Part shown: piece by piece, positions 1-43,071 of the stretch
Layout of the letters: each line of letters starts with the position of its first letter
Numbering within the stretch: position 1 is the first letter of the stretch
Assembly (NCBI GenBank): GCA_036786505.1
Contig: DAIQRF010000001.1
Location: 1 to 43,071, forward strand
Length of the DNA: 43,071 nt
Source of the DNA: Casimicrobiaceae bacterium
GTDB taxonomy: Bacteria; Pseudomonadota; Gammaproteobacteria; Burkholderiales; Casimicrobiaceae
Direction: 5' to 3'
Translations under genes and position numbers: made by a program
The notes under the pieces: generated by a model
The model's input: the letters and a program-made list of their open reading frames with translations, nothing else
Databases searched by the model: none
What the model was told of the DNA's origin: nothing

Positions 1-3
1 TTT

Positions 4-58
4 CCTCACTTCGCCGGCGCCGCGCCCTTGCGCCCGGCCCAAATCCACGCCGCGACCG
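4..58. repeat. Terminal direct repeat, left copy (pairs with 43017..43071)
   Basis: 4..55 is identical to 43017..43068 (52 nt), followed by one mismatch (56 c vs 43069 t) and two matches. It covers the 3' end of minus-strand ORF 6..215. Confidence 0.95.
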
Positions 59-215
59 GCATCGCGGCGAACGGCGCGAGCGCGAGCGCAAAAACGATCA
101 GCCAGTAGCCCGGACCGCCATTGTCCGGCCGCGCACGGTCCGGATCGCAGACCGCGAGGGTGAGAACCAGCAACGTCCAGCCGAGCGATAGCACCAGCCA
201 TAGTCGTTTAAGCAT
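6..215 (-). CDS. Small membrane protein (69 aa, two hydrophobic segments)
   Basis: ORF track 6..275. Internal ATG at 215 is preceded by GGAGG. 8-nt overlap with the upstream gene. Translation MLKRLWLVLSLGWTLLVLTLAV...YWLIVFALALAPFAAMPVAAWIW. Confidence 0.6.
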   Translation of the reverse strand: MLKRLWLVLSLGWTLLVLTLAVCDPDRARPDNGGPGYWLIVFALALAPFAAMPVAAWIWAGRKGAAPAK

Positions 216-468
216 TTCGTCCGCCTCCCTTTTTCTTCTTCTTCCCCCACCGCGCCGCCGCTGCCGCCTTCGCATTAGCGCGACGCTCCGCGGCGGTCCG
301 CGAGCCGAATCCCTTCTTCACTTTCGCCATGCCGCCCAGCCGCCCCACGGCCGCGAAGTATTTCCGAACGGCCCTTGACAGCGCTGGCAGGCGCGGCGTA
401 GACTCGGTCCTGTCGTTCCCTTCCTGCTCTCCTCCCGGCGGTCCACTTTGTACAATCTTCTTCGGCAT
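208..468 (-). CDS. Small basic Lys/Ala/Gly-rich protein (86 aa), first gene of the leftward wrap-around operon
   Basis: ORF track 208..504, Met13 at 468 sits 7 nt downstream of a TATAGT box. C-terminal AAERRANAKAAAAARWGKKKKK tail. Confidence 0.6.
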   Translation of the reverse strand: MPKKIVQSGPPGGEQEGNDRTESTPRLPALSRAVRKYFAAVGRLGGMAKVKKGFGSRTAAERRANAKAAAAARWGKKKKKGGGRNA

Positions 469-475
469 CAGGAAT

Positions 476-504
476 ACTATAACCTCCTTACATCTTCCGC
501 GCAA
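476..504 (-). promoter_or_regulatory. Sigma70-like promoter TTGCGC-17nt-TATAGT, predicted leaderless mRNA starting at ATG 468
   Basis: Minus strand reads TTGCGC ggaagatgtaaggaggt TATAGT attcctg ATG. The AGGAGG lies inside the spacer, 14 nt from the ATG, too far for an SD. Confidence 0.45.
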
Positions 505-513
505 GAGCCCAAG

Positions 514-529
514 GGTACTAGGTACGAAT
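514..529. promoter_or_regulatory. Operator-like motif between divergent -35 boxes (minus strand ATTCG-t-ACCTAGTACC)
   Basis: The 10-mer ACCTAGTACC plus ATTCG recurs at 4162..4178 next to another divergent promoter pair. Confidence 0.35.
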
Positions 530-534
530 AGCTC

Positions 535-563
535 TTGACGCGGCTGCCCGCTTATAGCATAAT
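535..563 (+). promoter_or_regulatory. Sigma70-like promoter TTGACG-17nt-CATAAT for the rightward early operon
   Basis: Hexamers and spacing read directly. Followed by a ~77-nt leader with a small stem (ggctg..cagcc) and AGGAGG 7 nt before ATG 647. Confidence 0.5.
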
Positions 564-646
564 GGGGTTGTAAGAAAAAGCGGGAATCGAGGCTGCTTGT
601 AACAGCCGCGATCCCCTAAGAACTGAAAGCCAAAGGAGGGCCTTCA

Positions 647-985
647 ATGCCTGAGCTACATCGTACCCCACCCGCCCACGCCGACCACGCCTGGGCGCCC
701 ACCGCCGACGAAATGGAGCGCATGTTCCGCGCGCTCGATCCGGACGCGACCCGCGAGATCGAAGGACCCCAAAACCGCGAGTACGCCCTTTGCATCGGGT
801 GCGCCCACGGCTACCACGAGACGTACGGCCAACACACAACCGGGTGCGCTTGCGCCTGCCACGCGAAACCCGCACCGCACATCGATATACCCCGCAAGCA
901 AACCGACCTGCGCGAGTTCTACCGCGACCCGGCGGGCTTCGGATTGCGCCTGTCGCTTAGTGATGTGATGGGAGGCCGCGCATGA
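647..985 (+). CDS. Cys/His-rich hypothetical protein (112 aa)
   Basis: ORF track. AAAGGAGGG RBS. CIGCAHGYH...GCACACH cluster. ATGA overlap with the next gene. Confidence 0.75.
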   Translation: MPELHRTPPAHADHAWAPTADEMERMFRALDPDATREIEGPQNREYALCIGCAHGYHETYGQHTTGCACACHAKPAPHIDIPRKQTDLREFYRDPAGFGLRLSLSDVMGGRA

Positions 986-1608
986 GCAGCTACGCTCCCC
1001 GCACCGCGGTCCGCGAGAAGCTGGTACTGCAAGTCGGCAGACCCGTCACGATCGCGCTGGAATATTCGACCGGCAAGCTGGTGTCGTCGAACATTCCCGG
1101 CGCACCAGATCAGGTGTACTACACGCTCACAGACGACCGCGGTTGGTACGCGGATCTGGCAGCAGCCGAGCTGATCGAGAAACTAGACCTGGTCTCACGC
1201 GAGCCGTTCACGATCGAGAAGCTGGGCGCCGGCCGGTTCGAGGTCCAGCGCACCGGTCAGTACCCGACAGAGCCGATTGCTAACGGAGCGCGGGTGCAGC
1301 CGCAAAGAGCTGCGGCGCGCACCGGAGAATGTGGGCGCGCCGCAGAGAACGACCGCCCGGTCGGAGGAACGCCGACGGCCGCCAATTCACGCCCCGAGTA
1401 TAGCTCCGGCGCGCAAACACAGCCACCCACCACGAGCGCGCAGCCGGCCACCAAGCTGGAGCAGGCGCTCAAGACCGCGATCCTCGCGAGCGCGAACGCC
1501 GAGAAATACGGCGCCGAGATCGGCTACACGGTGCGGTTCACGCCCGAGGCCATCAAGTGCATGGCGATCAGCGTCCTGATCGGCATGGAGCAGGGAGGCC
1601 GCCGATGA
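982..1608 (+). CDS. Hypothetical protein (208 aa)
   Basis: ORF track. ATGA coupling at both ends. Protein-like composition with a low-complexity central linker. Confidence 0.8.
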   Translation: MSSYAPRTAVREKLVLQVGRPVTIALEYSTGKLVSSNIPGAPDQVYYTLTDDRGWYADLAAAELIEKLDLVSREPFTIEKLGAGRFEVQRTGQYPTEPIANGARVQPQRAAARTGECGRAAENDRPVGGTPTAANSRPEYSSGAQTQPPTTSAQPATKLEQALKTAILASANAEKYGAEIGYTVRFTPEAIKCMAISVLIGMEQGGRR

Positions 1609-1688
1609 CCCGCGCCATCGAAGGCGGCCTGGTCATGCTGCTGGTGTGGACGCTGCTTCGGGGCTTCTCGCGGGGAGGCCGCCGATGA
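1605..1688 (+). CDS. 27-aa hydrophobic micro-ORF (MTRAIEGGLVMLLVWTLLRGFSRGGRR)
   Basis: Hand-translated. ATGA overlaps on both sides. Both junctions carry the same 16-mer GGGAGGCCGCCGATGA. Confidence 0.3.
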   Translation: MTRAIEGGLVMLLVWTLLRGFSRGGRR

Positions 1689-1963
1689 GCGCCGACGCAG
1701 TGTTCTGCTGCCTCAGTTGCGGCAAGATGGAGCCGCACGGCGACGCGCAGCTCGACATCGACAACAACCTGGTCTGCGGCGCCTGCTACCTGCTCGACCC
1801 GCCGCAGCAGGACATCGACGCCGCGGTCTCGGACGTCGCCGAACGCCTGCGCCGCGAACACTGGGCAGAGATGAGCCGCGCCTACAACCGCGAGACGGAG
1901 AGCGTCTGCGACACGTGCGGCGGACGCACGCACGACGGGAGGTGTGGTCATGGCTGCCGCTAG
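1685..1963 (+). CDS. Zinc-ribbon-like small protein (92 aa)
   Basis: ORF track 1646..1963, Met14 at 1685 with GGGAGG RBS. CCLSCG...CGAC and CDTCGG...CGHGC pairs. Confidence 0.7.
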   Translation: MSADAVFCCLSCGKMEPHGDAQLDIDNNLVCGACYLLDPPQQDIDAAVSDVAERLRREHWAEMSRAYNRETESVCDTCGGRTHDGRCGHGCR

Positions 1964-2357
1964 AACCGCGTTGCTCACCGCACTGGGGCGCGCGCTCGGC
2001 GCGGCGGATCGCGCCGAGAATGAACCGCCGGCCAAGCGCACGCTGCCAGCTCACCTATATTACGACGGACCTCTTGAGGCACGACGCGCGCGCCCGAAGG
2101 TTTCACTGGAACCGCCCACGCGGCTCGACCGCGAGGCCTGGGAGCTGGCCAGGCGCGGCGACGAGGACCGGCTGCGGTTCATTTTGACGAGAGCGCGCGA
2201 GCGCAAAGCCAGACAGCCAGACAGCCAGACATTCAGCCAGACAGCCGCGGCGCCGCTCGCGCATGATCCGCTGAGTAAGATGGTGGAGCTGTCAGACGAG
2301 CGCGTGGACGCAATTCTCGCGGCGATACCGGGCGGAAGCTGGGGAGGACGGTCATGA
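1944..2357 (+). CDS. Hypothetical protein (137 aa; start 1944 or 1950)
   Basis: ORF track. Overlaps the previous stop. ATGA overlap with the next gene. Confidence 0.7.
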   Translation: MVMAAARTALLTALGRALGAADRAENEPPAKRTLPAHLYYDGPLEARRARPKVSLEPPTRLDREAWELARRGDEDRLRFILTRARERKARQPDSQTFSQTAAAPLAHDPLSKMVELSDERVDAILAAIPGGSWGGRS

Positions 2358-2563
2358 CCGTCACTGTACTGATCCGCCGCAACGTCTACACCGACTGGCT
2401 GGAGGCTCACGTCGCGCAAGACGGCCGGAATGGCGAGAACCTACTGCGCGGCCGCAAGTGCCCGAGCGTGAGCGATGCCAAGCAGCGCGTGCGGGCGGAA
2501 CTGCGCATCGCTATCGCCGCCGGCGTCGACATAGTTTGGGACGTTGAGGAAGATGGCGACTAA
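2354..2563 (+). CDS. Hypothetical protein (69 aa)
   Basis: ORF track. Translationally coupled on both sides. Confidence 0.7.
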   Translation: MTVTVLIRRNVYTDWLEAHVAQDGRNGENLLRGRKCPSVSDAKQRVRAELRIAIAAGVDIVWDVEEDGD

Positions 2564-3170
2564 GAAGGTAGTGACCACCAAGCCCGGACTCAAGGCCGCG
2601 ATCTATGTGCGCGTGTCGACCGCCGACCAGAAGAATGAGATGCAGCTCACCGAGCTGGGCGAATACGCCGCCCGCATGGGGTGGCAGACCGTCATCTATT
2701 CCGACAAGACCAGCGGAACGAAAGCCAAGCGGCCCGGCCTCGATGCGCTGATGGCCGACGCACGCGCCCGCAAGTTCGACGTCGTGATCGTTTACAAGCT
2801 GGACCGTTTCGCCCGCTCCCTCCAGCATTTAATCACTAACATTCAGCTCCTGGACACCTTCGGCGTACGCTTCGTGTGCGTGACGCAGGGCATCGACACC
2901 GACCGCAACAACCCGGCGTCGCGCCTGATGCTGCATATCCTCGGCGCGGTGGCTGAGTTCGAGCGCGGCATCATCGTCGAACGGGTCAAGAGCGGTGTGG
3001 CTGAGGCTCAGCGCCAGGGTAAGCATTGCGGACGTTCGAAGCGTGTATTCCGGCGTGACCTAGCAGAGCGGCTCCGTAAACAAGGGTTGAGTCTGCGCGC
3101 GATAGGTCTGAAGCTGGGTGTGCCGTTTTCGACGATTGCAGACGCCCTGAAGCCTGTACGGAAAGGCTGA
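2553..3170 (+). CDS. Small serine recombinase, resolvase/invertase type (205 aa)
   Basis: AAIYVRVSTADQ catalytic-Ser motif, RPGLDALM...DVVIVYKLDRFARS, C-terminal HTH GLSLRAIGLKLGVPFSTIADAL. GAGGAAG RBS before ATG 2553. Confidence 0.9.
   Translation: MATKKVVTTKPGLKAAIYVRVSTADQKNEMQLTELGEYAARMGWQTVIYSDKTSGTKAKRPGLDALMADARARKFDVVIVYKLDRFARSLQHLITNIQLLDTFGVRFVCVTQGIDTDRNNPASRLMLHILGAVAEFERGIIVERVKSGVAEAQRQGKHCGRSKRVFRRDLAERLRKQGLSLRAIGLKLGVPFSTIADALKPVRKG
2554..2562 (+). promoter_or_regulatory. TGGCGACTA motif copy overlapping the recombinase start codon
   Basis: aTGGCGACTAag. Same 9-mer as at 11825, 13211, 14293, 24383 and 35938. Confidence 0.3.
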
Positions 3171-3352
3171 AATGAATGCCCCACCGGGGCAAAGCAACCA
3201 CGGGGCCATTCTTCTCCCTTTTTGGCGTGCGAAAACCAAAAGTTTCACGTACACTTTTAGGGCCAAAAACGGCTCGAACCGACGCCAATCGGCCATTTTC
3301 CAGTGTGTAAGGAATCCTGACTACCTGGGCGGAAGCCACGCCGCGCCCACGA

Positions 3353-3384
3353 AAGTCCACGACGGACGGCCCCCCGGAAACTTC
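3353..3384 (+). repeat. 32-bp direct repeat, copy 1 (aagtccacgacggacggccccccggaaacttc)
   Basis: 31/32 identical to 3616..3647. Contains the small hairpin gtcc-acgac-ggac. Ends 3 nt before a TATAGT box. Confidence 0.9.
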
Positions 3385-3387
3385 CGC

Positions 3388-3393
3388 TATAGT
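3388..3393 (+). promoter_or_regulatory. -10-like TATAGT box 8 nt upstream of ATG 3402 (possible leaderless start, poor -35)
   Basis: Read directly. There is no SD between the box and the ATG. Confidence 0.3.
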
Positions 3394-3401
3394 GTGAATC
3401 C

Positions 3402-3614
3402 ATGAACAGCCTGCGCTGGCAACACCATTTACTCGTTTTTCACGGCACTACCGTGGTCGGCACGATCGAGCGCGATGCGTTCGATCGCGGCTGGTGGGCT
3501 TATGGATGCAGGGATGACTGGCAGGACACGCCGCTGCGTTTACACGCATCGCCGACGAAGGCGAAAAAAGCCGTCATGGCATGGGCGGTTGAACGCATCG
3601 AGGACGCGATTTGA
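3402..3614 (+). CDS. Hypothetical Trp-rich protein (70 aa) bracketed by the 32-bp direct repeats
   Basis: ORF track. Protein-like composition. Stop codon abuts repeat copy 2. Confidence 0.6.
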   Translation: MNSLRWQHHLLVFHGTTVVGTIERDAFDRGWWAYGCRDDWQDTPLRLHASPTKAKKAVMAWAVERIEDAI

Positions 3615-3615
3615 G

Positions 3616-3647
3616 AAGTCCACGACGGACGGCCCCCCGCAAACTTC
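3616..3647 (+). repeat. 32-bp direct repeat, copy 2
   Basis: aagtccacgacggacggccccccgcaaacttc, one mismatch to copy 1. Confidence 0.9.
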
Positions 3648-3834
3648 GGGGAGCAGCCATACTTCGCGGTTCGGTGCGCACGACCCCCGCGTTTCAGGGC
3701 TTAGGCCCCCGCTTCGAGTCTACGAGCACTTGTGGGATTGGTGGGCGGCGCGTTTGGCGGTCATGGCGCCGCAGGCGCAGCGCGGCGCGGCGGTGCGCGG
3801 ACGGCCGGCGCCTGGGCGCACGCCACCGTGGGAC

Positions 3835-4122
3835 TTAGCGGCGCGGCGCATTGTACCCGATCGTGACGTTCGCGTTGCGCTGGTCGCCAGCTTTGCTCGT
3901 AGCGGTGAGGACGTACTCGCCAGGGCCCATCCCTATCACCTGAGCCAGCACGCTCTCTACCTCGTCTTTGCGGCCGTCGACGCGCTTGGTTAAGAAGCTC
4001 TTCGGGGTTCCGAGCGTGGACCAGGAGGCGATTCCGTGCGAGTAGCCGCGATTGCTGTCGCCGACTGACACGGATGCCCAGAAGGTGCTCTCGGTCTTGG
4101 TGGTTGCTTTGTTGTTTTCCAT
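3835..4122 (-). CDS. Hypothetical protein (95 aa) with its own promoter, moron-like
   Basis: ORF track. Less GC-biased codons. The C-terminal part PGEYVLTATSKAGDQRNANVTIGY resembles a beta-sandwich strand pattern. Confidence 0.75.
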   Translation of the reverse strand: MENNKATTKTESTFWASVSVGDSNRGYSHGIASWSTLGTPKSFLTKRVDGRKDEVESVLAQVIGMGPGEYVLTATSKAGDQRNANVTIGYNAPRR

Positions 4123-4128
4123 GACTTG

Positions 4129-4157
4129 ATTATGGGGGATCGCGCCCCCTTATTCAA
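4129..4157 (-). promoter_or_regulatory. Sigma70-like promoter TTGAAT-17nt-CATAAT, predicted leaderless mRNA at ATG 4122
   Basis: Minus strand reads TTGAAT aagggggcgcgatcccc CATAAT caagtc ATG. The spacer holds the palindrome GGGGGCGCGATCCCCC. Confidence 0.5.
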
Positions 4158-4161
4158 GTGA

Positions 4162-4178
4162 ATTCGACACCTAGTACC
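4162..4178. promoter_or_regulatory. Second copy of the operator-like motif ATTCG-ac-ACCTAGTACC
   Basis: Shares ATTCG plus the 10-mer ACCTAGTACC with 514..529 (opposite strand). Overlaps the -35 and spacer of the candidate promoter 4163..4191. Confidence 0.35.
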
Positions 4179-4191
4179 AAAGATTTAAACT
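4163..4191 (+). promoter_or_regulatory. Candidate rightward promoter TTCGAC-17nt-TAAACT pointing into the inverted-repeat segment
   Basis: Back-to-back with the 4129..4157 promoter (5 bp between the -35 boxes). Followed by ~150 nt of non-coding sequence with pairing potential (ggctcgggga / tccccgagcc). Confidence 0.35.
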
Positions 4192-4349
4192 AGGAACCGG
4201 CACGGCGCGCTGGCTCGGGGAAGCGGAGCGGACGGTGGCAGTATCTGGGAAGGGCGATCCTGGGGTTCGAAACCTGGGGCATGCAACGTGTACCGGATCA
4301 TCGACGGCGCTTGTTACGGCTTTTCGCTCGGCTCCCCGAGCCGCCTTAC

Positions 4350-4379
4350 TTCGCGAAGGGAACTATCACTTTGACTCCC
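4350..4379. repeat. Left arm of a perfect 30-bp inverted repeat
   Basis: ttcgcgaagggaactatcactttgactccc is the exact reverse complement of 4581..4610. Confidence 0.97.
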
Positions 4380-4557
4380 GTTGAGACGGCCCATTCCCCA
4401 TGTCTTTAATTAAATGAACAGCCTCACGCAGCTGCCCCCGAACAGCCGCATGTAACTGCTTGCTCCATGGGCTGTCGTCCATGTCAATCACGAAATTAAT
4501 CATATACAGCGCCCGCTGCAACTTGCTTTCCTGTGTATTTGGTTTTTTCGTCAGCAT
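4366..4557 (-). CDS. 63-aa ORF inside the inverted-repeat-bounded segment
   Basis: ORF track. AAGGAA 11 nt upstream. Its ATG overlaps the stop of gene 4551..5015 (ATGCTGA). Its stop codon lies in the left repeat arm. Confidence 0.55.
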   Translation of the reverse strand: MLTKKPNTQESKLQRALYMINFVIDMDDSPWSKQLHAAVRGQLREAVHLIKDMGNGPSQRESK

Positions 4558-4580
4558 GGTTTTGTGTTTCCTTTAGCCAA
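4380..4580. other. Candidate invertible DNA segment (201 bp, visibly AT-richer than its surroundings)
   Basis: Bounded by perfect 30-bp inverted repeats. A serine invertase-type gene lies 1.2 kb away. No target-site duplication. Confidence 0.45.
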
Positions 4581-5015
4581 GGGAGTCAAAGTGATAGTTC
4601 CCTTCGCGAACGGATCGCGGCGCGCGATCGCCCGGCGCAACTGCGGCTCCGAAGCGTCGACGACGCCGGGCGGCTCGTTGAAGCGGAAGCGCCCGGACGG
4701 CTGCCAACCCGACGCGATTTTATCCGGGAACCGCGTGCCCCAAGGAAGGCCCCGCCCCGACAGGAACGCGAACGTCGACCCCAGCCCCGTTGGATCGCCA
4801 GGAATCATGCACACGAAGCGCTGCGGATCGTTGCCGAAGGTAACGACGTCGCCGACGTTGAACAGAGCGGCGCGCGCGACCTCCACTGGGACCAAGAGTC
4901 CTGCGCGCGCCGGCGGCAGGAAGATCTTCTTGGCGCCCGGCACCCACAGCGCGCGTTCGGGATCGAGGACGAGCGCGGCGGCGATCGCGCCCAGGAAGCC
5001 GCGCCGCGACGTCAC
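4551..5015 (-). CDS. Twin-arginine (Tat) signal protein (154 aa)
   Basis: GTG start in a GTGA overlap. N-terminus (M)TSRRGFLGAIAAALVL fits S/T-R-R-x-F-L plus a hydrophobic stretch. The C-terminus runs through the right repeat arm. Confidence 0.8.
   Translation of the reverse strand: MTSRRGFLGAIAAALVLDPERALWVPGAKKIFLPPARAGLLVPVEVARAALFNVGDVVTFGNDPQRFVCMIPGDPTGLGSTFAFLSGRGLPWGTRFPDKIASGWQPSGRFRFNEPPGVVDASEPQLRRAIARRDPFAKGTITLTPLAKGNTKPC
4581..4610. repeat. Right arm of the perfect 30-bp inverted repeat
   Basis: gggagtcaaagtgatagttcccttcgcgaa. Read as exactly 10 codons (FAKGTITLTP) of gene 4551..5015. Confidence 0.97.
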
Positions 5016-5320
5016 CCGCGCGCCACCAGCGCCGACGGATAGAGCGCCGCGAACGCCGCGCGCGTCATCGGCTCACACCGCACCGGCGGGAAACTCCACA
5101 GCGCGTCCATGCGCGTGACGTATTCCCCGCGACGGTCGTCCCAGCGCCGGATCACGCGGATCGACAGGCCTTCGTGCGCGGCCAGCCACTGCGCGTGGAG
5201 GTTCTCGCGCGGGTTGAACAGCGTGTCGCCGATCTTCTTTCTCTGAAGAAGCGGGCGCGTGGCGATCGCCGAGCCCGTGACGGCGGCGGCGACGGACGCG
5301 AGGAACGCGCGGCGGTTCAT
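5012..5320 (-). CDS. Twin-arginine (Tat) signal protein (102 aa)
   Basis: ORF track 5012..5365, Met16 at 5320 in an ATGA overlap. MNRRAFLASVAAAVTGSAIA. Confidence 0.8.
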   Translation of the reverse strand: MNRRAFLASVAAAVTGSAIATRPLLQRKKIGDTLFNPRENLHAQWLAAHEGLSIRVIRRWDDRRGEYVTRMDALWSFPPVRCEPMTRAAFAALYPSALVARG

Positions 5321-5550
5321 TCTAAATAGATCAGGGCGCCCAGCGCGCCATTCGCGCTGAGCCAATCCGCTGCCTCGTCGTGGTGATCAAACGGCGCGGG
5401 AGCACGGACGGCGCCAACGCGCGCGAACCATTGTTGCTTGACGACGTTGTAGTAGAGCAATCCATCGCTCGCGAGTAGATCGCGGCTCGCCATGCCGCCC
5501 GCGGCGACGACCACGCGCACCGGCGACGACCGCGAGCTCCAGTCATTCAT
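5317..5550 (-). CDS. Hypothetical protein (77 aa)
   Basis: ORF track. ATGA coupling on both sides. Confidence 0.7.
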   Translation of the reverse strand: MNDWSSRSSPVRVVVAAGGMASRDLLASDGLLYYNVVKQQWFARVGAVRAPAPFDHHDEAADWLSANGALGALIYLE

Positions 5551-5693
5551 GCGGCGACCGGCAGCTCCTCGTCGGGATCCGGATACGGCTCGTCGTCCGG
5601 CTCCGGCCTGATGACCAGCGCGGCGCCGACGAGAGATCTATCCATCAACTGCGCGGCGCGCGTGAAGTCGGGCAACATTCGAAGCGTAGCCAT
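5547..5693 (-). CDS. 48-aa acidic/Pro-rich micro-ORF
   Basis: Hand-translated MATLRMLPDFTRAAQLMDRSLVGAALVIRPEPDDEPYPDPDEELPVAA. GGGAGG RBS 6 nt upstream. ATGA overlap downstream. Confidence 0.45.
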   Translation of the reverse strand: MATLRMLPDFTRAAQLMDRSLVGAALVIRPEPDDEPYPDPDEELPVAA

Positions 5694-5727
5694 ATCAACC
5701 TCCCTCTACGAAAGACCTTTGTGCACG

Positions 5728-5949
5728 TTAGACGCCCGTCGCTTCGATCAGCTCAAAGATGCGCGCAACCGCCGGGTTCGCGTCCAGCAGATCCAAGAGC
5801 TCCTTCAGCCGGTCGATATTGAGGGCCTCACGTTCGGCGCGATAGAAGGCGCCGTTCGCGCGTTCACGCAGCGACGGCCGCGCGGTGCCGCCGAGCGCGC
5901 CGTGGGCGGCGCTTCCCTGGAAGTCTTTGAGTGTGGCGCTCGGCTGCAC
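5728..5949 (-). CDS. Hypothetical protein (73 aa, GTG start)
   Basis: ORF track 5728..6051. GTG at 5949 lies 1 nt after the upstream stop, with GGAG upstream. The longer form is Arg-rich and overlaps the upstream gene. Confidence 0.55.
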   Translation of the reverse strand: MQPSATLKDFQGSAAHGALGGTARPSLRERANGAFYRAEREALNIDRLKELLDLLDANPAVARIFELIEATGV

Positions 5950-5950
5950 G

Positions 5951-6292
5951 CTACGCTCCGGCGCGACGCGCCTTGGTCGCCGGCGTCGAGCCCGCGCCGC
6001 CGGTCGTCGAGCCCTGCGCGGTTTCCTGCGAGCTTTCGAGCACCAGATCATATGCCTTGCGGTTCTTCACCCCGGCCCAGTAAGTCCTGAGCTTAAGGCT
6101 GCACTGAGTGAGCGTCCGCGTCGTTGCGCGGATATTGGCCGGAATGATTTTCGCGCTCGAACCTTTGACGCCAAGCATGGCATTGTTGGCGGCTGCGTTC
6201 GCTTCAAGCGTTGTCAAATAGTCGGCATGCGGCAGCATCTGCGACGCGGCCGGCGTGCGGGTGGTGGAGCGGGTTTTCGCGGTGGTGGTCAT
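5951..6292 (-). CDS. Hypothetical protein (113 aa)
   Basis: ORF track 5951..6346, Met19 at 6292 with AAGGGAGAA RBS. Confidence 0.7.
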   Translation of the reverse strand: MTTTAKTRSTTRTPAASQMLPHADYLTTLEANAAANNAMLGVKGSSAKIIPANIRATTRTLTQCSLKLRTYWAGVKNRKAYDLVLESSQETAQGSTTGGAGSTPATKARRAGA

Positions 6293-6316
6293 GGTGGTGG
6301 TTCTCCCTTGGCAGCC

Positions 6317-6346
6317 AGTATGCGCGCCAGCGGCGCGCCACGTCAA
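6317..6346 (-). promoter_or_regulatory. Sigma70-like promoter TTGACG-18nt-CATACT for the leftward operon starting at 6292
   Basis: Read directly on the minus strand. 24 nt, including the RBS, lie between the -10 box and the ATG. Confidence 0.45.
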
Positions 6347-6394
6347 GGGCTACGCGGAGCTGAACGCGCAGGAAGTCGGGTCGAAGAGAATTTC

Positions 6395-6465
6395 GTGAAG
6401 ACGGAACGGCTGGCGGCGATGGTACTCGCAACCACTATCAAGTCAACCGCCAGCCGTCCCTTCAC
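6395..6465. other. Long imperfect hairpin in a divergent intergenic region
   Basis: gtgaag/cttcac, ggac/gtcc (one bulge) and ggctggcgg/ccgccagcc arms (about 19 bp) around a ~30-nt loop. Confidence 0.4.
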
Positions 6466-6534
6466 GCGTGATGTATTCATATTACACGCACGCCCGAACA
6501 GCTTCATCGGAGCCCCTTAGTGTACAATTCCCCC

Positions 6535-6708
6535 ATGGACGGCGCAGAGCTTTACGAGATGCTCACCGAGGAACTCGACACGGAAGGCATTCAGGCCCTG
6601 CCGTGGGAAGAACTCAACGACCGCTACAAGATCGCGTGGGGAAAGCTGGCGCGGCGTCTAGACCGCGAGCAGCCGCGGCAGGCGATGCTCAGCTCGTACC
6701 CCGACTAA
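6535..6708 (+). CDS. Small acidic protein (57 aa; alternative GTG start at 6520)
   Basis: ORF track 6520..6708. TACAAT box at 6523..6528 lies 6 nt before ATG 6535. No SD. Confidence 0.5.
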   Translation: MDGAELYEMLTEELDTEGIQALPWEELNDRYKIAWGKLARRLDREQPRQAMLSSYPD

Positions 6709-6721
6709 AACCGCCGCCGTA

Positions 6722-7582
6722 TCACGCCGCCGAGGCCGCCTTAATCGCGTCGTACACCGCCGTCAACATCGTGCGGTCCGCCGCCACAAACCCGTCGCCC
6801 GCAGCGCCAGCGCCGCCGCCGGCAAGTCCCGGCGCCGTCTCACCAGCCGCAAGGATCGCGGCCGTGAACGTAATCCCAAGCTGGAGCGAAACCAGCGACT
6901 CGCCCGCATTGAGCAGCATCGGCTCCGGAACCCGCGCCGTCACATCGAGCCCGCTCGCTGAGGTTTCCGGCACCCAGACGAGATTGTGCAGCGCGAGCTG
7001 CGCGGCGTCCCAGTGGCCCGGCGAAGCTATGCCCGCCTTGTTCATCGCCGCCAGGAGCTGGCCGACATTTTGACCTCCGGTGGTGGGATCGCCCGTCGCG
7101 CCAGCGGGCATGAGGACATAGGGACGCCGCGTCTCGCCGTTCCAGGTAAAAACCAGAAACTGGCTCGAACCCGCGGTCGGATCTACCACCATCGTGCCGG
7201 CGATCGCCGCCAGCCATTTGGCGTCGGCGAGGGACGATAGCGTTCCGGGGTCGACGTTTTGCGGCGCGAATTCGAGGCCGGCAAAATGGATTTGTTTGGT
7301 CGCGGGCGTAGCCGCGGGAACGTAAGCAGCGAAGGTCGGCGAACCGGGCAGGTTCACTGTCATCGCCTCGGCGCCAGGGATCGTGAGTGTGATCAGCGCC
7401 GGTAACATAACGCTGCCGTTCCAGACCTGGTAAGTGCTGTCGACGCCAGCGACGGCCGCGGGATCGAACCAGTCCTTGATCGGGTACGCCGGATTCCACG
7501 CCGGCGCCTGCATGCCGGCAGTGGACTGGAATGAAGCGCGGTTGTACGTCGGGAAGCGGTAACGAGCCGAGAGTGCGATCAT
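6722..7582 (-). CDS. Hypothetical protein (286 aa)
   Basis: ORF track 6722..7618, Met13 at 7582 with GGGTGAAG upstream. Confidence 0.8.
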   Translation of the reverse strand: MIALSARYRFPTYNRASFQSTAGMQAPAWNPAYPIKDWFDPAAVAGVDSTYQVWNGSVMLPALITLTIPGAEAMTVNLPGSPTFAAYVPAATPATKQIHFAGLEFAPQNVDPGTLSSLADAKWLAAIAGTMVVDPTAGSSQFLVFTWNGETRRPYVLMPAGATGDPTTGGQNVGQLLAAMNKAGIASPGHWDAAQLALHNLVWVPETSASGLDVTARVPEPMLLNAGESLVSLQLGITFTAAILAAGETAPGLAGGGAGAAGDGFVAADRTMLTAVYDAIKAASAA

Positions 7583-7630
7583 GACTTCACCCTGGACCCT
7601 GAAGCTACCGGGCGTCAAGGGTCGCGCGGT

Positions 7631-7897
7631 TTAGTCCACCGGCACGACGCAGATGAAGATGCAATCAACAAACACCGACGGGATAATATTCCGGGCTGTA
7701 TCCAGCCGCGCGCTCAGAAGGTCCTGTGCCTGCATTTCCGCGAGCGAGCTGGCGCGCACCACTTGTCCGAAGGCGCCGACGGGATTGCCCTGGTAGCATA
7801 TTGGGACAACCGCGCCGGCCGGCGGCATCACCCACGAGTGGACTATCAGATGCCCCTGCGCTTCGACCAGCGCGGCCCCCAGCTCGGCGTCCGTCAT
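7631..7897 (-). CDS. Hypothetical protein (88 aa)
   Basis: ORF track. ATGA overlap with the upstream micro-ORF. Confidence 0.7.
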   Translation of the reverse strand: MTDAELGAALVEAQGHLIVHSWVMPPAGAVVPICYQGNPVGAFGQVVRASSLAEMQAQDLLSARLDTARNIIPSVFVDCIFICVVPVD

Positions 7898-8007
7898 GTA
7901 CTAGGCCCGAGGACCCACACGATTGCGGCCGCGCCCGCCACACAGACGAGCAGCACAAGGAACGCGACGATCCGCGAGCCCCGGTCGTCGCCGCGCTGCC
8001 GGCTCAT
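7894..8007 (-). CDS. 37-aa single-pass membrane micro-ORF
   Basis: Hand-translated MSRQRGDDRGSRIVAFLVLLVCVAGAAAIVWVLGPST. ATGA overlaps at both ends. Confidence 0.4.
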   Translation of the reverse strand: MSRQRGDDRGSRIVAFLVLLVCVAGAAAIVWVLGPST

Positions 8008-8174
8008 GCGTCCCCGCCGTCGCGTACATACGCGCGCTCGGCGGAGCGGCGCAGCGCCCGGCGTTCCTCGTCATCCTGCCGCCTTAGATCGAGGCGCCAG
8101 TAAAGTTCGAGGGCCACGGCGGCGGCGAGCGCGAGGGCAATCAGAATCGCGGTGAGCCAATCGCCGGCGCTCAC
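8004..8174 (-). CDS. 56-aa single-pass membrane micro-ORF (GTG start)
   Basis: Hand-translated VSAGDWLTAILIALALAAAVALELYWRLDLRRQDDEERRALRRSAERAYVRDGGDA. GGGAGG 6 nt upstream. GTGA and ATGA overlaps. Confidence 0.45.
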   Translation of the reverse strand: MSAGDWLTAILIALALAAAVALELYWRLDLRRQDDEERRALRRSAERAYVRDGGDA

Positions 8175-8656
8175 GACGCACCTCCCGCCGCTTCGTCCGC
8201 GATCGCGCTGCGGAAGTTCTCGCGCGCGGCGCCCTTCTGCCGCGCCGTCGCGCGCCGCTGGCGCTGCTCCCAGCCCGCCCCCCAGCGCTTCACCTGCTCG
8301 ACTGAGTCCAGCTTTGGCCGCGCGTGCTGTGCCGGCGGCTGCGGATCGACGAGCGCGTACTGGCGCAGTAGATTGAACTTGTCATCAAGCAGCAGCGCCC
8401 CGCAGTGAGTCACGGCGTTGAGTACCGCCGCGTGCCGCCCGAAGTGCCGCGAGAATTGATCCTCGCGCAGGCAGACGGCGTTGCCGAGCGCAACGTATTC
8501 GATCTCGCCGCAAACTTGATTGTGCACAATCACCACGCACGTCGTGATGGCCCGCACCGGCGCGTGGCGTTTCAGCGCGTGCGTGGCGCCGTGCTCGTAG
8601 CGCGTGTGGCGGAACGCGATCTCGAAGACGCGGCCGTCGAGGATGATGTCGATCAT
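8171..8656 (-). CDS. Hypothetical protein (161 aa)
   Basis: ORF track. Coupled to its neighbours. Confidence 0.8.
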   Translation of the reverse strand: MIDIILDGRVFEIAFRHTRYEHGATHALKRHAPVRAITTCVVIVHNQVCGEIEYVALGNAVCLREDQFSRHFGRHAAVLNAVTHCGALLLDDKFNLLRQYALVDPQPPAQHARPKLDSVEQVKRWGAGWEQRQRRATARQKGAARENFRSAIADEAAGGAS

Positions 8657-8892
8657 GAGATTGCCTCCTTCCGCGCCGCCGCGGCTCGTTCATTCCGTAC
8701 GTGGCGGCGCAACTCCCCTATATCCATCCGATCCCAGTTGTGTCCGCAGCACCAACGGCAGCGGCGCGAATTGCCGGTCAGCTTTTCCAGCTCGGCGATG
8801 GAGTCGAGGATCTCAATCGCTTCGATCAACACTGGATCACCGAAACGGAGCGGGCGAACCGCGATCTCGCCAGCCGCGTCGATTGCGTTCAT
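8653..8892 (-). CDS. Hypothetical protein (79 aa) with a CRWCC motif
   Basis: ORF track. ATGA overlaps. Confidence 0.75.
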   Translation of the reverse strand: MNAIDAAGEIAVRPLRFGDPVLIEAIEILDSIAELEKLTGNSRRCRWCCGHNWDRMDIGELRRHVRNERAAAARKEAIS

Positions 8893-9224
8893 GAACTAGC
8901 CTCCATTGCTGCATTCAGCAGCGGCCGCGCCTGGTCTTTCCGCGCCGCGCGGGTTTCGTGGTGGAACAGTTGATCGCGGCGAAGGTGGCAACCGCGACAA
9001 AGCCAGGCGAGATTCTTAGGGCGGTCGTCGCCGGCGACGTTATTTTTATGGCTGCACCCACACTGGATCAACACGCGCCGTTTTCCTTTGATGCGGAAGA
9101 CGGTGTTTCCATTTTTCTCGCCGCAGTCCTCGCAGCGATCGCTGGCGCGTTCACAGCACGCCGCGCGCGCCGCCTTCCACTGCGGCGTGCGATAGAAGTG
9201 AAGAAGATCAGCGCGGATCGGCAT
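8889..9224 (-). CDS. HNH endonuclease (111 aa)
   Basis: CEDCG...CGCSHKNN...NLAWLCRGCHLRRD pattern. Met20 of ORF 8889..9281. Confidence 0.8.
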   Translation of the reverse strand: MPIRADLLHFYRTPQWKAARAACCERASDRCEDCGEKNGNTVFRIKGKRRVLIQCGCSHKNNVAGDDRPKNLAWLCRGCHLRRDQLFHHETRAARKDQARPLLNAAMEASS

Positions 9225-9381
9225 CTTTCGCCTTTCGTTTCCGCCCGACCGGCCAGCCAGGATAGTGGTCGCGCATCCCATAACGGACCTGGAGCGCCTT
9301 CTCGCGATTCGCAGTAGCGAGCCGTGCGGCGCCGCGCTTGCGCGCCGCGGCTTCGACGGCGGGATAGGGACGGTGGATCAT
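9208..9381 (-). CDS. Hypothetical basic protein (57 aa)
   Basis: ORF track 9208..9459, Met27 with AAAGGAGG RBS. Confidence 0.5.
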   Translation of the reverse strand: MIHRPYPAVEAAARKRGAARLATANREKALQVRYGMRDHYPGWPVGRKRKAKDADPR

Positions 9382-9551
9382 GGCAGGGTTACCTCCTTTT
9401 TCGCCGCCTCGTAACACCGCGTGCACACGTCGCGCTCGCCGCCCTTTCGCGCCACGCACGCCGCGCAGTTGCAGCAGTCCTTAAAACAGCGCTGGCATAC
9501 GCCGCCCCAGGGCGGCGCCGCCGCGACGTCGATCACATTCGGCTCAGGCAT
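9378..9551 (-). CDS. Cys-rich zinc-finger-like protein (57 aa)
   Basis: Hand-translated MPEPNVIDVAAAPPWGGVCQRCFKDCCNCAACVARKGGERDVCTRCYEAAKKEVTLP. ATGA overlap downstream. Confidence 0.5.
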   Translation of the reverse strand: MPEPNVIDVAAAPPWGGVCQRCFKDCCNCAACVARKGGERDVCTRCYEAAKKEVTLP

Positions 9552-9759
9552 CGAATGCTTTCTCGGTGTTGAACGCCACCCGCATGCATTCGGTCGCTTC
9601 CCGCAGGCTTTCGTCGGCAGTGCTACGAAGGAGCGCCTGCGCTATGACCTTGCCGGACTCACCGGTTTGATTGCAGCATTCGATCAAGACCTTCAGTGTC
9701 GTCCGATGCGTCTCGCGCACCAGCCACCATTCGCGGTCCGTAAGCGGCTCACTCGCCAT
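9544..9759 (-). CDS. Hypothetical protein (71 aa)
   Basis: ORF track 9544..9894, Met46. The upstream part is Arg-rich and overlaps the preceding gene. Confidence 0.6.
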   Translation of the reverse strand: MASEPLTDREWWLVRETHRTTLKVLIECCNQTGESGKVIAQALLRSTADESLREATECMRVAFNTEKAFDA

Positions 9760-10969
9760 CGCCAGCCGCCTTTGTTTTTGCGCCCAGAACCTCCCGCGCC
9801 CATTCGACGTCGTGCGGCGCCGCGTTCGGATCCGCCAGCGTCGTCTCGGCGTCGCGCCGATATTGGGCGTCGCGCGCCTCGGCTTGCTGCGCATCCCGCA
9901 CCGTGCGTTCTTCTTCCCGCCGGGCTGCTTCCCGTGCCCGACCGAGCGGCGGCCCGACGGCGTCGTTCGCTAGCGTCTTCAGGAGCAGACCCACTGGGCT
10001 GTGCGCGCCCGGCGAGGCGCGCAGCTTGGCCGCGGCCAGGTGTACAACCTCCAACGCCGTGAGCGCCGGCTCCACCGCGCGGCACCTCTGTAGGAGCTGC
10101 GCCGCCGTTTTGAGGTTCAACCCCTCGATTCGGTGAGCCACCATCACCACCTCAGAAACGTTGGTTTCAGCAGAAGGTGGTGGTGGTGATTCCTCTACTG
10201 TGTGGTGTGGTGTGAAAGGCAATAATGATGGGCCTTTTTGTACACCGCCCGATGCGGCCGTGTTCAACGCCATGGACACCGCCGCAGTACCATTCCCGTG
10301 TACAAAGGAAGGCTCGTCGAGCAGCATGGGCTGGAACCAGCGCTGCGCCTGCGCCGCTTTTTTCGGTAGTACGATTTTTGATGCGCCGAGCGACCGGAGC
10401 GTGGTAACCTCTACCCGTGAGAGTTCATGACGAAGCCCAGCGAGGCCCTCCAGAAAAGCCTCCTGGCGCCACGCCGTGAGCGCGGTCCAAGTCGTTCGTA
10501 TTTGGCTACGTTTCTCGGCTGACTGCTTCCAATAGAAATCAACGAGATAGCCCGGAAAACTCCCGTGTACCCAGGAGTTCTCGTCGGCGGTTGCGTCGGC
10601 CACCGGCGCCGCCGGAACCGGTATCTCTTCGGGCACATCGGCCCGATACCAGAGCTGCGCCTTCTTCAACCGGATGCGCCCCTCGGCGACCAACGCCGTG
10701 CAGTGGTTGAGTACCGTCTTAAGCGCCAGGCCGAGATCCGCCGCGCACGCCTCGACGCGTAGCGGGCGGCCCGCTTCGCCGATGCACTTGGGTGAGCCCC
10801 GCGCGACCGAGTGGAGTTTCACCCACGCGAGCACGCGCTCCTTGCCCTCGCCGTTCAGCATCTGCCACCTCCAGTGCTCGATGGCCTCGGGCTCCCAGCC
10901 GCCCTTCTTGCCGCTTTCGCGGCACGCCGCCATCAGCTCGTTGTATTTGAGGCCGCCGGCGCCCTTCAT
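9749..10969 (-). CDS. Winged-helix DNA-binding protein, possible replication initiator (406 aa)
   Basis: ORF track 9749..10996, Met10 with AGGGGG RBS. wHTH-like DLGLALKTVLNHCTALVAEGRIRL. The function is a guess from size and position. Confidence 0.8.
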   Translation of the reverse strand: MKGAGGLKYNELMAACRESGKKGGWEPEAIEHWRWQMLNGEGKERVLAWVKLHSVARGSPKCIGEAGRPLRVEACAADLGLALKTVLNHCTALVAEGRIRLKKAQLWYRADVPEEIPVPAAPVADATADENSWVHGSFPGYLVDFYWKQSAEKRSQIRTTWTALTAWRQEAFLEGLAGLRHELSRVEVTTLRSLGASKIVLPKKAAQAQRWFQPMLLDEPSFVHGNGTAAVSMALNTAASGGVQKGPSLLPFTPHHTVEESPPPPSAETNVSEVVMVAHRIEGLNLKTAAQLLQRCRAVEPALTALEVVHLAAAKLRASPGAHSPVGLLLKTLANDAVGPPLGRAREAARREEERTVRDAQQAEARDAQYRRDAETTLADPNAAPHDVEWAREVLGAKTKAAGDGE

Positions 10970-11238
10970 CGTGAGCCCCCTGGGATCTGGAAGCAACTTC
11001 CGATAACAGATAATTCGGCAACTGAATGAATGGTCATCAGCACCCCTCTCAAGGCGGTCGGGCTGAGCGTGGGAAGAGTCCCACCGGGGCGGCAGGCACC
11101 ACGCTCAATCCCAAGCTTCTTACGATCTCCGGGAGCTACCCAGCGAACGTGAAAATCATAACACAGCGGCACCGGAGGGTGCTCGCGAACGAACGGCGCC
11201 ACAGCGGGCGCAGTTCGGGCAGACAAATAATTGAGCAT
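10966..11238 (-). CDS. Possible small protein (90 aa), weak coding signal
   Basis: ORF track 10966..11304, Met23. ATGA overlap with the 406-aa gene. Low third-position GC bias. Confidence 0.35.
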   Translation of the reverse strand: MLNYLSARTAPAVAPFVREHPPVPLCYDFHVRWVAPGDRKKLGIERGACRPGGTLPTLSPTALRGVLMTIHSVAELSVIGSCFQIPGGSR

Positions 11239-11266
11239 TGATTCGCTTTCTGGCGGAGAGGATGTG

Positions 11267-11296
11267 TTGCGCGGCGAGGAGTGCTGCGAATAGAAT
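11267..11296 (+). promoter_or_regulatory. Candidate promoter TTGCGC-18nt-TAGAAT
   Basis: Read directly. Same -35 hexamer as the promoter at 476..504. About 30 nt upstream of a strong intrinsic terminator. Confidence 0.4.
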
Positions 11297-11302
11297 AAAA
11301 CC

Positions 11303-11363
11303 AATCACTCGAAAACCTTTCGATCAGGGCGCGCCGTCGAACACCGGCGCGCCCTCCCTTTTT
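11303..11363 (+). ncRNA. Candidate ~60-nt small RNA (two stem-loops)
   Basis: Predicted start ~7 nt after TAGAAT. SL1 tcgaaa-acc-tttcga (11309..11323). SL2 is the terminator. No ORF fits. Confidence 0.4.
11326..11363 (+). terminator. Intrinsic terminator
   Basis: 11-bp GC-rich stem agggcgcgccg / cggcgcgccct, 8-nt loop, then cccttttt. Confidence 0.7.
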
Positions 11364-11469
11364 CCGAACCGAACCGCAACAAATTACCGCTTGAGCTTAC
11401 AACCGATCGCGGGCGAAGCGCTACCGCGCGCGCGAGCCAAGTGGCGGCGGACCTTGCGACCATAGAGTC

Positions 11470-11733
11470 GTGACCCATGCGCGCGGCGTTTGCGACAAGA
11501 AAATAGCAGCCGCCATCAATGCCCGGCACGCGCAGAAGCTTGTCGCGCTCGGTATGACCGCGGCCGACGTCGCGCGGCGGATGGGCGTCGCGCCTTCTAC
11601 CGTCGCGAGTTGGCTGAAGCCCCGGCCGCGGACGACGATCAAGGCGCCTACGAAGCCACCGAGCCATGCGAACTATGAGCCCCGTGAGGGCGCGCACGGT
11701 TATCGCCGCGACGTTTCCAAGCCCGCAGCCTAA
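11470..11733 (+). CDS. HTH DNA-binding protein (87 aa), first gene of the long rightward block
   Basis: GTG start. HTH GMTAADVARRMGVAPSTVASWLK. Confidence 0.75.
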   Translation: MTHARGVCDKKIAAAINARHAQKLVALGMTAADVARRMGVAPSTVASWLKPRPRTTIKAPTKPPSHANYEPREGAHGYRRDVSKPAA

Positions 11734-11824
11734 GGCGATCTCCCAACTGACCGGCCGTCGCCGATCAGGGGATCATAAGCGACATGTCCCCTCATCTGCC
11801 GTTTCGCGGCTCGTTCCGCCGTGC

Positions 11825-11835
11825 TGGCGACTATA
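11825..11835 (+). promoter_or_regulatory. TGGCGACTATA motif copy, 14 nt before the sigma-1 ATG
   Basis: 10/11 match to TGGCGACTACA. Confidence 0.4.
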
Positions 11836-11849
11836 ACTCCGTCACCACT

Positions 11850-12422
11850 ATGCCGACTGTCATCTGCATTGATACTGGCCTCCACCGAAAGCGCGTCCTC
11901 GAAGCCCGCAACGCGCTCGTCGAAGCCCACATGTACCTCGTGCCGGATATCGCCGGCCGGATCCGCGCCGGCCTACCACCCTCGTTCGATCTCGAAGATC
12001 TGATCAGCGAGGGAAATATCGGCCTCATCCAAGCGGCCACCCGCTACAGGCCGAGCGCGCACAACCGAACTCCCTTCTCCGCATACGCACGCAAGCGGAT
12101 ACGCGGCGCCATCATGGACAGCGTGCGCCGCCGCCGCTACACCGACAACACTCACCAAGCGTTGCCGGTAGAGATCACGAACTCGCGCAGCCTATCGTAC
12201 AGCAACACCGCGGAGGCCTCCGTCGACGAAGCCACTACGCTGCGCCGCCTGGAGCGCGCAATGACGTGGCTGCCGCGGGCGAAGCAACGCCTCCTCCAGA
12301 ACCTCTACTGCGATCGCATCAAGCCGCGCCCCACCGCCGCGTTCAAGCGGCGCAAAGACGTGATCGAAATCCACCCGGTCGCCCTCGCACAACTGAAAGT
12401 GGAATTCAGGCGAGCCGCGTGA
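11850..12422 (+). CDS. Sigma-70 family factor 1 (190 aa)
   Basis: Region-2-like DLEDLISEGNIGLIQAATRYRP...FSAYARKRIRGAIMDSVRR. Weaker region-4-like C-terminus. Met23 of ORF 11784..12422. Confidence 0.85.
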   Translation: MPTVICIDTGLHRKRVLEARNALVEAHMYLVPDIAGRIRAGLPPSFDLEDLISEGNIGLIQAATRYRPSAHNRTPFSAYARKRIRGAIMDSVRRRRYTDNTHQALPVEITNSRSLSYSNTAEASVDEATTLRRLERAMTWLPRAKQRLLQNLYCDRIKPRPTAAFKRRKDVIEIHPVALAQLKVEFRRAA

Positions 12423-13009
12423 CAGGCGACGAGCGTGACGCGCTAATCCTCAGCCTGGCGCCGCAAGTAAAAAAGCTTGCCTTTCGGAAATGGAATGCGA
12501 CCCCGAAGCGCGTGGGGCTCGATGAGCTGACCTCGGCGGCATGGCTCGGCGCCATCGCCGCGGTGGACCGCTTTGAGGTGGAGCGCGGCGTGAACCTCGC
12601 GACCTACGCGGACTGGAAAATTCGCAGCGCGATTGCCGATTACTTACGCAGCCTCGATCCGTTGACCCGTGGTCATCGGCGTCAGGTTAGCGCCGGAGAA
12701 TGCGAGCCGGTGATCGTGATGTCGCTACAGGACCGCGTGCGCGCCCTACACGCCGGCTCCGACGATTGCACGCTCGCGGAGACTCTCCCCGATCGCCGCG
12801 CCGCACTAGAACAGAGGCGCGCAGAGGAGCACGCGTCGCTTCAAGCGATCTACGCGCGTGCGCAATTGCAGCCGCGCAGTGCCAAAGTGCTGAAGCGCTG
12901 GGTTGAAGGGGAGACTCTTCTGGAAATCGGCGCGTCCATCGGCGTCGTTGAATCCCGCGCCTCGCATATTTGTAGCGCCGCGATCCGCAAGCTGCGCGCC
13001 GCCGCGTAA
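12419..13009 (+). CDS. Sigma-70 family factor 2 (196 aa)
   Basis: GTG start in a GTGA overlap. Region 2 ELTSAAWLGAIAAVDRFEVERGVNLATYADWKIRSAIADYLR. Region 4 LLEIGASIGVVESRASHICSAAIRKLR. Confidence 0.85.
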   Translation: MTGDERDALILSLAPQVKKLAFRKWNATPKRVGLDELTSAAWLGAIAAVDRFEVERGVNLATYADWKIRSAIADYLRSLDPLTRGHRRQVSAGECEPVIVMSLQDRVRALHAGSDDCTLAETLPDRRAALEQRRAEEHASLQAIYARAQLQPRSAKVLKRWVEGETLLEIGASIGVVESRASHICSAAIRKLRAAA

Positions 13010-13034
13010 AACGGGGCGCAGCGAGGGAAGCAAA

Positions 13035-13298
13035 ATGAAAAACGCAGAAATTGTGAAAGTCCTCGATAGGCTACGGAAACGCTATGGCTTGATGGTCTGG
13101 GACGACTGGAATCGACTTACAATAGTCGAAAAGATCGAGATGATTTGCTGGTCGCTTGAATCCAGGGCACTCGGCTTGGCGCGGTGCCCCGCCCCTCGCA
13201 ATCCTCTGCATGGCGACTACAGAGGAGAATGTCCACCAAAGCCGCAGCCCGCGCGCCCGCGCCCTACGCCGCCCTCGCCGACGAACTCGGCGCCCTGA
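13035..13298 (+). CDS. Hypothetical protein (87 aa)
   Basis: Met45 of ORF 12903..13298. GAGGGAAG RBS. Its 3' end overlaps the next gene by 70 nt. Confidence 0.55.
   Translation: MKNAEIVKVLDRLRKRYGLMVWDDWNRLTIVEKIEMICWSLESRALGLARCPAPRNPLHGDYRGECPPKPQPARPRPTPPSPTNSAP
13211..13225 (+). promoter_or_regulatory. TGGCGACTACAGAGG motif copy, 3 nt before ATG 13229
   Basis: 15-mer identical to 24383..24397. Confidence 0.45.
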
Positions 13299-13648
13299 AA
13301 AAAGAATACGCGCTCCTCATCGCGCCGTTCGCGCTCAAGAAGCCGCGCATGGAAGCGCTGGAAAAACAGCTCCGCGATGCCTGCCCCGTCGCGGCCGACG
13401 CAGAGTGGACCGCCCACGGCCTCCGCTTCGATGTCATCCTCGGGCAGCGCGCCGAATGGCGCATCGTCAATATCACGAAGCTGATCAAGGCCATCGGACA
13501 GAAAGCGTTTAACGCCTTCGCCACCGTCTCGCTGAAGGACCTCGAAGCGCACCCGGCGGTCTCGGCCGACACACTGGCCACCATCATCCAAAAGAACCGC
13601 GTCGGACCGCGGACGCTAAAGACCGTCGAGAAGGGAACCGCCGCGTGA
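13229..13648 (+). CDS. Hypothetical protein (139 aa)
   Basis: Met16 of ORF 13184..13648. GAGGAGA RBS. Confidence 0.7.
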   Translation: MSTKAAARAPAPYAALADELGALKKEYALLIAPFALKKPRMEALEKQLRDACPVAADAEWTAHGLRFDVILGQRAEWRIVNITKLIKAIGQKAFNAFATVSLKDLEAHPAVSADTLATIIQKNRVGPRTLKTVEKGTAA

Positions 13649-13709
13649 GTGCTTTACACCGTGGACGCTTATCTCTTCCTGTTCGATCCCCCCGATCCAC
13701 GGATGCCCG

Positions 13710-13928
13710 ATGGATATGAAAGCAACACGGGCACCGCGCACCAGCGTGATCGGCGTCCGCGCCGCCTGGACGTGCTGCGTTTGCCGCGCCCAGGAAACCA
13801 CGTACCAAATCATCAGCGCCACTGACCTCACGCTCGACCTCCCCAAAGGGTGGACGCAGCGCGACGGGCGCACCTACTGCGCCGACGCGGCGCCGCTAAG
13901 TGGCTTACTCAAGGAAAGAACCCATTGA
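13710..13928 (+). CDS. Hypothetical Cys-containing protein (72 aa)
   Basis: ORF track. Confidence 0.55.
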   Translation: MDMKATRAPRTSVIGVRAAWTCCVCRAQETTYQIISATDLTLDLPKGWTQRDGRTYCADAAPLSGLLKERTH

Positions 13929-14281
13929 TTTCTCCCAGTGAATTCATGCTCTACGCGACGCCGGTGATCCTCCTGATCTCCCAGGAGGTTCGCGCGTTTA
14001 TGGCGAAGCGGGAGATGCGGCGAATAACGGACGCACAGACCGCCGCGCTAAACACCGCCGGCCAGGAACGCTCCGACGTGATCCAATCAACTACGCTCGA
14101 CACCGCGAGCAAGCTGGCCATCCACACCTCCGATAAAACCAGCGCCATCGGCGATGAGCTGGCCGAAATCCATCAACTCGTGAACGGCAACACCACCGCC
14201 CTCCAGGCGCGCATCACAGAGTTGGAAACGCAGCGCGCCGCACTCGAAGCCCAACTTAGAAGCGGCAACCAGCACACCTGA
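13925..14281 (+). CDS. N-terminally anchored coiled-coil protein (118 aa; TTG start, alternative ATG at 13946)
   Basis: In frame with ORF 13850..14281. TTGA overlap with AAGGAAAG upstream. Hydrophobic ATPVILLISQ followed by heptad-like sequence. Confidence 0.6.
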   Translation: MISPSEFMLYATPVILLISQEVRAFMAKREMRRITDAQTAALNTAGQERSDVIQSTTLDTASKLAIHTSDKTSAIGDELAEIHQLVNGNTTALQARITELETQRAALEAQLRSGNQHT

Positions 14282-14292
14282 TTTAAGCCGCA

Positions 14293-14303
14293 TGGCGACT
14301 ACA
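14293..14303 (+). promoter_or_regulatory. TGGCGACTACA motif copy, 4 nt before the NusG-like ATG
   Basis: Read directly. Confidence 0.45.
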
Positions 14304-14307
14304 AAGC

Positions 14308-14895
14308 ATGACAGCACAGCGCAAAGTTCCGGCGCCTGTGACAGACGAAGCGGGAGCGCGCGCACTCCTTCGCGCGCCCCGCGCGTCTTCCTGGTATGCG
14401 CTGCACGTGCTGGCCAACGCTGAATTCGTGGTCGAGAGCGCCCTGATCGGCTACGGAATCGAAGCCTTCCTGCCCACCTACGCCGAAAAGACCCAGTGGA
14501 GCGATCGCGTAACCACAACGATCCGGCCGCTCTTCCCCGGCTACCTGTTCGTGAATTGCGAAGGCCGCCCTTCGGAAACAATCGTCCGGCCGCGCCGCGA
14601 GATCTTGCGCATCGCCGGCATCATTAAAGTGCTACCCACCAACCTCAACCCCCAGCCCGTCGACCGCGAACAGATTGAGAACGTGCGCCGCGCCCTAGCC
14701 GCCCGGCTGCCGGTCACACGCTGCGAGTATCAGAGCGGCGATGAAGTATTGATCGACAAAGGTCCGCTCGCCGGCGTCAAGGGCATCGTTCAGCGCACCA
14801 AGCGCGGCACCGAAGTGATTATCCGCATCGAAATGCTGCAGCGGTCGGTCTGCGTGCAGGTCGACGCGGCCGACGTCCTGAAGGCCACCACATGA
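14308..14895 (+). CDS. NusG/RfaH/UpxY-like transcription antitermination factor (195 aa)
   Basis: NGN-like WYALHV...GIEAFLPTY...RPLFPGYLFV. KOW-like GDEVLIDKGPLAGVKGIV. Confidence 0.9.
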   Translation: MTAQRKVPAPVTDEAGARALLRAPRASSWYALHVLANAEFVVESALIGYGIEAFLPTYAEKTQWSDRVTTTIRPLFPGYLFVNCEGRPSETIVRPRREILRIAGIIKVLPTNLNPQPVDREQIENVRRALAARLPVTRCEYQSGDEVLIDKGPLAGVKGIVQRTKRGTEVIIRIEMLQRSVCVQVDAADVLKATT

Positions 14896-15377
14896 GCCAG
14901 CCGAAATTTACCAGCAATCACCACTGCGCCGGCCTATGCGGCCGCGTGGTCTCCGGAAACAAACTCCGCTGCGCCGACTGCATCGTTGAGTCCGCGCACG
15001 CCCTAGTCAACGCACGAAACGAGGAACCGTTGGAAGAAACCACACACATCATCATGAAGACCTTGAGCCAGGACCGCGAAGATCTCTATCGCGCCGATGG
15101 CATGCTGCTGGCCTCGCGCCAGGGCGACATGGTCCGCTTCGGCAACGAGCCGAAGGAAGCCGGGAACAGAATGTTCCTCAACGGAGAATTCGCCGCCGCC
15201 TGGCTGCGCAAGGTTCCATCGATGGACCTGGCGACGCGCAAAGACGGCCGCCTGAACGTGACCGACGCGATCGAGCGCGCCACGTCCGGAATGATCGGAA
15301 TCGTGATCGAAGAACGCGACGCCGAGCACATCATCATCCAGCCGCAAGGCAACGCGACGTCGGTGCTGCGGAACTAA
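14892..15377 (+). CDS. Hypothetical protein (161 aa) with an N-terminal Cys4 motif
   Basis: ORF track. ATGA overlap. CAGLCG...CADC. Confidence 0.8.
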   Translation: MSQPKFTSNHHCAGLCGRVVSGNKLRCADCIVESAHALVNARNEEPLEETTHIIMKTLSQDREDLYRADGMLLASRQGDMVRFGNEPKEAGNRMFLNGEFAAAWLRKVPSMDLATRKDGRLNVTDAIERATSGMIGIVIEERDAEHIIIQPQGNATSVLRN

Positions 15378-15500
15378 ATGGACGACGAGAAACCAAAGCC
15401 ACCGAAGCCGCCGAAAAAGACGTGGCGCGAGAAGCTGGCCGACCTCGGCAACGGGATCGGCGACGCGCTCGGCGAGGCGCTATTCGGCGGGAATAGGTGA
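15378..15500 (+). CDS. 40-aa Lys/Pro-rich micro-ORF
   Basis: Hand-translated MDDEKPKPPKPPKKTWREKLADLGNGIGDALGEALFGGNR. Starts directly after the previous stop. Confidence 0.4.
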   Translation: MDDEKPKPPKPPKKTWREKLADLGNGIGDALGEALFGGNR

Positions 15501-15629
15501 ATGATGAACTTCCTGAAGATCTGGTGGCACTGTCGGTGGAACAAGGGGCACACGCTGGACAACTACCACGACGCACTCGGATTCGCGACTTACTATTGCG
15601 GAACCTGCCGCTACGGATTGAACGACTAA
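15501..15629 (+). CDS. 42-aa Cys-rich micro-ORF
   Basis: Hand-translated MMNFLKIWWHCRWNKGHTLDNYHDALGFATYYCGTCRYGLND. Strong third-position GC bias. TAATG junction with the endolysin gene. Confidence 0.5.
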   Translation: MMNFLKIWWHCRWNKGHTLDNYHDALGFATYYCGTCRYGLND

Positions 15630-16030
15630 TGCTGACCGCCGCCCAAATCTACACGCTCGCCCGCGCCGCCGGCTTCCCGCCGGTGGTGGCCGTAACCATG
15701 ACGGCGATCGCGCTGCGCGAATCGTCGGGCAACCCGAACGCGTTCAACGGCGACGCGCAGACCGGCGATCGTAGCTACGGGCTCTGGCAGATCAACATGG
15801 CCGGCACGCTGTCCGTGCCCCGCATGAAGGCCTTCGGCATTAACGCTGAGAACAAGCTGCTCGACCCAGCAACCAACGCGCACGCGGCCTTCGTGCTGTG
15901 GAACCGCAGCAACAAGAACCTGTCGACGTGCTGGTATATCGACCATCCCGGCATGTACCAGACGCGTTACGAGTCGCATCTGCCGGCGGCGCAGGCCGCG
16001 GCGATCGCGGCGGCGATGCCGGCGGCTTGA
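15629..16030 (+). CDS. Lytic transglycosylase (SLT-domain) endolysin (133 aa)
   Basis: ALRESSGNPNA...YGLWQIN catalytic-region pattern. Met45 of ORF 15497..16030. Confidence 0.85.
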   Translation: MLTAAQIYTLARAAGFPPVVAVTMTAIALRESSGNPNAFNGDAQTGDRSYGLWQINMAGTLSVPRMKAFGINAENKLLDPATNAHAAFVLWNRSNKNLSTCWYIDHPGMYQTRYESHLPAAQAAAIAAAMPAA

Positions 16031-16052
16031 ACGACGGAGTCTATCTAAAACC

Positions 16053-16298
16053 ATGAAACAGACATTCGCCATCCCCATGACGCGCGCCGAGTTTGAAGCC
16101 GCGCGCTACCGCCTGATCACGCAGCACTTCGTGACGGCCGACTCCGACGCCGACCAGGGCAAGCTGGCAGCGAGAGGCGTCACGCTCGATTACGTTTTTA
16201 GCGGCACCGCACTCCACATCGGGATCGAGCACAAGCCCGCGCTCTTCACCGAAGGCTTCGTCGAAGGCAAGATCCGCGATTGGTTCACCCAGGCGTAA
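16053..16298 (+). CDS. Hypothetical protein (81 aa)
   Basis: ORF track. Confidence 0.7.
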   Translation: MKQTFAIPMTRAEFEAARYRLITQHFVTADSDADQGKLAARGVTLDYVFSGTALHIGIEHKPALFTEGFVEGKIRDWFTQA

Positions 16299-16330
16299 AG
16301 CAGTTCACCCCAGACACAAGGACCACCACA

Positions 16331-16627
16331 ATGACGATCTTTCTTTTCCTTCTCCAGAACCTGCCGTCCATCCTCAGAGCCGTAATGGGCATCGAGGCCG
16401 CCGTGACGGCGCCCGGCGCCACCAAAAAGGCGATGGTGATGAACAGCCTGGCGATCGCGGCCCAGGTCGGCGAAACCGTCCCCGAATCGCACGTCGCCGC
16501 CATCAGCGCCGTGGTGGATAGTGTCGTGGGCAGCCTGAACGCATCCGGAGTCTTCAAAAAGAGCACACCGGCGCCCACCCCAGCCGCCAACTTACTGGCC
16601 GCGCTGAAAGCCCCCGCCGCCGCGTAA
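16331..16627 (+). CDS. Membrane protein, possible holin (98 aa)
   Basis: Met18 of ORF 16280..16627. Hydrophobic N-terminus MTIFLFLLQNLPSILRAVMGI. Adjacent to the endolysin. Confidence 0.6.
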   Translation: MTIFLFLLQNLPSILRAVMGIEAAVTAPGATKKAMVMNSLAIAAQVGETVPESHVAAISAVVDSVVGSLNASGVFKKSTPAPTPAANLLAALKAPAAA

Positions 16628-17965
16628 ATGGCCGCGAAGAAGAACCAGCCGCCGGCGCCGCCCGAGCGCCTCACCGTGGAGATGTGGCCCATCGCGCGGC
16701 CGATCCCCTACGCGAAGAATGCCCGCAAATTGAGCGAGCGCGCCATCGAAACGCTGGCCAGCTCGCTCAAGGAATTCGGATGGCGCCAGCCGATAGTGTG
16801 CGACGCCAAGGACGTCATTGTGGCCGGCCACACCCGCCTGATGGCCGCGCAGGCCCTCGGGATGACGGAAGTGCCCGTTCACGTCGCGGCAGGCCTCACG
16901 CCGCGCCAGGTGCGCGCCTACCGGATCATGGACAATCGGTCGGCCGACGAAACTACCTGGGACCTGGCTATGCTGCCCGAGGAGCTGGCCGAGCTGCAGG
17001 CCATGGGGATGGACCTGGCCCTGACCGGCTTCGATATCGGCGAGCTGGACAGCCTGATGCGGCCCCCGCCGCCTGAGGACGAGGACACAGCCCCCACGCC
17101 CCCCAAGCGCCCCACGACGCTGCTGGGTGACTTATGGAACCTGGGCCTCCACCGCGTGCTCTGTGCCGATGCGACGCTGCCCGACGCGACCAAGAAGCTT
17201 CTGGAGCCAGGCAGCGCGACGATTGCCTTCACGGCGCCCGCGATCGGGGAAGCCGAAGACGCAGCCGACGCCGGCAAGGCCGACCTGGTTCTCACCGATC
17301 CGCCCTATAACGTCGACTACACCGGCTACACCAAGAAACGTCTGAAGTTGAAAGGCGACGCCATGACGGCGCCGCAGTTTATCGAATTCCTGGGCGCGAC
17401 CTTTAAGGCGTTCGCCGGCGCGATGAAGCCGGCCGCCAGCCTCTACGTTTGCCACCCGTCGCTCTTTCAGCGGGAATTTCAGAACGCCCTCGAGTCCAGC
17501 GCGTTCAGCATCCGCACGCAGATCATCTGGGCAAAGAACACTTTCGGTTGGGGATTCGGCCGCTACAAATTTCAGCATGAGCCGATCTTCTACTGCCACC
17601 TGCGCGGGCAGAGTGATCGCTGGTTCGGCGACAAGACACAGTCGACGCTGTGGGCAGCCAACAAGCCGGCCGCTAACCGGCTGCACCCGACGATGAAACC
17701 GATCGCGCTGATCGAGCGCGCACTGGAAAACAGCTCGAAGGCCCGCGACATCGTCCTGGATCTTTTCGGCGGCAGCGGATCCACGCTGATCGCGTGCGAA
17801 AAACTTGGCCGCTGCGCGCGGCTGATGGAGCTGGATCCAGCCTATGCCGACGTCATCGTCGAACGCTGGCAGATTTACACCGGCAAGGTCGCGACGCTCG
17901 CGGGAGACGGCCGAACATTTGCGGAGGTTAAGGCCGCAAGAGCAGGGAAGAAGAATGCCGCGTAG
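16628..17965 (+). CDS. ParB-like nuclease domain fused to an N6/N4 DNA methyltransferase (445 aa)
   Basis: ParB N-terminal pattern IVAGHTRLMAA. Methyltransferase DPPYN motif (VLTDPPYNVDY) and FGGSGST. Confidence 0.92.
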   Translation: MAAKKNQPPAPPERLTVEMWPIARPIPYAKNARKLSERAIETLASSLKEFGWRQPIVCDAKDVIVAGHTRLMAAQALGMTEVPVHVAAGLTPRQVRAYRIMDNRSADETTWDLAMLPEELAELQAMGMDLALTGFDIGELDSLMRPPPPEDEDTAPTPPKRPTTLLGDLWNLGLHRVLCADATLPDATKKLLEPGSATIAFTAPAIGEAEDAADAGKADLVLTDPPYNVDYTGYTKKRLKLKGDAMTAPQFIEFLGATFKAFAGAMKPAASLYVCHPSLFQREFQNALESSAFSIRTQIIWAKNTFGWGFGRYKFQHEPIFYCHLRGQSDRWFGDKTQSTLWAANKPAANRLHPTMKPIALIERALENSSKARDIVLDLFGGSGSTLIACEKLGRCARLMELDPAYADVIVERWQIYTGKVATLAGDGRTFAEVKAARAGKKNAA

Positions 17966-18416
17966 TGCCGAGAACATCAGCATGCGCGTGTTCCTGAAGG
18001 CATACGCGCAGACCGCCAACATCACGAAGGCCGCCGAGGCCGCGAAGATCGACCGCTCCCTGCACTACCGCTGGCTAGACAACTTCCCCAAATACCAGAA
18101 GGCCTTCCTGGACGCAGAGCGCCAGGCCGGCGACTTTCTCGAAAGCGTGGCGGTCGGCCGCGCCACCGAAGGCGTGATGGAAGCTGTCTATTACCAGGGC
18201 AGGCCGATCGGCGCCGTGCGCCGCTACTCGGACGGCGTGATGATGACGCTGCTGCGCGGCTTCAAGCCGAAGAAGTACTCGCAGAAAACGGAAATCAGCG
18301 GCCCTGAGGGCGGCCCCATCGAACTCGTTCAGCGCCTGAACTCGGCGCGCGCCCGCATGAACCAGGAAAATCTCGAAGCCGCGGCCGCGGCCGCGCTGCT
18401 AGCAGAGCAGGAATGA
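17955..18416 (+). CDS. terS: Terminase small subunit (153 aa)
   Basis: Met38 of ORF 17844..18416. N-terminal HTH FLKAYAQTANITKAAEAAKIDRSLHYRW. Immediately upstream of terL. Confidence 0.7.
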   Translation: MPRSAENISMRVFLKAYAQTANITKAAEAAKIDRSLHYRWLDNFPKYQKAFLDAERQAGDFLESVAVGRATEGVMEAVYYQGRPIGAVRRYSDGVMMTLLRGFKPKKYSQKTEISGPEGGPIELVQRLNSARARMNQENLEAAAAAALLAEQE

Positions 18417-19915
18417 CGACGCCGCGCCAGGCCCAGCTCACCCTGGGCGACGAGATGATCAAGTGCTATGCCAACCCGCTGGAGTTTGTGCGCCTGTCCT
18501 ATCCGTGGGGAAAGCCAGGCACGATCCTGGAGCACCACAAAGGGCCAGACGAATGGCAGCGCGACATTCTGGTCGATATCGGCAAGGAAGTGCGTAAACG
18601 CAACTTTGACGGCTTCCACACCGTGCTGCCGCTACGGTTCGCTGTAGCGAGCGGGCACGGCATCGGGAAGTCCGCGCTGGTGGCGTGGGTCGTCGATTGG
18701 ATCATGTCGACCAGGCCGCACGCGCAGGGCACGATAACCGCGAACACGTTCACGCAGCTACAAACGAAAACCTGGGCGCAGATTCAGAAATGGACCGCGC
18801 TCTGCATCACGGCTGATTGGTTCAGGCTGACCGGCGATCGCATGTATAACCGCGATTACCCGTCGACCTGGTTCTGCAGCGCGCAGACCTCGCGCGACGA
18901 GAACAGTGAAGGTTTCGCCGGCCAGCACTCCCTGACCAGCACGTCGTTTTACATCAACGACGAGGACAGCGCGGTCTCGGATTTGATCCATGAAGTCGAA
19001 GAAGGCGGCCTGACCGATGGCGAGCCGATGATTTTTCTTTTCGGCAACCCGACGCGCAACACCGGCAAGTTTCACAATGTGACCTTCGGCAAGGACCGGC
19101 CGAATTGGAACCACCGCTCGATCGACTCCCGAACGTCCAGCTTCGCGAATAAAGAACTCATCGCCCAGTGGGCGCGCGACTACGGCGAGGACAGCGACTT
19201 CTTCCGCGTGCGCGTGAAGGGCCTCCCGCCCAACGCGAGCGAGCTGCAATATATCGGCCTCGATCGAATACAGGCGGCACAGAAGAATGAACCGCTCTCG
19301 CTCGACGACGACCCGCTGATCGCCGGCGTAGACGTTTCGGGCGGCGGATCCGCGTGGAACGTGGTGCGCTTCAGGCGCGGCTTCGACTCGCGGACAGTAC
19401 CACCTATCAGGCTCTCGGGCGCCAAAGGCGACCGGCAAGTGATGATCGCGAAGCTGGCCGAGGTTCTAGCCGTGACCTTTGACGAGGATCCGGCTCGCTA
19501 CGTATCGATGATGTTTATCGATTCGGCCTTTGGAGCGCCCATCGTGGAGCGCCTGCAGATGTTGGGCTATGGTGACCGCGTCGCCGAAATCAACTTCGGT
19601 GGCAAAGCGCCCGACGAGGCGCACTTCGCAAACATGCGCGCGTTTATGTGGACGCAGACGAAGGAGTGGCTGCCGAAGGGCGCCATCGACCCGAACGACG
19701 AACAGCTCGAAGTCGATTTGACCGGGCCTGGATTTCACTTCAACCGGACCAACCAGCTCGTGCTGGAATCCAAAGCCGAGATGCAGAAACGCGGCGTCGC
19801 CTCGCCCGACGATGGCGACGCCCTGGTGCTCACGTTCGCGCAGCCCGTCGCGCCGATAGTTGAGCCAGCCCCACGCAAGCAGCAGCCGCACACGCAATAC
19901 ACGCCTTTTGGATAA
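18413..19915 (+). CDS. terL: Terminase large subunit (500 aa)
   Basis: Walker-A-like ASGHGIGKSA, size, and position upstream of the portal. ATGA overlap with terS. Confidence 0.9.
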   Translation: MTTPRQAQLTLGDEMIKCYANPLEFVRLSYPWGKPGTILEHHKGPDEWQRDILVDIGKEVRKRNFDGFHTVLPLRFAVASGHGIGKSALVAWVVDWIMSTRPHAQGTITANTFTQLQTKTWAQIQKWTALCITADWFRLTGDRMYNRDYPSTWFCSAQTSRDENSEGFAGQHSLTSTSFYINDEDSAVSDLIHEVEEGGLTDGEPMIFLFGNPTRNTGKFHNVTFGKDRPNWNHRSIDSRTSSFANKELIAQWARDYGEDSDFFRVRVKGLPPNASELQYIGLDRIQAAQKNEPLSLDDDPLIAGVDVSGGGSAWNVVRFRRGFDSRTVPPIRLSGAKGDRQVMIAKLAEVLAVTFDEDPARYVSMMFIDSAFGAPIVERLQMLGYGDRVAEINFGGKAPDEAHFANMRAFMWTQTKEWLPKGAIDPNDEQLEVDLTGPGFHFNRTNQLVLESKAEMQKRGVASPDDGDALVLTFAQPVAPIVEPAPRKQQPHTQYTPFG

Positions 19916-19924
19916 GAGGACCCT

Positions 19925-20047
19925 ATGAAAGCCAAACAGATGACCGCCGCGATGGCCGCGAAGGCCAAGCAGTATGCCGCCTCGATGAAGGGCGGCGGCA
20001 AAAGCAAGATGACCGTCTCCGACCTGATGGGAGGCTGCAAAAAGTGA
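19925..20047 (+). CDS. 40-aa Lys/Ala-rich micro-ORF
   Basis: Hand-translated MKAKQMTAAMAAKAKQYAASMKGGGKSKMTVSDLMGGCKK. GTGA overlap with the next gene. Confidence 0.35.
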   Translation: MKAKQMTAAMAAKAKQYAASMKGGGKSKMTVSDLMGGCKK

Positions 20048-20508
20048 AAACGCTACTGGCCTCGCTCTTCGTCCTCGCCAGCGCCGTCTATGGCCAAGGC
20101 GTCGACAGCTACATCGCCACCGCCTCGACCACCGCGCTCACAATGCAACAGCCTCCCGCGAATGGCCGCCAGATTACCTTTGGCTCGGCCACGCTTGCCG
20201 GCGCCAGCGTCTACTGCCTAGCGGCGCAGACGGCCACGCTCTCCTGGAACGGCACCCCCGCGACGGCGACCGCAGGCAGCGAAGTGCTCCTACCAGGAAC
20301 GCAGCGCCCGAGCGGCATGACGGTCTGGACCGCGTCCAACGTTGGCAGCGGGACCACCGGCCCGATCTATAACGTCGGCGCCGGCGCCACCTTTCCGCTC
20401 GATCTTTCGCGGTTTAGTTTCGGTACGCAAGGCAGCGCCCAGAACCTCACGATCGCGACCAGCGGCACCTGCACAATCACATTCTCCTATTCGGCGGCGC
20501 GCCAGTGA
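20044..20508 (+). CDS. Signal-peptide protein, beta-rich (154 aa)
   Basis: GTG start. (M)KTLLASLFVLASAVYGQG looks like a Sec signal. Thr/Ser/Ala/Gly-rich body. Confidence 0.75.
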   Translation: MKTLLASLFVLASAVYGQGVDSYIATASTTALTMQQPPANGRQITFGSATLAGASVYCLAAQTATLSWNGTPATATAGSEVLLPGTQRPSGMTVWTASNVGSGTTGPIYNVGAGATFPLDLSRFSFGTQGSAQNLTIATSGTCTITFSYSAARQ

Positions 20509-22001
20509 AGACCATCCTCAAAGGCCTCGTCGGTATTTATCTTTTGCTCTCGATCGCGCCCGATGCCCGCGCGGCACTAGCCACCACCGCAGTATGGGAG
20601 CTGCAGCATGCCGGCGCCGCTACCAATGCCGGATGCTTCGATCCAGGCGTCGGCACCCCCGGCACCGACCGCAGCCAGTCGACCGCGCCCTTTACCGCCT
20701 ACACCGACATAGTCGCGCCGTCCACCACCACCATCACCTCGGCAGCGACGCCCTTCTCGGCGGCGTCAGTGGGGAATTGCCTGAACGTAACAGCGGGCAC
20801 CGGGTGGACCACCGGTCGCTATGAAATTTTGAGCGTGTCCCTAGGCACGGCCACCGTCGATCGCGCGATCGCCGTGGCCGCCTCCATCGGTGGCACCGCG
20901 GCCCTGGGTGGAGCGCTTGACACCTTCGCGAATTTGAACGCCGACATGCAGAACTGCAATTCTGCCTATGTCAAAGCCGATGCGACCTATGTGGTCGCCG
21001 CCGGCCACACCTGGAACTTCAGCGCCATTACGGCACTAACCTGCTTCCCCTTCGTCGAGGGCTACACCGCAGCGCGCGGCGATGGAGGCTCGGCCACCAT
21101 GCAGGCTTCGGCCGGCGGCTTTTCGCTCTGGACCATGGGCGGCAACAATGGGCAGTACGGGGTGGTGTTTCGGAATTTCATTCTGGACTGCAACGCTCAG
21201 GCCTCCTGCGCCGGCCTGGCGGTGGCCAATCAGCGCTTCACGCTCGAAAATATCCTGGTCAAAAACAACCGGAGCTATGGCTTCAATTTCGCGTTCGGAA
21301 CGACCGGGAACGGCATGGTCTGCCGCTTCTGCGCCGTGACCGGCGGCTCCTCGGCGAACCCCGCGTTTAACATGCTTACCTCGCTGAACGACTGCTACTA
21401 CTGCATCGCTTATTCGACGGCGCAGCCCGGCTTTCGGATCGCGTTCGGAGTCTGCGATCACTGCATCGCAGCGAATATCACCGGCGCCGGGAACTTTGGG
21501 TTTTTCCTCGATCAGTCGCAGTGTATCTGGGTGCGGCTGACAAACGTGGTCTCTTACAATAACGCCGGCGATGGCATACGCATCGTCAACGAGGGATGCG
21601 CCACGGAGGTCTCCCCGGTGTGGATCGCCAACAGCATTATCGCGAGCAACGGCGGATACGGCATCAATCTGCAGTCGGGCACCTCCAACGCGAAGAACAA
21701 TTTCGAGGACTACAATTTCCTCTACAACAACACCACCGCGGCGCGCTTCGGCCTGGCCGTGGGCGCGCACTCGGTCGCGGGCACCGCAGATCCCTTCACT
21801 AACGGCGCCGCCAACACTTTCACCCTGAACTCGATAGCCGGCGGCGGCGTGGTGGCGAAGGGCGCCGGATTCCCCGGCGCGCTGGCCATCGGCGGCGTGG
21901 CCTTTGGAACCGGCGCGCTCGACATGGGCGCACTGCAGAGCGCAACGGGCGGTGGCGGCGGTGCCGGCCTTTCTGTATGGACCCCGCTGCTCCCGGAGTA
22001 A
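20505..22001 (+). CDS. Signal-peptide protein with right-handed parallel beta-helix repeats (498 aa), depolymerase-like
   Basis: (M)KTILKGLVGIYLLLSIAPDARA. Repeated coils NNRSYGFNF, GAGNFGFFL, NNAGDGIRIV, SNGGYGINL. Confidence 0.85.
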   Translation: MKTILKGLVGIYLLLSIAPDARAALATTAVWELQHAGAATNAGCFDPGVGTPGTDRSQSTAPFTAYTDIVAPSTTTITSAATPFSAASVGNCLNVTAGTGWTTGRYEILSVSLGTATVDRAIAVAASIGGTAALGGALDTFANLNADMQNCNSAYVKADATYVVAAGHTWNFSAITALTCFPFVEGYTAARGDGGSATMQASAGGFSLWTMGGNNGQYGVVFRNFILDCNAQASCAGLAVANQRFTLENILVKNNRSYGFNFAFGTTGNGMVCRFCAVTGGSSANPAFNMLTSLNDCYYCIAYSTAQPGFRIAFGVCDHCIAANITGAGNFGFFLDQSQCIWVRLTNVVSYNNAGDGIRIVNEGCATEVSPVWIANSIIASNGGYGINLQSGTSNAKNNFEDYNFLYNNTTAARFGLAVGAHSVAGTADPFTNGAANTFTLNSIAGGGVVAKGAGFPGALAIGGVAFGTGALDMGALQSATGGGGGAGLSVWTPLLPE

Positions 22002-22004
22002 ATC

Positions 22005-24359
22005 ATGCCAGACCTCGATCCCCAGTCCGAAGCCGAAAAAGACATCCCGCGTTTCATCCGCCGCTGCTGGGAGGAGTACCAGAACGCGACGGTCGACAAC
22101 CGCAAAAACTCCGTCGCGTCACTCAAGATGTGGGTGGGCGGCGAGCTGCAGTGGCGCCCCGGCGAGATCGAAGAGCGTACCGGCAATAACCGGCCGTGGA
22201 TGACGATCAACTGCCTGAAAACGGCCGTCGACCAGGTCGAAAATGAAGCGCGCTCTAACCCGCCCGGCCCGCAGGCCCACCCGGTGGGCGGTCAGGCCGA
22301 CAAGGACGGCGCCGACATTCTAGAAGGCCTGATCCGCGAGTATGAATATCGCTCGAACGCGCCCGTCGCCTACACCACGGCCATCCGGTATGCCGGCGCC
22401 GGCAACTTCGGCGTCTTCGAACTCGGGACCGAATACGAAAACGAACGCTCGATGGCGCAGCGCATGGTCGTCAAGGAAGTGGAAGATCCGGCGATGGTCT
22501 TCTGCGACCCGACCGCGCGCCGCGGCTGCCGCGAGGACGCGATGTGGGCAGGCAAGCTCCGCGTGCTCGGCCGCGAGCAGATGATCCAGGACTATGGCGC
22601 GAAACTGAAAGTGCTGAACCGCGGCTTGCTCGACCGCGGCAACGGATGGATGCAGGACGCGTTCGGATGGCGCGGCGATCAGGCCACGGTCAACGAGTGG
22701 ACCGGCGGCGCGTCGAACCGCGGCCCTTACTACGTCTGCGAATTCTATCGCGTGAAGGTCCAGCGCGAGGAGCTGACCCTCTTCTCCGACAACATCCTGC
22801 GGTTTAAAAGCGAGAGCGTGCCGGCCGGCGTCACGCCCAAGGCAGATGACGACGGCAAGAAGATCTCGCGCAGTGAGCCGCGGCGCACAGTGACGAAATA
22901 TGTCGTGACCGCACTCGACACGCTATCGGAAACCGCCTGGCCTGGCACCATCCCGCCCTTCTTTTGGGTGATGGGACCGGAAATCTACATTAACGGGAAG
23001 CTCCACCGCCTCTCGCTGATCGACGGCGCCGCGGACTCGCAGCGCGGCCTGAACTACGCAGCCGCGTCGGCCGCCGAAGCGGTCGGCTCGATGACCAGGT
23101 CGCCCTGGATAGGATGGCTCGGGCAATTCAACACCACCAACGCGCAAGGCTTTAATCCGTGGGATACGGCGAACACACGGACGACCGCCTATCTCGAACT
23201 GAAGCCGACGTTTGCGATCAACCCGACGACCAAGGCCGCCGAGCTGCTGCCCGCGCCCCAGCGCAACACCTGGGAAGCGCCCATCCAGCGCGTGCTGGAG
23301 CTGGCCACATTCTTCAGAGAGCAAATCAAAAGTTCCACCTCGGTGTTTTTTGATCCGAGCGTGCAGAGCGCGCGCGATGCGCAAAGCGGGGAAGCCATCA
23401 AGGCCCTGCAATCGCAGACCAACGTCGGCACGGTCAACTGGCAAGATCAGCTCCACCGCGCCGTCGCGCTCTCCTATCAGCAGGCCGCGATTATTCTGCC
23501 GCAGATCATGGACGGCCCGCGCGTCAGAACCATCGTGCGCGCCGACTCCAAACACGAGCAGGTCGCAATCAATCAGGAATTCCCCGGCGATGCGCAGCGC
23601 GGCATTCCGGCCGGCATGGATCCCGCGAGCGGCAAGAAAAACGACAAAGGCGTGCTCGAATACAAAAAGGGCAAGACCAACTCGATCTTGGGCCAGTATT
23701 CGCTGCGCGTGACGGCCGCGCCCAAGGACGAACAGACCCGCAACGACGACGCGATCGACAAGATGACCGAGGTGTTCCACGTCGCGCCGCAGATACTAGC
23801 CGCGCCCGGCGTCGGCGCCCAATTCCTGCGCATCATCGGCCAGGGCAACCCGCAGATCGAGCAGATGGCCGACTCGCTCGAAGGCGGCGACCCCGGAAGC
23901 CCCGAGCAGATGCAGCAGAAAAACCAGCAGCTCACCCAGCAAAACCAGCAGTTGTTGACTGTGGCCCAAAAGCTACACCAGATCATCCAATCCAAGCAGC
24001 CCGAAATCGACGCGAAGAAATATATCGCCGAGCTGCAGAGCCTGACCACGCTGAGAGCCGCCGAAATCAAGGGCGGCATCGATCGCGCGCAGATCGACGA
24101 GGACCAGCTCGAACACCTGACCGGCCTCGCCCACGAAACGGCCATACAGGCCGTCGACCATCAACACGAGGCGCGGCAACTAGCGAGCGGCCAGGCGGCC
24201 GACGCGGCCGCGCAATCCAGCAGCCAGGCGGCCGACGCCAGCGCGCAGGGCAGCGACCAGGCAGCCGCCGCGGCGTCCCAGGACTCTGCCCAGCAACACG
24301 CCACCGACAGCCAGGCGAGCGACCAGGCCGCGGCAGCGGCACAGCCAGAGGGAGACTGA
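22005..24359 (+). CDS. Portal protein, P22-like large type with a Q/A/S/D-rich C-terminal tail (784 aa)
   Basis: Size, position between terL and scaffold/coat, and N-terminal region resembling P22-type portals from memory. Confidence 0.88.
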   Translation: MPDLDPQSEAEKDIPRFIRRCWEEYQNATVDNRKNSVASLKMWVGGELQWRPGEIEERTGNNRPWMTINCLKTAVDQVENEARSNPPGPQAHPVGGQADKDGADILEGLIREYEYRSNAPVAYTTAIRYAGAGNFGVFELGTEYENERSMAQRMVVKEVEDPAMVFCDPTARRGCREDAMWAGKLRVLGREQMIQDYGAKLKVLNRGLLDRGNGWMQDAFGWRGDQATVNEWTGGASNRGPYYVCEFYRVKVQREELTLFSDNILRFKSESVPAGVTPKADDDGKKISRSEPRRTVTKYVVTALDTLSETAWPGTIPPFFWVMGPEIYINGKLHRLSLIDGAADSQRGLNYAAASAAEAVGSMTRSPWIGWLGQFNTTNAQGFNPWDTANTRTTAYLELKPTFAINPTTKAAELLPAPQRNTWEAPIQRVLELATFFREQIKSSTSVFFDPSVQSARDAQSGEAIKALQSQTNVGTVNWQDQLHRAVALSYQQAAIILPQIMDGPRVRTIVRADSKHEQVAINQEFPGDAQRGIPAGMDPASGKKNDKGVLEYKKGKTNSILGQYSLRVTAAPKDEQTRNDDAIDKMTEVFHVAPQILAAPGVGAQFLRIIGQGNPQIEQMADSLEGGDPGSPEQMQQKNQQLTQQNQQLLTVAQKLHQIIQSKQPEIDAKKYIAELQSLTTLRAAEIKGGIDRAQIDEDQLEHLTGLAHETAIQAVDHQHEARQLASGQAADAAAQSSSQAADASAQGSDQAAAAASQDSAQQHATDSQASDQAAAAAQPEGD

Positions 24360-24382
24360 TATGGACACTGATCCGACCAGGG

Positions 24383-24397
24383 TGGCGACTACAGAGG
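24383..24397 (+). promoter_or_regulatory. TGGCGACTACAGAGG motif copy, 3 nt before the scaffold ATG
   Basis: 15-mer identical to 13211..13225. Confidence 0.45.
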
Positions 24398-24400
24398 TGC

Positions 24401-25348
24401 ATGGCAGAAACCCTGGTGGCCTCCACCGTCAAACCGGTATTTGACTCGGCCGCCTATATCACCGAGCAAAACGAAAAAGAGACAGCCCGGCGCACCGGAG
24501 TCCCTTATGTCCCGAAAGTAGCGGCCCCAGCCGCAGCCGCAGAACCGGCCAAGCCCAACCGGCAGGACCGCCGCGCGCTGAATAACGCGCAGCAAGCCCT
24601 GGGCGCCGAGAAGGCCAGGCGTGAAATCGCCGAAGCCGAGCTGGCGAAACTGAAGGGCGGCGCAGCCCCGGCCGCCGCTGCCGCCGCGGCAGTGGTCGAC
24701 GAAGATCCGGAGCCCCGGCGCCAGGCGTTTACCACCGACGTCGAGTATACCCGCGCCGTTAGTGCGTGGGACCGGCGCAAGGAAGCCAAGGATGGCCTCG
24801 CCACCGCAGCCGAGACAACGGCCAACCAGACCGCGCTGCAGGCACTGCAAGCCGAGATCGTCGCCGCCGACACGAAAGCTGTCGAGGACCAAAAGTTAAT
24901 CCTGGATTGGGACGCCGTGAAAACGGCGGCTTCGGAATCCGACGAACAGCCGGAATTTACCCCGGCCGAGCATCCGTACCTGATGCGCATGATCGCGACC
25001 TCGGACGTGAAAGCCTTCGTGCTTCACCACCTGGCCGTGCATCCCGAGGAAATGGAAAAGCTGCTGGATTCAACCAGCGACCTCGTGGCGCAGACGAATT
25101 TATTCCGGCGCCTGGAAGGGCGCGTGGAGAAACTGCACAGTGCTGCGGCGGCAACAACCCCTGCCGCTAAAAAGGCGGCTGAAACCGAAGCCGAGCGCGA
25201 CGCGAAAAAGGCGAAGCCAAGCGAAGCAGACGCACCGAAGGGCGGAAGCGCCCCGGCGGTAGAGATCTCGCCAACCTTGAGCGACGGAAGAACTATGAAC
25301 CCGGCGTGGAAAGAGCGCGAGAACGCCCGCGCCGCCGCCCGTCGTTAA
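24401..25348 (+). CDS. Scaffolding protein (315 aa)
   Basis: Ala/Glu/Lys-rich helical composition. Lies between portal and coat. Confidence 0.7.
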   Translation: MAETLVASTVKPVFDSAAYITEQNEKETARRTGVPYVPKVAAPAAAAEPAKPNRQDRRALNNAQQALGAEKARREIAEAELAKLKGGAAPAAAAAAAVVDEDPEPRRQAFTTDVEYTRAVSAWDRRKEAKDGLATAAETTANQTALQALQAEIVAADTKAVEDQKLILDWDAVKTAASESDEQPEFTPAEHPYLMRMIATSDVKAFVLHHLAVHPEEMEKLLDSTSDLVAQTNLFRRLEGRVEKLHSAAAATTPAAKKAAETEAERDAKKAKPSEADAPKGGSAPAVEISPTLSDGRTMNPAWKERENARAAARR

Positions 25349-25499
25349 CAAACGGGATAACGAGCAAACGAAAAACGGACCGCGCTTAGTCCAGGCCTGA
25401 AAAGGCTATATCAACGCGCAAGCACCTCGCAGATGGCCTCCCAAGGCCTGGGCGAACCAGCTACACCCGTTCGAAATCCCAAACTCTGGAGGGCCTCCC

Positions 25500-26723
25500 A
25501 TGGCCGGCAATTTTGAAGTAGTTCGCAAGGAAGTATCGGGCGAGATCCTGCGCATGCTCGGCAACAATGCCGTCTGCCCCCGCCTCATCAAGCGCGATTT
25601 CAACAAGTACTGGGATGAGAACCGCAAAATCGGTTCCAGCCTGGACATCCGGCGCCCGCTGCGCGTAATTGGCGCGGACGGTCAAGCGTTCCAGCCCGAA
25701 GGCCTCGTGCGCGTCACCGTGCCGATGACCATCAGCTACTGGAACCAGGAATCGTTTCTCTATAACGACACCGAAGAAGCGATGTTCCTCGACGAGGACA
25801 AGCGGCGCGCGTATTTGAAGCCGCACGTGTTGAACCTCGCCAACAAGGTCGACCGCTACATGCTGCAGTTCATGCAGTCGGTCACGCCGAACTTTGTCGG
25901 CACCCCCGGCGCCGTGCCCACCACGCTCGACACGTACAACAGCGCGCAGACCAAGCTGAACCAACTGCTCGCTATGGGCAGCGACCGCAGCCTGGTTTAT
26001 AACTCGGCCTTCAACCAGCAGATCGTGAAAGCTGGCCAAACGCTGTTTAATCCCGGGCAGATCATTGGCAAGCAGTACCTCGAAGGCAAGGTCGGGCGCT
26101 ACGCCGAATTCGATATCTTCATCGACGAGCAAGTCCCGTCGGGAACCGTCGGCACCTATGCCGGCGCCGGCCAGGTCAACGGCGCGAACCAGAGCGGCAC
26201 CTCGCTGATCACGAACAACTGGAACGCTGGCAGCGTCTCGCTGTCACAGGGCGCCTATTCCGATCGCATCACCATCGCCGGCGTCTTCGAGATCAACGGC
26301 CAGAGCCGTCTGACGCTGCCCGGCGTGTTGAAGCAATTCGCGGTCGTCGCTCCCATCGCGGACACCGCCGGCGCGGCGACGTTCACTCTTTTTCCGGCCT
26401 TGATACCGAGCGGCCCTTATCAGAACTGCTCAGGCTCACCGGCCACCGGCGCCGCGATCACCATCGCTGGCGCGACCGGCGCATCCTGCCAAACCGCCTT
26501 TGCGTTCCAGCAGGAAGCGTTCACCTGGGCTTCGATTCCTCTGCAGAACGTCGAGGAATACGGCGCCAAGTGCGAAACGATCACCGACCCGGAAACCGGC
26601 CTGTCGATTCGGATCATCTGGCAGTGGGATAGCCGGCTCGGCGAAGTGACCGTGCGTATGGACTTCGTGTGGGGCATGGCGCAGACCTACGCCGATTATG
26701 CCGCGGCCGTGATTTACGGCTGA
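25500..26723 (+). CDS. Major capsid (coat) protein, P22-like (407 aa)
   Basis: Position, size and GGAGGG RBS after a 150-nt gap. The N-terminus resembles P22-type coat proteins from memory. Confidence 0.88.
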   Translation: MAGNFEVVRKEVSGEILRMLGNNAVCPRLIKRDFNKYWDENRKIGSSLDIRRPLRVIGADGQAFQPEGLVRVTVPMTISYWNQESFLYNDTEEAMFLDEDKRRAYLKPHVLNLANKVDRYMLQFMQSVTPNFVGTPGAVPTTLDTYNSAQTKLNQLLAMGSDRSLVYNSAFNQQIVKAGQTLFNPGQIIGKQYLEGKVGRYAEFDIFIDEQVPSGTVGTYAGAGQVNGANQSGTSLITNNWNAGSVSLSQGAYSDRITIAGVFEINGQSRLTLPGVLKQFAVVAPIADTAGAATFTLFPALIPSGPYQNCSGSPATGAAITIAGATGASCQTAFAFQQEAFTWASIPLQNVEEYGAKCETITDPETGLSIRIIWQWDSRLGEVTVRMDFVWGMAQTYADYAAAVIYG

Positions 26724-26756
26724 CGCGAAGACGAAAACCGACAAGGACACATGACC

Positions 26757-27599
26757 ATGAAAACACTTCTGAAATTCTCGACCGCGCTGCTCTCCCTGGT
26801 AACAATGGGAGCAGCGCTCCTGTCGGCGCAGACCGTGACGCCGAACACCACGCTGTCGGCGGCGCAGTCCGCGACCGCCACCACCGTCTGCCTGACCGCG
26901 ACCACCGGCGTCGTGAACCAAACCGGCGTCTACGTCGATCAGGAATACGAGCTGGTGCAGATCCCGAACAACAGCACCGTAGCCGCAGGCCCCATTTGCG
27001 TCCCGGTCTCGCGAGCCAACCGCGGAGCTGCAAGCGGACCCGTGTCCCATAACAACGCTGCGGTCGTCTGGGTCGCGTACACCCCGGCGTCTTCGGCTGT
27101 TCCTGGCGTGAACGGCTTCGCCCTACGCACGACCTCGATCCCTTCAGGACCCTGCGTGCGCGCAAACGAAATTTACCTCCCCGCCATCTTTCCCTATGCC
27201 GGCATCATGCGCGACTGCAACCAGTCGGCCCTCGTCGCCGGCGGGATGTGGGTGAACTATAACGATGGCAACTCGCAAAAGAAAAGCGAGACGCCACAGG
27301 TAGCGTTGACCACCAATGGCGCCATTTTCGTGGGCACGGGCAACTATGTCATCACGAAGGCCGGCGTATTCGCCGGGACCTTGGCCGCGCCCACGGCAGG
27401 AATTCAGGACGGCACGATCATCGTGATCACCTCCGGCACCGCCAACGCGCACACGCTCACCGCAACGGGCTTGCTCGGCACTGGAACCGTCAGTGTGAAC
27501 GTGGCCACGTTCGCCGCCTCGCTCGGCTCGGGCTTGACCCTTCAGGCCTTCCAGGGCAAGTGGCTGGTCCTCGCAAGCGTCGGGATCTCTTTCTCCTAA
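26757..27599 (+). CDS. Signal-peptide-like protein downstream of coat (280 aa)
   Basis: MKTLLKFSTALLSLVTMGAALLSAQT. AAGGA lies 10 nt before ATG 26757 (alternative ATG at 26751). Confidence 0.8.
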   Translation: MKTLLKFSTALLSLVTMGAALLSAQTVTPNTTLSAAQSATATTVCLTATTGVVNQTGVYVDQEYELVQIPNNSTVAAGPICVPVSRANRGAASGPVSHNNAAVVWVAYTPASSAVPGVNGFALRTTSIPSGPCVRANEIYLPAIFPYAGIMRDCNQSALVAGGMWVNYNDGNSQKKSETPQVALTTNGAIFVGTGNYVITKAGVFAGTLAAPTAGIQDGTIIVITSGTANAHTLTATGLLGTGTVSVNVATFAASLGSGLTLQAFQGKWLVLASVGISFS

Positions 27600-27630
27600 A
27601 CCGAGTAACCAGAAAAAGGAAACCACAAAT

Positions 27631-28110
27631 ATGGGTGTTGAAGTATTGGGTGTCGCAAACGAAGGCAACGGCCACGGCGACACCATGGACGCTTTCCGCC
27701 AAGCGGAAATCAGCAACAGTAAGGTGCTTTTGAACCTGGCTGCCGGCCGCAAGAAAAACGCAGTGGCGCCGGTCTACAATCCCGACCATGCCGACAACGC
27801 CTGGCCCAAGATGATGTTTCACCCTGGCCTGGGCGAGCGAACGGTGGGAGTGAGCCTCGTCGGCGTCAAAGACGAGGACGACCGCGCCGCGATCGAGAAA
27901 TCCAACCTGAAAGCCGTCGCGCAAGCGAAGGCGGACGGTTACCGCGACGAGCCGTATCCGAAGGTACAGATCGCTCTGCTTGATCCAGCGGCCGAGAAAA
28001 AGGCCATGCAGGACAAGATCACCGATCAGGACGGCAAGCTGGTCGCTCTCGCCGAGATGGTCTCGAAGCTACTCGCCGGCCAGGCCGACGGGAAAAAAGC
28101 CAAAGCCTAA
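27631..28110 (+). CDS. Hypothetical virion-module protein (159 aa)
   Basis: ORF track. AAAGGAAA RBS. Confidence 0.8.
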   Translation: MGVEVLGVANEGNGHGDTMDAFRQAEISNSKVLLNLAAGRKKNAVAPVYNPDHADNAWPKMMFHPGLGERTVGVSLVGVKDEDDRAAIEKSNLKAVAQAKADGYRDEPYPKVQIALLDPAAEKKAMQDKITDQDGKLVALAEMVSKLLAGQADGKKAKA

Positions 28111-28141
28111 CTGAAGAAACTCAAACCCAACTGGAGGGCGC

Positions 28142-28879
28142 GTGCCGACAGGACAAGTGATCATTACGGGCGCGCTCACCACGCTGGGCATCAACCAGCA
28201 GGGCGGAACCCCCAACACTTCGGATTCAGCCGACGCGCTGGCCGAACTCAACAACCAGTGGGATGCGTGGGGAATCGATGAAGGCCTGATCTTTTCGGTC
28301 CTGCCCGTCACCGCAGCGCTCACCGCCAACGTTGCGTCTTACACCATCGGACCCGGCGCAACGATCAACAAGCCCCGTCCCACCCGCATCTATAAGGCGT
28401 TTTTCGTCGCAACCGTCGGAGCCGCTACGCTCCGCAAAGAGCTGCGCATTATCGAGGCGCTCGAATATTTTGCCCACGGCGACCTGGCAGCCGCCGCCTC
28501 GACCCCCGACGAATTGTATCCCGATTACAACGTCGACCCGGTAACAGGTTTCGCGAAACTGTATTTTCACCCGGTCTCTACCTGCCAAACCATCAGCACG
28601 CTGGAGCTGGATGCAGCGGTCCCCTTCACCGCCTGGACCCTTGGCGACAACACCATTCTGCCCGCCGGCTATCAGGACGCGATCAATTACGCGCTCGCCT
28701 TCCGCCTGATCCCGCGCTTCGGCGCGATCGTGCCCGACCAGGTGCAGAAGATGGTCATCGCAAACGGCATGAAAGCCGAGGAGCGGATCCGCGTGATGAA
28801 CGCGCTCAACCGCAAGCTGCCGCCGACGGCCGCCAAAGTACCCACCACCGAGCAGCCGCCGCAGCAGCAGGGAGCCTAA
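28142..28879 (+). CDS. Head-tail adaptor, P22 gp4-like (245 aa)
   Basis: GTG start with GGAGGG RBS. N-terminus IITGALTTLGI...SADALAELNNQWDAW matches the gp4-type pattern recalled from P22. Confidence 0.7.
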   Translation: MPTGQVIITGALTTLGINQQGGTPNTSDSADALAELNNQWDAWGIDEGLIFSVLPVTAALTANVASYTIGPGATINKPRPTRIYKAFFVATVGAATLRKELRIIEALEYFAHGDLAAAASTPDELYPDYNVDPVTGFAKLYFHPVSTCQTISTLELDAAVPFTAWTLGDNTILPAGYQDAINYALAFRLIPRFGAIVPDQVQKMVIANGMKAEERIRVMNALNRKLPPTAAKVPTTEQPPQQQGA

Positions 28880-29698
28880 GTGGCCCTCGCGAACGGCCAA
28901 GCCGTCATTATCCAGGCCCTCCGTAAACTCGGTCAGGTCCGCGCGGGCTACACTCCGCCGCCCGAGCTGCTGGCCGACGGGCTCAACGAATGGATCACGC
29001 TCTTTGATGAGTGGGCGACCGACCGCACGATGGGATTCTCGATCCCGACTTACGTGTACCCGGTCCTAGGCCCTGGCTCGCAGTCATCGGGCAACGGCTA
29101 CCTGCTAGGCCCGACCGCGACCACCGCGCTGGCGACGCCCACCACCAATGCTGGGGGAGCAAACGACTGGAATGGCCCGCGGCCGCCAATCATCGTGCGC
29201 GCCAACCTGAAATTTACCAGCGGCACCGGCCAGCCGGTTTATATTCACCTTCGGCCGATCAGCGCCGAGGAATGGGCAGGCCTTTCCATTCGCGTGATCA
29301 CGGCCATCAACGTCACGAACGTTTTCTATTGGGACCCGCAGTTTCCGAACGGCGTGTTCAACGTTTTTCCGCCGCTTTCGGGCAACGCCATCGAACTATT
29401 CTGCTCGCAGGCGCTGGCCGCGCCGGCGACTCTCGCGACCGCCTACAGCGCGCCCCCCGGCTACCTCGACGCGGTCATCAAGTCGCTTGCCGAGCGGCTG
29501 TGGTCGATGATCCCGTCGAGCGTGTGCCCGAACAAACGCTCACCTGAGTGGCTCGCGGGATCCGCTTACGAGGCCTGCCAGAAGATCCAGATGCTTAACC
29601 GACCCATCCCGATGCTGGCCTCCGACTTCCCCCGCGCCGGCGGCGGCCCTGGCGGCTTCTACGATTCGAACGTCACGAACACCGGTCTCCCAATCTAA
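28880..29698 (+). CDS. Second gp4-like adaptor paralogue (272 aa)
   Basis: GTG start. VIIQALRKLGQ...LLADGLNEWITLFDEW shows the same N-terminal pattern as the previous gene. Confidence 0.7.
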   Translation: MALANGQAVIIQALRKLGQVRAGYTPPPELLADGLNEWITLFDEWATDRTMGFSIPTYVYPVLGPGSQSSGNGYLLGPTATTALATPTTNAGGANDWNGPRPPIIVRANLKFTSGTGQPVYIHLRPISAEEWAGLSIRVITAINVTNVFYWDPQFPNGVFNVFPPLSGNAIELFCSQALAAPATLATAYSAPPGYLDAVIKSLAERLWSMIPSSVCPNKRSPEWLAGSAYEACQKIQMLNRPIPMLASDFPRAGGGPGGFYDSNVTNTGLPI

Positions 29699-31519
29699 AT
29701 GCCTTCCTTTGGATTCATCGAAGCTGGCTACACGGCCCGCGGCCTGGTCGCGGCGTGCCAGTCGTGGATGAACCTCTTCATCGAGAAGATCGACGTCCCC
29801 CACGGAGCCAACGACGACACCAAAGGCCAGCGGGTCGGTACCCATGGGTTCTGGGCGATGAATACGCCCGGCAAGCAGCTCCTTGTCGCGCTTCCCGACC
29901 AGCCGAACTCCTGCCTCGTGAACTCGAACGCGTTCTTTTATGCTCCCGGCGTCAATCTGTTTTTCGCGCTTTCGGGCACTACGCTCTATGCGATCCAGGC
30001 CACCTTCGCCGCCGGCGCCTGGACCGGAACCTACACCGCGATCGCCACCGCGATCCCGAACCAAACGATTGCCGGGACCGGCGGCCAGCTCTTTCCGGCG
30101 ACCATCATCGTCCTCAACCCGACGCTGCTATTTGTGGTTTCGGTGGGCAACGCCTACGTGGTCGGATACGGCCAGGCGCCGAGCGCATCCACCCTGGGCG
30201 ACCCAGGCGTGCTCTACGCCGTGGGCGATACCGGTTATGCCCCGATCAACGGCATCCCGGCGACGTATGTGATCACCGGCGTGGATGCAACGACCGGCGC
30301 CGTCACCAGCTACACCCTCACCGGCGGCACCGGATACTCGGTCGCGAATTACTCGACCACCACCGCGGGCGCGCAGCCCGGCACCGGCTCCGGCTTCACG
30401 ATTAACGTCACAAGCCTCGCCGCGGCCGCGTGGCTATCGCAGCAGCAGAATATCCCCTTTGGATCGACCAATTACATCAGCAGCGCGGCGTGGCAGGACG
30501 GCTATGTGATCGTCTCGGTGGCTCCGAACGATCCGGATCCGCTGCGGCGGCAGTTCTTTATTTCAGGCCTGTATGCGCCGACCCAGTGGGATCCGCTCGA
30601 TTTTGACACCAAGGAAGGACACCCCGACGCGGTCGTGGCGGTCTTTTCATCGAACCAGGTTCTCGGCATTTTCGGCTCGCAGACGAGCGAGATCTGGTAT
30701 GACGCCGGCAACGTGCTGTCGGCGTTCTCGCGGCTGCCAGGCGGCGGCGTGATCCAATTCGGCCTGGCGCAGCCGCGCGCCATTACCGAGATCGCCGGCA
30801 CCGCGGCGTGGCTCGACTCGAACGCGCGCGGCCAATATATCTGCCGCATGATGATCGGCTCGACGCCAACGCGCATCTCCAACTTCGCGCTGGAGAACCA
30901 CTGGTCAAAATTCGACACGGCCGGCATGTCGATGTCGAGCTATATCGAGGGCGGCCACGAATTTCTGTGCGTCCACTTTCCGATCCCCGACGAAACCTGG
31001 GTCTATGACCATACCGTCGGTCCGGAGCTGGGATGGCACCAGCGCAGCTATTGGGACGGCGCCGCCTTTCACGCGGACCTCGGCCGCTATCATGCGTTCT
31101 TCCCCGAAATCGGGCACGCCGTCGCCGACTACCGCAACGGCAACATCTACCTGCAGTCGCTCGAATTCCTGCAGGACAACTGCTCAAATATCCGGCGAAT
31201 CCGCGTGGCGCCGCACATCACGATCGAGAAGCGCCGCAACGTTTACGACCGCGTGAAGCTGCACGCGCTGACCGGCCGCGTGCCGGCAACGGGACCGGGC
31301 TCGGATCCGGTGTGCATGCTTTCCGTTTCACACGACGGCGGCCAGAACTACGGATCGCCGCTCACGGTCCGCATGGGCAAGATCGGCGAAACGACGGCCA
31401 TCATCGAGTGGTTCCACCTGGGCTATGGCCGCGACACCGTCTTTAAGTGGGAGTGCGACGAGCCCATCGACATCTGCCTGGTCGATATGTACTGCGATTT
31501 CCGGCCGGGTTATAACTGA
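29699..31519 (+). CDS. Tail hub, P22 gp10-like (606 aa)
   Basis: Blocks resembling P22 gp10 from memory (VLGIFGSQTSEIWYDAG; HEFLCVHFP...WVYD; HDGGQNYG...). Lies after the adaptors. Confidence 0.72.
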   Translation: MPSFGFIEAGYTARGLVAACQSWMNLFIEKIDVPHGANDDTKGQRVGTHGFWAMNTPGKQLLVALPDQPNSCLVNSNAFFYAPGVNLFFALSGTTLYAIQATFAAGAWTGTYTAIATAIPNQTIAGTGGQLFPATIIVLNPTLLFVVSVGNAYVVGYGQAPSASTLGDPGVLYAVGDTGYAPINGIPATYVITGVDATTGAVTSYTLTGGTGYSVANYSTTTAGAQPGTGSGFTINVTSLAAAAWLSQQQNIPFGSTNYISSAAWQDGYVIVSVAPNDPDPLRRQFFISGLYAPTQWDPLDFDTKEGHPDAVVAVFSSNQVLGIFGSQTSEIWYDAGNVLSAFSRLPGGGVIQFGLAQPRAITEIAGTAAWLDSNARGQYICRMMIGSTPTRISNFALENHWSKFDTAGMSMSSYIEGGHEFLCVHFPIPDETWVYDHTVGPELGWHQRSYWDGAAFHADLGRYHAFFPEIGHAVADYRNGNIYLQSLEFLQDNCSNIRRIRVAPHITIEKRRNVYDRVKLHALTGRVPATGPGSDPVCMLSVSHDGGQNYGSPLTVRMGKIGETTAIIEWFHLGYGRDTVFKWECDEPIDICLVDMYCDFRPGYN

Positions 31520-32958
31520 TGGCAGCCACCCTCAGCTTTACGGCCCGCGATGGCAGCCCCGGCTCGCTGACCATCGAGATCGACGCGGTCAACCTGCTTG
31601 CGCAGCAGAACTCCCCGCCGAACCTGCGCCCGCAAGTGAACGCGCCCGTGCTCGCCGGCGACGATAAGCTATTGGGTCTGCCCTGGGGAGTTGGATGGGC
31701 AGTTCCGATGAGCCAGCGCCTGATCGCGCTGGGCGGCAATTCGCGCCTGCAGCTCCTGCAATTTGAATGCCCGTCGCTCGATACGACCGACATGGCGTGG
31801 GGCGCGAGCGGCACCATCGACGCGACGACGGATCCAGTCACCCTGCAGGCCGCGCCCTTCGGTCAAAGTATCTACGGCCGCGCGTTCGCCGTGGGCGACT
31901 ACATCATCTGGAACAACCCGGCCGTGGTCAATGGCCGCTATCAATACGAGATCGATCAGATCACGGCCATAAACCAAAACACGTTCACGCTGGCACGCCG
32001 CGGGCAGGGAGCGGCGCGCGGTACGGCGCAATTCGCGACCGTCATGGCGGCGCAGAGCGGCCAGTTTTTTCAGCTCCTCGATCCTACGCTCTTCGCTTTG
32101 TGGGATGGCACGCACCAGGTCTTTAAATTCCTGTGGGACGGCATGATCGTGAGCGCCGTCTCGGCGACCACCGCAGGCCTCCTGCAGCCGGTCGTCGTGA
32201 ACTTGATCCCCGGCCCGCCGGCAGCCGCCGCAATGGGCTTATCTCTTGGCCCGGCGACGTCGGCCGCCGCGATTCAAAACCAGATCGCCACCGGCCTCTC
32301 GGTTACCGCTCCGGTTTCGACCGGTGGCCTGCCCCAGGCGCCCGGCCTTGGCACGCTCTATGGGGTTGTGACGGTTTCAGCGCTGCCCGGCCCCGGCGAT
32401 CCGCTCACCACCAGCGGCAATACCGTCCTCTTCAACGGCATCCAGTACGTCTGGAGCCAGCGTCAGGGATCGACCGCCTTTCAGTGGGTCGCGCTTGCCC
32501 GCCAGGGTGTGGAGTTCTACGACATCCGAGCCAACCGCGCCAATTACGATGCGACGAAACTCCCGCTCGGCAGTACCTACTTCGAAACCGACACCACGCT
32601 GATTTACACCGTTCAATCGGTCGGCGGCGTCAACGTGTGGCTCTTCTATAGCGGCTACTGGGCACGCACTCAGGCGCAGGTGCCAGGCGTCGGCGCAACC
32701 CTCGGCCCGAACGATAACGACCTGCGGATCCGCACCACCGACACCCAGCACGTTTACATCTGGACCGGCGCCGTGTGGCACTTCGACGGCGAAGGCTCCG
32801 GCTTCTATACGATCTCCGGTACCGGGACCTATCCATTCGGCGGCACGTCCGCGACGTGGGGGATCGCGAACGGCTCAACTTACGCCGTCTCACAGGACGA
32901 CGGAACCACGGCGAACGTGGTCTCGATCATCGCGGCGACTGAATATTTGAGGCTCTGA
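31519..32958 (+). CDS. Tail-associated structural protein (479 aa)
   Basis: ORF track. TGATG junction. Position in the tail module. Confidence 0.8.
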   Translation: MAATLSFTARDGSPGSLTIEIDAVNLLAQQNSPPNLRPQVNAPVLAGDDKLLGLPWGVGWAVPMSQRLIALGGNSRLQLLQFECPSLDTTDMAWGASGTIDATTDPVTLQAAPFGQSIYGRAFAVGDYIIWNNPAVVNGRYQYEIDQITAINQNTFTLARRGQGAARGTAQFATVMAAQSGQFFQLLDPTLFALWDGTHQVFKFLWDGMIVSAVSATTAGLLQPVVVNLIPGPPAAAAMGLSLGPATSAAAIQNQIATGLSVTAPVSTGGLPQAPGLGTLYGVVTVSALPGPGDPLTTSGNTVLFNGIQYVWSQRQGSTAFQWVALARQGVEFYDIRANRANYDATKLPLGSTYFETDTTLIYTVQSVGGVNVWLFYSGYWARTQAQVPGVGATLGPNDNDLRIRTTDTQHVYIWTGAVWHFDGEGSGFYTISGTGTYPFGGTSATWGIANGSTYAVSQDDGTTANVVSIIAATEYLRL

Positions 32959-32961
32959 GCC

Positions 32962-34098
32962 ATGGCAACTGAATTCATCGACTCCTTCGGAATTTACGTT
33001 ACTAACTCGGTCAGTACCGGCGCGAGCGCGGTCTCCCTCTACGAGCGATGGACCGGCATCGGCGACGGGAACCACAGCCTGTCAGTAGCCGCCGGAAAGG
33101 GCGCGCGCGGCAACCCGGCACTCTGGATCCCATTTGGGGGGGCAATCTACAAGACGCTCTCGCACCAGCAAACTTACACCGTTGGCTTCACGCTCAACAT
33201 GAGCAGCAACGCTGGCGTCGGCGGCGGCGATTTGATCCAGCTCCAAAACACCGCGCAGATCCTCTGCTCGCTTATGGTCAACGCCGACGGATCGGTTTTG
33301 GTTTACGCGAACAACACCACCTCGCTGGTGGTTTGCACGCTGGCCGCCGGCTTCATCCTTGCGAATACGAACTGCTTCATTGAGCTGAAGTCGACGATCT
33401 CCGGAACCAGTAATGTCAACGTTGCCGGGACGGTGAACATCTACAACGCCGCCGGCGCCCTGCTCGCCACCGCAACCGGGAATGTGAACACTGGCCTCTC
33501 GACCAACAGCCTGGCCACGCTGACCGGCTTATTCGGGATGAACGTCGTGCCGGCCTTCGCCGCGGTTTATAACCGCGTCGGGCTGCTCGCCGGCTGCACC
33601 ACAAACGGGCAAGCCTATATTTCGGATCTCTACATCAACACCAGCGCCGGGACCGTGAACACCGGTTTCCTCGGCCCGGTAATCATCGATCCGTATCCGC
33701 TGCCGGCGAGTGACGGCGGCACCCTCCAGTGGACACCGTTGAGCGGCGCGGTCCACTTCAGCCAGATCAACGAGCTGCCTTCTGACGGAGACACGAGCTA
33801 CAACGCGGCGCCCTCTGCCGGCCTCACCGACGCTTATGGATGGGAAGTGGTTACGGCCTTCAGCGGCAGCGTTCACACTGTCCAGATAAGCTATTGCGCG
33901 CGATCGACCGATGAAGGCCCCTGCGCGATCAAAAGCTGCATCGGCCCAACCGGAGCGCTGGCTCAGTCGCCAGCTTTCCCTCTTCCGGGCAATTACAATT
34001 ACTGGCATTTCGCCTTCGATCTCGATCCCACCACCGGCCTGCCCTGGACGGTCGCGGGTTTCAACGCCAACCAAAAAGGCGTGACGAGGAGTAGCTAA
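32962..34098 (+). CDS. Tail fibre/spike-like protein (378 aa)
   Basis: ORF track. Beta-rich Thr/Asn/Gly/Ser composition. Confidence 0.8.
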   Translation: MATEFIDSFGIYVTNSVSTGASAVSLYERWTGIGDGNHSLSVAAGKGARGNPALWIPFGGAIYKTLSHQQTYTVGFTLNMSSNAGVGGGDLIQLQNTAQILCSLMVNADGSVLVYANNTTSLVVCTLAAGFILANTNCFIELKSTISGTSNVNVAGTVNIYNAAGALLATATGNVNTGLSTNSLATLTGLFGMNVVPAFAAVYNRVGLLAGCTTNGQAYISDLYINTSAGTVNTGFLGPVIIDPYPLPASDGGTLQWTPLSGAVHFSQINELPSDGDTSYNAAPSAGLTDAYGWEVVTAFSGSVHTVQISYCARSTDEGPCAIKSCIGPTGALAQSPAFPLPGNYNYWHFAFDLDPTTGLPWTVAGFNANQKGVTRSS

Positions 34099-35013
34099 AT
34101 GGCCCTCCTCTACGATGAGAATTTTCAAAGTTATGCCCTTGGAGCCACTCCTCCGTTCGCGAACCTTTCGGGCTCGGGGATAATCGTCAACACCACGCCA
34201 GGACCTTACGGCGATTCGCAGTGTCTGAAGCAGGGATCCACTCAGGCCGTAACCTATCCGATTCTTCCGACGATCACGCTTGCTCAAGCCCAAGCGGGAG
34301 TCACCTACGCGAGCCTGGGTGTTCCGAGCTACTCGGCTGCCACGGTTTTCCAGGCCCTTTTTATTGATTACTACCCGGCGATGAACGGGCAGATCCTCAC
34401 CTTCAACAGCAATCTCAGTCCGTTTGCCGGGGTGGCGCCCGCTGCCGTGAGAATTCTGAGCGACGGTACCGTGGCGGTCACGGCACCCGCCAGCAGCGCA
34501 GCCTCGGCGAACCAGGCCATCTCCACCTACTCGCTCACCCCCGGCAAGTGGTACTTCTTCCAGACCAACATCAGCTTTTCCAATGACGGCACCTACGTTA
34601 TCGTGACGATCACCGTAGCCGTCAACGGCGTGCCTGTCGTAACCGCGAGCTGGACCACCGGCCAACTTCTCTCAGGCGTTCCGGCACTTTACTGGAACAA
34701 CCTCCAGGTCGGGACCGCCGGCAACGGTGGATACATCGACCGGCTCACGATTTACAGCGACGTCGAAATAATGCCGTCGTTCCCGCACTTGGGAACGCCA
34801 GTGGCGCGCGTAACGCAGGGAGTCATTGAGATTGCACGCCCCACAGTGGCCCCGCCGCCGCCCCCTCCCGGCCCGCCGCCAGGCCCGCCGGTTCCCGCAC
34901 CCGGTGGATGCGCCGAGCAATCGAAGCTGAGCGTGATGCCGGGTCTGAGCGCGGCCGGAACGGCGCCGCCCTCGATTCCTGGACAGACCAACTCGCTCAA
35001 GAGCCAATTATGA
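34099..35013 (+). CDS. Tail fibre-like protein with a C-terminal poly-Pro hinge (304 aa)
   Basis: ORF track. APPPPPPGPPPGPPVPAPGG near the C-terminus. Confidence 0.8.
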   Translation: MALLYDENFQSYALGATPPFANLSGSGIIVNTTPGPYGDSQCLKQGSTQAVTYPILPTITLAQAQAGVTYASLGVPSYSAATVFQALFIDYYPAMNGQILTFNSNLSPFAGVAPAAVRILSDGTVAVTAPASSAASANQAISTYSLTPGKWYFFQTNISFSNDGTYVIVTITVAVNGVPVVTASWTTGQLLSGVPALYWNNLQVGTAGNGGYIDRLTIYSDVEIMPSFPHLGTPVARVTQGVIEIARPTVAPPPPPPGPPPGPPVPAPGGCAEQSKLSVMPGLSAAGTAPPSIPGQTNSLKSQL

Positions 35014-36131
35014 AAAAAGCCATTCTCACCTTATTTCTCGGATCCGTTCTCTACGCGCAGCAAACGCCGGCGCCGACCTTCGTCTATCAGGCCTTGACGA
35101 CGAACGCCAGCGGCCTGATTGTTCCGTGCGCTGGCTGCTCGCTCTACACCTACGCCGCCGGCGGCACGACCGGCAAGGCGACGTACACCACCGCCAACGG
35201 AGCGACGCCCAACAGCAACCCCATCGTGCTCGACTCGAATGGCGCCGCGCAGATGTGGACGACGCCCGGCGTAAGCTACCGCTTCGATCTCTATAGCGCC
35301 GCCCTCGTGCTCATCCGTTCCGTCGACAACGTCCCCGGCGGCACGCTGGCCGGCCAGTCGACCGTCACCGCAAATTATATTTACGCAGGTCCAGCGAGCG
35401 GCGCCGCGGCGGCGCCCGCTTTCCGCGCCGCGGTCCTGGCCGACCTGCCGAGCGCGATCGCGCTGAGCAGCGCGAATTTCGGCAGCCAGGGAACGACCGC
35501 CACCGTGCTTCATGGCAACGCCGGCAGCGCGCTCGCGTTCGGACCCGTCGTCGCGGCCGACTTCGGCGGCTCAGTGCCCGCGCGGACCGCGCTCGCGAAT
35601 CCCAGCGCCGCGGCAGGCACGCCCGCCCAGTCGACGACCCTCGACGTCCTCGCCTACCAGGTCGCGGAGATTCCGGCCTTCGTGCGCGTCACTGCCGACT
35701 TCACCACCAGCGGCGTCGGCACCGCGCTCGAAACGATCACCGGCCTGACCTTCACCATCCCGGCGTCGACCGCGCTGAATGTCCCCTTTCATTGCCACCT
35801 GATCTATCACCAGAACGTCGCCACCGTCGCCGTGGCCTTCGGCCTTGAGGACGTCACGATTTCCCCCACCAATATCGCGGCCATGGGCGAGATTCACACC
35901 GCCGCGGCCGTGATCGCCACAGGCAACCTCGTCGGGTTGGCGACTACAACTGCGACGGCCATTGTTAGCGCGACACCGTCCGCGATCACCACCGACTGGA
36001 ATGCGGAGGTGAGCGGAATGGTCGAAGCGCCTTCGAATGCCGCGTCGAGCGCCATCCAATTCATGGTCTCAACAGCGACGGCCGCCGACACCGTGACGGT
36101 GAGAAGGGGAAGCTTTTGCCAGTTGAATTAA
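35010..36131 (+). CDS. Tail-fibre-like protein with a signal-peptide-like N-terminus (373 aa)
   Basis: Met35 of ORF 34908..36131 in an ATGA overlap. MKKAILTLFLGSVLYAQQ. Then SLYTYAAGGTTGKATYTTANGATPNSNPIVLDSNGAAQMW, a fibre N-terminal-type pattern. Confidence 0.8.
   Translation: MKKAILTLFLGSVLYAQQTPAPTFVYQALTTNASGLIVPCAGCSLYTYAAGGTTGKATYTTANGATPNSNPIVLDSNGAAQMWTTPGVSYRFDLYSAALVLIRSVDNVPGGTLAGQSTVTANYIYAGPASGAAAAPAFRAAVLADLPSAIALSSANFGSQGTTATVLHGNAGSALAFGPVVAADFGGSVPARTALANPSAAAGTPAQSTTLDVLAYQVAEIPAFVRVTADFTTSGVGTALETITGLTFTIPASTALNVPFHCHLIYHQNVATVAVAFGLEDVTISPTNIAAMGEIHTAAAVIATGNLVGLATTTATAIVSATPSAITTDWNAEVSGMVEAPSNAASSAIQFMVSTATAADTVTVRRGSFCQLN
35938..35948 (+). promoter_or_regulatory. TGGCGACTACA motif copy inside the fibre-like gene, ~170 nt before the carrier-protein gene
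   Basis: Read directly. In frame as L-A-T-T. Confidence 0.3.
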
Positions 36132-36328
36132 AGAAAACAGTCGCCGAGGTGTTGGGTGCCAGCTATCCGCTCGCGCGCATGACGGAGAGCTTCGCCCAAA
36201 TCGGCATGGATTCGCTCGAATATTTGTGCTTTCTCGTCGACGTGGAGGCGGCACTGGATATCGTACTGCCGCGCTCGCCCGGCTTTATAACGCCGCAGGA
36301 CGTGGCGGATTGGGTAGCGAAGCAGTGA
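36116..36328 (+). CDS. Acyl/peptidyl carrier protein-like (70 aa, TTG start)
   Basis: FAQIGMDSLEYLCFLVDVEAALDI fits the carrier-protein DSL phosphopantetheine-site helix. GAGAAGGGGAAG RBS. Confidence 0.7.
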   Translation: MPVELKKTVAEVLGASYPLARMTESFAQIGMDSLEYLCFLVDVEAALDIVLPRSPGFITPQDVADWVAKQ

Positions 36329-36774
36329 CATTTCACGTCGAGCAGTGGCGCGACTTCTATCCGGAAGCCAAACCGCTGATGCAGGAGCACTGGGAAGAAA
36401 TCGCCATTGATCGCGAACAGATCCCTCTTTCGCTCAACGAGGAGCGCTACCAGCAGATTTCTGACGCCGGCATCCTGCATATTCTCGTGGCGCGCGAAGG
36501 CGCGGAGCTGGCCGGTTATTACATTGCCCTCGTCTTGCCGCACATTCACTACCAGGATGCGGGGCTGATGGCCTTCACCGATATTTACTTCCTGCGGCCG
36601 CAGTTCCGCAAGGGCCATGCCGGCGTTCAGATGTTCGTCGAAGCGGAGCGCACCTTACGCGAAGCCGGCGTTGTGAAAGCGTATTTGAGCTGCAAGGCGC
36701 ACCGCGACATCAGCCCGATCTTTGAAGCGTTGGGATGGAAGTTTTCAGACAAGAGCTATACGAAAGTTTTCTGA
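36325..36774 (+). CDS. GNAT-like acyltransferase (149 aa, GTG start)
   Basis: GTGA overlap with the carrier gene. LAGYYIALV...FLRPQFRKGHAGVQMFVEAERTLREAGV resembles the GNAT acyl-CoA-binding core. Confidence 0.7.
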   Translation: MTFHVEQWRDFYPEAKPLMQEHWEEIAIDREQIPLSLNEERYQQISDAGILHILVAREGAELAGYYIALVLPHIHYQDAGLMAFTDIYFLRPQFRKGHAGVQMFVEAERTLREAGVVKAYLSCKAHRDISPIFEALGWKFSDKSYTKVF

Positions 36775-36784
36775 GGAATCAACT

Positions 36785-37564
36785 ATGGGTTTAGGCACAG
36801 GCTCGATGGTCTCCGCTGGCATTGGCGCCTACGCCAGCATGTACGGAGCCGACCAACAGGCGAAGTCGGCGGCTAACGCTCTCCAATTCCAGGAATCGAC
36901 CCAGGCCACCAACCAGGCCAACTTCAAGCCATATCTCGACGCCGGATCCACCTCCATCAACAAGATGATGGAGGACCTCAACAATGGAACCTTCGGCCCC
37001 GGATCAAACCCCGCCTTTAAAGCGCCCACCGCCGATGAAGCGCGCGCGACGCCTGGCTATCAGTTCACCTTGAGCCAGGGCATGCGCGGCGTCGACGCCG
37101 GCGCGGCAGCTCGCGGAGGCGCGCTATCTGGCGGCGCCGCGAAGTCGGAAATGGGTTATGCGAGCGGCCTGGCCGACTCCACCTATAACGACGTGTACAA
37201 CCGTTCGCTTTCTGCCTACCAGGCCAACCTCGCCAAACAGGCGCAGGAATTCTCGCAGCTCTACCAGCCCGCCTCGTTGGGCGAAAACGCGGCAGCCCAG
37301 AGCGGCAACACCGCGCAGCAAGTCGCCGGCAACGTCGGAGGCTTGATGACCCAGGTCGGCAACGCGCAAGCAGCCGGCGCCATGGGGGTCGCGAACGCCG
37401 CCGCCGGCGGCGTGACCGGCGTGACGCAAGCGCGGTGGCTGAGCCAGTACGGCATGGGCGGCGCGGGCGGCGGCGCCATGCAATATGACGCCGGCGGCCA
37501 ACCCATCGCAGGAACCGGAAGCGAAGCGGACAACGTCGCCGCGCAATACGCAGCAGGATTCTAA
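36785..37564 (+). CDS. Gly/Ala/Gln-rich internal virion / ejection-type protein (259 aa)
   Basis: Met22 of ORF 36722..37564 with GAGGAA RBS. Composition and position match podovirus ejection proteins. Confidence 0.8.
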   Translation: MGLGTGSMVSAGIGAYASMYGADQQAKSAANALQFQESTQATNQANFKPYLDAGSTSINKMMEDLNNGTFGPGSNPAFKAPTADEARATPGYQFTLSQGMRGVDAGAAARGGALSGGAAKSEMGYASGLADSTYNDVYNRSLSAYQANLAKQAQEFSQLYQPASLGENAAAQSGNTAQQVAGNVGGLMTQVGNAQAAGAMGVANAAAGGVTGVTQARWLSQYGMGGAGGGAMQYDAGGQPIAGTGSEADNVAAQYAAGF

Positions 37565-37567
37565 ACC

Positions 37568-39310
37568 ATGCCCCTCGACCCATCCATCCCGTTATCGTTC
37601 AAGGCGCCCGAGTCGCCGCTCGCCTCGATCAGCCAGCTCATGCAGGTGCGCGGCCTCTCTTCGGAGATCGCGCTGCGCAACGCGCAGACCGAGCAGGCCC
37701 AGGCCAACACCGGCGACATCCAGGCGCAGGCGCTGGGCAGGCAGCGCGATCTCGCCGATCAACAGACCCTGCAGCAAGCCATGGGTGATGCGGATCACCC
37801 GGAGTATAAGGGCGCGGCGGTAAAGGGTGATTTCTCGTTCCTGGATGGCAAGGTTCAGCCGTCGTCGCAGTTGAAGTTTGCGACCGCGCAGCTCGGCAAG
37901 ATCAAAGAGCAGGCTGCTGTCGACACCACCACTCTCGCCAACACGCAGGCGTATCATAAGCAGCTCGGCGATACCATTTTCGGGTTAAGCCAGTTGCCAG
38001 TCGAAGACCGGGCAGGCGCCGCGGCCTCGGCCATCGGGGAATTGAGTAAACTACCCGGCGCCAAGCAACTGGCCGACCTCTCGACGATGGATTTTAGCGA
38101 CGCCGGCCTGAAGAAATATGCGGCGGACAATAACGCCGCGACGGAGTACTGGGGCGCGGTCAACACACAGAAGACCGCACAGCAGAAGATCGACACCGAG
38201 GCCGCGCTCGCACAGAAGGACCTCGGCCAAGGCGCAGCCGGCCAAGCCTCGGCCCTCGAAACCCGTTCGAAGATGGCCGATCAGCAGTATGGGCAGGCGG
38301 TCCAGTCGATTGCCGCGAACCCACCGAAGGACGCACAGGCGTACTCGGACCTCATCGATACACTGCCCCACGCCACGGCGGCGCGCATGCTCGCAACCAT
38401 GCCGATCGCAAATTACAATCCGGCAAAAGCGGGCTCCGTGCTCGCGCAATCGGCTTTAACCCCGGAGCAAGCGGCCACCACGTCGCAGGCCCAGGCCCGC
38501 GAGGCGGAAACCCTGCGCCACAACCGCGTCGACGAAGCGACCGCCGGCGGCCGTCTCGCCGTCGAACGGCAGCGGCTGAACCAAACCACCAACGGCGTGC
38601 AATTGAACCCGGCGCAGCAGGCCATCGCGCAAAAGTTGGCAGATGGCGACTTCAACCCGGCCCAGCTAACGCGGTTCCCCGACAAGGAAGCCCTCGTCGC
38701 GGGCGCAATCGCGCGCAATCCCAACTGGTCGCCCCAGACCTATGCGACCAAGGCTGCGTTTACGAATCCGCAATCGAAGCAGTCGCAGAATCTGGGAACG
38801 ATTTCGCGGATCGTCGAGCACCTGGGGCGGTTCGATCAAAATTCCGACTCCATCGGGATCGCGCCCGGATACGCGGCGGGCTTTAATCTCACCGGCGATG
38901 CGGCGAAACTTCACGAAGATGCGCACGCCATCTCATCGGAACTGGAAAAGCTGGTCTCGGGCGGCGTGGGCACCGAAGGCCAGGTCCAGGCCATCCAGAA
39001 AGGATTAGGTTCATCGATTCCATCGATCCGGAAGGACGCGAGCGCGGAACTCTCGCAACTGGTCGGCGGCCAATACGTCGGCATGAACCAAACCTATAAG
39101 GCCGGCACCGGCAAGGATCTGCCGCAGGACCAATTTGTGAGCCCGCACGGACGCGAGTGGCTGCAGAAGAACGGCATCAACGTGACGGGCAAGGCGACTG
39201 GCGGACTCCCGCCCGCGGCTCGCGCACAACTCCAGGAAGGCCACACCACCACATTTGGGAATGGCCAGCAGTGGACGCTCGAAAACGGCCAGGAAAAGCA
39301 GATCAAATAA
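37568..39310 (+). CDS. Internal virion / ejection-type protein (580 aa)
   Basis: ORF track. Gln/Ala-rich helical composition. Confidence 0.85.
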   Translation: MPLDPSIPLSFKAPESPLASISQLMQVRGLSSEIALRNAQTEQAQANTGDIQAQALGRQRDLADQQTLQQAMGDADHPEYKGAAVKGDFSFLDGKVQPSSQLKFATAQLGKIKEQAAVDTTTLANTQAYHKQLGDTIFGLSQLPVEDRAGAAASAIGELSKLPGAKQLADLSTMDFSDAGLKKYAADNNAATEYWGAVNTQKTAQQKIDTEAALAQKDLGQGAAGQASALETRSKMADQQYGQAVQSIAANPPKDAQAYSDLIDTLPHATAARMLATMPIANYNPAKAGSVLAQSALTPEQAATTSQAQAREAETLRHNRVDEATAGGRLAVERQRLNQTTNGVQLNPAQQAIAQKLADGDFNPAQLTRFPDKEALVAGAIARNPNWSPQTYATKAAFTNPQSKQSQNLGTISRIVEHLGRFDQNSDSIGIAPGYAAGFNLTGDAAKLHEDAHAISSELEKLVSGGVGTEGQVQAIQKGLGSSIPSIRKDASAELSQLVGGQYVGMNQTYKAGTGKDLPQDQFVSPHGREWLQKNGINVTGKATGGLPPAARAQLQEGHTTTFGNGQQWTLENGQEKQIK

Positions 39311-42300
39311 ATGGGCGATTGGGATGTCGTCTCCACACAACCGACCGCAGCGGCGCCGCCGCCGTCTTACGACACGGCGCTCTCGCCCGGCGACGAGGTA
39401 AAGTTTCGTGGCTGGAAGCAGAAGTATGCGCCAAACGACACCGGCACCGACTACGATCTCCGCGGCGCCTACAAAGCGGGACTGACGCCGAATCCGGAAC
39501 GCGGGCACTGGCCCGACACCTTCAAGAAGCCCAACCACCCGACGTTTAGCGATCAGAGCCAGTACAGCAAGGGCGACGTCAGCGGCGGCCATTGGGGCGA
39601 CGACAACTCGTTCACGCCATCGCCGACGAACCTGCAGCAACACAGCGCGGCGGAGCTCCAGCAGTACTTCAAGCAGAACGAACCCGCCAGTAAATTGAAT
39701 GCGGCGCCGCCGGCAGCCGGCGACGGCTGGAATGTTGTATCGAGCACGCCCGCAAAAACCAGCCTGCTCGACGACGCGGGCGAAACCCTGCACCAGTTCT
39801 GGTCGCAGGTAAACCCGGCGACGCAAGCCCAAGGCGCCGTCGCGCCCGTGCTGCATCCCCAAGACGCCTATCACGGGTACGTGCAGCAGCAGTCGGATCT
39901 TCTCCACAGCAGCGGCGAAGCGTTCAAAAAAGGCCAGTACTCCGAAGGCGTGCGCCACGGCTTGATGTATATGCTGAACGGCATCCCCGGCGTCGGTGCG
40001 CTGCTCGATCGCGCCGGCAATAAAGCGGGCGCCGGAGATTATAAGGGCGCCGTGGCCGACACGGCAGCCGTGGCCACGCTGCTCGGCGAAGGAAAGATCC
40101 TGCACGCAGGGACCGAGGCAGCGACCGAACCGGGAGCGATCAGCCAGCCGATCGCGGCCGCCGGCGACGCCATAAAACGAGGCGCGCAAGCGACGGCCAC
40201 AAAAGTCCAGCAGGGATCGGCCGCGCTGCCCACGCCAACTCTCGCCGAAGGAGCTGTGGCCCTGTCTGGGCATCCGCAGATCGCCAGCGGCATGTACGCC
40301 AAGCGGGCAATCCCCGCCGTGTGGGATGCCCTGAAGAAGCCGGCGCTGCCTCCCGCCGTCGACACCGGCCGCCCGATCGGAGCGCCGCAGCCGTTAACCC
40401 CGAGCGAAATGCGGACCCCGCAGGTCGAGGACATCCCCGACGTGGCGCGCCCTGAAGGACCAGAAGCACCTCCGACCGCTGGATCCGCGCGCACCTCGCG
40501 TCCAGTCGGCCCGCCGGCGGCGCTGCCGCGCGACCAGATGCAGACCCCGCTGCCTCCGGAGCCAATGCCTGACACGCCATGGCGCGTCGTCTCGCACGAA
40601 CCCACGCCCCCGGCCGCGATCCCGCGCGCCGAAAGCCTGAAGCCCGAAGTCGCGAAGACCCTGAAGGAAGGCGCTGTGCGCGAGAACCCCGACGGCAGCC
40701 GGCAAATACTGCAACGCGTGCCCCTCGACAAGATCGCGAGCGACCCCGGAAACGAAATCTATCCCGACGTCGTCGGCAGCTACCAGCGCAACGGCTACAG
40801 CGTCCACCCCGAGCTGCGCGCCAACGAGGCCGGCGGATTGACCGTTCAAGAGGGACACCACCGAATCGCGGCCGACGTGAAGAACGGGAAGACCGATGTG
40901 CTGGCCTGGACGCCACAAGCCGAATCGGTCCCAGCGCCGACCGTGCTGCAGGCGATCGACCAGGGAATCTCCAAGCGCGAGCCAGGTGAAGCCGCCGCGC
41001 CCGCCGTGACCGCGCCGCCGCCGGCCAGCCCGGCCGCGCCAGCGGCCGCGGCGCCGCCCTACGGCAAGCAGTACATCACGCCCGGCCAGGTCACCAAATA
41101 CGCAGCCGATAACGGCATCGAAGAAGCGGACGCTGCAGCCGCGCTCCAAAAGCAAGGAGTCAGCGTCGTCGACCGCTCCTCAACCAACCGCGTGCTTCAC
41201 GCCATCGGCGCCGAGCTGGGCTATAACCATGGCACCTTGAGCGAGATCGCGCACGCCACCTACGGCACCGGCCTGGGCAAGATGACCCACGAGCAGATGA
41301 TGGAGCTGGCCGAAAAGCTGGGCAACGAGCAAGCCACCAAAGAACCGCTCGCGACCAAGCGCGCCGGCACGCCGGCCGACATATCAGACAACCCAGCGAT
41401 CGCGCCCGAGGCTGAGGGCTCGCCGCTCGGCGGCGTGATCGCGCAGCTCCCCACCAGCGAACTCCACGCGGATCCGGTCCGCTTCCAATACAAAACCGGC
41501 ATGGGGCAGGGCGGCGCCGGCGAGGAGCTACGCAGCGTTACCAAATTTGACCCCGAGAAATCGGGCATCCTCAGCGTCTGGAAGGATCCAGCAGACGGCA
41601 AAACTTACGTGGTCAACGGACACCACCGCCTGGAACTCGCGCAGCGCACCGGCGCCGAAAGCGTGACCGTTCGCTATCTCGACGCAGCCAACGCGGCCGA
41701 GGCGAGAGCCAAGGGCGCGATGATCAACATCGCCGAAGGACGCGGCACGTCGATCGACGCGGCGAAGGTATTCAGGGATTCAGGCGCAACGGCCGACGAT
41801 CTCAAAAACCAAGGGCTCTCGTTGACCGGCAGCGTGGCAAAGGAAGGCCCGTCGCTGGCCAATCTGGACCCGAGCCTTTTCAACCAGGTCGTGAGCGGCG
41901 AGATGAAGCCGGCGCGCGGCGCCATGATCGGCCAGGTCGCCGAGCACGCCGACCAGCGCCAGCTCGTGAAGTTAATCCAGGAACGCGAAGCGAGCGGCAA
42001 GCCGATGACCGACGGCCAGGTGCAGGAGATGCTGCGTATGCAGGCGCCGCAGGTTACCGAAACCCAGCATTCGCTCTTCGGCGACGACGAGGTCTCGCGC
42101 AGCCTGATCGCCGAGAAGGCCGGCGTGAGCGACTACATCCAGAGCCGGCTCACGCAGAAACGGCGCACGTTTAACGCGGTCGGCAACGAGCGCGCAGCCA
42201 CCCGCCTGGCCGAAGCCGGCAACGTGATCGACGCCGAGAAGAACGCCGCGATCGCGGAAGCGACGAACCAGGAGCACGCGGTTTATCAGAAGCTGTCGAC

Positions 42301-42646
42301 GTCGACCGGCCCCGTCGCCGACGCACTCGACGAGGCAGCGAAGGCCCTGCACGCGGGCGAGAATCCAGCGATCGTAAAAGTGAGGACGTATGCCAAAATC
42401 GAACCCATTCTCAAGCAAGAAGCCGACAAACTCACCGGCCGCAGTGGCGCATCTGGTCAGCGATCTGAAGGATCTGCACAAGCTGGGAGCGGTCAAGCTG
42501 GCCGAGGGAAACCAAATCCATCTGCCGCAGCCGCCCAAAGCGCAGGGAAACGCGCTTCCGTCACCGCGACCGCCGATGACGATCTCGAAGCACCTCTGAG
42601 GGAATCGATCAAGAACGCGAGGAAGGCCAGCGATCTGATGCGCTAA
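39311..42646 (+). CDS. Large multidomain internal protein with two ParB/Srx-like domains (1111 aa)
   Basis: GHHR motifs at nt 40853 (EGHHRIA) and 41618 (NGHHRLELA) in ParB-nuclease-like contexts. Pro/Ala-rich linkers. Last gene of the structural operon. Confidence 0.88.
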   Translation: MGDWDVVSTQPTAAAPPPSYDTALSPGDEVKFRGWKQKYAPNDTGTDYDLRGAYKAGLTPNPERGHWPDTFKKPNHPTFSDQSQYSKGDVSGGHWGDDNSFTPSPTNLQQHSAAELQQYFKQNEPASKLNAAPPAAGDGWNVVSSTPAKTSLLDDAGETLHQFWSQVNPATQAQGAVAPVLHPQDAYHGYVQQQSDLLHSSGEAFKKGQYSEGVRHGLMYMLNGIPGVGALLDRAGNKAGAGDYKGAVADTAAVATLLGEGKILHAGTEAATEPGAISQPIAAAGDAIKRGAQATATKVQQGSAALPTPTLAEGAVALSGHPQIASGMYAKRAIPAVWDALKKPALPPAVDTGRPIGAPQPLTPSEMRTPQVEDIPDVARPEGPEAPPTAGSARTSRPVGPPAALPRDQMQTPLPPEPMPDTPWRVVSHEPTPPAAIPRAESLKPEVAKTLKEGAVRENPDGSRQILQRVPLDKIASDPGNEIYPDVVGSYQRNGYSVHPELRANEAGGLTVQEGHHRIAADVKNGKTDVLAWTPQAESVPAPTVLQAIDQGISKREPGEAAAPAVTAPPPASPAAPAAAAPPYGKQYITPGQVTKYAADNGIEEADAAAALQKQGVSVVDRSSTNRVLHAIGAELGYNHGTLSEIAHATYGTGLGKMTHEQMMELAEKLGNEQATKEPLATKRAGTPADISDNPAIAPEAEGSPLGGVIAQLPTSELHADPVRFQYKTGMGQGGAGEELRSVTKFDPEKSGILSVWKDPADGKTYVVNGHHRLELAQRTGAESVTVRYLDAANAAEARAKGAMINIAEGRGTSIDAAKVFRDSGATADDLKNQGLSLTGSVAKEGPSLANLDPSLFNQVVSGEMKPARGAMIGQVAEHADQRQLVKLIQEREASGKPMTDGQVQEMLRMQAPQVTETQHSLFGDDEVSRSLIAEKAGVSDYIQSRLTQKRRTFNAVGNERAATRLAEAGNVIDAEKNAAIAEATNQEHAVYQKLSTSTGPVADALDEAAKALHAGENPAIVKVRTYAKIEPILKQEADKLTGRSGASGQRSEGSAQAGSGQAGRGKPNPSAAAAQSAGKRASVTATADDDLEAPLRESIKNARKASDLMR

Positions 42647-42908
42647 TCACCGCAGCTCGAAACGTGATGAGGGCCGCGACGGGGGATAGGGCTCGGAATG
42701 CGTCCTGCAATAACAACAGGCCCGCGCGCGTAGCATCGTCGTACTCAGTGCCGCAGCCCGGACATTCAGCGGAATGCTTTGGATCTCCCAGAATCTTGTT
42801 CCGTGGGAGACGCTCCTCTAAGTCCAAAAGTATTTGCGTGCTGCACTGCCGGCAGCCAATCGACACCTTGCGCAGATCGGATAGGCTCACCACTGACTGT
42901 GTTTGCAT
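42609..42908 (-). CDS. Zinc-ribbon protein (99 aa)
   Basis: Met31 of ORF 42609..42998 with GAGGGGAGAG RBS. CRQC...CPGC. The 3' end overlaps the convergent 1111-aa gene by 38 nt. Confidence 0.65.
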   Translation of the reverse strand: MQTQSVVSLSDLRKVSIGCRQCSTQILLDLEERLPRNKILGDPKHSAECPGCGTEYDDATRAGLLLLQDAFRALSPVAALITFRAAVISASDRWPSSRS

Positions 42909-42921
42909 GGTATCTCTCCCC

Positions 42922-43005
42922 TCACTTCGCCGCCGCCGTAAGGAGTTTCTCGAATACCTCTGGGAGTGTTGCTCCCAACCGTGTCTTTTCCGCCACACGT
43001 TGCAT
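42922..43005 (-). CDS. 27-aa micro-ORF (MQRVAEKTRLGATLPEVFEKLLTAAAK)
   Basis: Hand-translated. GAGGGGAGGGGGATA-ATG RBS right after the duplicated stop of gene 6..215. Its own stop sits in the RBS of the zinc-ribbon gene. Confidence 0.35.
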   Translation of the reverse strand: MQRVAEKTRLGATLPEVFEKLLTAAAK

Positions 43006-43016
43006 TATCCCCCTCC

Positions 43017-43071
43017 CCTCACTTCGCCGGCGCCGCGCCCTTGCGCCCGGCCCAAATCCACGCCGCGATCG
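43017..43071. repeat. Terminal direct repeat, right copy
   Basis: Matches 4..58 (52 identical, 1 mismatch, 2 identical) and runs to the last base of the window. Confidence 0.95.

Follow-up and report, generated by a model that had tools for sequence, protein, structure and literature searches.

The question raised by this locus is what reads a short motif, TGGCGACTA, that recurs along one strand of a phage genome and mostly lies a few bases before start codons. The window, meaning the whole 43,071-nucleotide stretch analysed, contains six copies on the forward strand (starting at 2554, 11825, 13211, 14293, 24383 and 35938) and none on the reverse strand, against 0.12 expected by chance (dinucleotide-preserving shuffles gave 0.12 ± 0.33 copies and never more than 1), and the longer 11-mer TGGCGACTAYA is found exactly at five sites when 0.00 would be expected; site 2554 reads TGGCGACTAAG. 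Four copies begin 25, 18, 15 and 18 nt ahead of the ATG codons at 11850, 13229, 14308 and 24401, respectively, and sites 13211 and 24383 are identical across TGGCGACTACAGAGG. A preliminary description of this DNA had given the same distances and the same identity, both correctly, and had proposed six forward and no reverse copies in excess of chance, which the both-strand count and the shuffles bear out. The repeated motif is both real and conserved, and its copies in the window are as follows.

2554..2564, + strand: motif copy TGGCGACTAAG, predicted sigma-1 promoter −10 element, upstream of the resolvase gene.
11825..11835, + strand: motif copy TGGCGACTATA, predicted promoter of the sigma-1 gene; exact 11-mer with orthologous sites.
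13211..13221, + strand: motif copy TGGCGACTACA, predicted promoter of a conserved 139-aa gene; exact 11-mer with orthologous conservation.
14293..14303, + strand: motif copy TGGCGACTACA, predicted promoter serving the NusG-like gene together with the lysis, methylase, terminase and portal genes further downstream; exact 11-mer with orthologous conservation.
24383..24393, + strand: motif copy TGGCGACTACA, predicted scaffold-coat-tail promoter; exact 11-mer with orthologues.
35938..35948, + strand: motif copy TGGCGACTACA, predicted internal promoter within the 3' end of the ORF at 34908-36131.
31893..31903, + strand: GGGCGACTACA, outside the system; lacks T-16 and is not kept in relatives.

The last of these, a seventh GGCGACTA at 31893, was rejected as a motif copy, being a coding coincidence (Gly-Asp-Tyr) at which relatives read GGCGATTAC.

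Three hypotheses had originally been put forward without ranking: an ops-like site for loading a NusG paralogue, a −10 region recognised by a phage sigma factor, and a translational operator or overlapping uORF. The second is favoured here, and the first and third are not. With a probability of about 0.78, we consider TGGCGACTA(Y)A to be the −10 element of a phage-specific promoter class read by sigma-1 together with the host core RNA polymerase. The motif would act as a promoter of the extended −10 type with no −35 element, and transcription would start 7-9 nt past the final A, on the start codon itself or 1-3 nt ahead of it. The genes on which this proposal and its alternatives depend are the following.

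11850..12422, + strand: sigma-1, 190 aa; Pfam Sigma70_r2 match, sigma-2 domain nearest FliA/WhiG and a region-4-like C-terminus.
12419..13009, + strand: sigma-2, 196 aa, with regions 2 and 4; FliA/WhiG is its best match, as it is for sigma-1.
13229..13648, + strand: conserved 139-aa gene, co-occurring with sigma-1.
14308..14895, + strand: NusG/UpxY/RfaH-like paralogue with NGN and KOW domains, from profile matches; absent from a complete relative.

Profile matches also bear out the initial gene labels, identifying a resolvase, two sigma-70-family proteins, a NusG NGN-domain protein, a P22-type portal and coat, and a weak PP-binding ORF. Sigma-1 is a short sigma factor whose DNA-melting domain is nearest that of flagellar sigma-28 (FliA/WhiG). 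It has no sigma-3 domain; its best NCBIfam match is FliA_WhiG at 67.9 bits, far below the cut-off of 189.6, while TIGR02937 is matched above its cut-off and the best PDB match is FliA (6pmi). An Asn takes the place of the Arg with which FliA reads the extended −10 (Ec R91 / Pa R97). Sigma-1 has a region-4-like C-terminus, yet a −35 element is not seen. An 87-aa HTH protein is encoded at 11470-11733.

Comparison with relatives separates these candidates. In 20 related loci (359 kb) the gene strand carries 48 copies and the opposite strand two, and, in line with a prediction of the preliminary description, the motif is kept at orthologous positions in collinear relatives of 37-44 kb, in which the NusG-like protein has 36-87% identity to that of the window and the sequences flanking the motif diverge. 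These positions lie before the genes for sigma-1, the 139-aa protein, NusG, the scaffold and the resolvase, and at the in-gene site. Sigma-1 is the only sigma factor found in every relative; sigma-2 is accessory, because many relatives that keep the motif, at least 10 of them, lack it. The complete relative IMGVR_UViG_3300027986_000017 (41,962 bp) encodes one sigma-1 (E 3e-64) with no second sigma, and its six TGGCGACTA copies all share the strand of the sigma gene. No NusG-like ORF was detected in this genome (best profile E-value 0.27, against 1e-99 and 1e-60 for positive controls), and a motif copy lies directly before a lysozyme gene, at the place expected for NusG. Persistence of the motif without either the NusG paralogue or sigma-2 supports the phage-sigma hypothesis, with sigma-1 as the probable reader.

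The same genome bears on the proposal that the motif is an ops-like element, displayed by the non-template strand when the elongation complex pauses, which loads the NusG/RfaH/UpxY-like paralogue (14308-14895) and so might render RNA polymerase resistant to terminators, perhaps coupling it to ribosomes. A specialised paralogue is indeed encoded here and in most relatives (it scores 94.4 bits against the UpxY family, for which the cut-off is 100, and matches LoaP and RfaH too), one copy stands directly before its gene, and the motif is strictly strand-specific and begins with GGCG, as ops does. However, identity to the E. coli ops sequence, GGCGGTAGnnTG, extends no further than GGCG, with no conservation at position G8; around 80 cellular loci with homologues of the paralogue have no systematic motif; and neither the fixed spacing to start codons nor the pyrimidine/purine preference around the predicted +1, both described below, is accounted for. 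We regard ops-like loading as very improbable. The paralogue is probably an elongation or antitermination factor whose gene would be among those served by the promoter class, and the motif can persist without it.

The anatomy of the motif points towards sigma-28. Sigma-28 promoters follow TAAAGTTT-n11-GCCGATAA, with E. coli aer carrying GCCGACAT (PMC2859248), and in the open complex of P. aeruginosa the octamer runs (-15)GCCGATAA(-8), with GC forming an extended −10, a contact made to G-12 and A-11 flipped (PMC12784957). In this register, the phage consensus is T-16 G-15 (G/C)-14 (C/T)-13 G-12 A-11 C-10 T-9 A-8. Across a matrix of 53 sites, which are phylogenetically related such that the counts overstate their independence, G-15, G-12, A-11, T-9 and A-8 never vary; 50 of the sites carry T-16, although it was not a criterion for selection; position −1 is a pyrimidine in 43 and +1 a purine in 48. 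The motif has no −35 element: information content upstream of −16 is at most 0.3 bit throughout the 53-site matrix, and TAAA falls within the −35 zone of just 2 of 40 sites. The earlier suggestion of CTAYAR as the −10 region was thus too narrow, although its core idea of a phage-sigma −10 with a short or absent leader is supported; alignment in the sigma-28 register supports a predicted −10 that comprises the entire TGGCGACTA octamer plus T-16. Similarly, every copy had been described as preceded by a base completing an NTG start codon. The TG does recur, as T(-16)G(-15) of the motif itself, but the base before it is not conserved (A8 C13 G21 T11 over the 53 sites).

Variation between lineages is also informative. 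Some lineages use the variant motifs TGGTGACTA, TGCCGACTA or CGCCGACTA, and the variants (TGGT, TGCC) appear, from alignment, to follow in part the sigma-1 residue corresponding to FliA D81: TGGC accompanies D, TGGT accompanies N (a class consisting of one clade only) and TGCC accompanies E, with L132 and L136 as exceptions that carry D with CGCC/GGCC. FliA D81 is equivalent to Pa D87, which contacts positions −13/−12. The equivalent residue of sigma-2 remains D within a TGCC lineage. In one relative, the canonical TGCCGATAA is found 8 nt before the sigma-1 ATG.

These observations weigh on whether some other phage protein, either the 139-aa product of 13229-13648 or the HTH protein of 11470-11733, binds the motif and activates or represses host sigma-70 RNA polymerase. 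The 139-aa gene always adjoins sigma-1 and always lies behind a motif copy, the three co-occurring in all relatives including the NusG-less one, and no family or structure match was found for its product. Against such a binding site, the motif is asymmetric and in register with the sigma-28 −10 octamer, canonical GCCGATAA takes its place in one relative, the variants follow in part a sigma-1 residue known to contact DNA, and no sigma-70-type −35/−10 pair lies beside the copies. This alternative is accordingly rated highly unlikely, and the 139-aa protein could be a putative cofactor.

The positions of the start codons add a further constraint. Most sites have a fixed spacing of 6-10 nt between the end of the motif and the start codon, and at 49 of 74 sites the start codon lies between −1 and +3 relative to the predicted transcription start, most commonly at +2 (24 sites, with two more scored as −2 by the first-start rule and as +2 by eye). 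A leader of 2 nt, rather than none, is the one most often predicted. Motif-linked starts have no Shine-Dalgarno sequence, whereas other genes have GGAGG 5-8 nt before the start. Since the starts lie 0-3 nt downstream and have no Shine-Dalgarno, most of the predicted mRNAs would have little or no leader; the exact transcription start sites, leaderless translation, promoter function and sigma-1 binding are all inferred.

The spacing and the missing Shine-Dalgarno sequences might also suit an element acting in RNA, whether a translational operator, a Shine-Dalgarno substitute or a site at which an overlapping uORF begins (NTG GCG ACT A..), the motif ending where a Shine-Dalgarno usually sits. Against this, four genomes keep the in-gene copy although no start codon is near it, further copies are 20-58 nt away from any start, and the NTG-completing base is not conserved, with CTG and CGG both occurring. 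Moreover, RNA folding around the six copies shows no greater stability than in shuffled sequences (z −0.7 to +1.0) and no common structure, and the motif regions have no Rfam match. An RNA-level role is left with scarcely any probability.

Under the sigma-1 promoter reading, each site has a specific predicted output. Site 11825 would serve the sigma-1 gene, giving positive autoregulation; its predicted +1 is ~11841 (G), with a 9-nt leader to ATG 11850 that contains no Shine-Dalgarno. Orthologues are present in L001, L003, L005, L008-L010, L135 and L149, and among the relatives compared this copy is missing in L012, L013, L015, L016 and L018. The other five promoters would serve the 139-aa gene, the NusG-like gene with the lysis/methylase/terminase/portal genes, the scaffold/coat/tail genes, the ejection block and the resolvase. 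Site 13211, kept in essentially all relatives including the NusG-less one, has its predicted +1 at 13227 (G), with ATG 13229 2 nt downstream; likewise site 24383, with orthologues in L003 (18530) and L005 (20109), has +1 at 24399 (G) and ATG 24401 2 nt downstream. At site 14293 the predicted start coincides with ATG 14308, such that a leaderless mRNA is expected. The ejection-block promoter, site 35938, would sit inside the preceding gene; neither in the window nor in its orthologues is there a start codon next to it. Its predicted +1 is ~35954 (G), with a leader of ~160 nt (TTG 36116 is 178 nt past 35938), and its predicted targets are the ACP-like, DUF6445 and ejection-protein genes; in L125 (8779), L126 (8821) and L127 (8830) it is a conserved island between diverged flanks. 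Lastly, site 2554 contains the stop codon of the upstream ORF (TAA, 2561-2563), and has its predicted +1 at ~2570 (A) with an in-frame GTG 1 nt further at 2571. The 8-nt spacing to this GTG is identical in L125 (18137) and L126 (18145); ATG 2553 is conserved too, and both are candidate resolvase starts.

Control by a phage sigma factor is of a known kind. The proposed class resembles that of sigma-28 (FliA/WhiG/SigD) in its 8-nt composite −10 with G-15, G-12 and A-11, in tolerating G/C at −14 while −7 is unconserved in both, in the affinity of the phage sigmas' domain 2 to this family and in the exact GCCGATAA of one relative. It differs in lacking the TAAA −35, in having CT instead of TA at −10/−9 and in the added T-16. 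Sigma-1 is in addition ~50 aa shorter, lacks sigma-3 and the extended −10-reading Arg and scores far under the family cut-off, and the targets here are phage genes with predicted leaderless mRNAs. In phage T4, gp55 reads single-element promoters with no −35 conservation (PMC7892883), and likewise a diverged phage-encoded sigma-family protein steers host core polymerase to a −10-like element; however, gp55 is a homologue of region 2 only, and its activation depends on gp33 and the sliding clamp. At T4 late promoters the element, TATAAATA, is A/T-rich, unlike the motif of the present phage, and we know of no systematic leaderless layout of T4 late genes.

A further precedent is given by the promoters (tAATGTAtA) of the phiEco32 gp36 and phage 7-11 sigma factors, a copy of which precedes the sigma gene, itself transcribed by the host and then by the phage holoenzyme (PMC4331800). 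These share a 9-bp single-element promoter recurring before middle and late genes as well as before the sigma gene, but the sigma lineage and motif differ, and the phiEco32 assignments are experimental while those made here come from sequence. RfaH/ops and UpxY/LoaP similarly pair a strand-specific short element with an encoded NusG paralogue, GGCG being common to ops, although the phage motif persists without the paralogue and is multi-copy and abuts starts, whereas ops is single within a long 5' leader. The start-associated sequence (SAS) of cluster K mycobacteriophages is a strand-specific motif upstream of many starts; it includes the ribosome-binding site and probably acts in translation. 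The two resemble each other as conserved short strand-specific motifs recurring a few bases before many phage starts, but the motif described here has conserved start-less copies and matches a sigma −10 element. What is unusual in this phage family, which is uncultured, is that the predicted messages are nearly without leader; several of the leaderless candidates would begin with GUG.

The 9-mer TGGCGACTA occurs six times in the window, always on the forward strand and never on the reverse, as the preliminary description had reported. The distances it gave from motif to start codon are correct, as are the 15-nt identity between the copies at 13211 and 24383 and the gene labels: a resolvase, two adjacent sigma-70-family genes, a protein with the NGN domain of NusG, a P22-type portal and coat, and an ORF with a weak PP-binding match. 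The copies and the genes beside them are as follows.

2554, + strand: copy at the start of the resolvase gene (2553-3170)
11825, + strand: copy before the first of the two adjacent sigma-70-family genes, sigma-1 (11850-12422) and sigma-2 (12419-13009)
13211, + strand: copy before the gene for a 139-aa protein (13229-13648)
14293, + strand: copy before the gene for the NusG NGN-domain protein, or NusG paralogue (14308-14895)
24383, + strand: copy before the scaffold gene (ATG 24401)
35938, + strand: copy within a gene

Dinucleotide-preserving shuffles yield 0.12 +/- 0.33 copies against these six, confirming the suspected excess over chance, and the longer form TGGCGACTAYA is exact at five of them (0.00 expected), the remaining sixth reading TGGCGACTAAG. 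The window has a G+C content of 63.6%, a block running leftward over about 3.8-11.0 kb and, from 11.5 kb on, a long one running rightward; most of the copies lie 6-10 nt from start codons, at gene junctions of one 30-kb co-directional block. An extra GGCGACTA at 31893 was rejected as a motif copy, being a Gly-Asp-Tyr coding coincidence that is unconserved in relatives. A degenerate copy, TTGCGACCATA, at 11454-11464 (+), 7 nt before GTG 11470 of an 87-aa HTH ORF, may be a weak site or a chance occurrence.

Relatives were collected as loci fetched around homologues of the NusG-like protein, with more added by profile scans using this protein and sigma-1. About 40 close homologues of the NusG-like protein were found, on collinear metagenomic contigs of 37-44 kb; in IMG/VR, a scan with the single protein gave no match, and profile-based scans were required there. 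No cultured phage is close and there is no annotated relative: a megablast search with 22 kb of the window gave no match among cultured phages, and the portal shares no more than 30% identity with any of them. Literature searches on the motif string and on phage FliA-like sigma factors returned nothing relevant. Conservation at orthologous positions was borne out in the collinear relatives, where GGCGACTA is kept, although the flanks diverge, before sigma-1, the 139-aa gene that follows the sigma genes, the NusG-like gene, the scaffold gene and the resolvase, and at the in-gene position matching window 35938. Over 20 loci (359 kb), the gene strand has 48 occurrences of TGGCGACTA and the opposite strand has two. 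More distant relatives carry the variants TGGTGACTA, TGCCGACTA, TGCTGACTA and CGCCGACTA, among which GACTA is invariant. Judged from these sequences, the repeated motif is real and functional. At three related loci, L007 (about 11085-11130), L008 (about 11515-11560) and L010 (about 9965-10010), a different conserved hairpin-like element, TCGCCgcGCGGGCGtTAAAgCGC, replaces the motif upstream of the scaffold gene.

The proposal that the motif is a -10 region read by a phage sigma factor is supported, and can be refined to an element in the sigma-28 register, lacking a -35 and kept alongside sigma-1 in every relative examined. The sigma-28 promoter consensus is TAAAGTTT-n11-GCCGATAA, and the -10 of Escherichia coli aer is GCCGACAT (PMC2859248). 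In the Pseudomonas aeruginosa open complex, the sigma-28 octamer covers -15 to -8; a conserved Arg reads the GC at -15/-14 as an extended -10, contact is made with G-12, A-11 is flipped, and -7 is neither conserved nor flipped (PMC12784957). In this register, 53 phage sites give the consensus T-16 G-15 (G/C)-14 (C/T)-13 G-12 A-11 C-10 T-9 A-8, in which G-15, G-12, A-11 and A-8 are invariant and T-16 is found in 50 sites, although it played no part in site selection; the sites are phylogenetically related, and such counts therefore overstate their independence. The element has the composite octamer of a sigma-28-type promoter (GCCGATAA; G-15, the C-13/G-12/A-11 core and A-8), with in-register identity to GCCGATAA at 5/8 positions for GGCGACTA and 6/8 for the GCCGACTA variant. 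One related locus, L159, has the canonical sigma-28 octamer complete with T-16 (TGCCGATAA, 960-968), 8 nt before the sigma-1 ATG, and this site connects the phage element with the cellular sigma-28 consensus. A sigma-28-type promoter is expected to start transcription about 7-8 nt past the octamer; at the start position so predicted here, 43 of the 53 sites have a pyrimidine at -1 and 48 have a purine at +1, which is indirect support.

No position upstream of -16 is conserved (information content <=0.3 bit over the 53 sites), and TAAA, the sigma-28-type -35 element expected about 15 bp upstream of the octamer, appears in the -35 zone of two out of 40 sites. The sole enriched word upstream of the motif is CTGA, which is attributable to the stop codons of preceding genes. 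The sigma-54 (-24/-12) and ECF (AAC-N16-CGTC) readings were dropped for want of an upstream element at any spacing. A promoter for a T7/SP6-like single-subunit polymerase, considered for a resemblance to GACT..TATA, was also dropped, since sigma factors are present and family searches of about 37 window ORFs, including most of the large ones, found no such polymerase.

Both phage sigma factors have FliA/WhiG (sigma-28) as their best subfamily match in NCBIfam and PDB. The FliA_WhiG scores of 67.9 bits (sigma-1) and 79.2 bits (sigma-2) are both far below the 189.6 cut-off and come from the region-2 part only (model positions 1-74 and 2-83 of 224, respectively); the general sigma-70 model TIGR02937 is the sole model to pass its cut-off. 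At 190 and 196 aa they are missing the sigma-3 region, which places them outside bona fide FliA/WhiG proteins with sigma-2 as well as sigma-3 and sigma-4. Sigma-1 retains the equivalents of FliA Y70, R74, R76, D81 and R84, has Asn at the R91 position, such that the extended -10 Arg is missing, and possesses a region-4-like C-terminus, yet no -35 is visible. Sigma-2 (12419-13009, +), an accessory gene, has regions 2 and 4 and keeps an Arg aligned with R91.

The distribution of the motif points to sigma-1 as its reader. The two co-occur in every relative examined, whereas sigma-2 is found only in the window's clade and at the related loci L011, L012 and L015; at least 10 motif-bearing relatives have, in the regions covered, the sigma-1 type only. 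Because relatives devoid of sigma-2 and one devoid of NusG keep the motif, and cellular loci encoding homologues of the NusG paralogue do not have it systematically, the motif travels with sigma-1 rather than with either of the other proteins. Furthermore, the sigma-1 residue aligned with FliA D81 (P. aeruginosa D87, close to -13/-12) changes along with the motif: D accompanies TGGC at 17 loci, N accompanies TGGT at two loci of one clade, and E accompanies TGCC at three loci, which occupy at least two positions in a rough tree, while sigma-2 stays D in a TGCC lineage. Two related loci, L132 and L136, pair D with CGCC/GGCC, and owing to these exceptions the covariation is supportive but partial, and not decisive; the pairings amount to a natural experiment on sigma-28-type reading of -14 and -13. 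We infer from this pattern that sigma-1 binds the motif. Several distant relatives have no motif before the sigma-1 gene and have it before the genes that follow, which fits a cascade running from a host promoter through sigma-1 to the motif promoters.

The 139-aa protein (window 13229-13648, +; 6988-7401 at the related locus L135) is encoded beside sigma-1 in every relative, including one without NusG and sigma-2, and a motif copy always stands before its gene. Searches of Pfam, PHROGs, NCBIfam and PDB gave no match for the protein, which is a candidate sigma-1 cofactor or anti-sigma factor.

The ops element is GGCGGTAGnnTG. The motif had been likened to it, and proposed as a loading site for the NusG paralogue; GGCG is common to both, and the likeness ends there. 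Systems of specialised NusG proteins (RfaH, UpxY, LoaP) have one element in a long 5' leader downstream of the promoter, whereas the phage motif is present in six copies, mostly 6-10 nt from start codons. Nor does the motif depend on the paralogue, as an ops-type element does. The full 41,962-bp contig IMGVR_UViG_3300027986_000017, reassembled from five overlapping loci, has one sigma-1 homologue (profile E 3e-64) and, over its whole length, no NusG-like ORF (best profile E 0.27, against controls of 1e-99 in the window and 1e-60 at the related locus L130). It nonetheless carries TGGCGACTA six times on the sigma strand and not once on the opposite one, and its gene order runs sigma-1, 139-aa gene, small ORF, motif copy, lysozyme gene. 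These six copies in a complete NusG-less relative disfavour the loading-site proposal. Conversely, no systematic motif was seen at about 80 cellular loci encoding UpxY-like homologues of the paralogue. The paralogue would accordingly appear to be a product of the sigma-1 regulon rather than the motif's reader, and plausibly helps long late transcripts.

A combined use of the element is improbable, though it can be formulated: sigma-1 would read it as a -10, and the paralogue would then read the same non-template strand as sigma-1 leaves the clamp helices. Leaderless transcripts offer no 5' leader to hold an ops site, and in this model they would pass directly from an initiation factor to a terminator- and Rho-resistant elongation factor. 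The NusG-less relative would then belong to a lineage in which the second reading has been lost.

Start codons were placed relative to the predicted +1 at 74 sites, drawn from 29 loci. In 49 of them the codon starts between -1 and +3, most commonly at +2 (24 sites) and exactly at 0 in eight; two more sites fall at -2 by the first-start rule, apparently +2 by eye. Genes fronted by the motif are without the GGAGG that lies 5-8 nt ahead of the start codon in other window genes. Most simply, transcription would start on the codon or immediately before it, and the mRNAs would be leaderless or have leaders of 1-3 nt; a 2-nt leader or a GUG start is unusual in leaderless translation. The suggestion that the motif is a translational operator or overlapping upstream ORF is disfavoured. 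A purely translational role is argued against by the copies that do not adjoin a start codon: the window sigma-1 copy has a predicted leader of 9 nt, no start codon lies close to the conserved in-gene copy, and in relatives 20-58 nt separate several copies from the gene that follows. Moreover, the base completing the supposed upstream NTG start is unconserved across the 53 sites, RNA folding around the six window copies is no better than in shuffles, and Rfam gave no match. At the resolvase (2553-2573, +), there are two conserved candidate start codons, ATG 2553 overlapping the motif and GTG 2571 lying 8 nt after it, and the TAA stop of the upstream ORF falls within the motif.

A phage sigma paired with a short, recurrent, strand-specific element before middle and late genes, with no -35, defines the T4 gp55 and phiEco32 gp36 type, and the same combination is evident here at the sequence level. 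T4 gp55 recognises its own element without a -35 (PMC7892883), and an autoregulatory arrangement has been described in phiEco32 and 7-11 (PMC4331800), the layout of which is matched where a motif copy precedes sigma-1 in the phages studied here. The system is thus best regarded as a phage sigma with a cognate single-element promoter, a kind already known; its interest lies in a sigma-28 ancestry without a -35 and in systematic placement on start codons. In the proposed scheme, a host promoter would drive sigma-1, which would take the place of the host sigma on the core polymerase, recognise the extended -10-type element without a -35 and direct initiation 7-9 nt downstream of it, with transcription start sites predicted at about 2570, 11841, 13227, 14308, 24399 and 35954. 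About six promoters would be driven in this way: that of sigma-1 itself, and those of the 139-aa gene, of a block comprising NusG-like, lysis, methylase, terminase and portal genes, of the scaffold, coat and tail block, of the ejection block and of the resolvase. The result would be a concrete map of transcription in an uncultured, P22-like podovirus family of about 43 kb. Its sigma-28-derived sigma seems no longer to require a -35 and to put start sites on start codons, which, if correct, would be a compact source of orthogonal promoter/sigma pairs.

A terminator scan around the motif copies gave counts equal to those of shuffles, and the one strong hairpin, at 11326-11365, adjoins no copy. 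It lies in the divergent control region that precedes the 87-aa HTH ORF (11268-11365, +), where this terminator-like structure (an 11-bp GC stem at 11326-11355 and a T-run) comes about 30 nt after a sigma-70-like promoter (TTGCGC, 18 nt, TAGAAT); the pair could yield a short terminated leader or small RNA, and it gates entry into the sigma operon. Elsewhere, a ParB N-terminal domain is fused to an N6/N4 DNA methylase at 16628-17965 (+), a fusion kept in relatives. Within the ejection-protein module, a 70-aa ACP-like ORF (the weak PP-binding match) and a DUF6445-type neighbour lie at 36116-36774 (+), a slot occupied by a GNAT acetyltransferase in relatives. The module ends with a 1111-aa protein (39311-42646, +) whose residues from about 540 to 1030 match phrog_21, which carries a portal annotation, and phrog_10691; the protein is probably not a second portal but an internal virion or ejection protein.

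Follow-up and report, generated by a model that had tools for sequence, protein, structure and literature searches.

A carrier protein and a GNAT-fold protein encoded side by side in a P22-like podovirus may work as one functional unit, a carrier-protein-dependent acyltransferase, as our analysis indicates. The pair opens the operon for the ejection proteins of this phage, in the window (the whole stretch of DNA analysed, 43,071 nucleotides of a contig assigned to a Casimicrobiaceae bacterium). Our best reading, to which we give a probability of about 0.4 as a whole, is that the acyl carrier protein (ACP) would be made into its holo or acylated form by the host and that the GNAT would move the acyl group to a protein of the ejection module. 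Here we infer the role of the ACP as acyl donor, and likewise the loader, the chain length and the acceptor. The conservation of the pair suggests that an acyl group is attached to something during virion assembly. The features of the locus are the following, with the basis of each in brackets.

36103-36112, forward strand: Shine-Dalgarno-like run GAAGGGGAAG, 6 nt before the TTG that starts the ACP gene (read from the sequence)
36116-36328, forward strand: ACP gene, 70 aa, TTG start (PP-binding match, AF2 fold, dN/dS, synteny)
36209-36214, forward strand: codons GAT TCG of Asp32-Ser33, the predicted 4'-phosphopantetheine site (invariance, PDB alignment, model)
36325-36328, forward strand: GTGA overlap between the ACP stop TGA at 36326-36328 and the GNAT start GTG at 36325-36327 (read from the sequence)
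36325-36774, forward strand: predicted GNAT-fold acyltransferase gene, 149 aa, GTG start (AF2, PHROG 1249, conserved residues)
36607-36624, forward strand: codons of R95-K-G97-H-A-G100, a motif-A-like loop predicted to bind the pantetheine/pyrophosphate of the donor (clade conservation, alignment to 3jvn)
36785-37564, forward strand: ejection protein of the P22 gp7 / T7 gp14 type (IVP-B), 259 aa, candidate acceptor (PHROG 598)
37568-39310, forward strand: 580-aa protein in the second ejection-protein slot, that of P22 gp20 / T7 gp15 (position and size only)
39311-42646, forward strand: third ejection-protein slot, filled by a protein of 1111 aa that has ParB-like regions (PHROG matches)

The 70-aa protein is, judging from profile matches, AcpP-like but not an AcpP orthologue. 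It contains FAQIGMDSLEYLCFLVDVE and passes the Pfam cut-off for PP-binding (PF00550; E=2.3e-4, 21.8 bits against 20.8); the ACPs of its relatives match PF00550 too (unmarked). Its best sequence matches in the PDB are all ACPs, with the DSL serine aligned. The AF2 model (pLDDT 77.8) is a helical bundle in which helix II begins with Ser33, and it fits solved ACPs with TM 0.82-0.87. All the 50 PDB matches listed for the model are carrier proteins or carrier-containing complexes, mostly at TM 0.7-0.87, with Foldseek E-values that are modest (at least 1.4e-3) because the protein is short. NCBIfam AcpP-type models match 12 of the 12 phage ACPs tested, and on NF002150 the window ACP reaches 18.8 bits, below the curated equivalog cut-off of 66-70 bits (TIGR00517 / NF002150). 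A DltC or PCP-type carrier was rejected, with weak DltC matches in just 2 of the same 12 proteins.

Selection appears to act on the carrier function of this protein. We aligned first 12 and then 47 phage ACPs (13-84% identical to the window ACP), and in both alignments Asp32 and Ser33 are the sole invariant columns. We considered a spurious ORF and ruled it out: dN/dS is 0.18-0.20 in frame and 1.1-3.4 in the two other frames, and the conservation is deep. Purifying selection is seen on the ACP and GNAT genes alike, with dN/dS about 0.2 for both.

The 149-aa protein bears the signs of an enzyme, namely a GNAT fold predicted with high confidence, invariant polar residues and a motif-A-like loop. 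Its match to Acetyltransf_10 (E=5.8e-5, 23.5 bits) is 0.1 bit short of the gathering threshold of 23.6, and it also stays below the threshold of Acetyltransf_1 (PF00583), which many of its homologues pass; PHROG 1249 'acetyltransferase' is matched at E=2e-9. The AF2 model has a pLDDT of 90.8, with TM 0.73-0.76 to solved GNATs and up to 0.89 to phage GNATs of VpV262 and CRP-4 (0.84 for the VpV262 N-acetyltransferase). The model has 268 PDB matches at E<=1e-3, and the best 50 of them are almost all GNAT acetyltransferases; the nearest solved folds among these 50 are ordinary small acetyl-CoA enzymes, with no known acyl-ACP users. H22, Y65, H75, Y76, D86, E108, K124 and K147 are polar or catalytic-type invariants of the family. 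The loop R95-K-G97-H-A-G100 aligns with R-R-E-G-V-A of PDB 3jvn and is a variant of motif A (Q/R-x-x-G-x-G/A), with the first Arg and the last Gly conserved and position 4 not Gly. R95, G97 and G100 are kept in both the ACP-linked and the ACP-less clades. At residue 98, 57 of 65 ACP-less GNATs have Arg, whereas the ACP-linked clade has His, Ser or Gly.

Several known families could be set aside for this protein. Membership in the LuxI or FeeM type has no Pfam support, and at E<=1 we found no Pfam match to Acetyltransf_5, the autoinducer synthases or other acyl-ACP small-molecule families. An N-myristoyltransferase was rejected: the window protein consists of one domain of 149 aa and has no Pfam match to NMT, a family with two GNAT-like lobes. 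Acylation of an N-terminal glycine is the sole idea that we borrow from that enzyme.

The two genes stay together in many uncultured relatives. ACP and GNAT are adjacent in 19 of the 19 independent ACP-carrying relatives examined, mostly with an overlap of 4 nt. The pair is kept at 81-99% identity in close relatives and persists in distant ones, where the GNATs are 38-72% and the ACPs 15-25% identical. The GTGA overlap couples the translation of ACP and GNAT; L004, L006-L009, L011, L013 and L099 share this 4-nt overlap, and L010 and the P0071 contig have longer ones of 17-19 nt. The run GAAGGGGAAG is also kept in L004, L006 and L008. In the window the first 16 nt of the ACP gene also belong to the end of the upstream gene. 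We also found two natural fusions, P0173 and P0222, which are single polypeptides with PP-binding and GNAT domains in the order ACP then GNAT; P0173 matches PF00550 at 43.7 bits and has a gp7-like gene directly after it. We took three extra ACPs from a profile search, and each sits in the arrangement P22 coat ... gp10-like ... ACP - GNAT - three large proteins. In total the analysis gave 215 ACP hits and at least 251 GNAT clusters. In the relatives the gp7-like gene is constant 3' of the pair and the three-gene layout after the GNAT is the same, while the genes 5' of the pair vary.

The majority of the GNAT family does without a phage ACP, and therefore the ACP is not intrinsic to the job of the family. 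In a tree of 79 GNATs the ACP-linked ones form a single clade, with its own substitutions and a one-residue insertion, and the ACP-less ones are the bulk, about 65 of the 79 sampled. Pseudomonas phage PfAn1, for example, encodes a family member and has no ACP in its whole genome; the Zobellviridae vibriophages and BPP-1-like phages are ACP-less relatives as well. Some GNAT homologues lie elsewhere, between terminase and portal and not before ejection genes. Other family members are fused to an Asp/Arg-hydroxylase domain whose best curated matches are weak ones (E 1e-5 to 2e-4) to LpxO and OlsC, which are lipid acyl-chain hydroxylases.

The original prediction had described a TTG-start ORF for a carrier protein with a DSL serine, GTGA-coupled to a GNAT-like protein, and our results agree with it on these points. 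It had named lack of fold support, an unconserved serine and lack of synteny as grounds against itself; what we found is fold support for both proteins, an Asp-Ser pair invariant in 47 ACPs and the kept gene order described above. It had further placed the pair between tail fibres and ejection proteins. The second half of this claim stands through the PHROG 598 gene next to the pair, and the first is left with a 'tail fibre' label that the upstream genes owe to weak matches only. Its further idea, that the pair could acylate an ejection protein, is plausible.

The genes downstream of the pair encode ejection proteins or fill their slots. The product of 36785-37564 matches PHROG 598 'DNA ejection' at E=2.7e-21, the group into which P22 gp7 also falls (2e-95). 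An outer-membrane pore is formed by proteins of the gp7/gp14 class (PMC8954989; PMC11784390). These two papers, an ejection-protein review and a T7 cryo-EM study, do not speak of an acylated T7 gp14 or P22 gp7, and 'acyl' and 'acetyl' each occur 0 times in them. The N-terminus of the gp7-like protein (MGLGTGS...) is Gly/Ala-rich and hydrophobic, and MG[L/I]GTG is kept in 9 ACP-linked lineages, though not throughout the ACP clade, as the proteins of L015, L016 and L020 begin with MST. The conservation of this motif is confounded with phylogeny and with a generally conserved glycine-zipper segment. The 580-aa protein has no family match. The 1111-aa protein matches PHROG 21 in its C-terminal part (2.7e-76), PHROG 10691 and the ParB-like PHROG 1033.

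The slot of the GNAT gene is already known in podoviruses, and its ACP partner appears to be undescribed. Hardies et al. 2016 (PMC4819975), in their passages on this gene, noted a small acetyltransferase-family gene ahead of the internal virion proteins in phiRIO-1-like phages and VpV262, equated it by position with T7 gp13 and P22 gp14, treated the T7 gene 13 / P22 gene 14 slot as that of morphogenetic factors and reported an HHpred similarity of T7 gp13 to acetyltransferases. Like this IVP-A gene, the window GNAT is about 150 aa long and lies immediately 5' of the IVP-B (gp7/gp14-type) gene, at the operon head; PfAn1, the Zobellviridae vibriophages and MW202796 have the same GNAT layout. Unlike the window pair, the IVP-A gene comes with no mention of a carrier protein in those passages (PMC4819975), and no ACP stands beside an IVP-A-type GNAT in the published phages examined. 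The original prediction knew of no described virion-module system of this kind, which holds for the ACP partner but not for the acetyltransferase gene in the slot (PMC4819975, same passages). The GNAT profile aligned to T7 gp13 and P22 gp14 with an hhalign probability below 1%, in a weak test that represented each known protein by one sequence. PHROG gives no link between them either (1249 against 308 and 651). The Pfam families of the two proteins are PF11090 for T7 gp13 and PF11039 for P22 gp14, and T7 gp13 is catalogued merely as 'probable scaffold protein' by its Pfam name. All that is known of T7 gp13 is that morphogenesis requires it and that the virion does not contain it.

We searched for enzymes that could load the ACP and for similar systems elsewhere. 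No phosphopantetheinyl transferase, AMP-ligase/acyl-ACP synthetase or ketosynthase was found in the 51 window ORFs scanned (41 in the whole-window scan and 10 separately), a scan that short or very divergent ORFs could escape. The window ACP had no tblastn match in 50,697 deposited phage genomes, and more AcpP-like family members used as queries gave matches in unrelated contexts only. A host search with the GNAT profile against species-representative genomes gave no match. Our literature search on ACP with GNAT, or on the acylation of ejection proteins, returned nothing relevant.

We propose that the ACP and the GNAT would be produced late and together through coupled translation, and that a host phosphopantetheinyl transferase would turn Ser33 into the holo form. 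The acyl group would be loaded by host enzymes; the window ACP is AcpP-like and therefore a possible substrate of AcpS and the type II fatty-acid machinery. The GNAT would then move the acyl group from the acyl-S-ACP thioester onto an amine of a protein entering the virion core. [quoted passage not shown]

Known acyl-transfer systems resemble the window pair in part. The toxin-activating acyltransferases (TAATs), i.e. HlyC, ApxC, CyaC and CdiC (for CdiC, PMC8510554), are GNAT-related and lipidate an adjacently encoded membrane-targeting protein from acyl-ACP. As with the TAATs, the window GNAT adjoins the gene of a protein of a membrane-inserting type (gp7-like). TAATs use the housekeeping ACP of the host with no dedicated carrier, whereas the window GNAT has its own ACP. 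The window GNAT does not belong to the HlyC/ApxC family, on which the original prediction had based its analogy: there is no PF02794 match at E<=1, TAAT structures are absent among the best 50 PDB matches, and ordinary acetyl-CoA GNAT folds are nearest among the matches listed. Hence the likeness to TAATs would be a mechanistic analogy only. In mycobactin synthesis MbtK, a GNAT N-acyltransferase, works with the dedicated stand-alone ACP MbtL and moves a fatty acyl group to an amine; MbtL is loaded by the dedicated ligase FadD33 encoded nearby, and the acceptor is a small-molecule lysine. The window pair is alike in its canonical-size GNAT and stand-alone ACP but has no loader encoded in the window and no Acetyltransf_8 match, the relationship being judged by Pfam scan alone. 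In polyketide synthases of the CurA type a GNAT loads the ACP and decarboxylates the donor, in the order GNAT, ACP, ketosynthase within a megasynthase. GNAT and ACP are paired in both cases; in the phages they are separate proteins or fusions with the ACP first, and the window has no ketosynthase.

An alternative hypothesis, which we consider unlikely, is that the pair is an acyl-ACP-dependent GNAT whose acceptor lies outside the virion, either a host envelope component (lipid A/LPS, peptidoglycan or the precursor of an aminolipid) or a small molecule made late in infection, for instance an N-acyl amino acid. The GNAT-related N-acyltransferases OlsB, FeeM and LuxI, which take acyl-ACP donors and small acceptors, are a precedent for it. 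The nearest solved folds of the GNAT among the matches listed act on small amines (aminoglycosides, glucosamine-6-phosphate and polyamines), and the fused hydroxylase domain, with its weak likeness to LpxO and OlsC, points the same way. However, over deep divergence the gene keeps its place by the gp7-like ejection gene while the upstream genes vary, it fills the T7 gene 13 / P22 gene 14 slot, whose products are morphogenetic factors in the literature, and Acetyltransf_5, autoinducer synthase and similar Pfam families gave no match at E<=1. About as improbable, in our view, is that the ACP is not the donor. The GNAT might load or process the ACP as in CurA, whose GNAT-ACP loading module was reportedly described by Gu et al. 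2007, or acyl-ACP might be a subunit, structural or regulatory, of an assembly chaperone that does no catalysis and places ejection proteins in the procapsid, as mitochondrial ACP is a subunit for LYR proteins. This would fit the 'probable scaffold protein' name of the T7 gp13 family in Pfam, the many GNAT family members that need no ACP, and the ACP model, which resembles the ACP subunits of respiratory complex I about equally well as the type II ACPs of fatty-acid synthesis. The polar residues and the donor-binding loop of the GNAT are invariant over hundreds of clusters, which argues for catalysis; the window holds nothing that would consume a loaded ACP, such as a ketosynthase, and the fusion order is the opposite of that in CurA.

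It is highly improbable that the ACP acts on its own as an auxiliary metabolic gene, perturbing the fatty-acid synthesis of the host, and stands next to the GNAT incidentally. There are reports of phage acpP as an auxiliary metabolic gene (PMC8224337), a phage ACP is predicted to bind host FabZ (bioRxiv 10.64898/2026.03.01.708874), and Rhizobium phage RHph_X2_24 has its ACP within a non-structural module. The window ACP is likewise small, AcpP-like and phage-encoded, but the auxiliary genes lie in early or metabolic modules or beside fabF/fabG, whereas the window gene is GNAT-coupled in a late virion operon. A GNAT stands beside the ACP in every ACP-carrying relative examined, with most pairs overlapping, even at 15-25% ACP identity, and the monophyly of the ACP-linked GNATs and the natural fusions also speak against coincidence. 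We prefer the transfer of an acyl group from the ACP to an ejection-module protein. As a broader and doubtful extension of it, podovirus ejection proteins in general might be lipidated before packaging, the IVP-A GNATs being protein N-acyltransferases that prime the gp7/gp14-type protein, with one large uncultured clade bringing its own ACP.

Short-tailed phages build a channel through the host envelope from proteins stored in the capsid, and little is understood of how these proteins are made ready to insert into membranes. The acetyltransferase-like gene with which the ejection operon begins was noted before and never explained. An ACP that is coupled and sometimes fused to the GNAT, and that is invariant only at its phosphopantetheine site, is the first concrete hint of acyl-transfer chemistry in this slot. 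If our reading is true, protein lipidation would join the maturation steps of the virion, and the phage ACPs would be a new widespread class rather than metabolic 'auxiliary' genes. If the broader extension is true, this would be the first carrier-protein-dependent system of protein lipidation to be encoded by a virus. It would also give a mechanistic lead on T7 gene 13 and P22 gene 14, and a function for the IVP-A GNATs, which have long been listed as scaffold or stability factors.

The 70-aa ORF at the head of the following unit is a real gene and encodes a carrier protein:

36116-36328, + strand: acyl carrier protein (ACP) ORF, 70 aa, TTG start, with a GAAGGGGAAG run 6 nt upstream of the start
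36325-36774, + strand: GNAT ORF, 149 aa, whose GTG start overlaps the TGA stop of the ACP ORF
36785-37564: gp7-like gene, 10 nt 3' of the GNAT gene, matching PHROG 598 'DNA ejection' (2.7e-21), which also holds P22 gp7 (2e-95)

The window ACP scores 21.8 bits against the Pfam PP-binding cut-off of 20.8, and its best matches in a PDB sequence search are all ACPs, with the serine of the DSL motif aligned. The ACP genes of relatives (81-99% identity) differ chiefly at synonymous positions, with dN/dS of 0.18-0.20 in frame versus 1.1-3.4 in the other two frames. AF2 folds the window ACP (pLDDT 77.8) into a helical bundle with Ser33 at the start of helix II, and this model matches solved ACPs at TM 0.82-0.87. 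When 12 or 47 phage homologues, some at as little as 13-25% identity, are aligned, Asp32 and Ser33 are the sole invariant columns. AcpP-type NCBIfam models match all 12 phage ACPs tested, and the window member, the only one whose score was compared with the cut-off, falls far under the AcpP equivalog cut-off; it is thus an AcpP-like yet divergent carrier. DltC models give weak matches for only two of the 12.

The longest-ORF listing puts the GNAT start at 36226; all homologues start at the MTFHVE position. Pfam profile matches of this sequence are marginal. Its AF2 model (pLDDT 90.8) resembles ordinary small GNATs at TM 0.73-0.76 (AAC(3)-I, RimI and GNA1, among the matches listed), and the best viral models, which are unnamed entries, reach TM 0.89; named viral matches include Vibrio phage VpV262 (0.84) and Roseobacter phage CRP-4 (0.79). 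Both folds named in the original prediction are borne out. It also drew an analogy with toxin-activating acyltransferases (TAATs, HlyC/ApxC); kinship of the GNAT with these did not hold, as the Pfam scan gave no HlyC-family hit at E<=1. All or nearly all members of the family keep residues H22, Y65, H75, Y76, D86, E108, K124 and K147 as well as the loop R95-x-G97-x-x-G100, which suggests that the protein is catalytic and not just structural. The family comprises 251 clusters (50% identity) at E<=1e-30 and 3162 at E<=1e-10. It is not bound to one slot, since more distant homologues lie between the large terminase and portal genes, and not ahead of ejection genes, in MW202722.1 (L096), MW202640.1 (L097) and Limnohabitans phage DC33 (L098, PQ492659.1). 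The DC33 record has an Inoviridae taxonomy line but a genome of 39 kb, and this lineage is probably mislabelled. Gene sizes around its GNAT homologue are like those of the GNAT-to-portal stretch in two podovirus records, and the DC33 genes are annotated as hypothetical only.

The predicted pairing is conserved and specific. The ACP gene lies directly 5' of the GNAT gene, mostly with a 4-nt overlap, in every ACP-carrying relative examined: close relatives (loci L004-L008), more distant ones (L009, L010, L011, L013), six IMG/VR loci (L014-L016, L018-L020) and three picked among the matches of an ACP profile (L099, L100 and the contig of protein P0071). The genes upstream of the ACP differ from locus to locus; what follows the pair, a gp7-like gene and two large genes, does not change. 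A neighbour-joining tree built from 79 distinct GNATs puts the 14 that are linked to an ACP in one clade nested among ACP-less GNATs, with its own one-residue insertion (G80) and its own residues H52, M82, T85, K118, Y120 and S122; Arg at loop position 98, kept in 57 of 65 ACP-less GNATs, is lost in this clade. For about 65 of the GNATs sampled, no ACP lies within 4 kb, and none was found in the whole genome of Pseudomonas phage PfAn1.

Some family members are called as fusion proteins:

L101:85-786: single ACP (PP-binding)-GNAT polypeptide P0173; the gene after it is gp7-like and starts MSITGPIIGG...
L102:3275-4381 and L103:1798-2904: Asp/Arg-hydroxylase (PF05118)-GNAT fusions; the gp7-like gene behind them starts MGISGTMAAVAG...

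P0222 is a second natural ACP-GNAT fusion. Either might conceivably be a gene-call artefact, but P0173 is one ORF when its contig is translated. No single genome in the deposited phage collection matches both halves of the fusion protein. The hydroxylase domain is fused N-terminally to the GNAT in five members (P0273, P0209, P0251, P0252, P0267); among curated proteins it best matches LpxO and OlsC, which hydroxylate lipid acyl chains, and in the PDB it best matches ASPH, which hydroxylates proteins; these matches are all weak. These fusions ahead of a gp7-like gene hint that the GNAT family belongs to modification chemistry.

The window (63.6% G+C) appears to be the complete genome of a P22-like podovirus. 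Family scans found a P22-type portal, a P22-type coat and an SLT lysozyme, together with:

2544-3170: serine recombinase (resolvase and HTH)
11784-12422, 12266-13009, 14308-14895: two sigma-70-like proteins (region 2; one with region 4 too) and a NusG-like protein
16628-17965: methylase, a ParB_N-N6/N4 DNA methylase fusion protein
29699-31519: gp10-like 'Phage_stabilise'/Hc3 protein
39311-42646: 1111-aa protein in the third ejection-protein slot, with ParB-like regions, matching PHROG 10691 and, in its C-terminal part, PHROG 21 (labelled portal protein)

The sigma-70-like and NusG-like proteins suggest that the phage itself reprograms host transcription. As the recombinase is likely its integrase, this may be a temperate phage. 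A 580-aa protein and then the 1111-aa protein, which looks like a polyvalent injected protein, follow the gp7-like gene.

A GNAT ahead of ejection proteins is not new. Hardies et al. 2016 (PMC4819975) describe an acetyltransferase-family gene of phiRIO-1-like podoviruses that is small and non-structural and lies after the tail genes, ahead of IVP-B (the gp7/gp14-type ejection protein), an HHpred match of T7 IVP-A (gp13) to acetyltransferases, and IVP-A/IVP-B homologues of P22 and epsilon15 in syntenic position. P22 gene 14, annotated 'virion stability factor', lies directly 5' of gene 7. Homology of the window GNAT to gp13/gp14 was not detected by weak tests (hhalign against single sequences, PHROGs). 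Phage ACP genes were earlier reported as auxiliary metabolic genes (PMC8224337; bioRxiv 10.64898/2026.03.01.708874), and in one deposited phage the ACP adjoins a MazG gene. Our literature searches found no account of an ACP coupled to a phage GNAT of the ejection slot, nor of acylated ejection proteins.

No phosphopantetheinyl transferase, adenylating enzyme or ketosynthase was recognised by family scans among the window ORFs scanned, so host enzymes would have to activate and charge the ACP, and its AcpP-like character makes this plausible. A GNAT moves an acyl group from a pantetheine thioester to an amine. Most simply, the ACP would be the acyl donor for the GNAT, since the carrier is dedicated, coupled and sometimes fused, and its pantetheine site is the sole invariant feature. 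The gp7/gp14-type protein, an outer-membrane part of the ejection channel in T7 and P22 (PMC8954989, PMC11784390), is a candidate acceptor by position, as the GNAT is anchored to its gene. In nine ACP-linked lineages the gp7-like protein begins MG[L/I]GTG and continues with a hydrophobic segment rich in Gly and Ala, a conservation signal confounded with phylogeny; it starts MST in three others, and ACP-less clades have similar, not identical, MG.. N-termini. A Gly exposed by methionine removal is the type of N-terminus used by N-terminal acyltransferases, and this Gly might tentatively be considered an acylation site. At L019:4440-4520, the gp7-like gene that follows the GNAT lacks a canonical start codon before the conserved GIGTTAAVVGG segment, which implies either that it starts with ATA or ATC or that the sequence contains an error.

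The observation of the pair is confirmed, and the acyl acceptor of the predicted module is unproven. The ACP-GNAT pair is a new form of predicted carrier-dependent acyl transfer in a phage slot that was known but unexplained.
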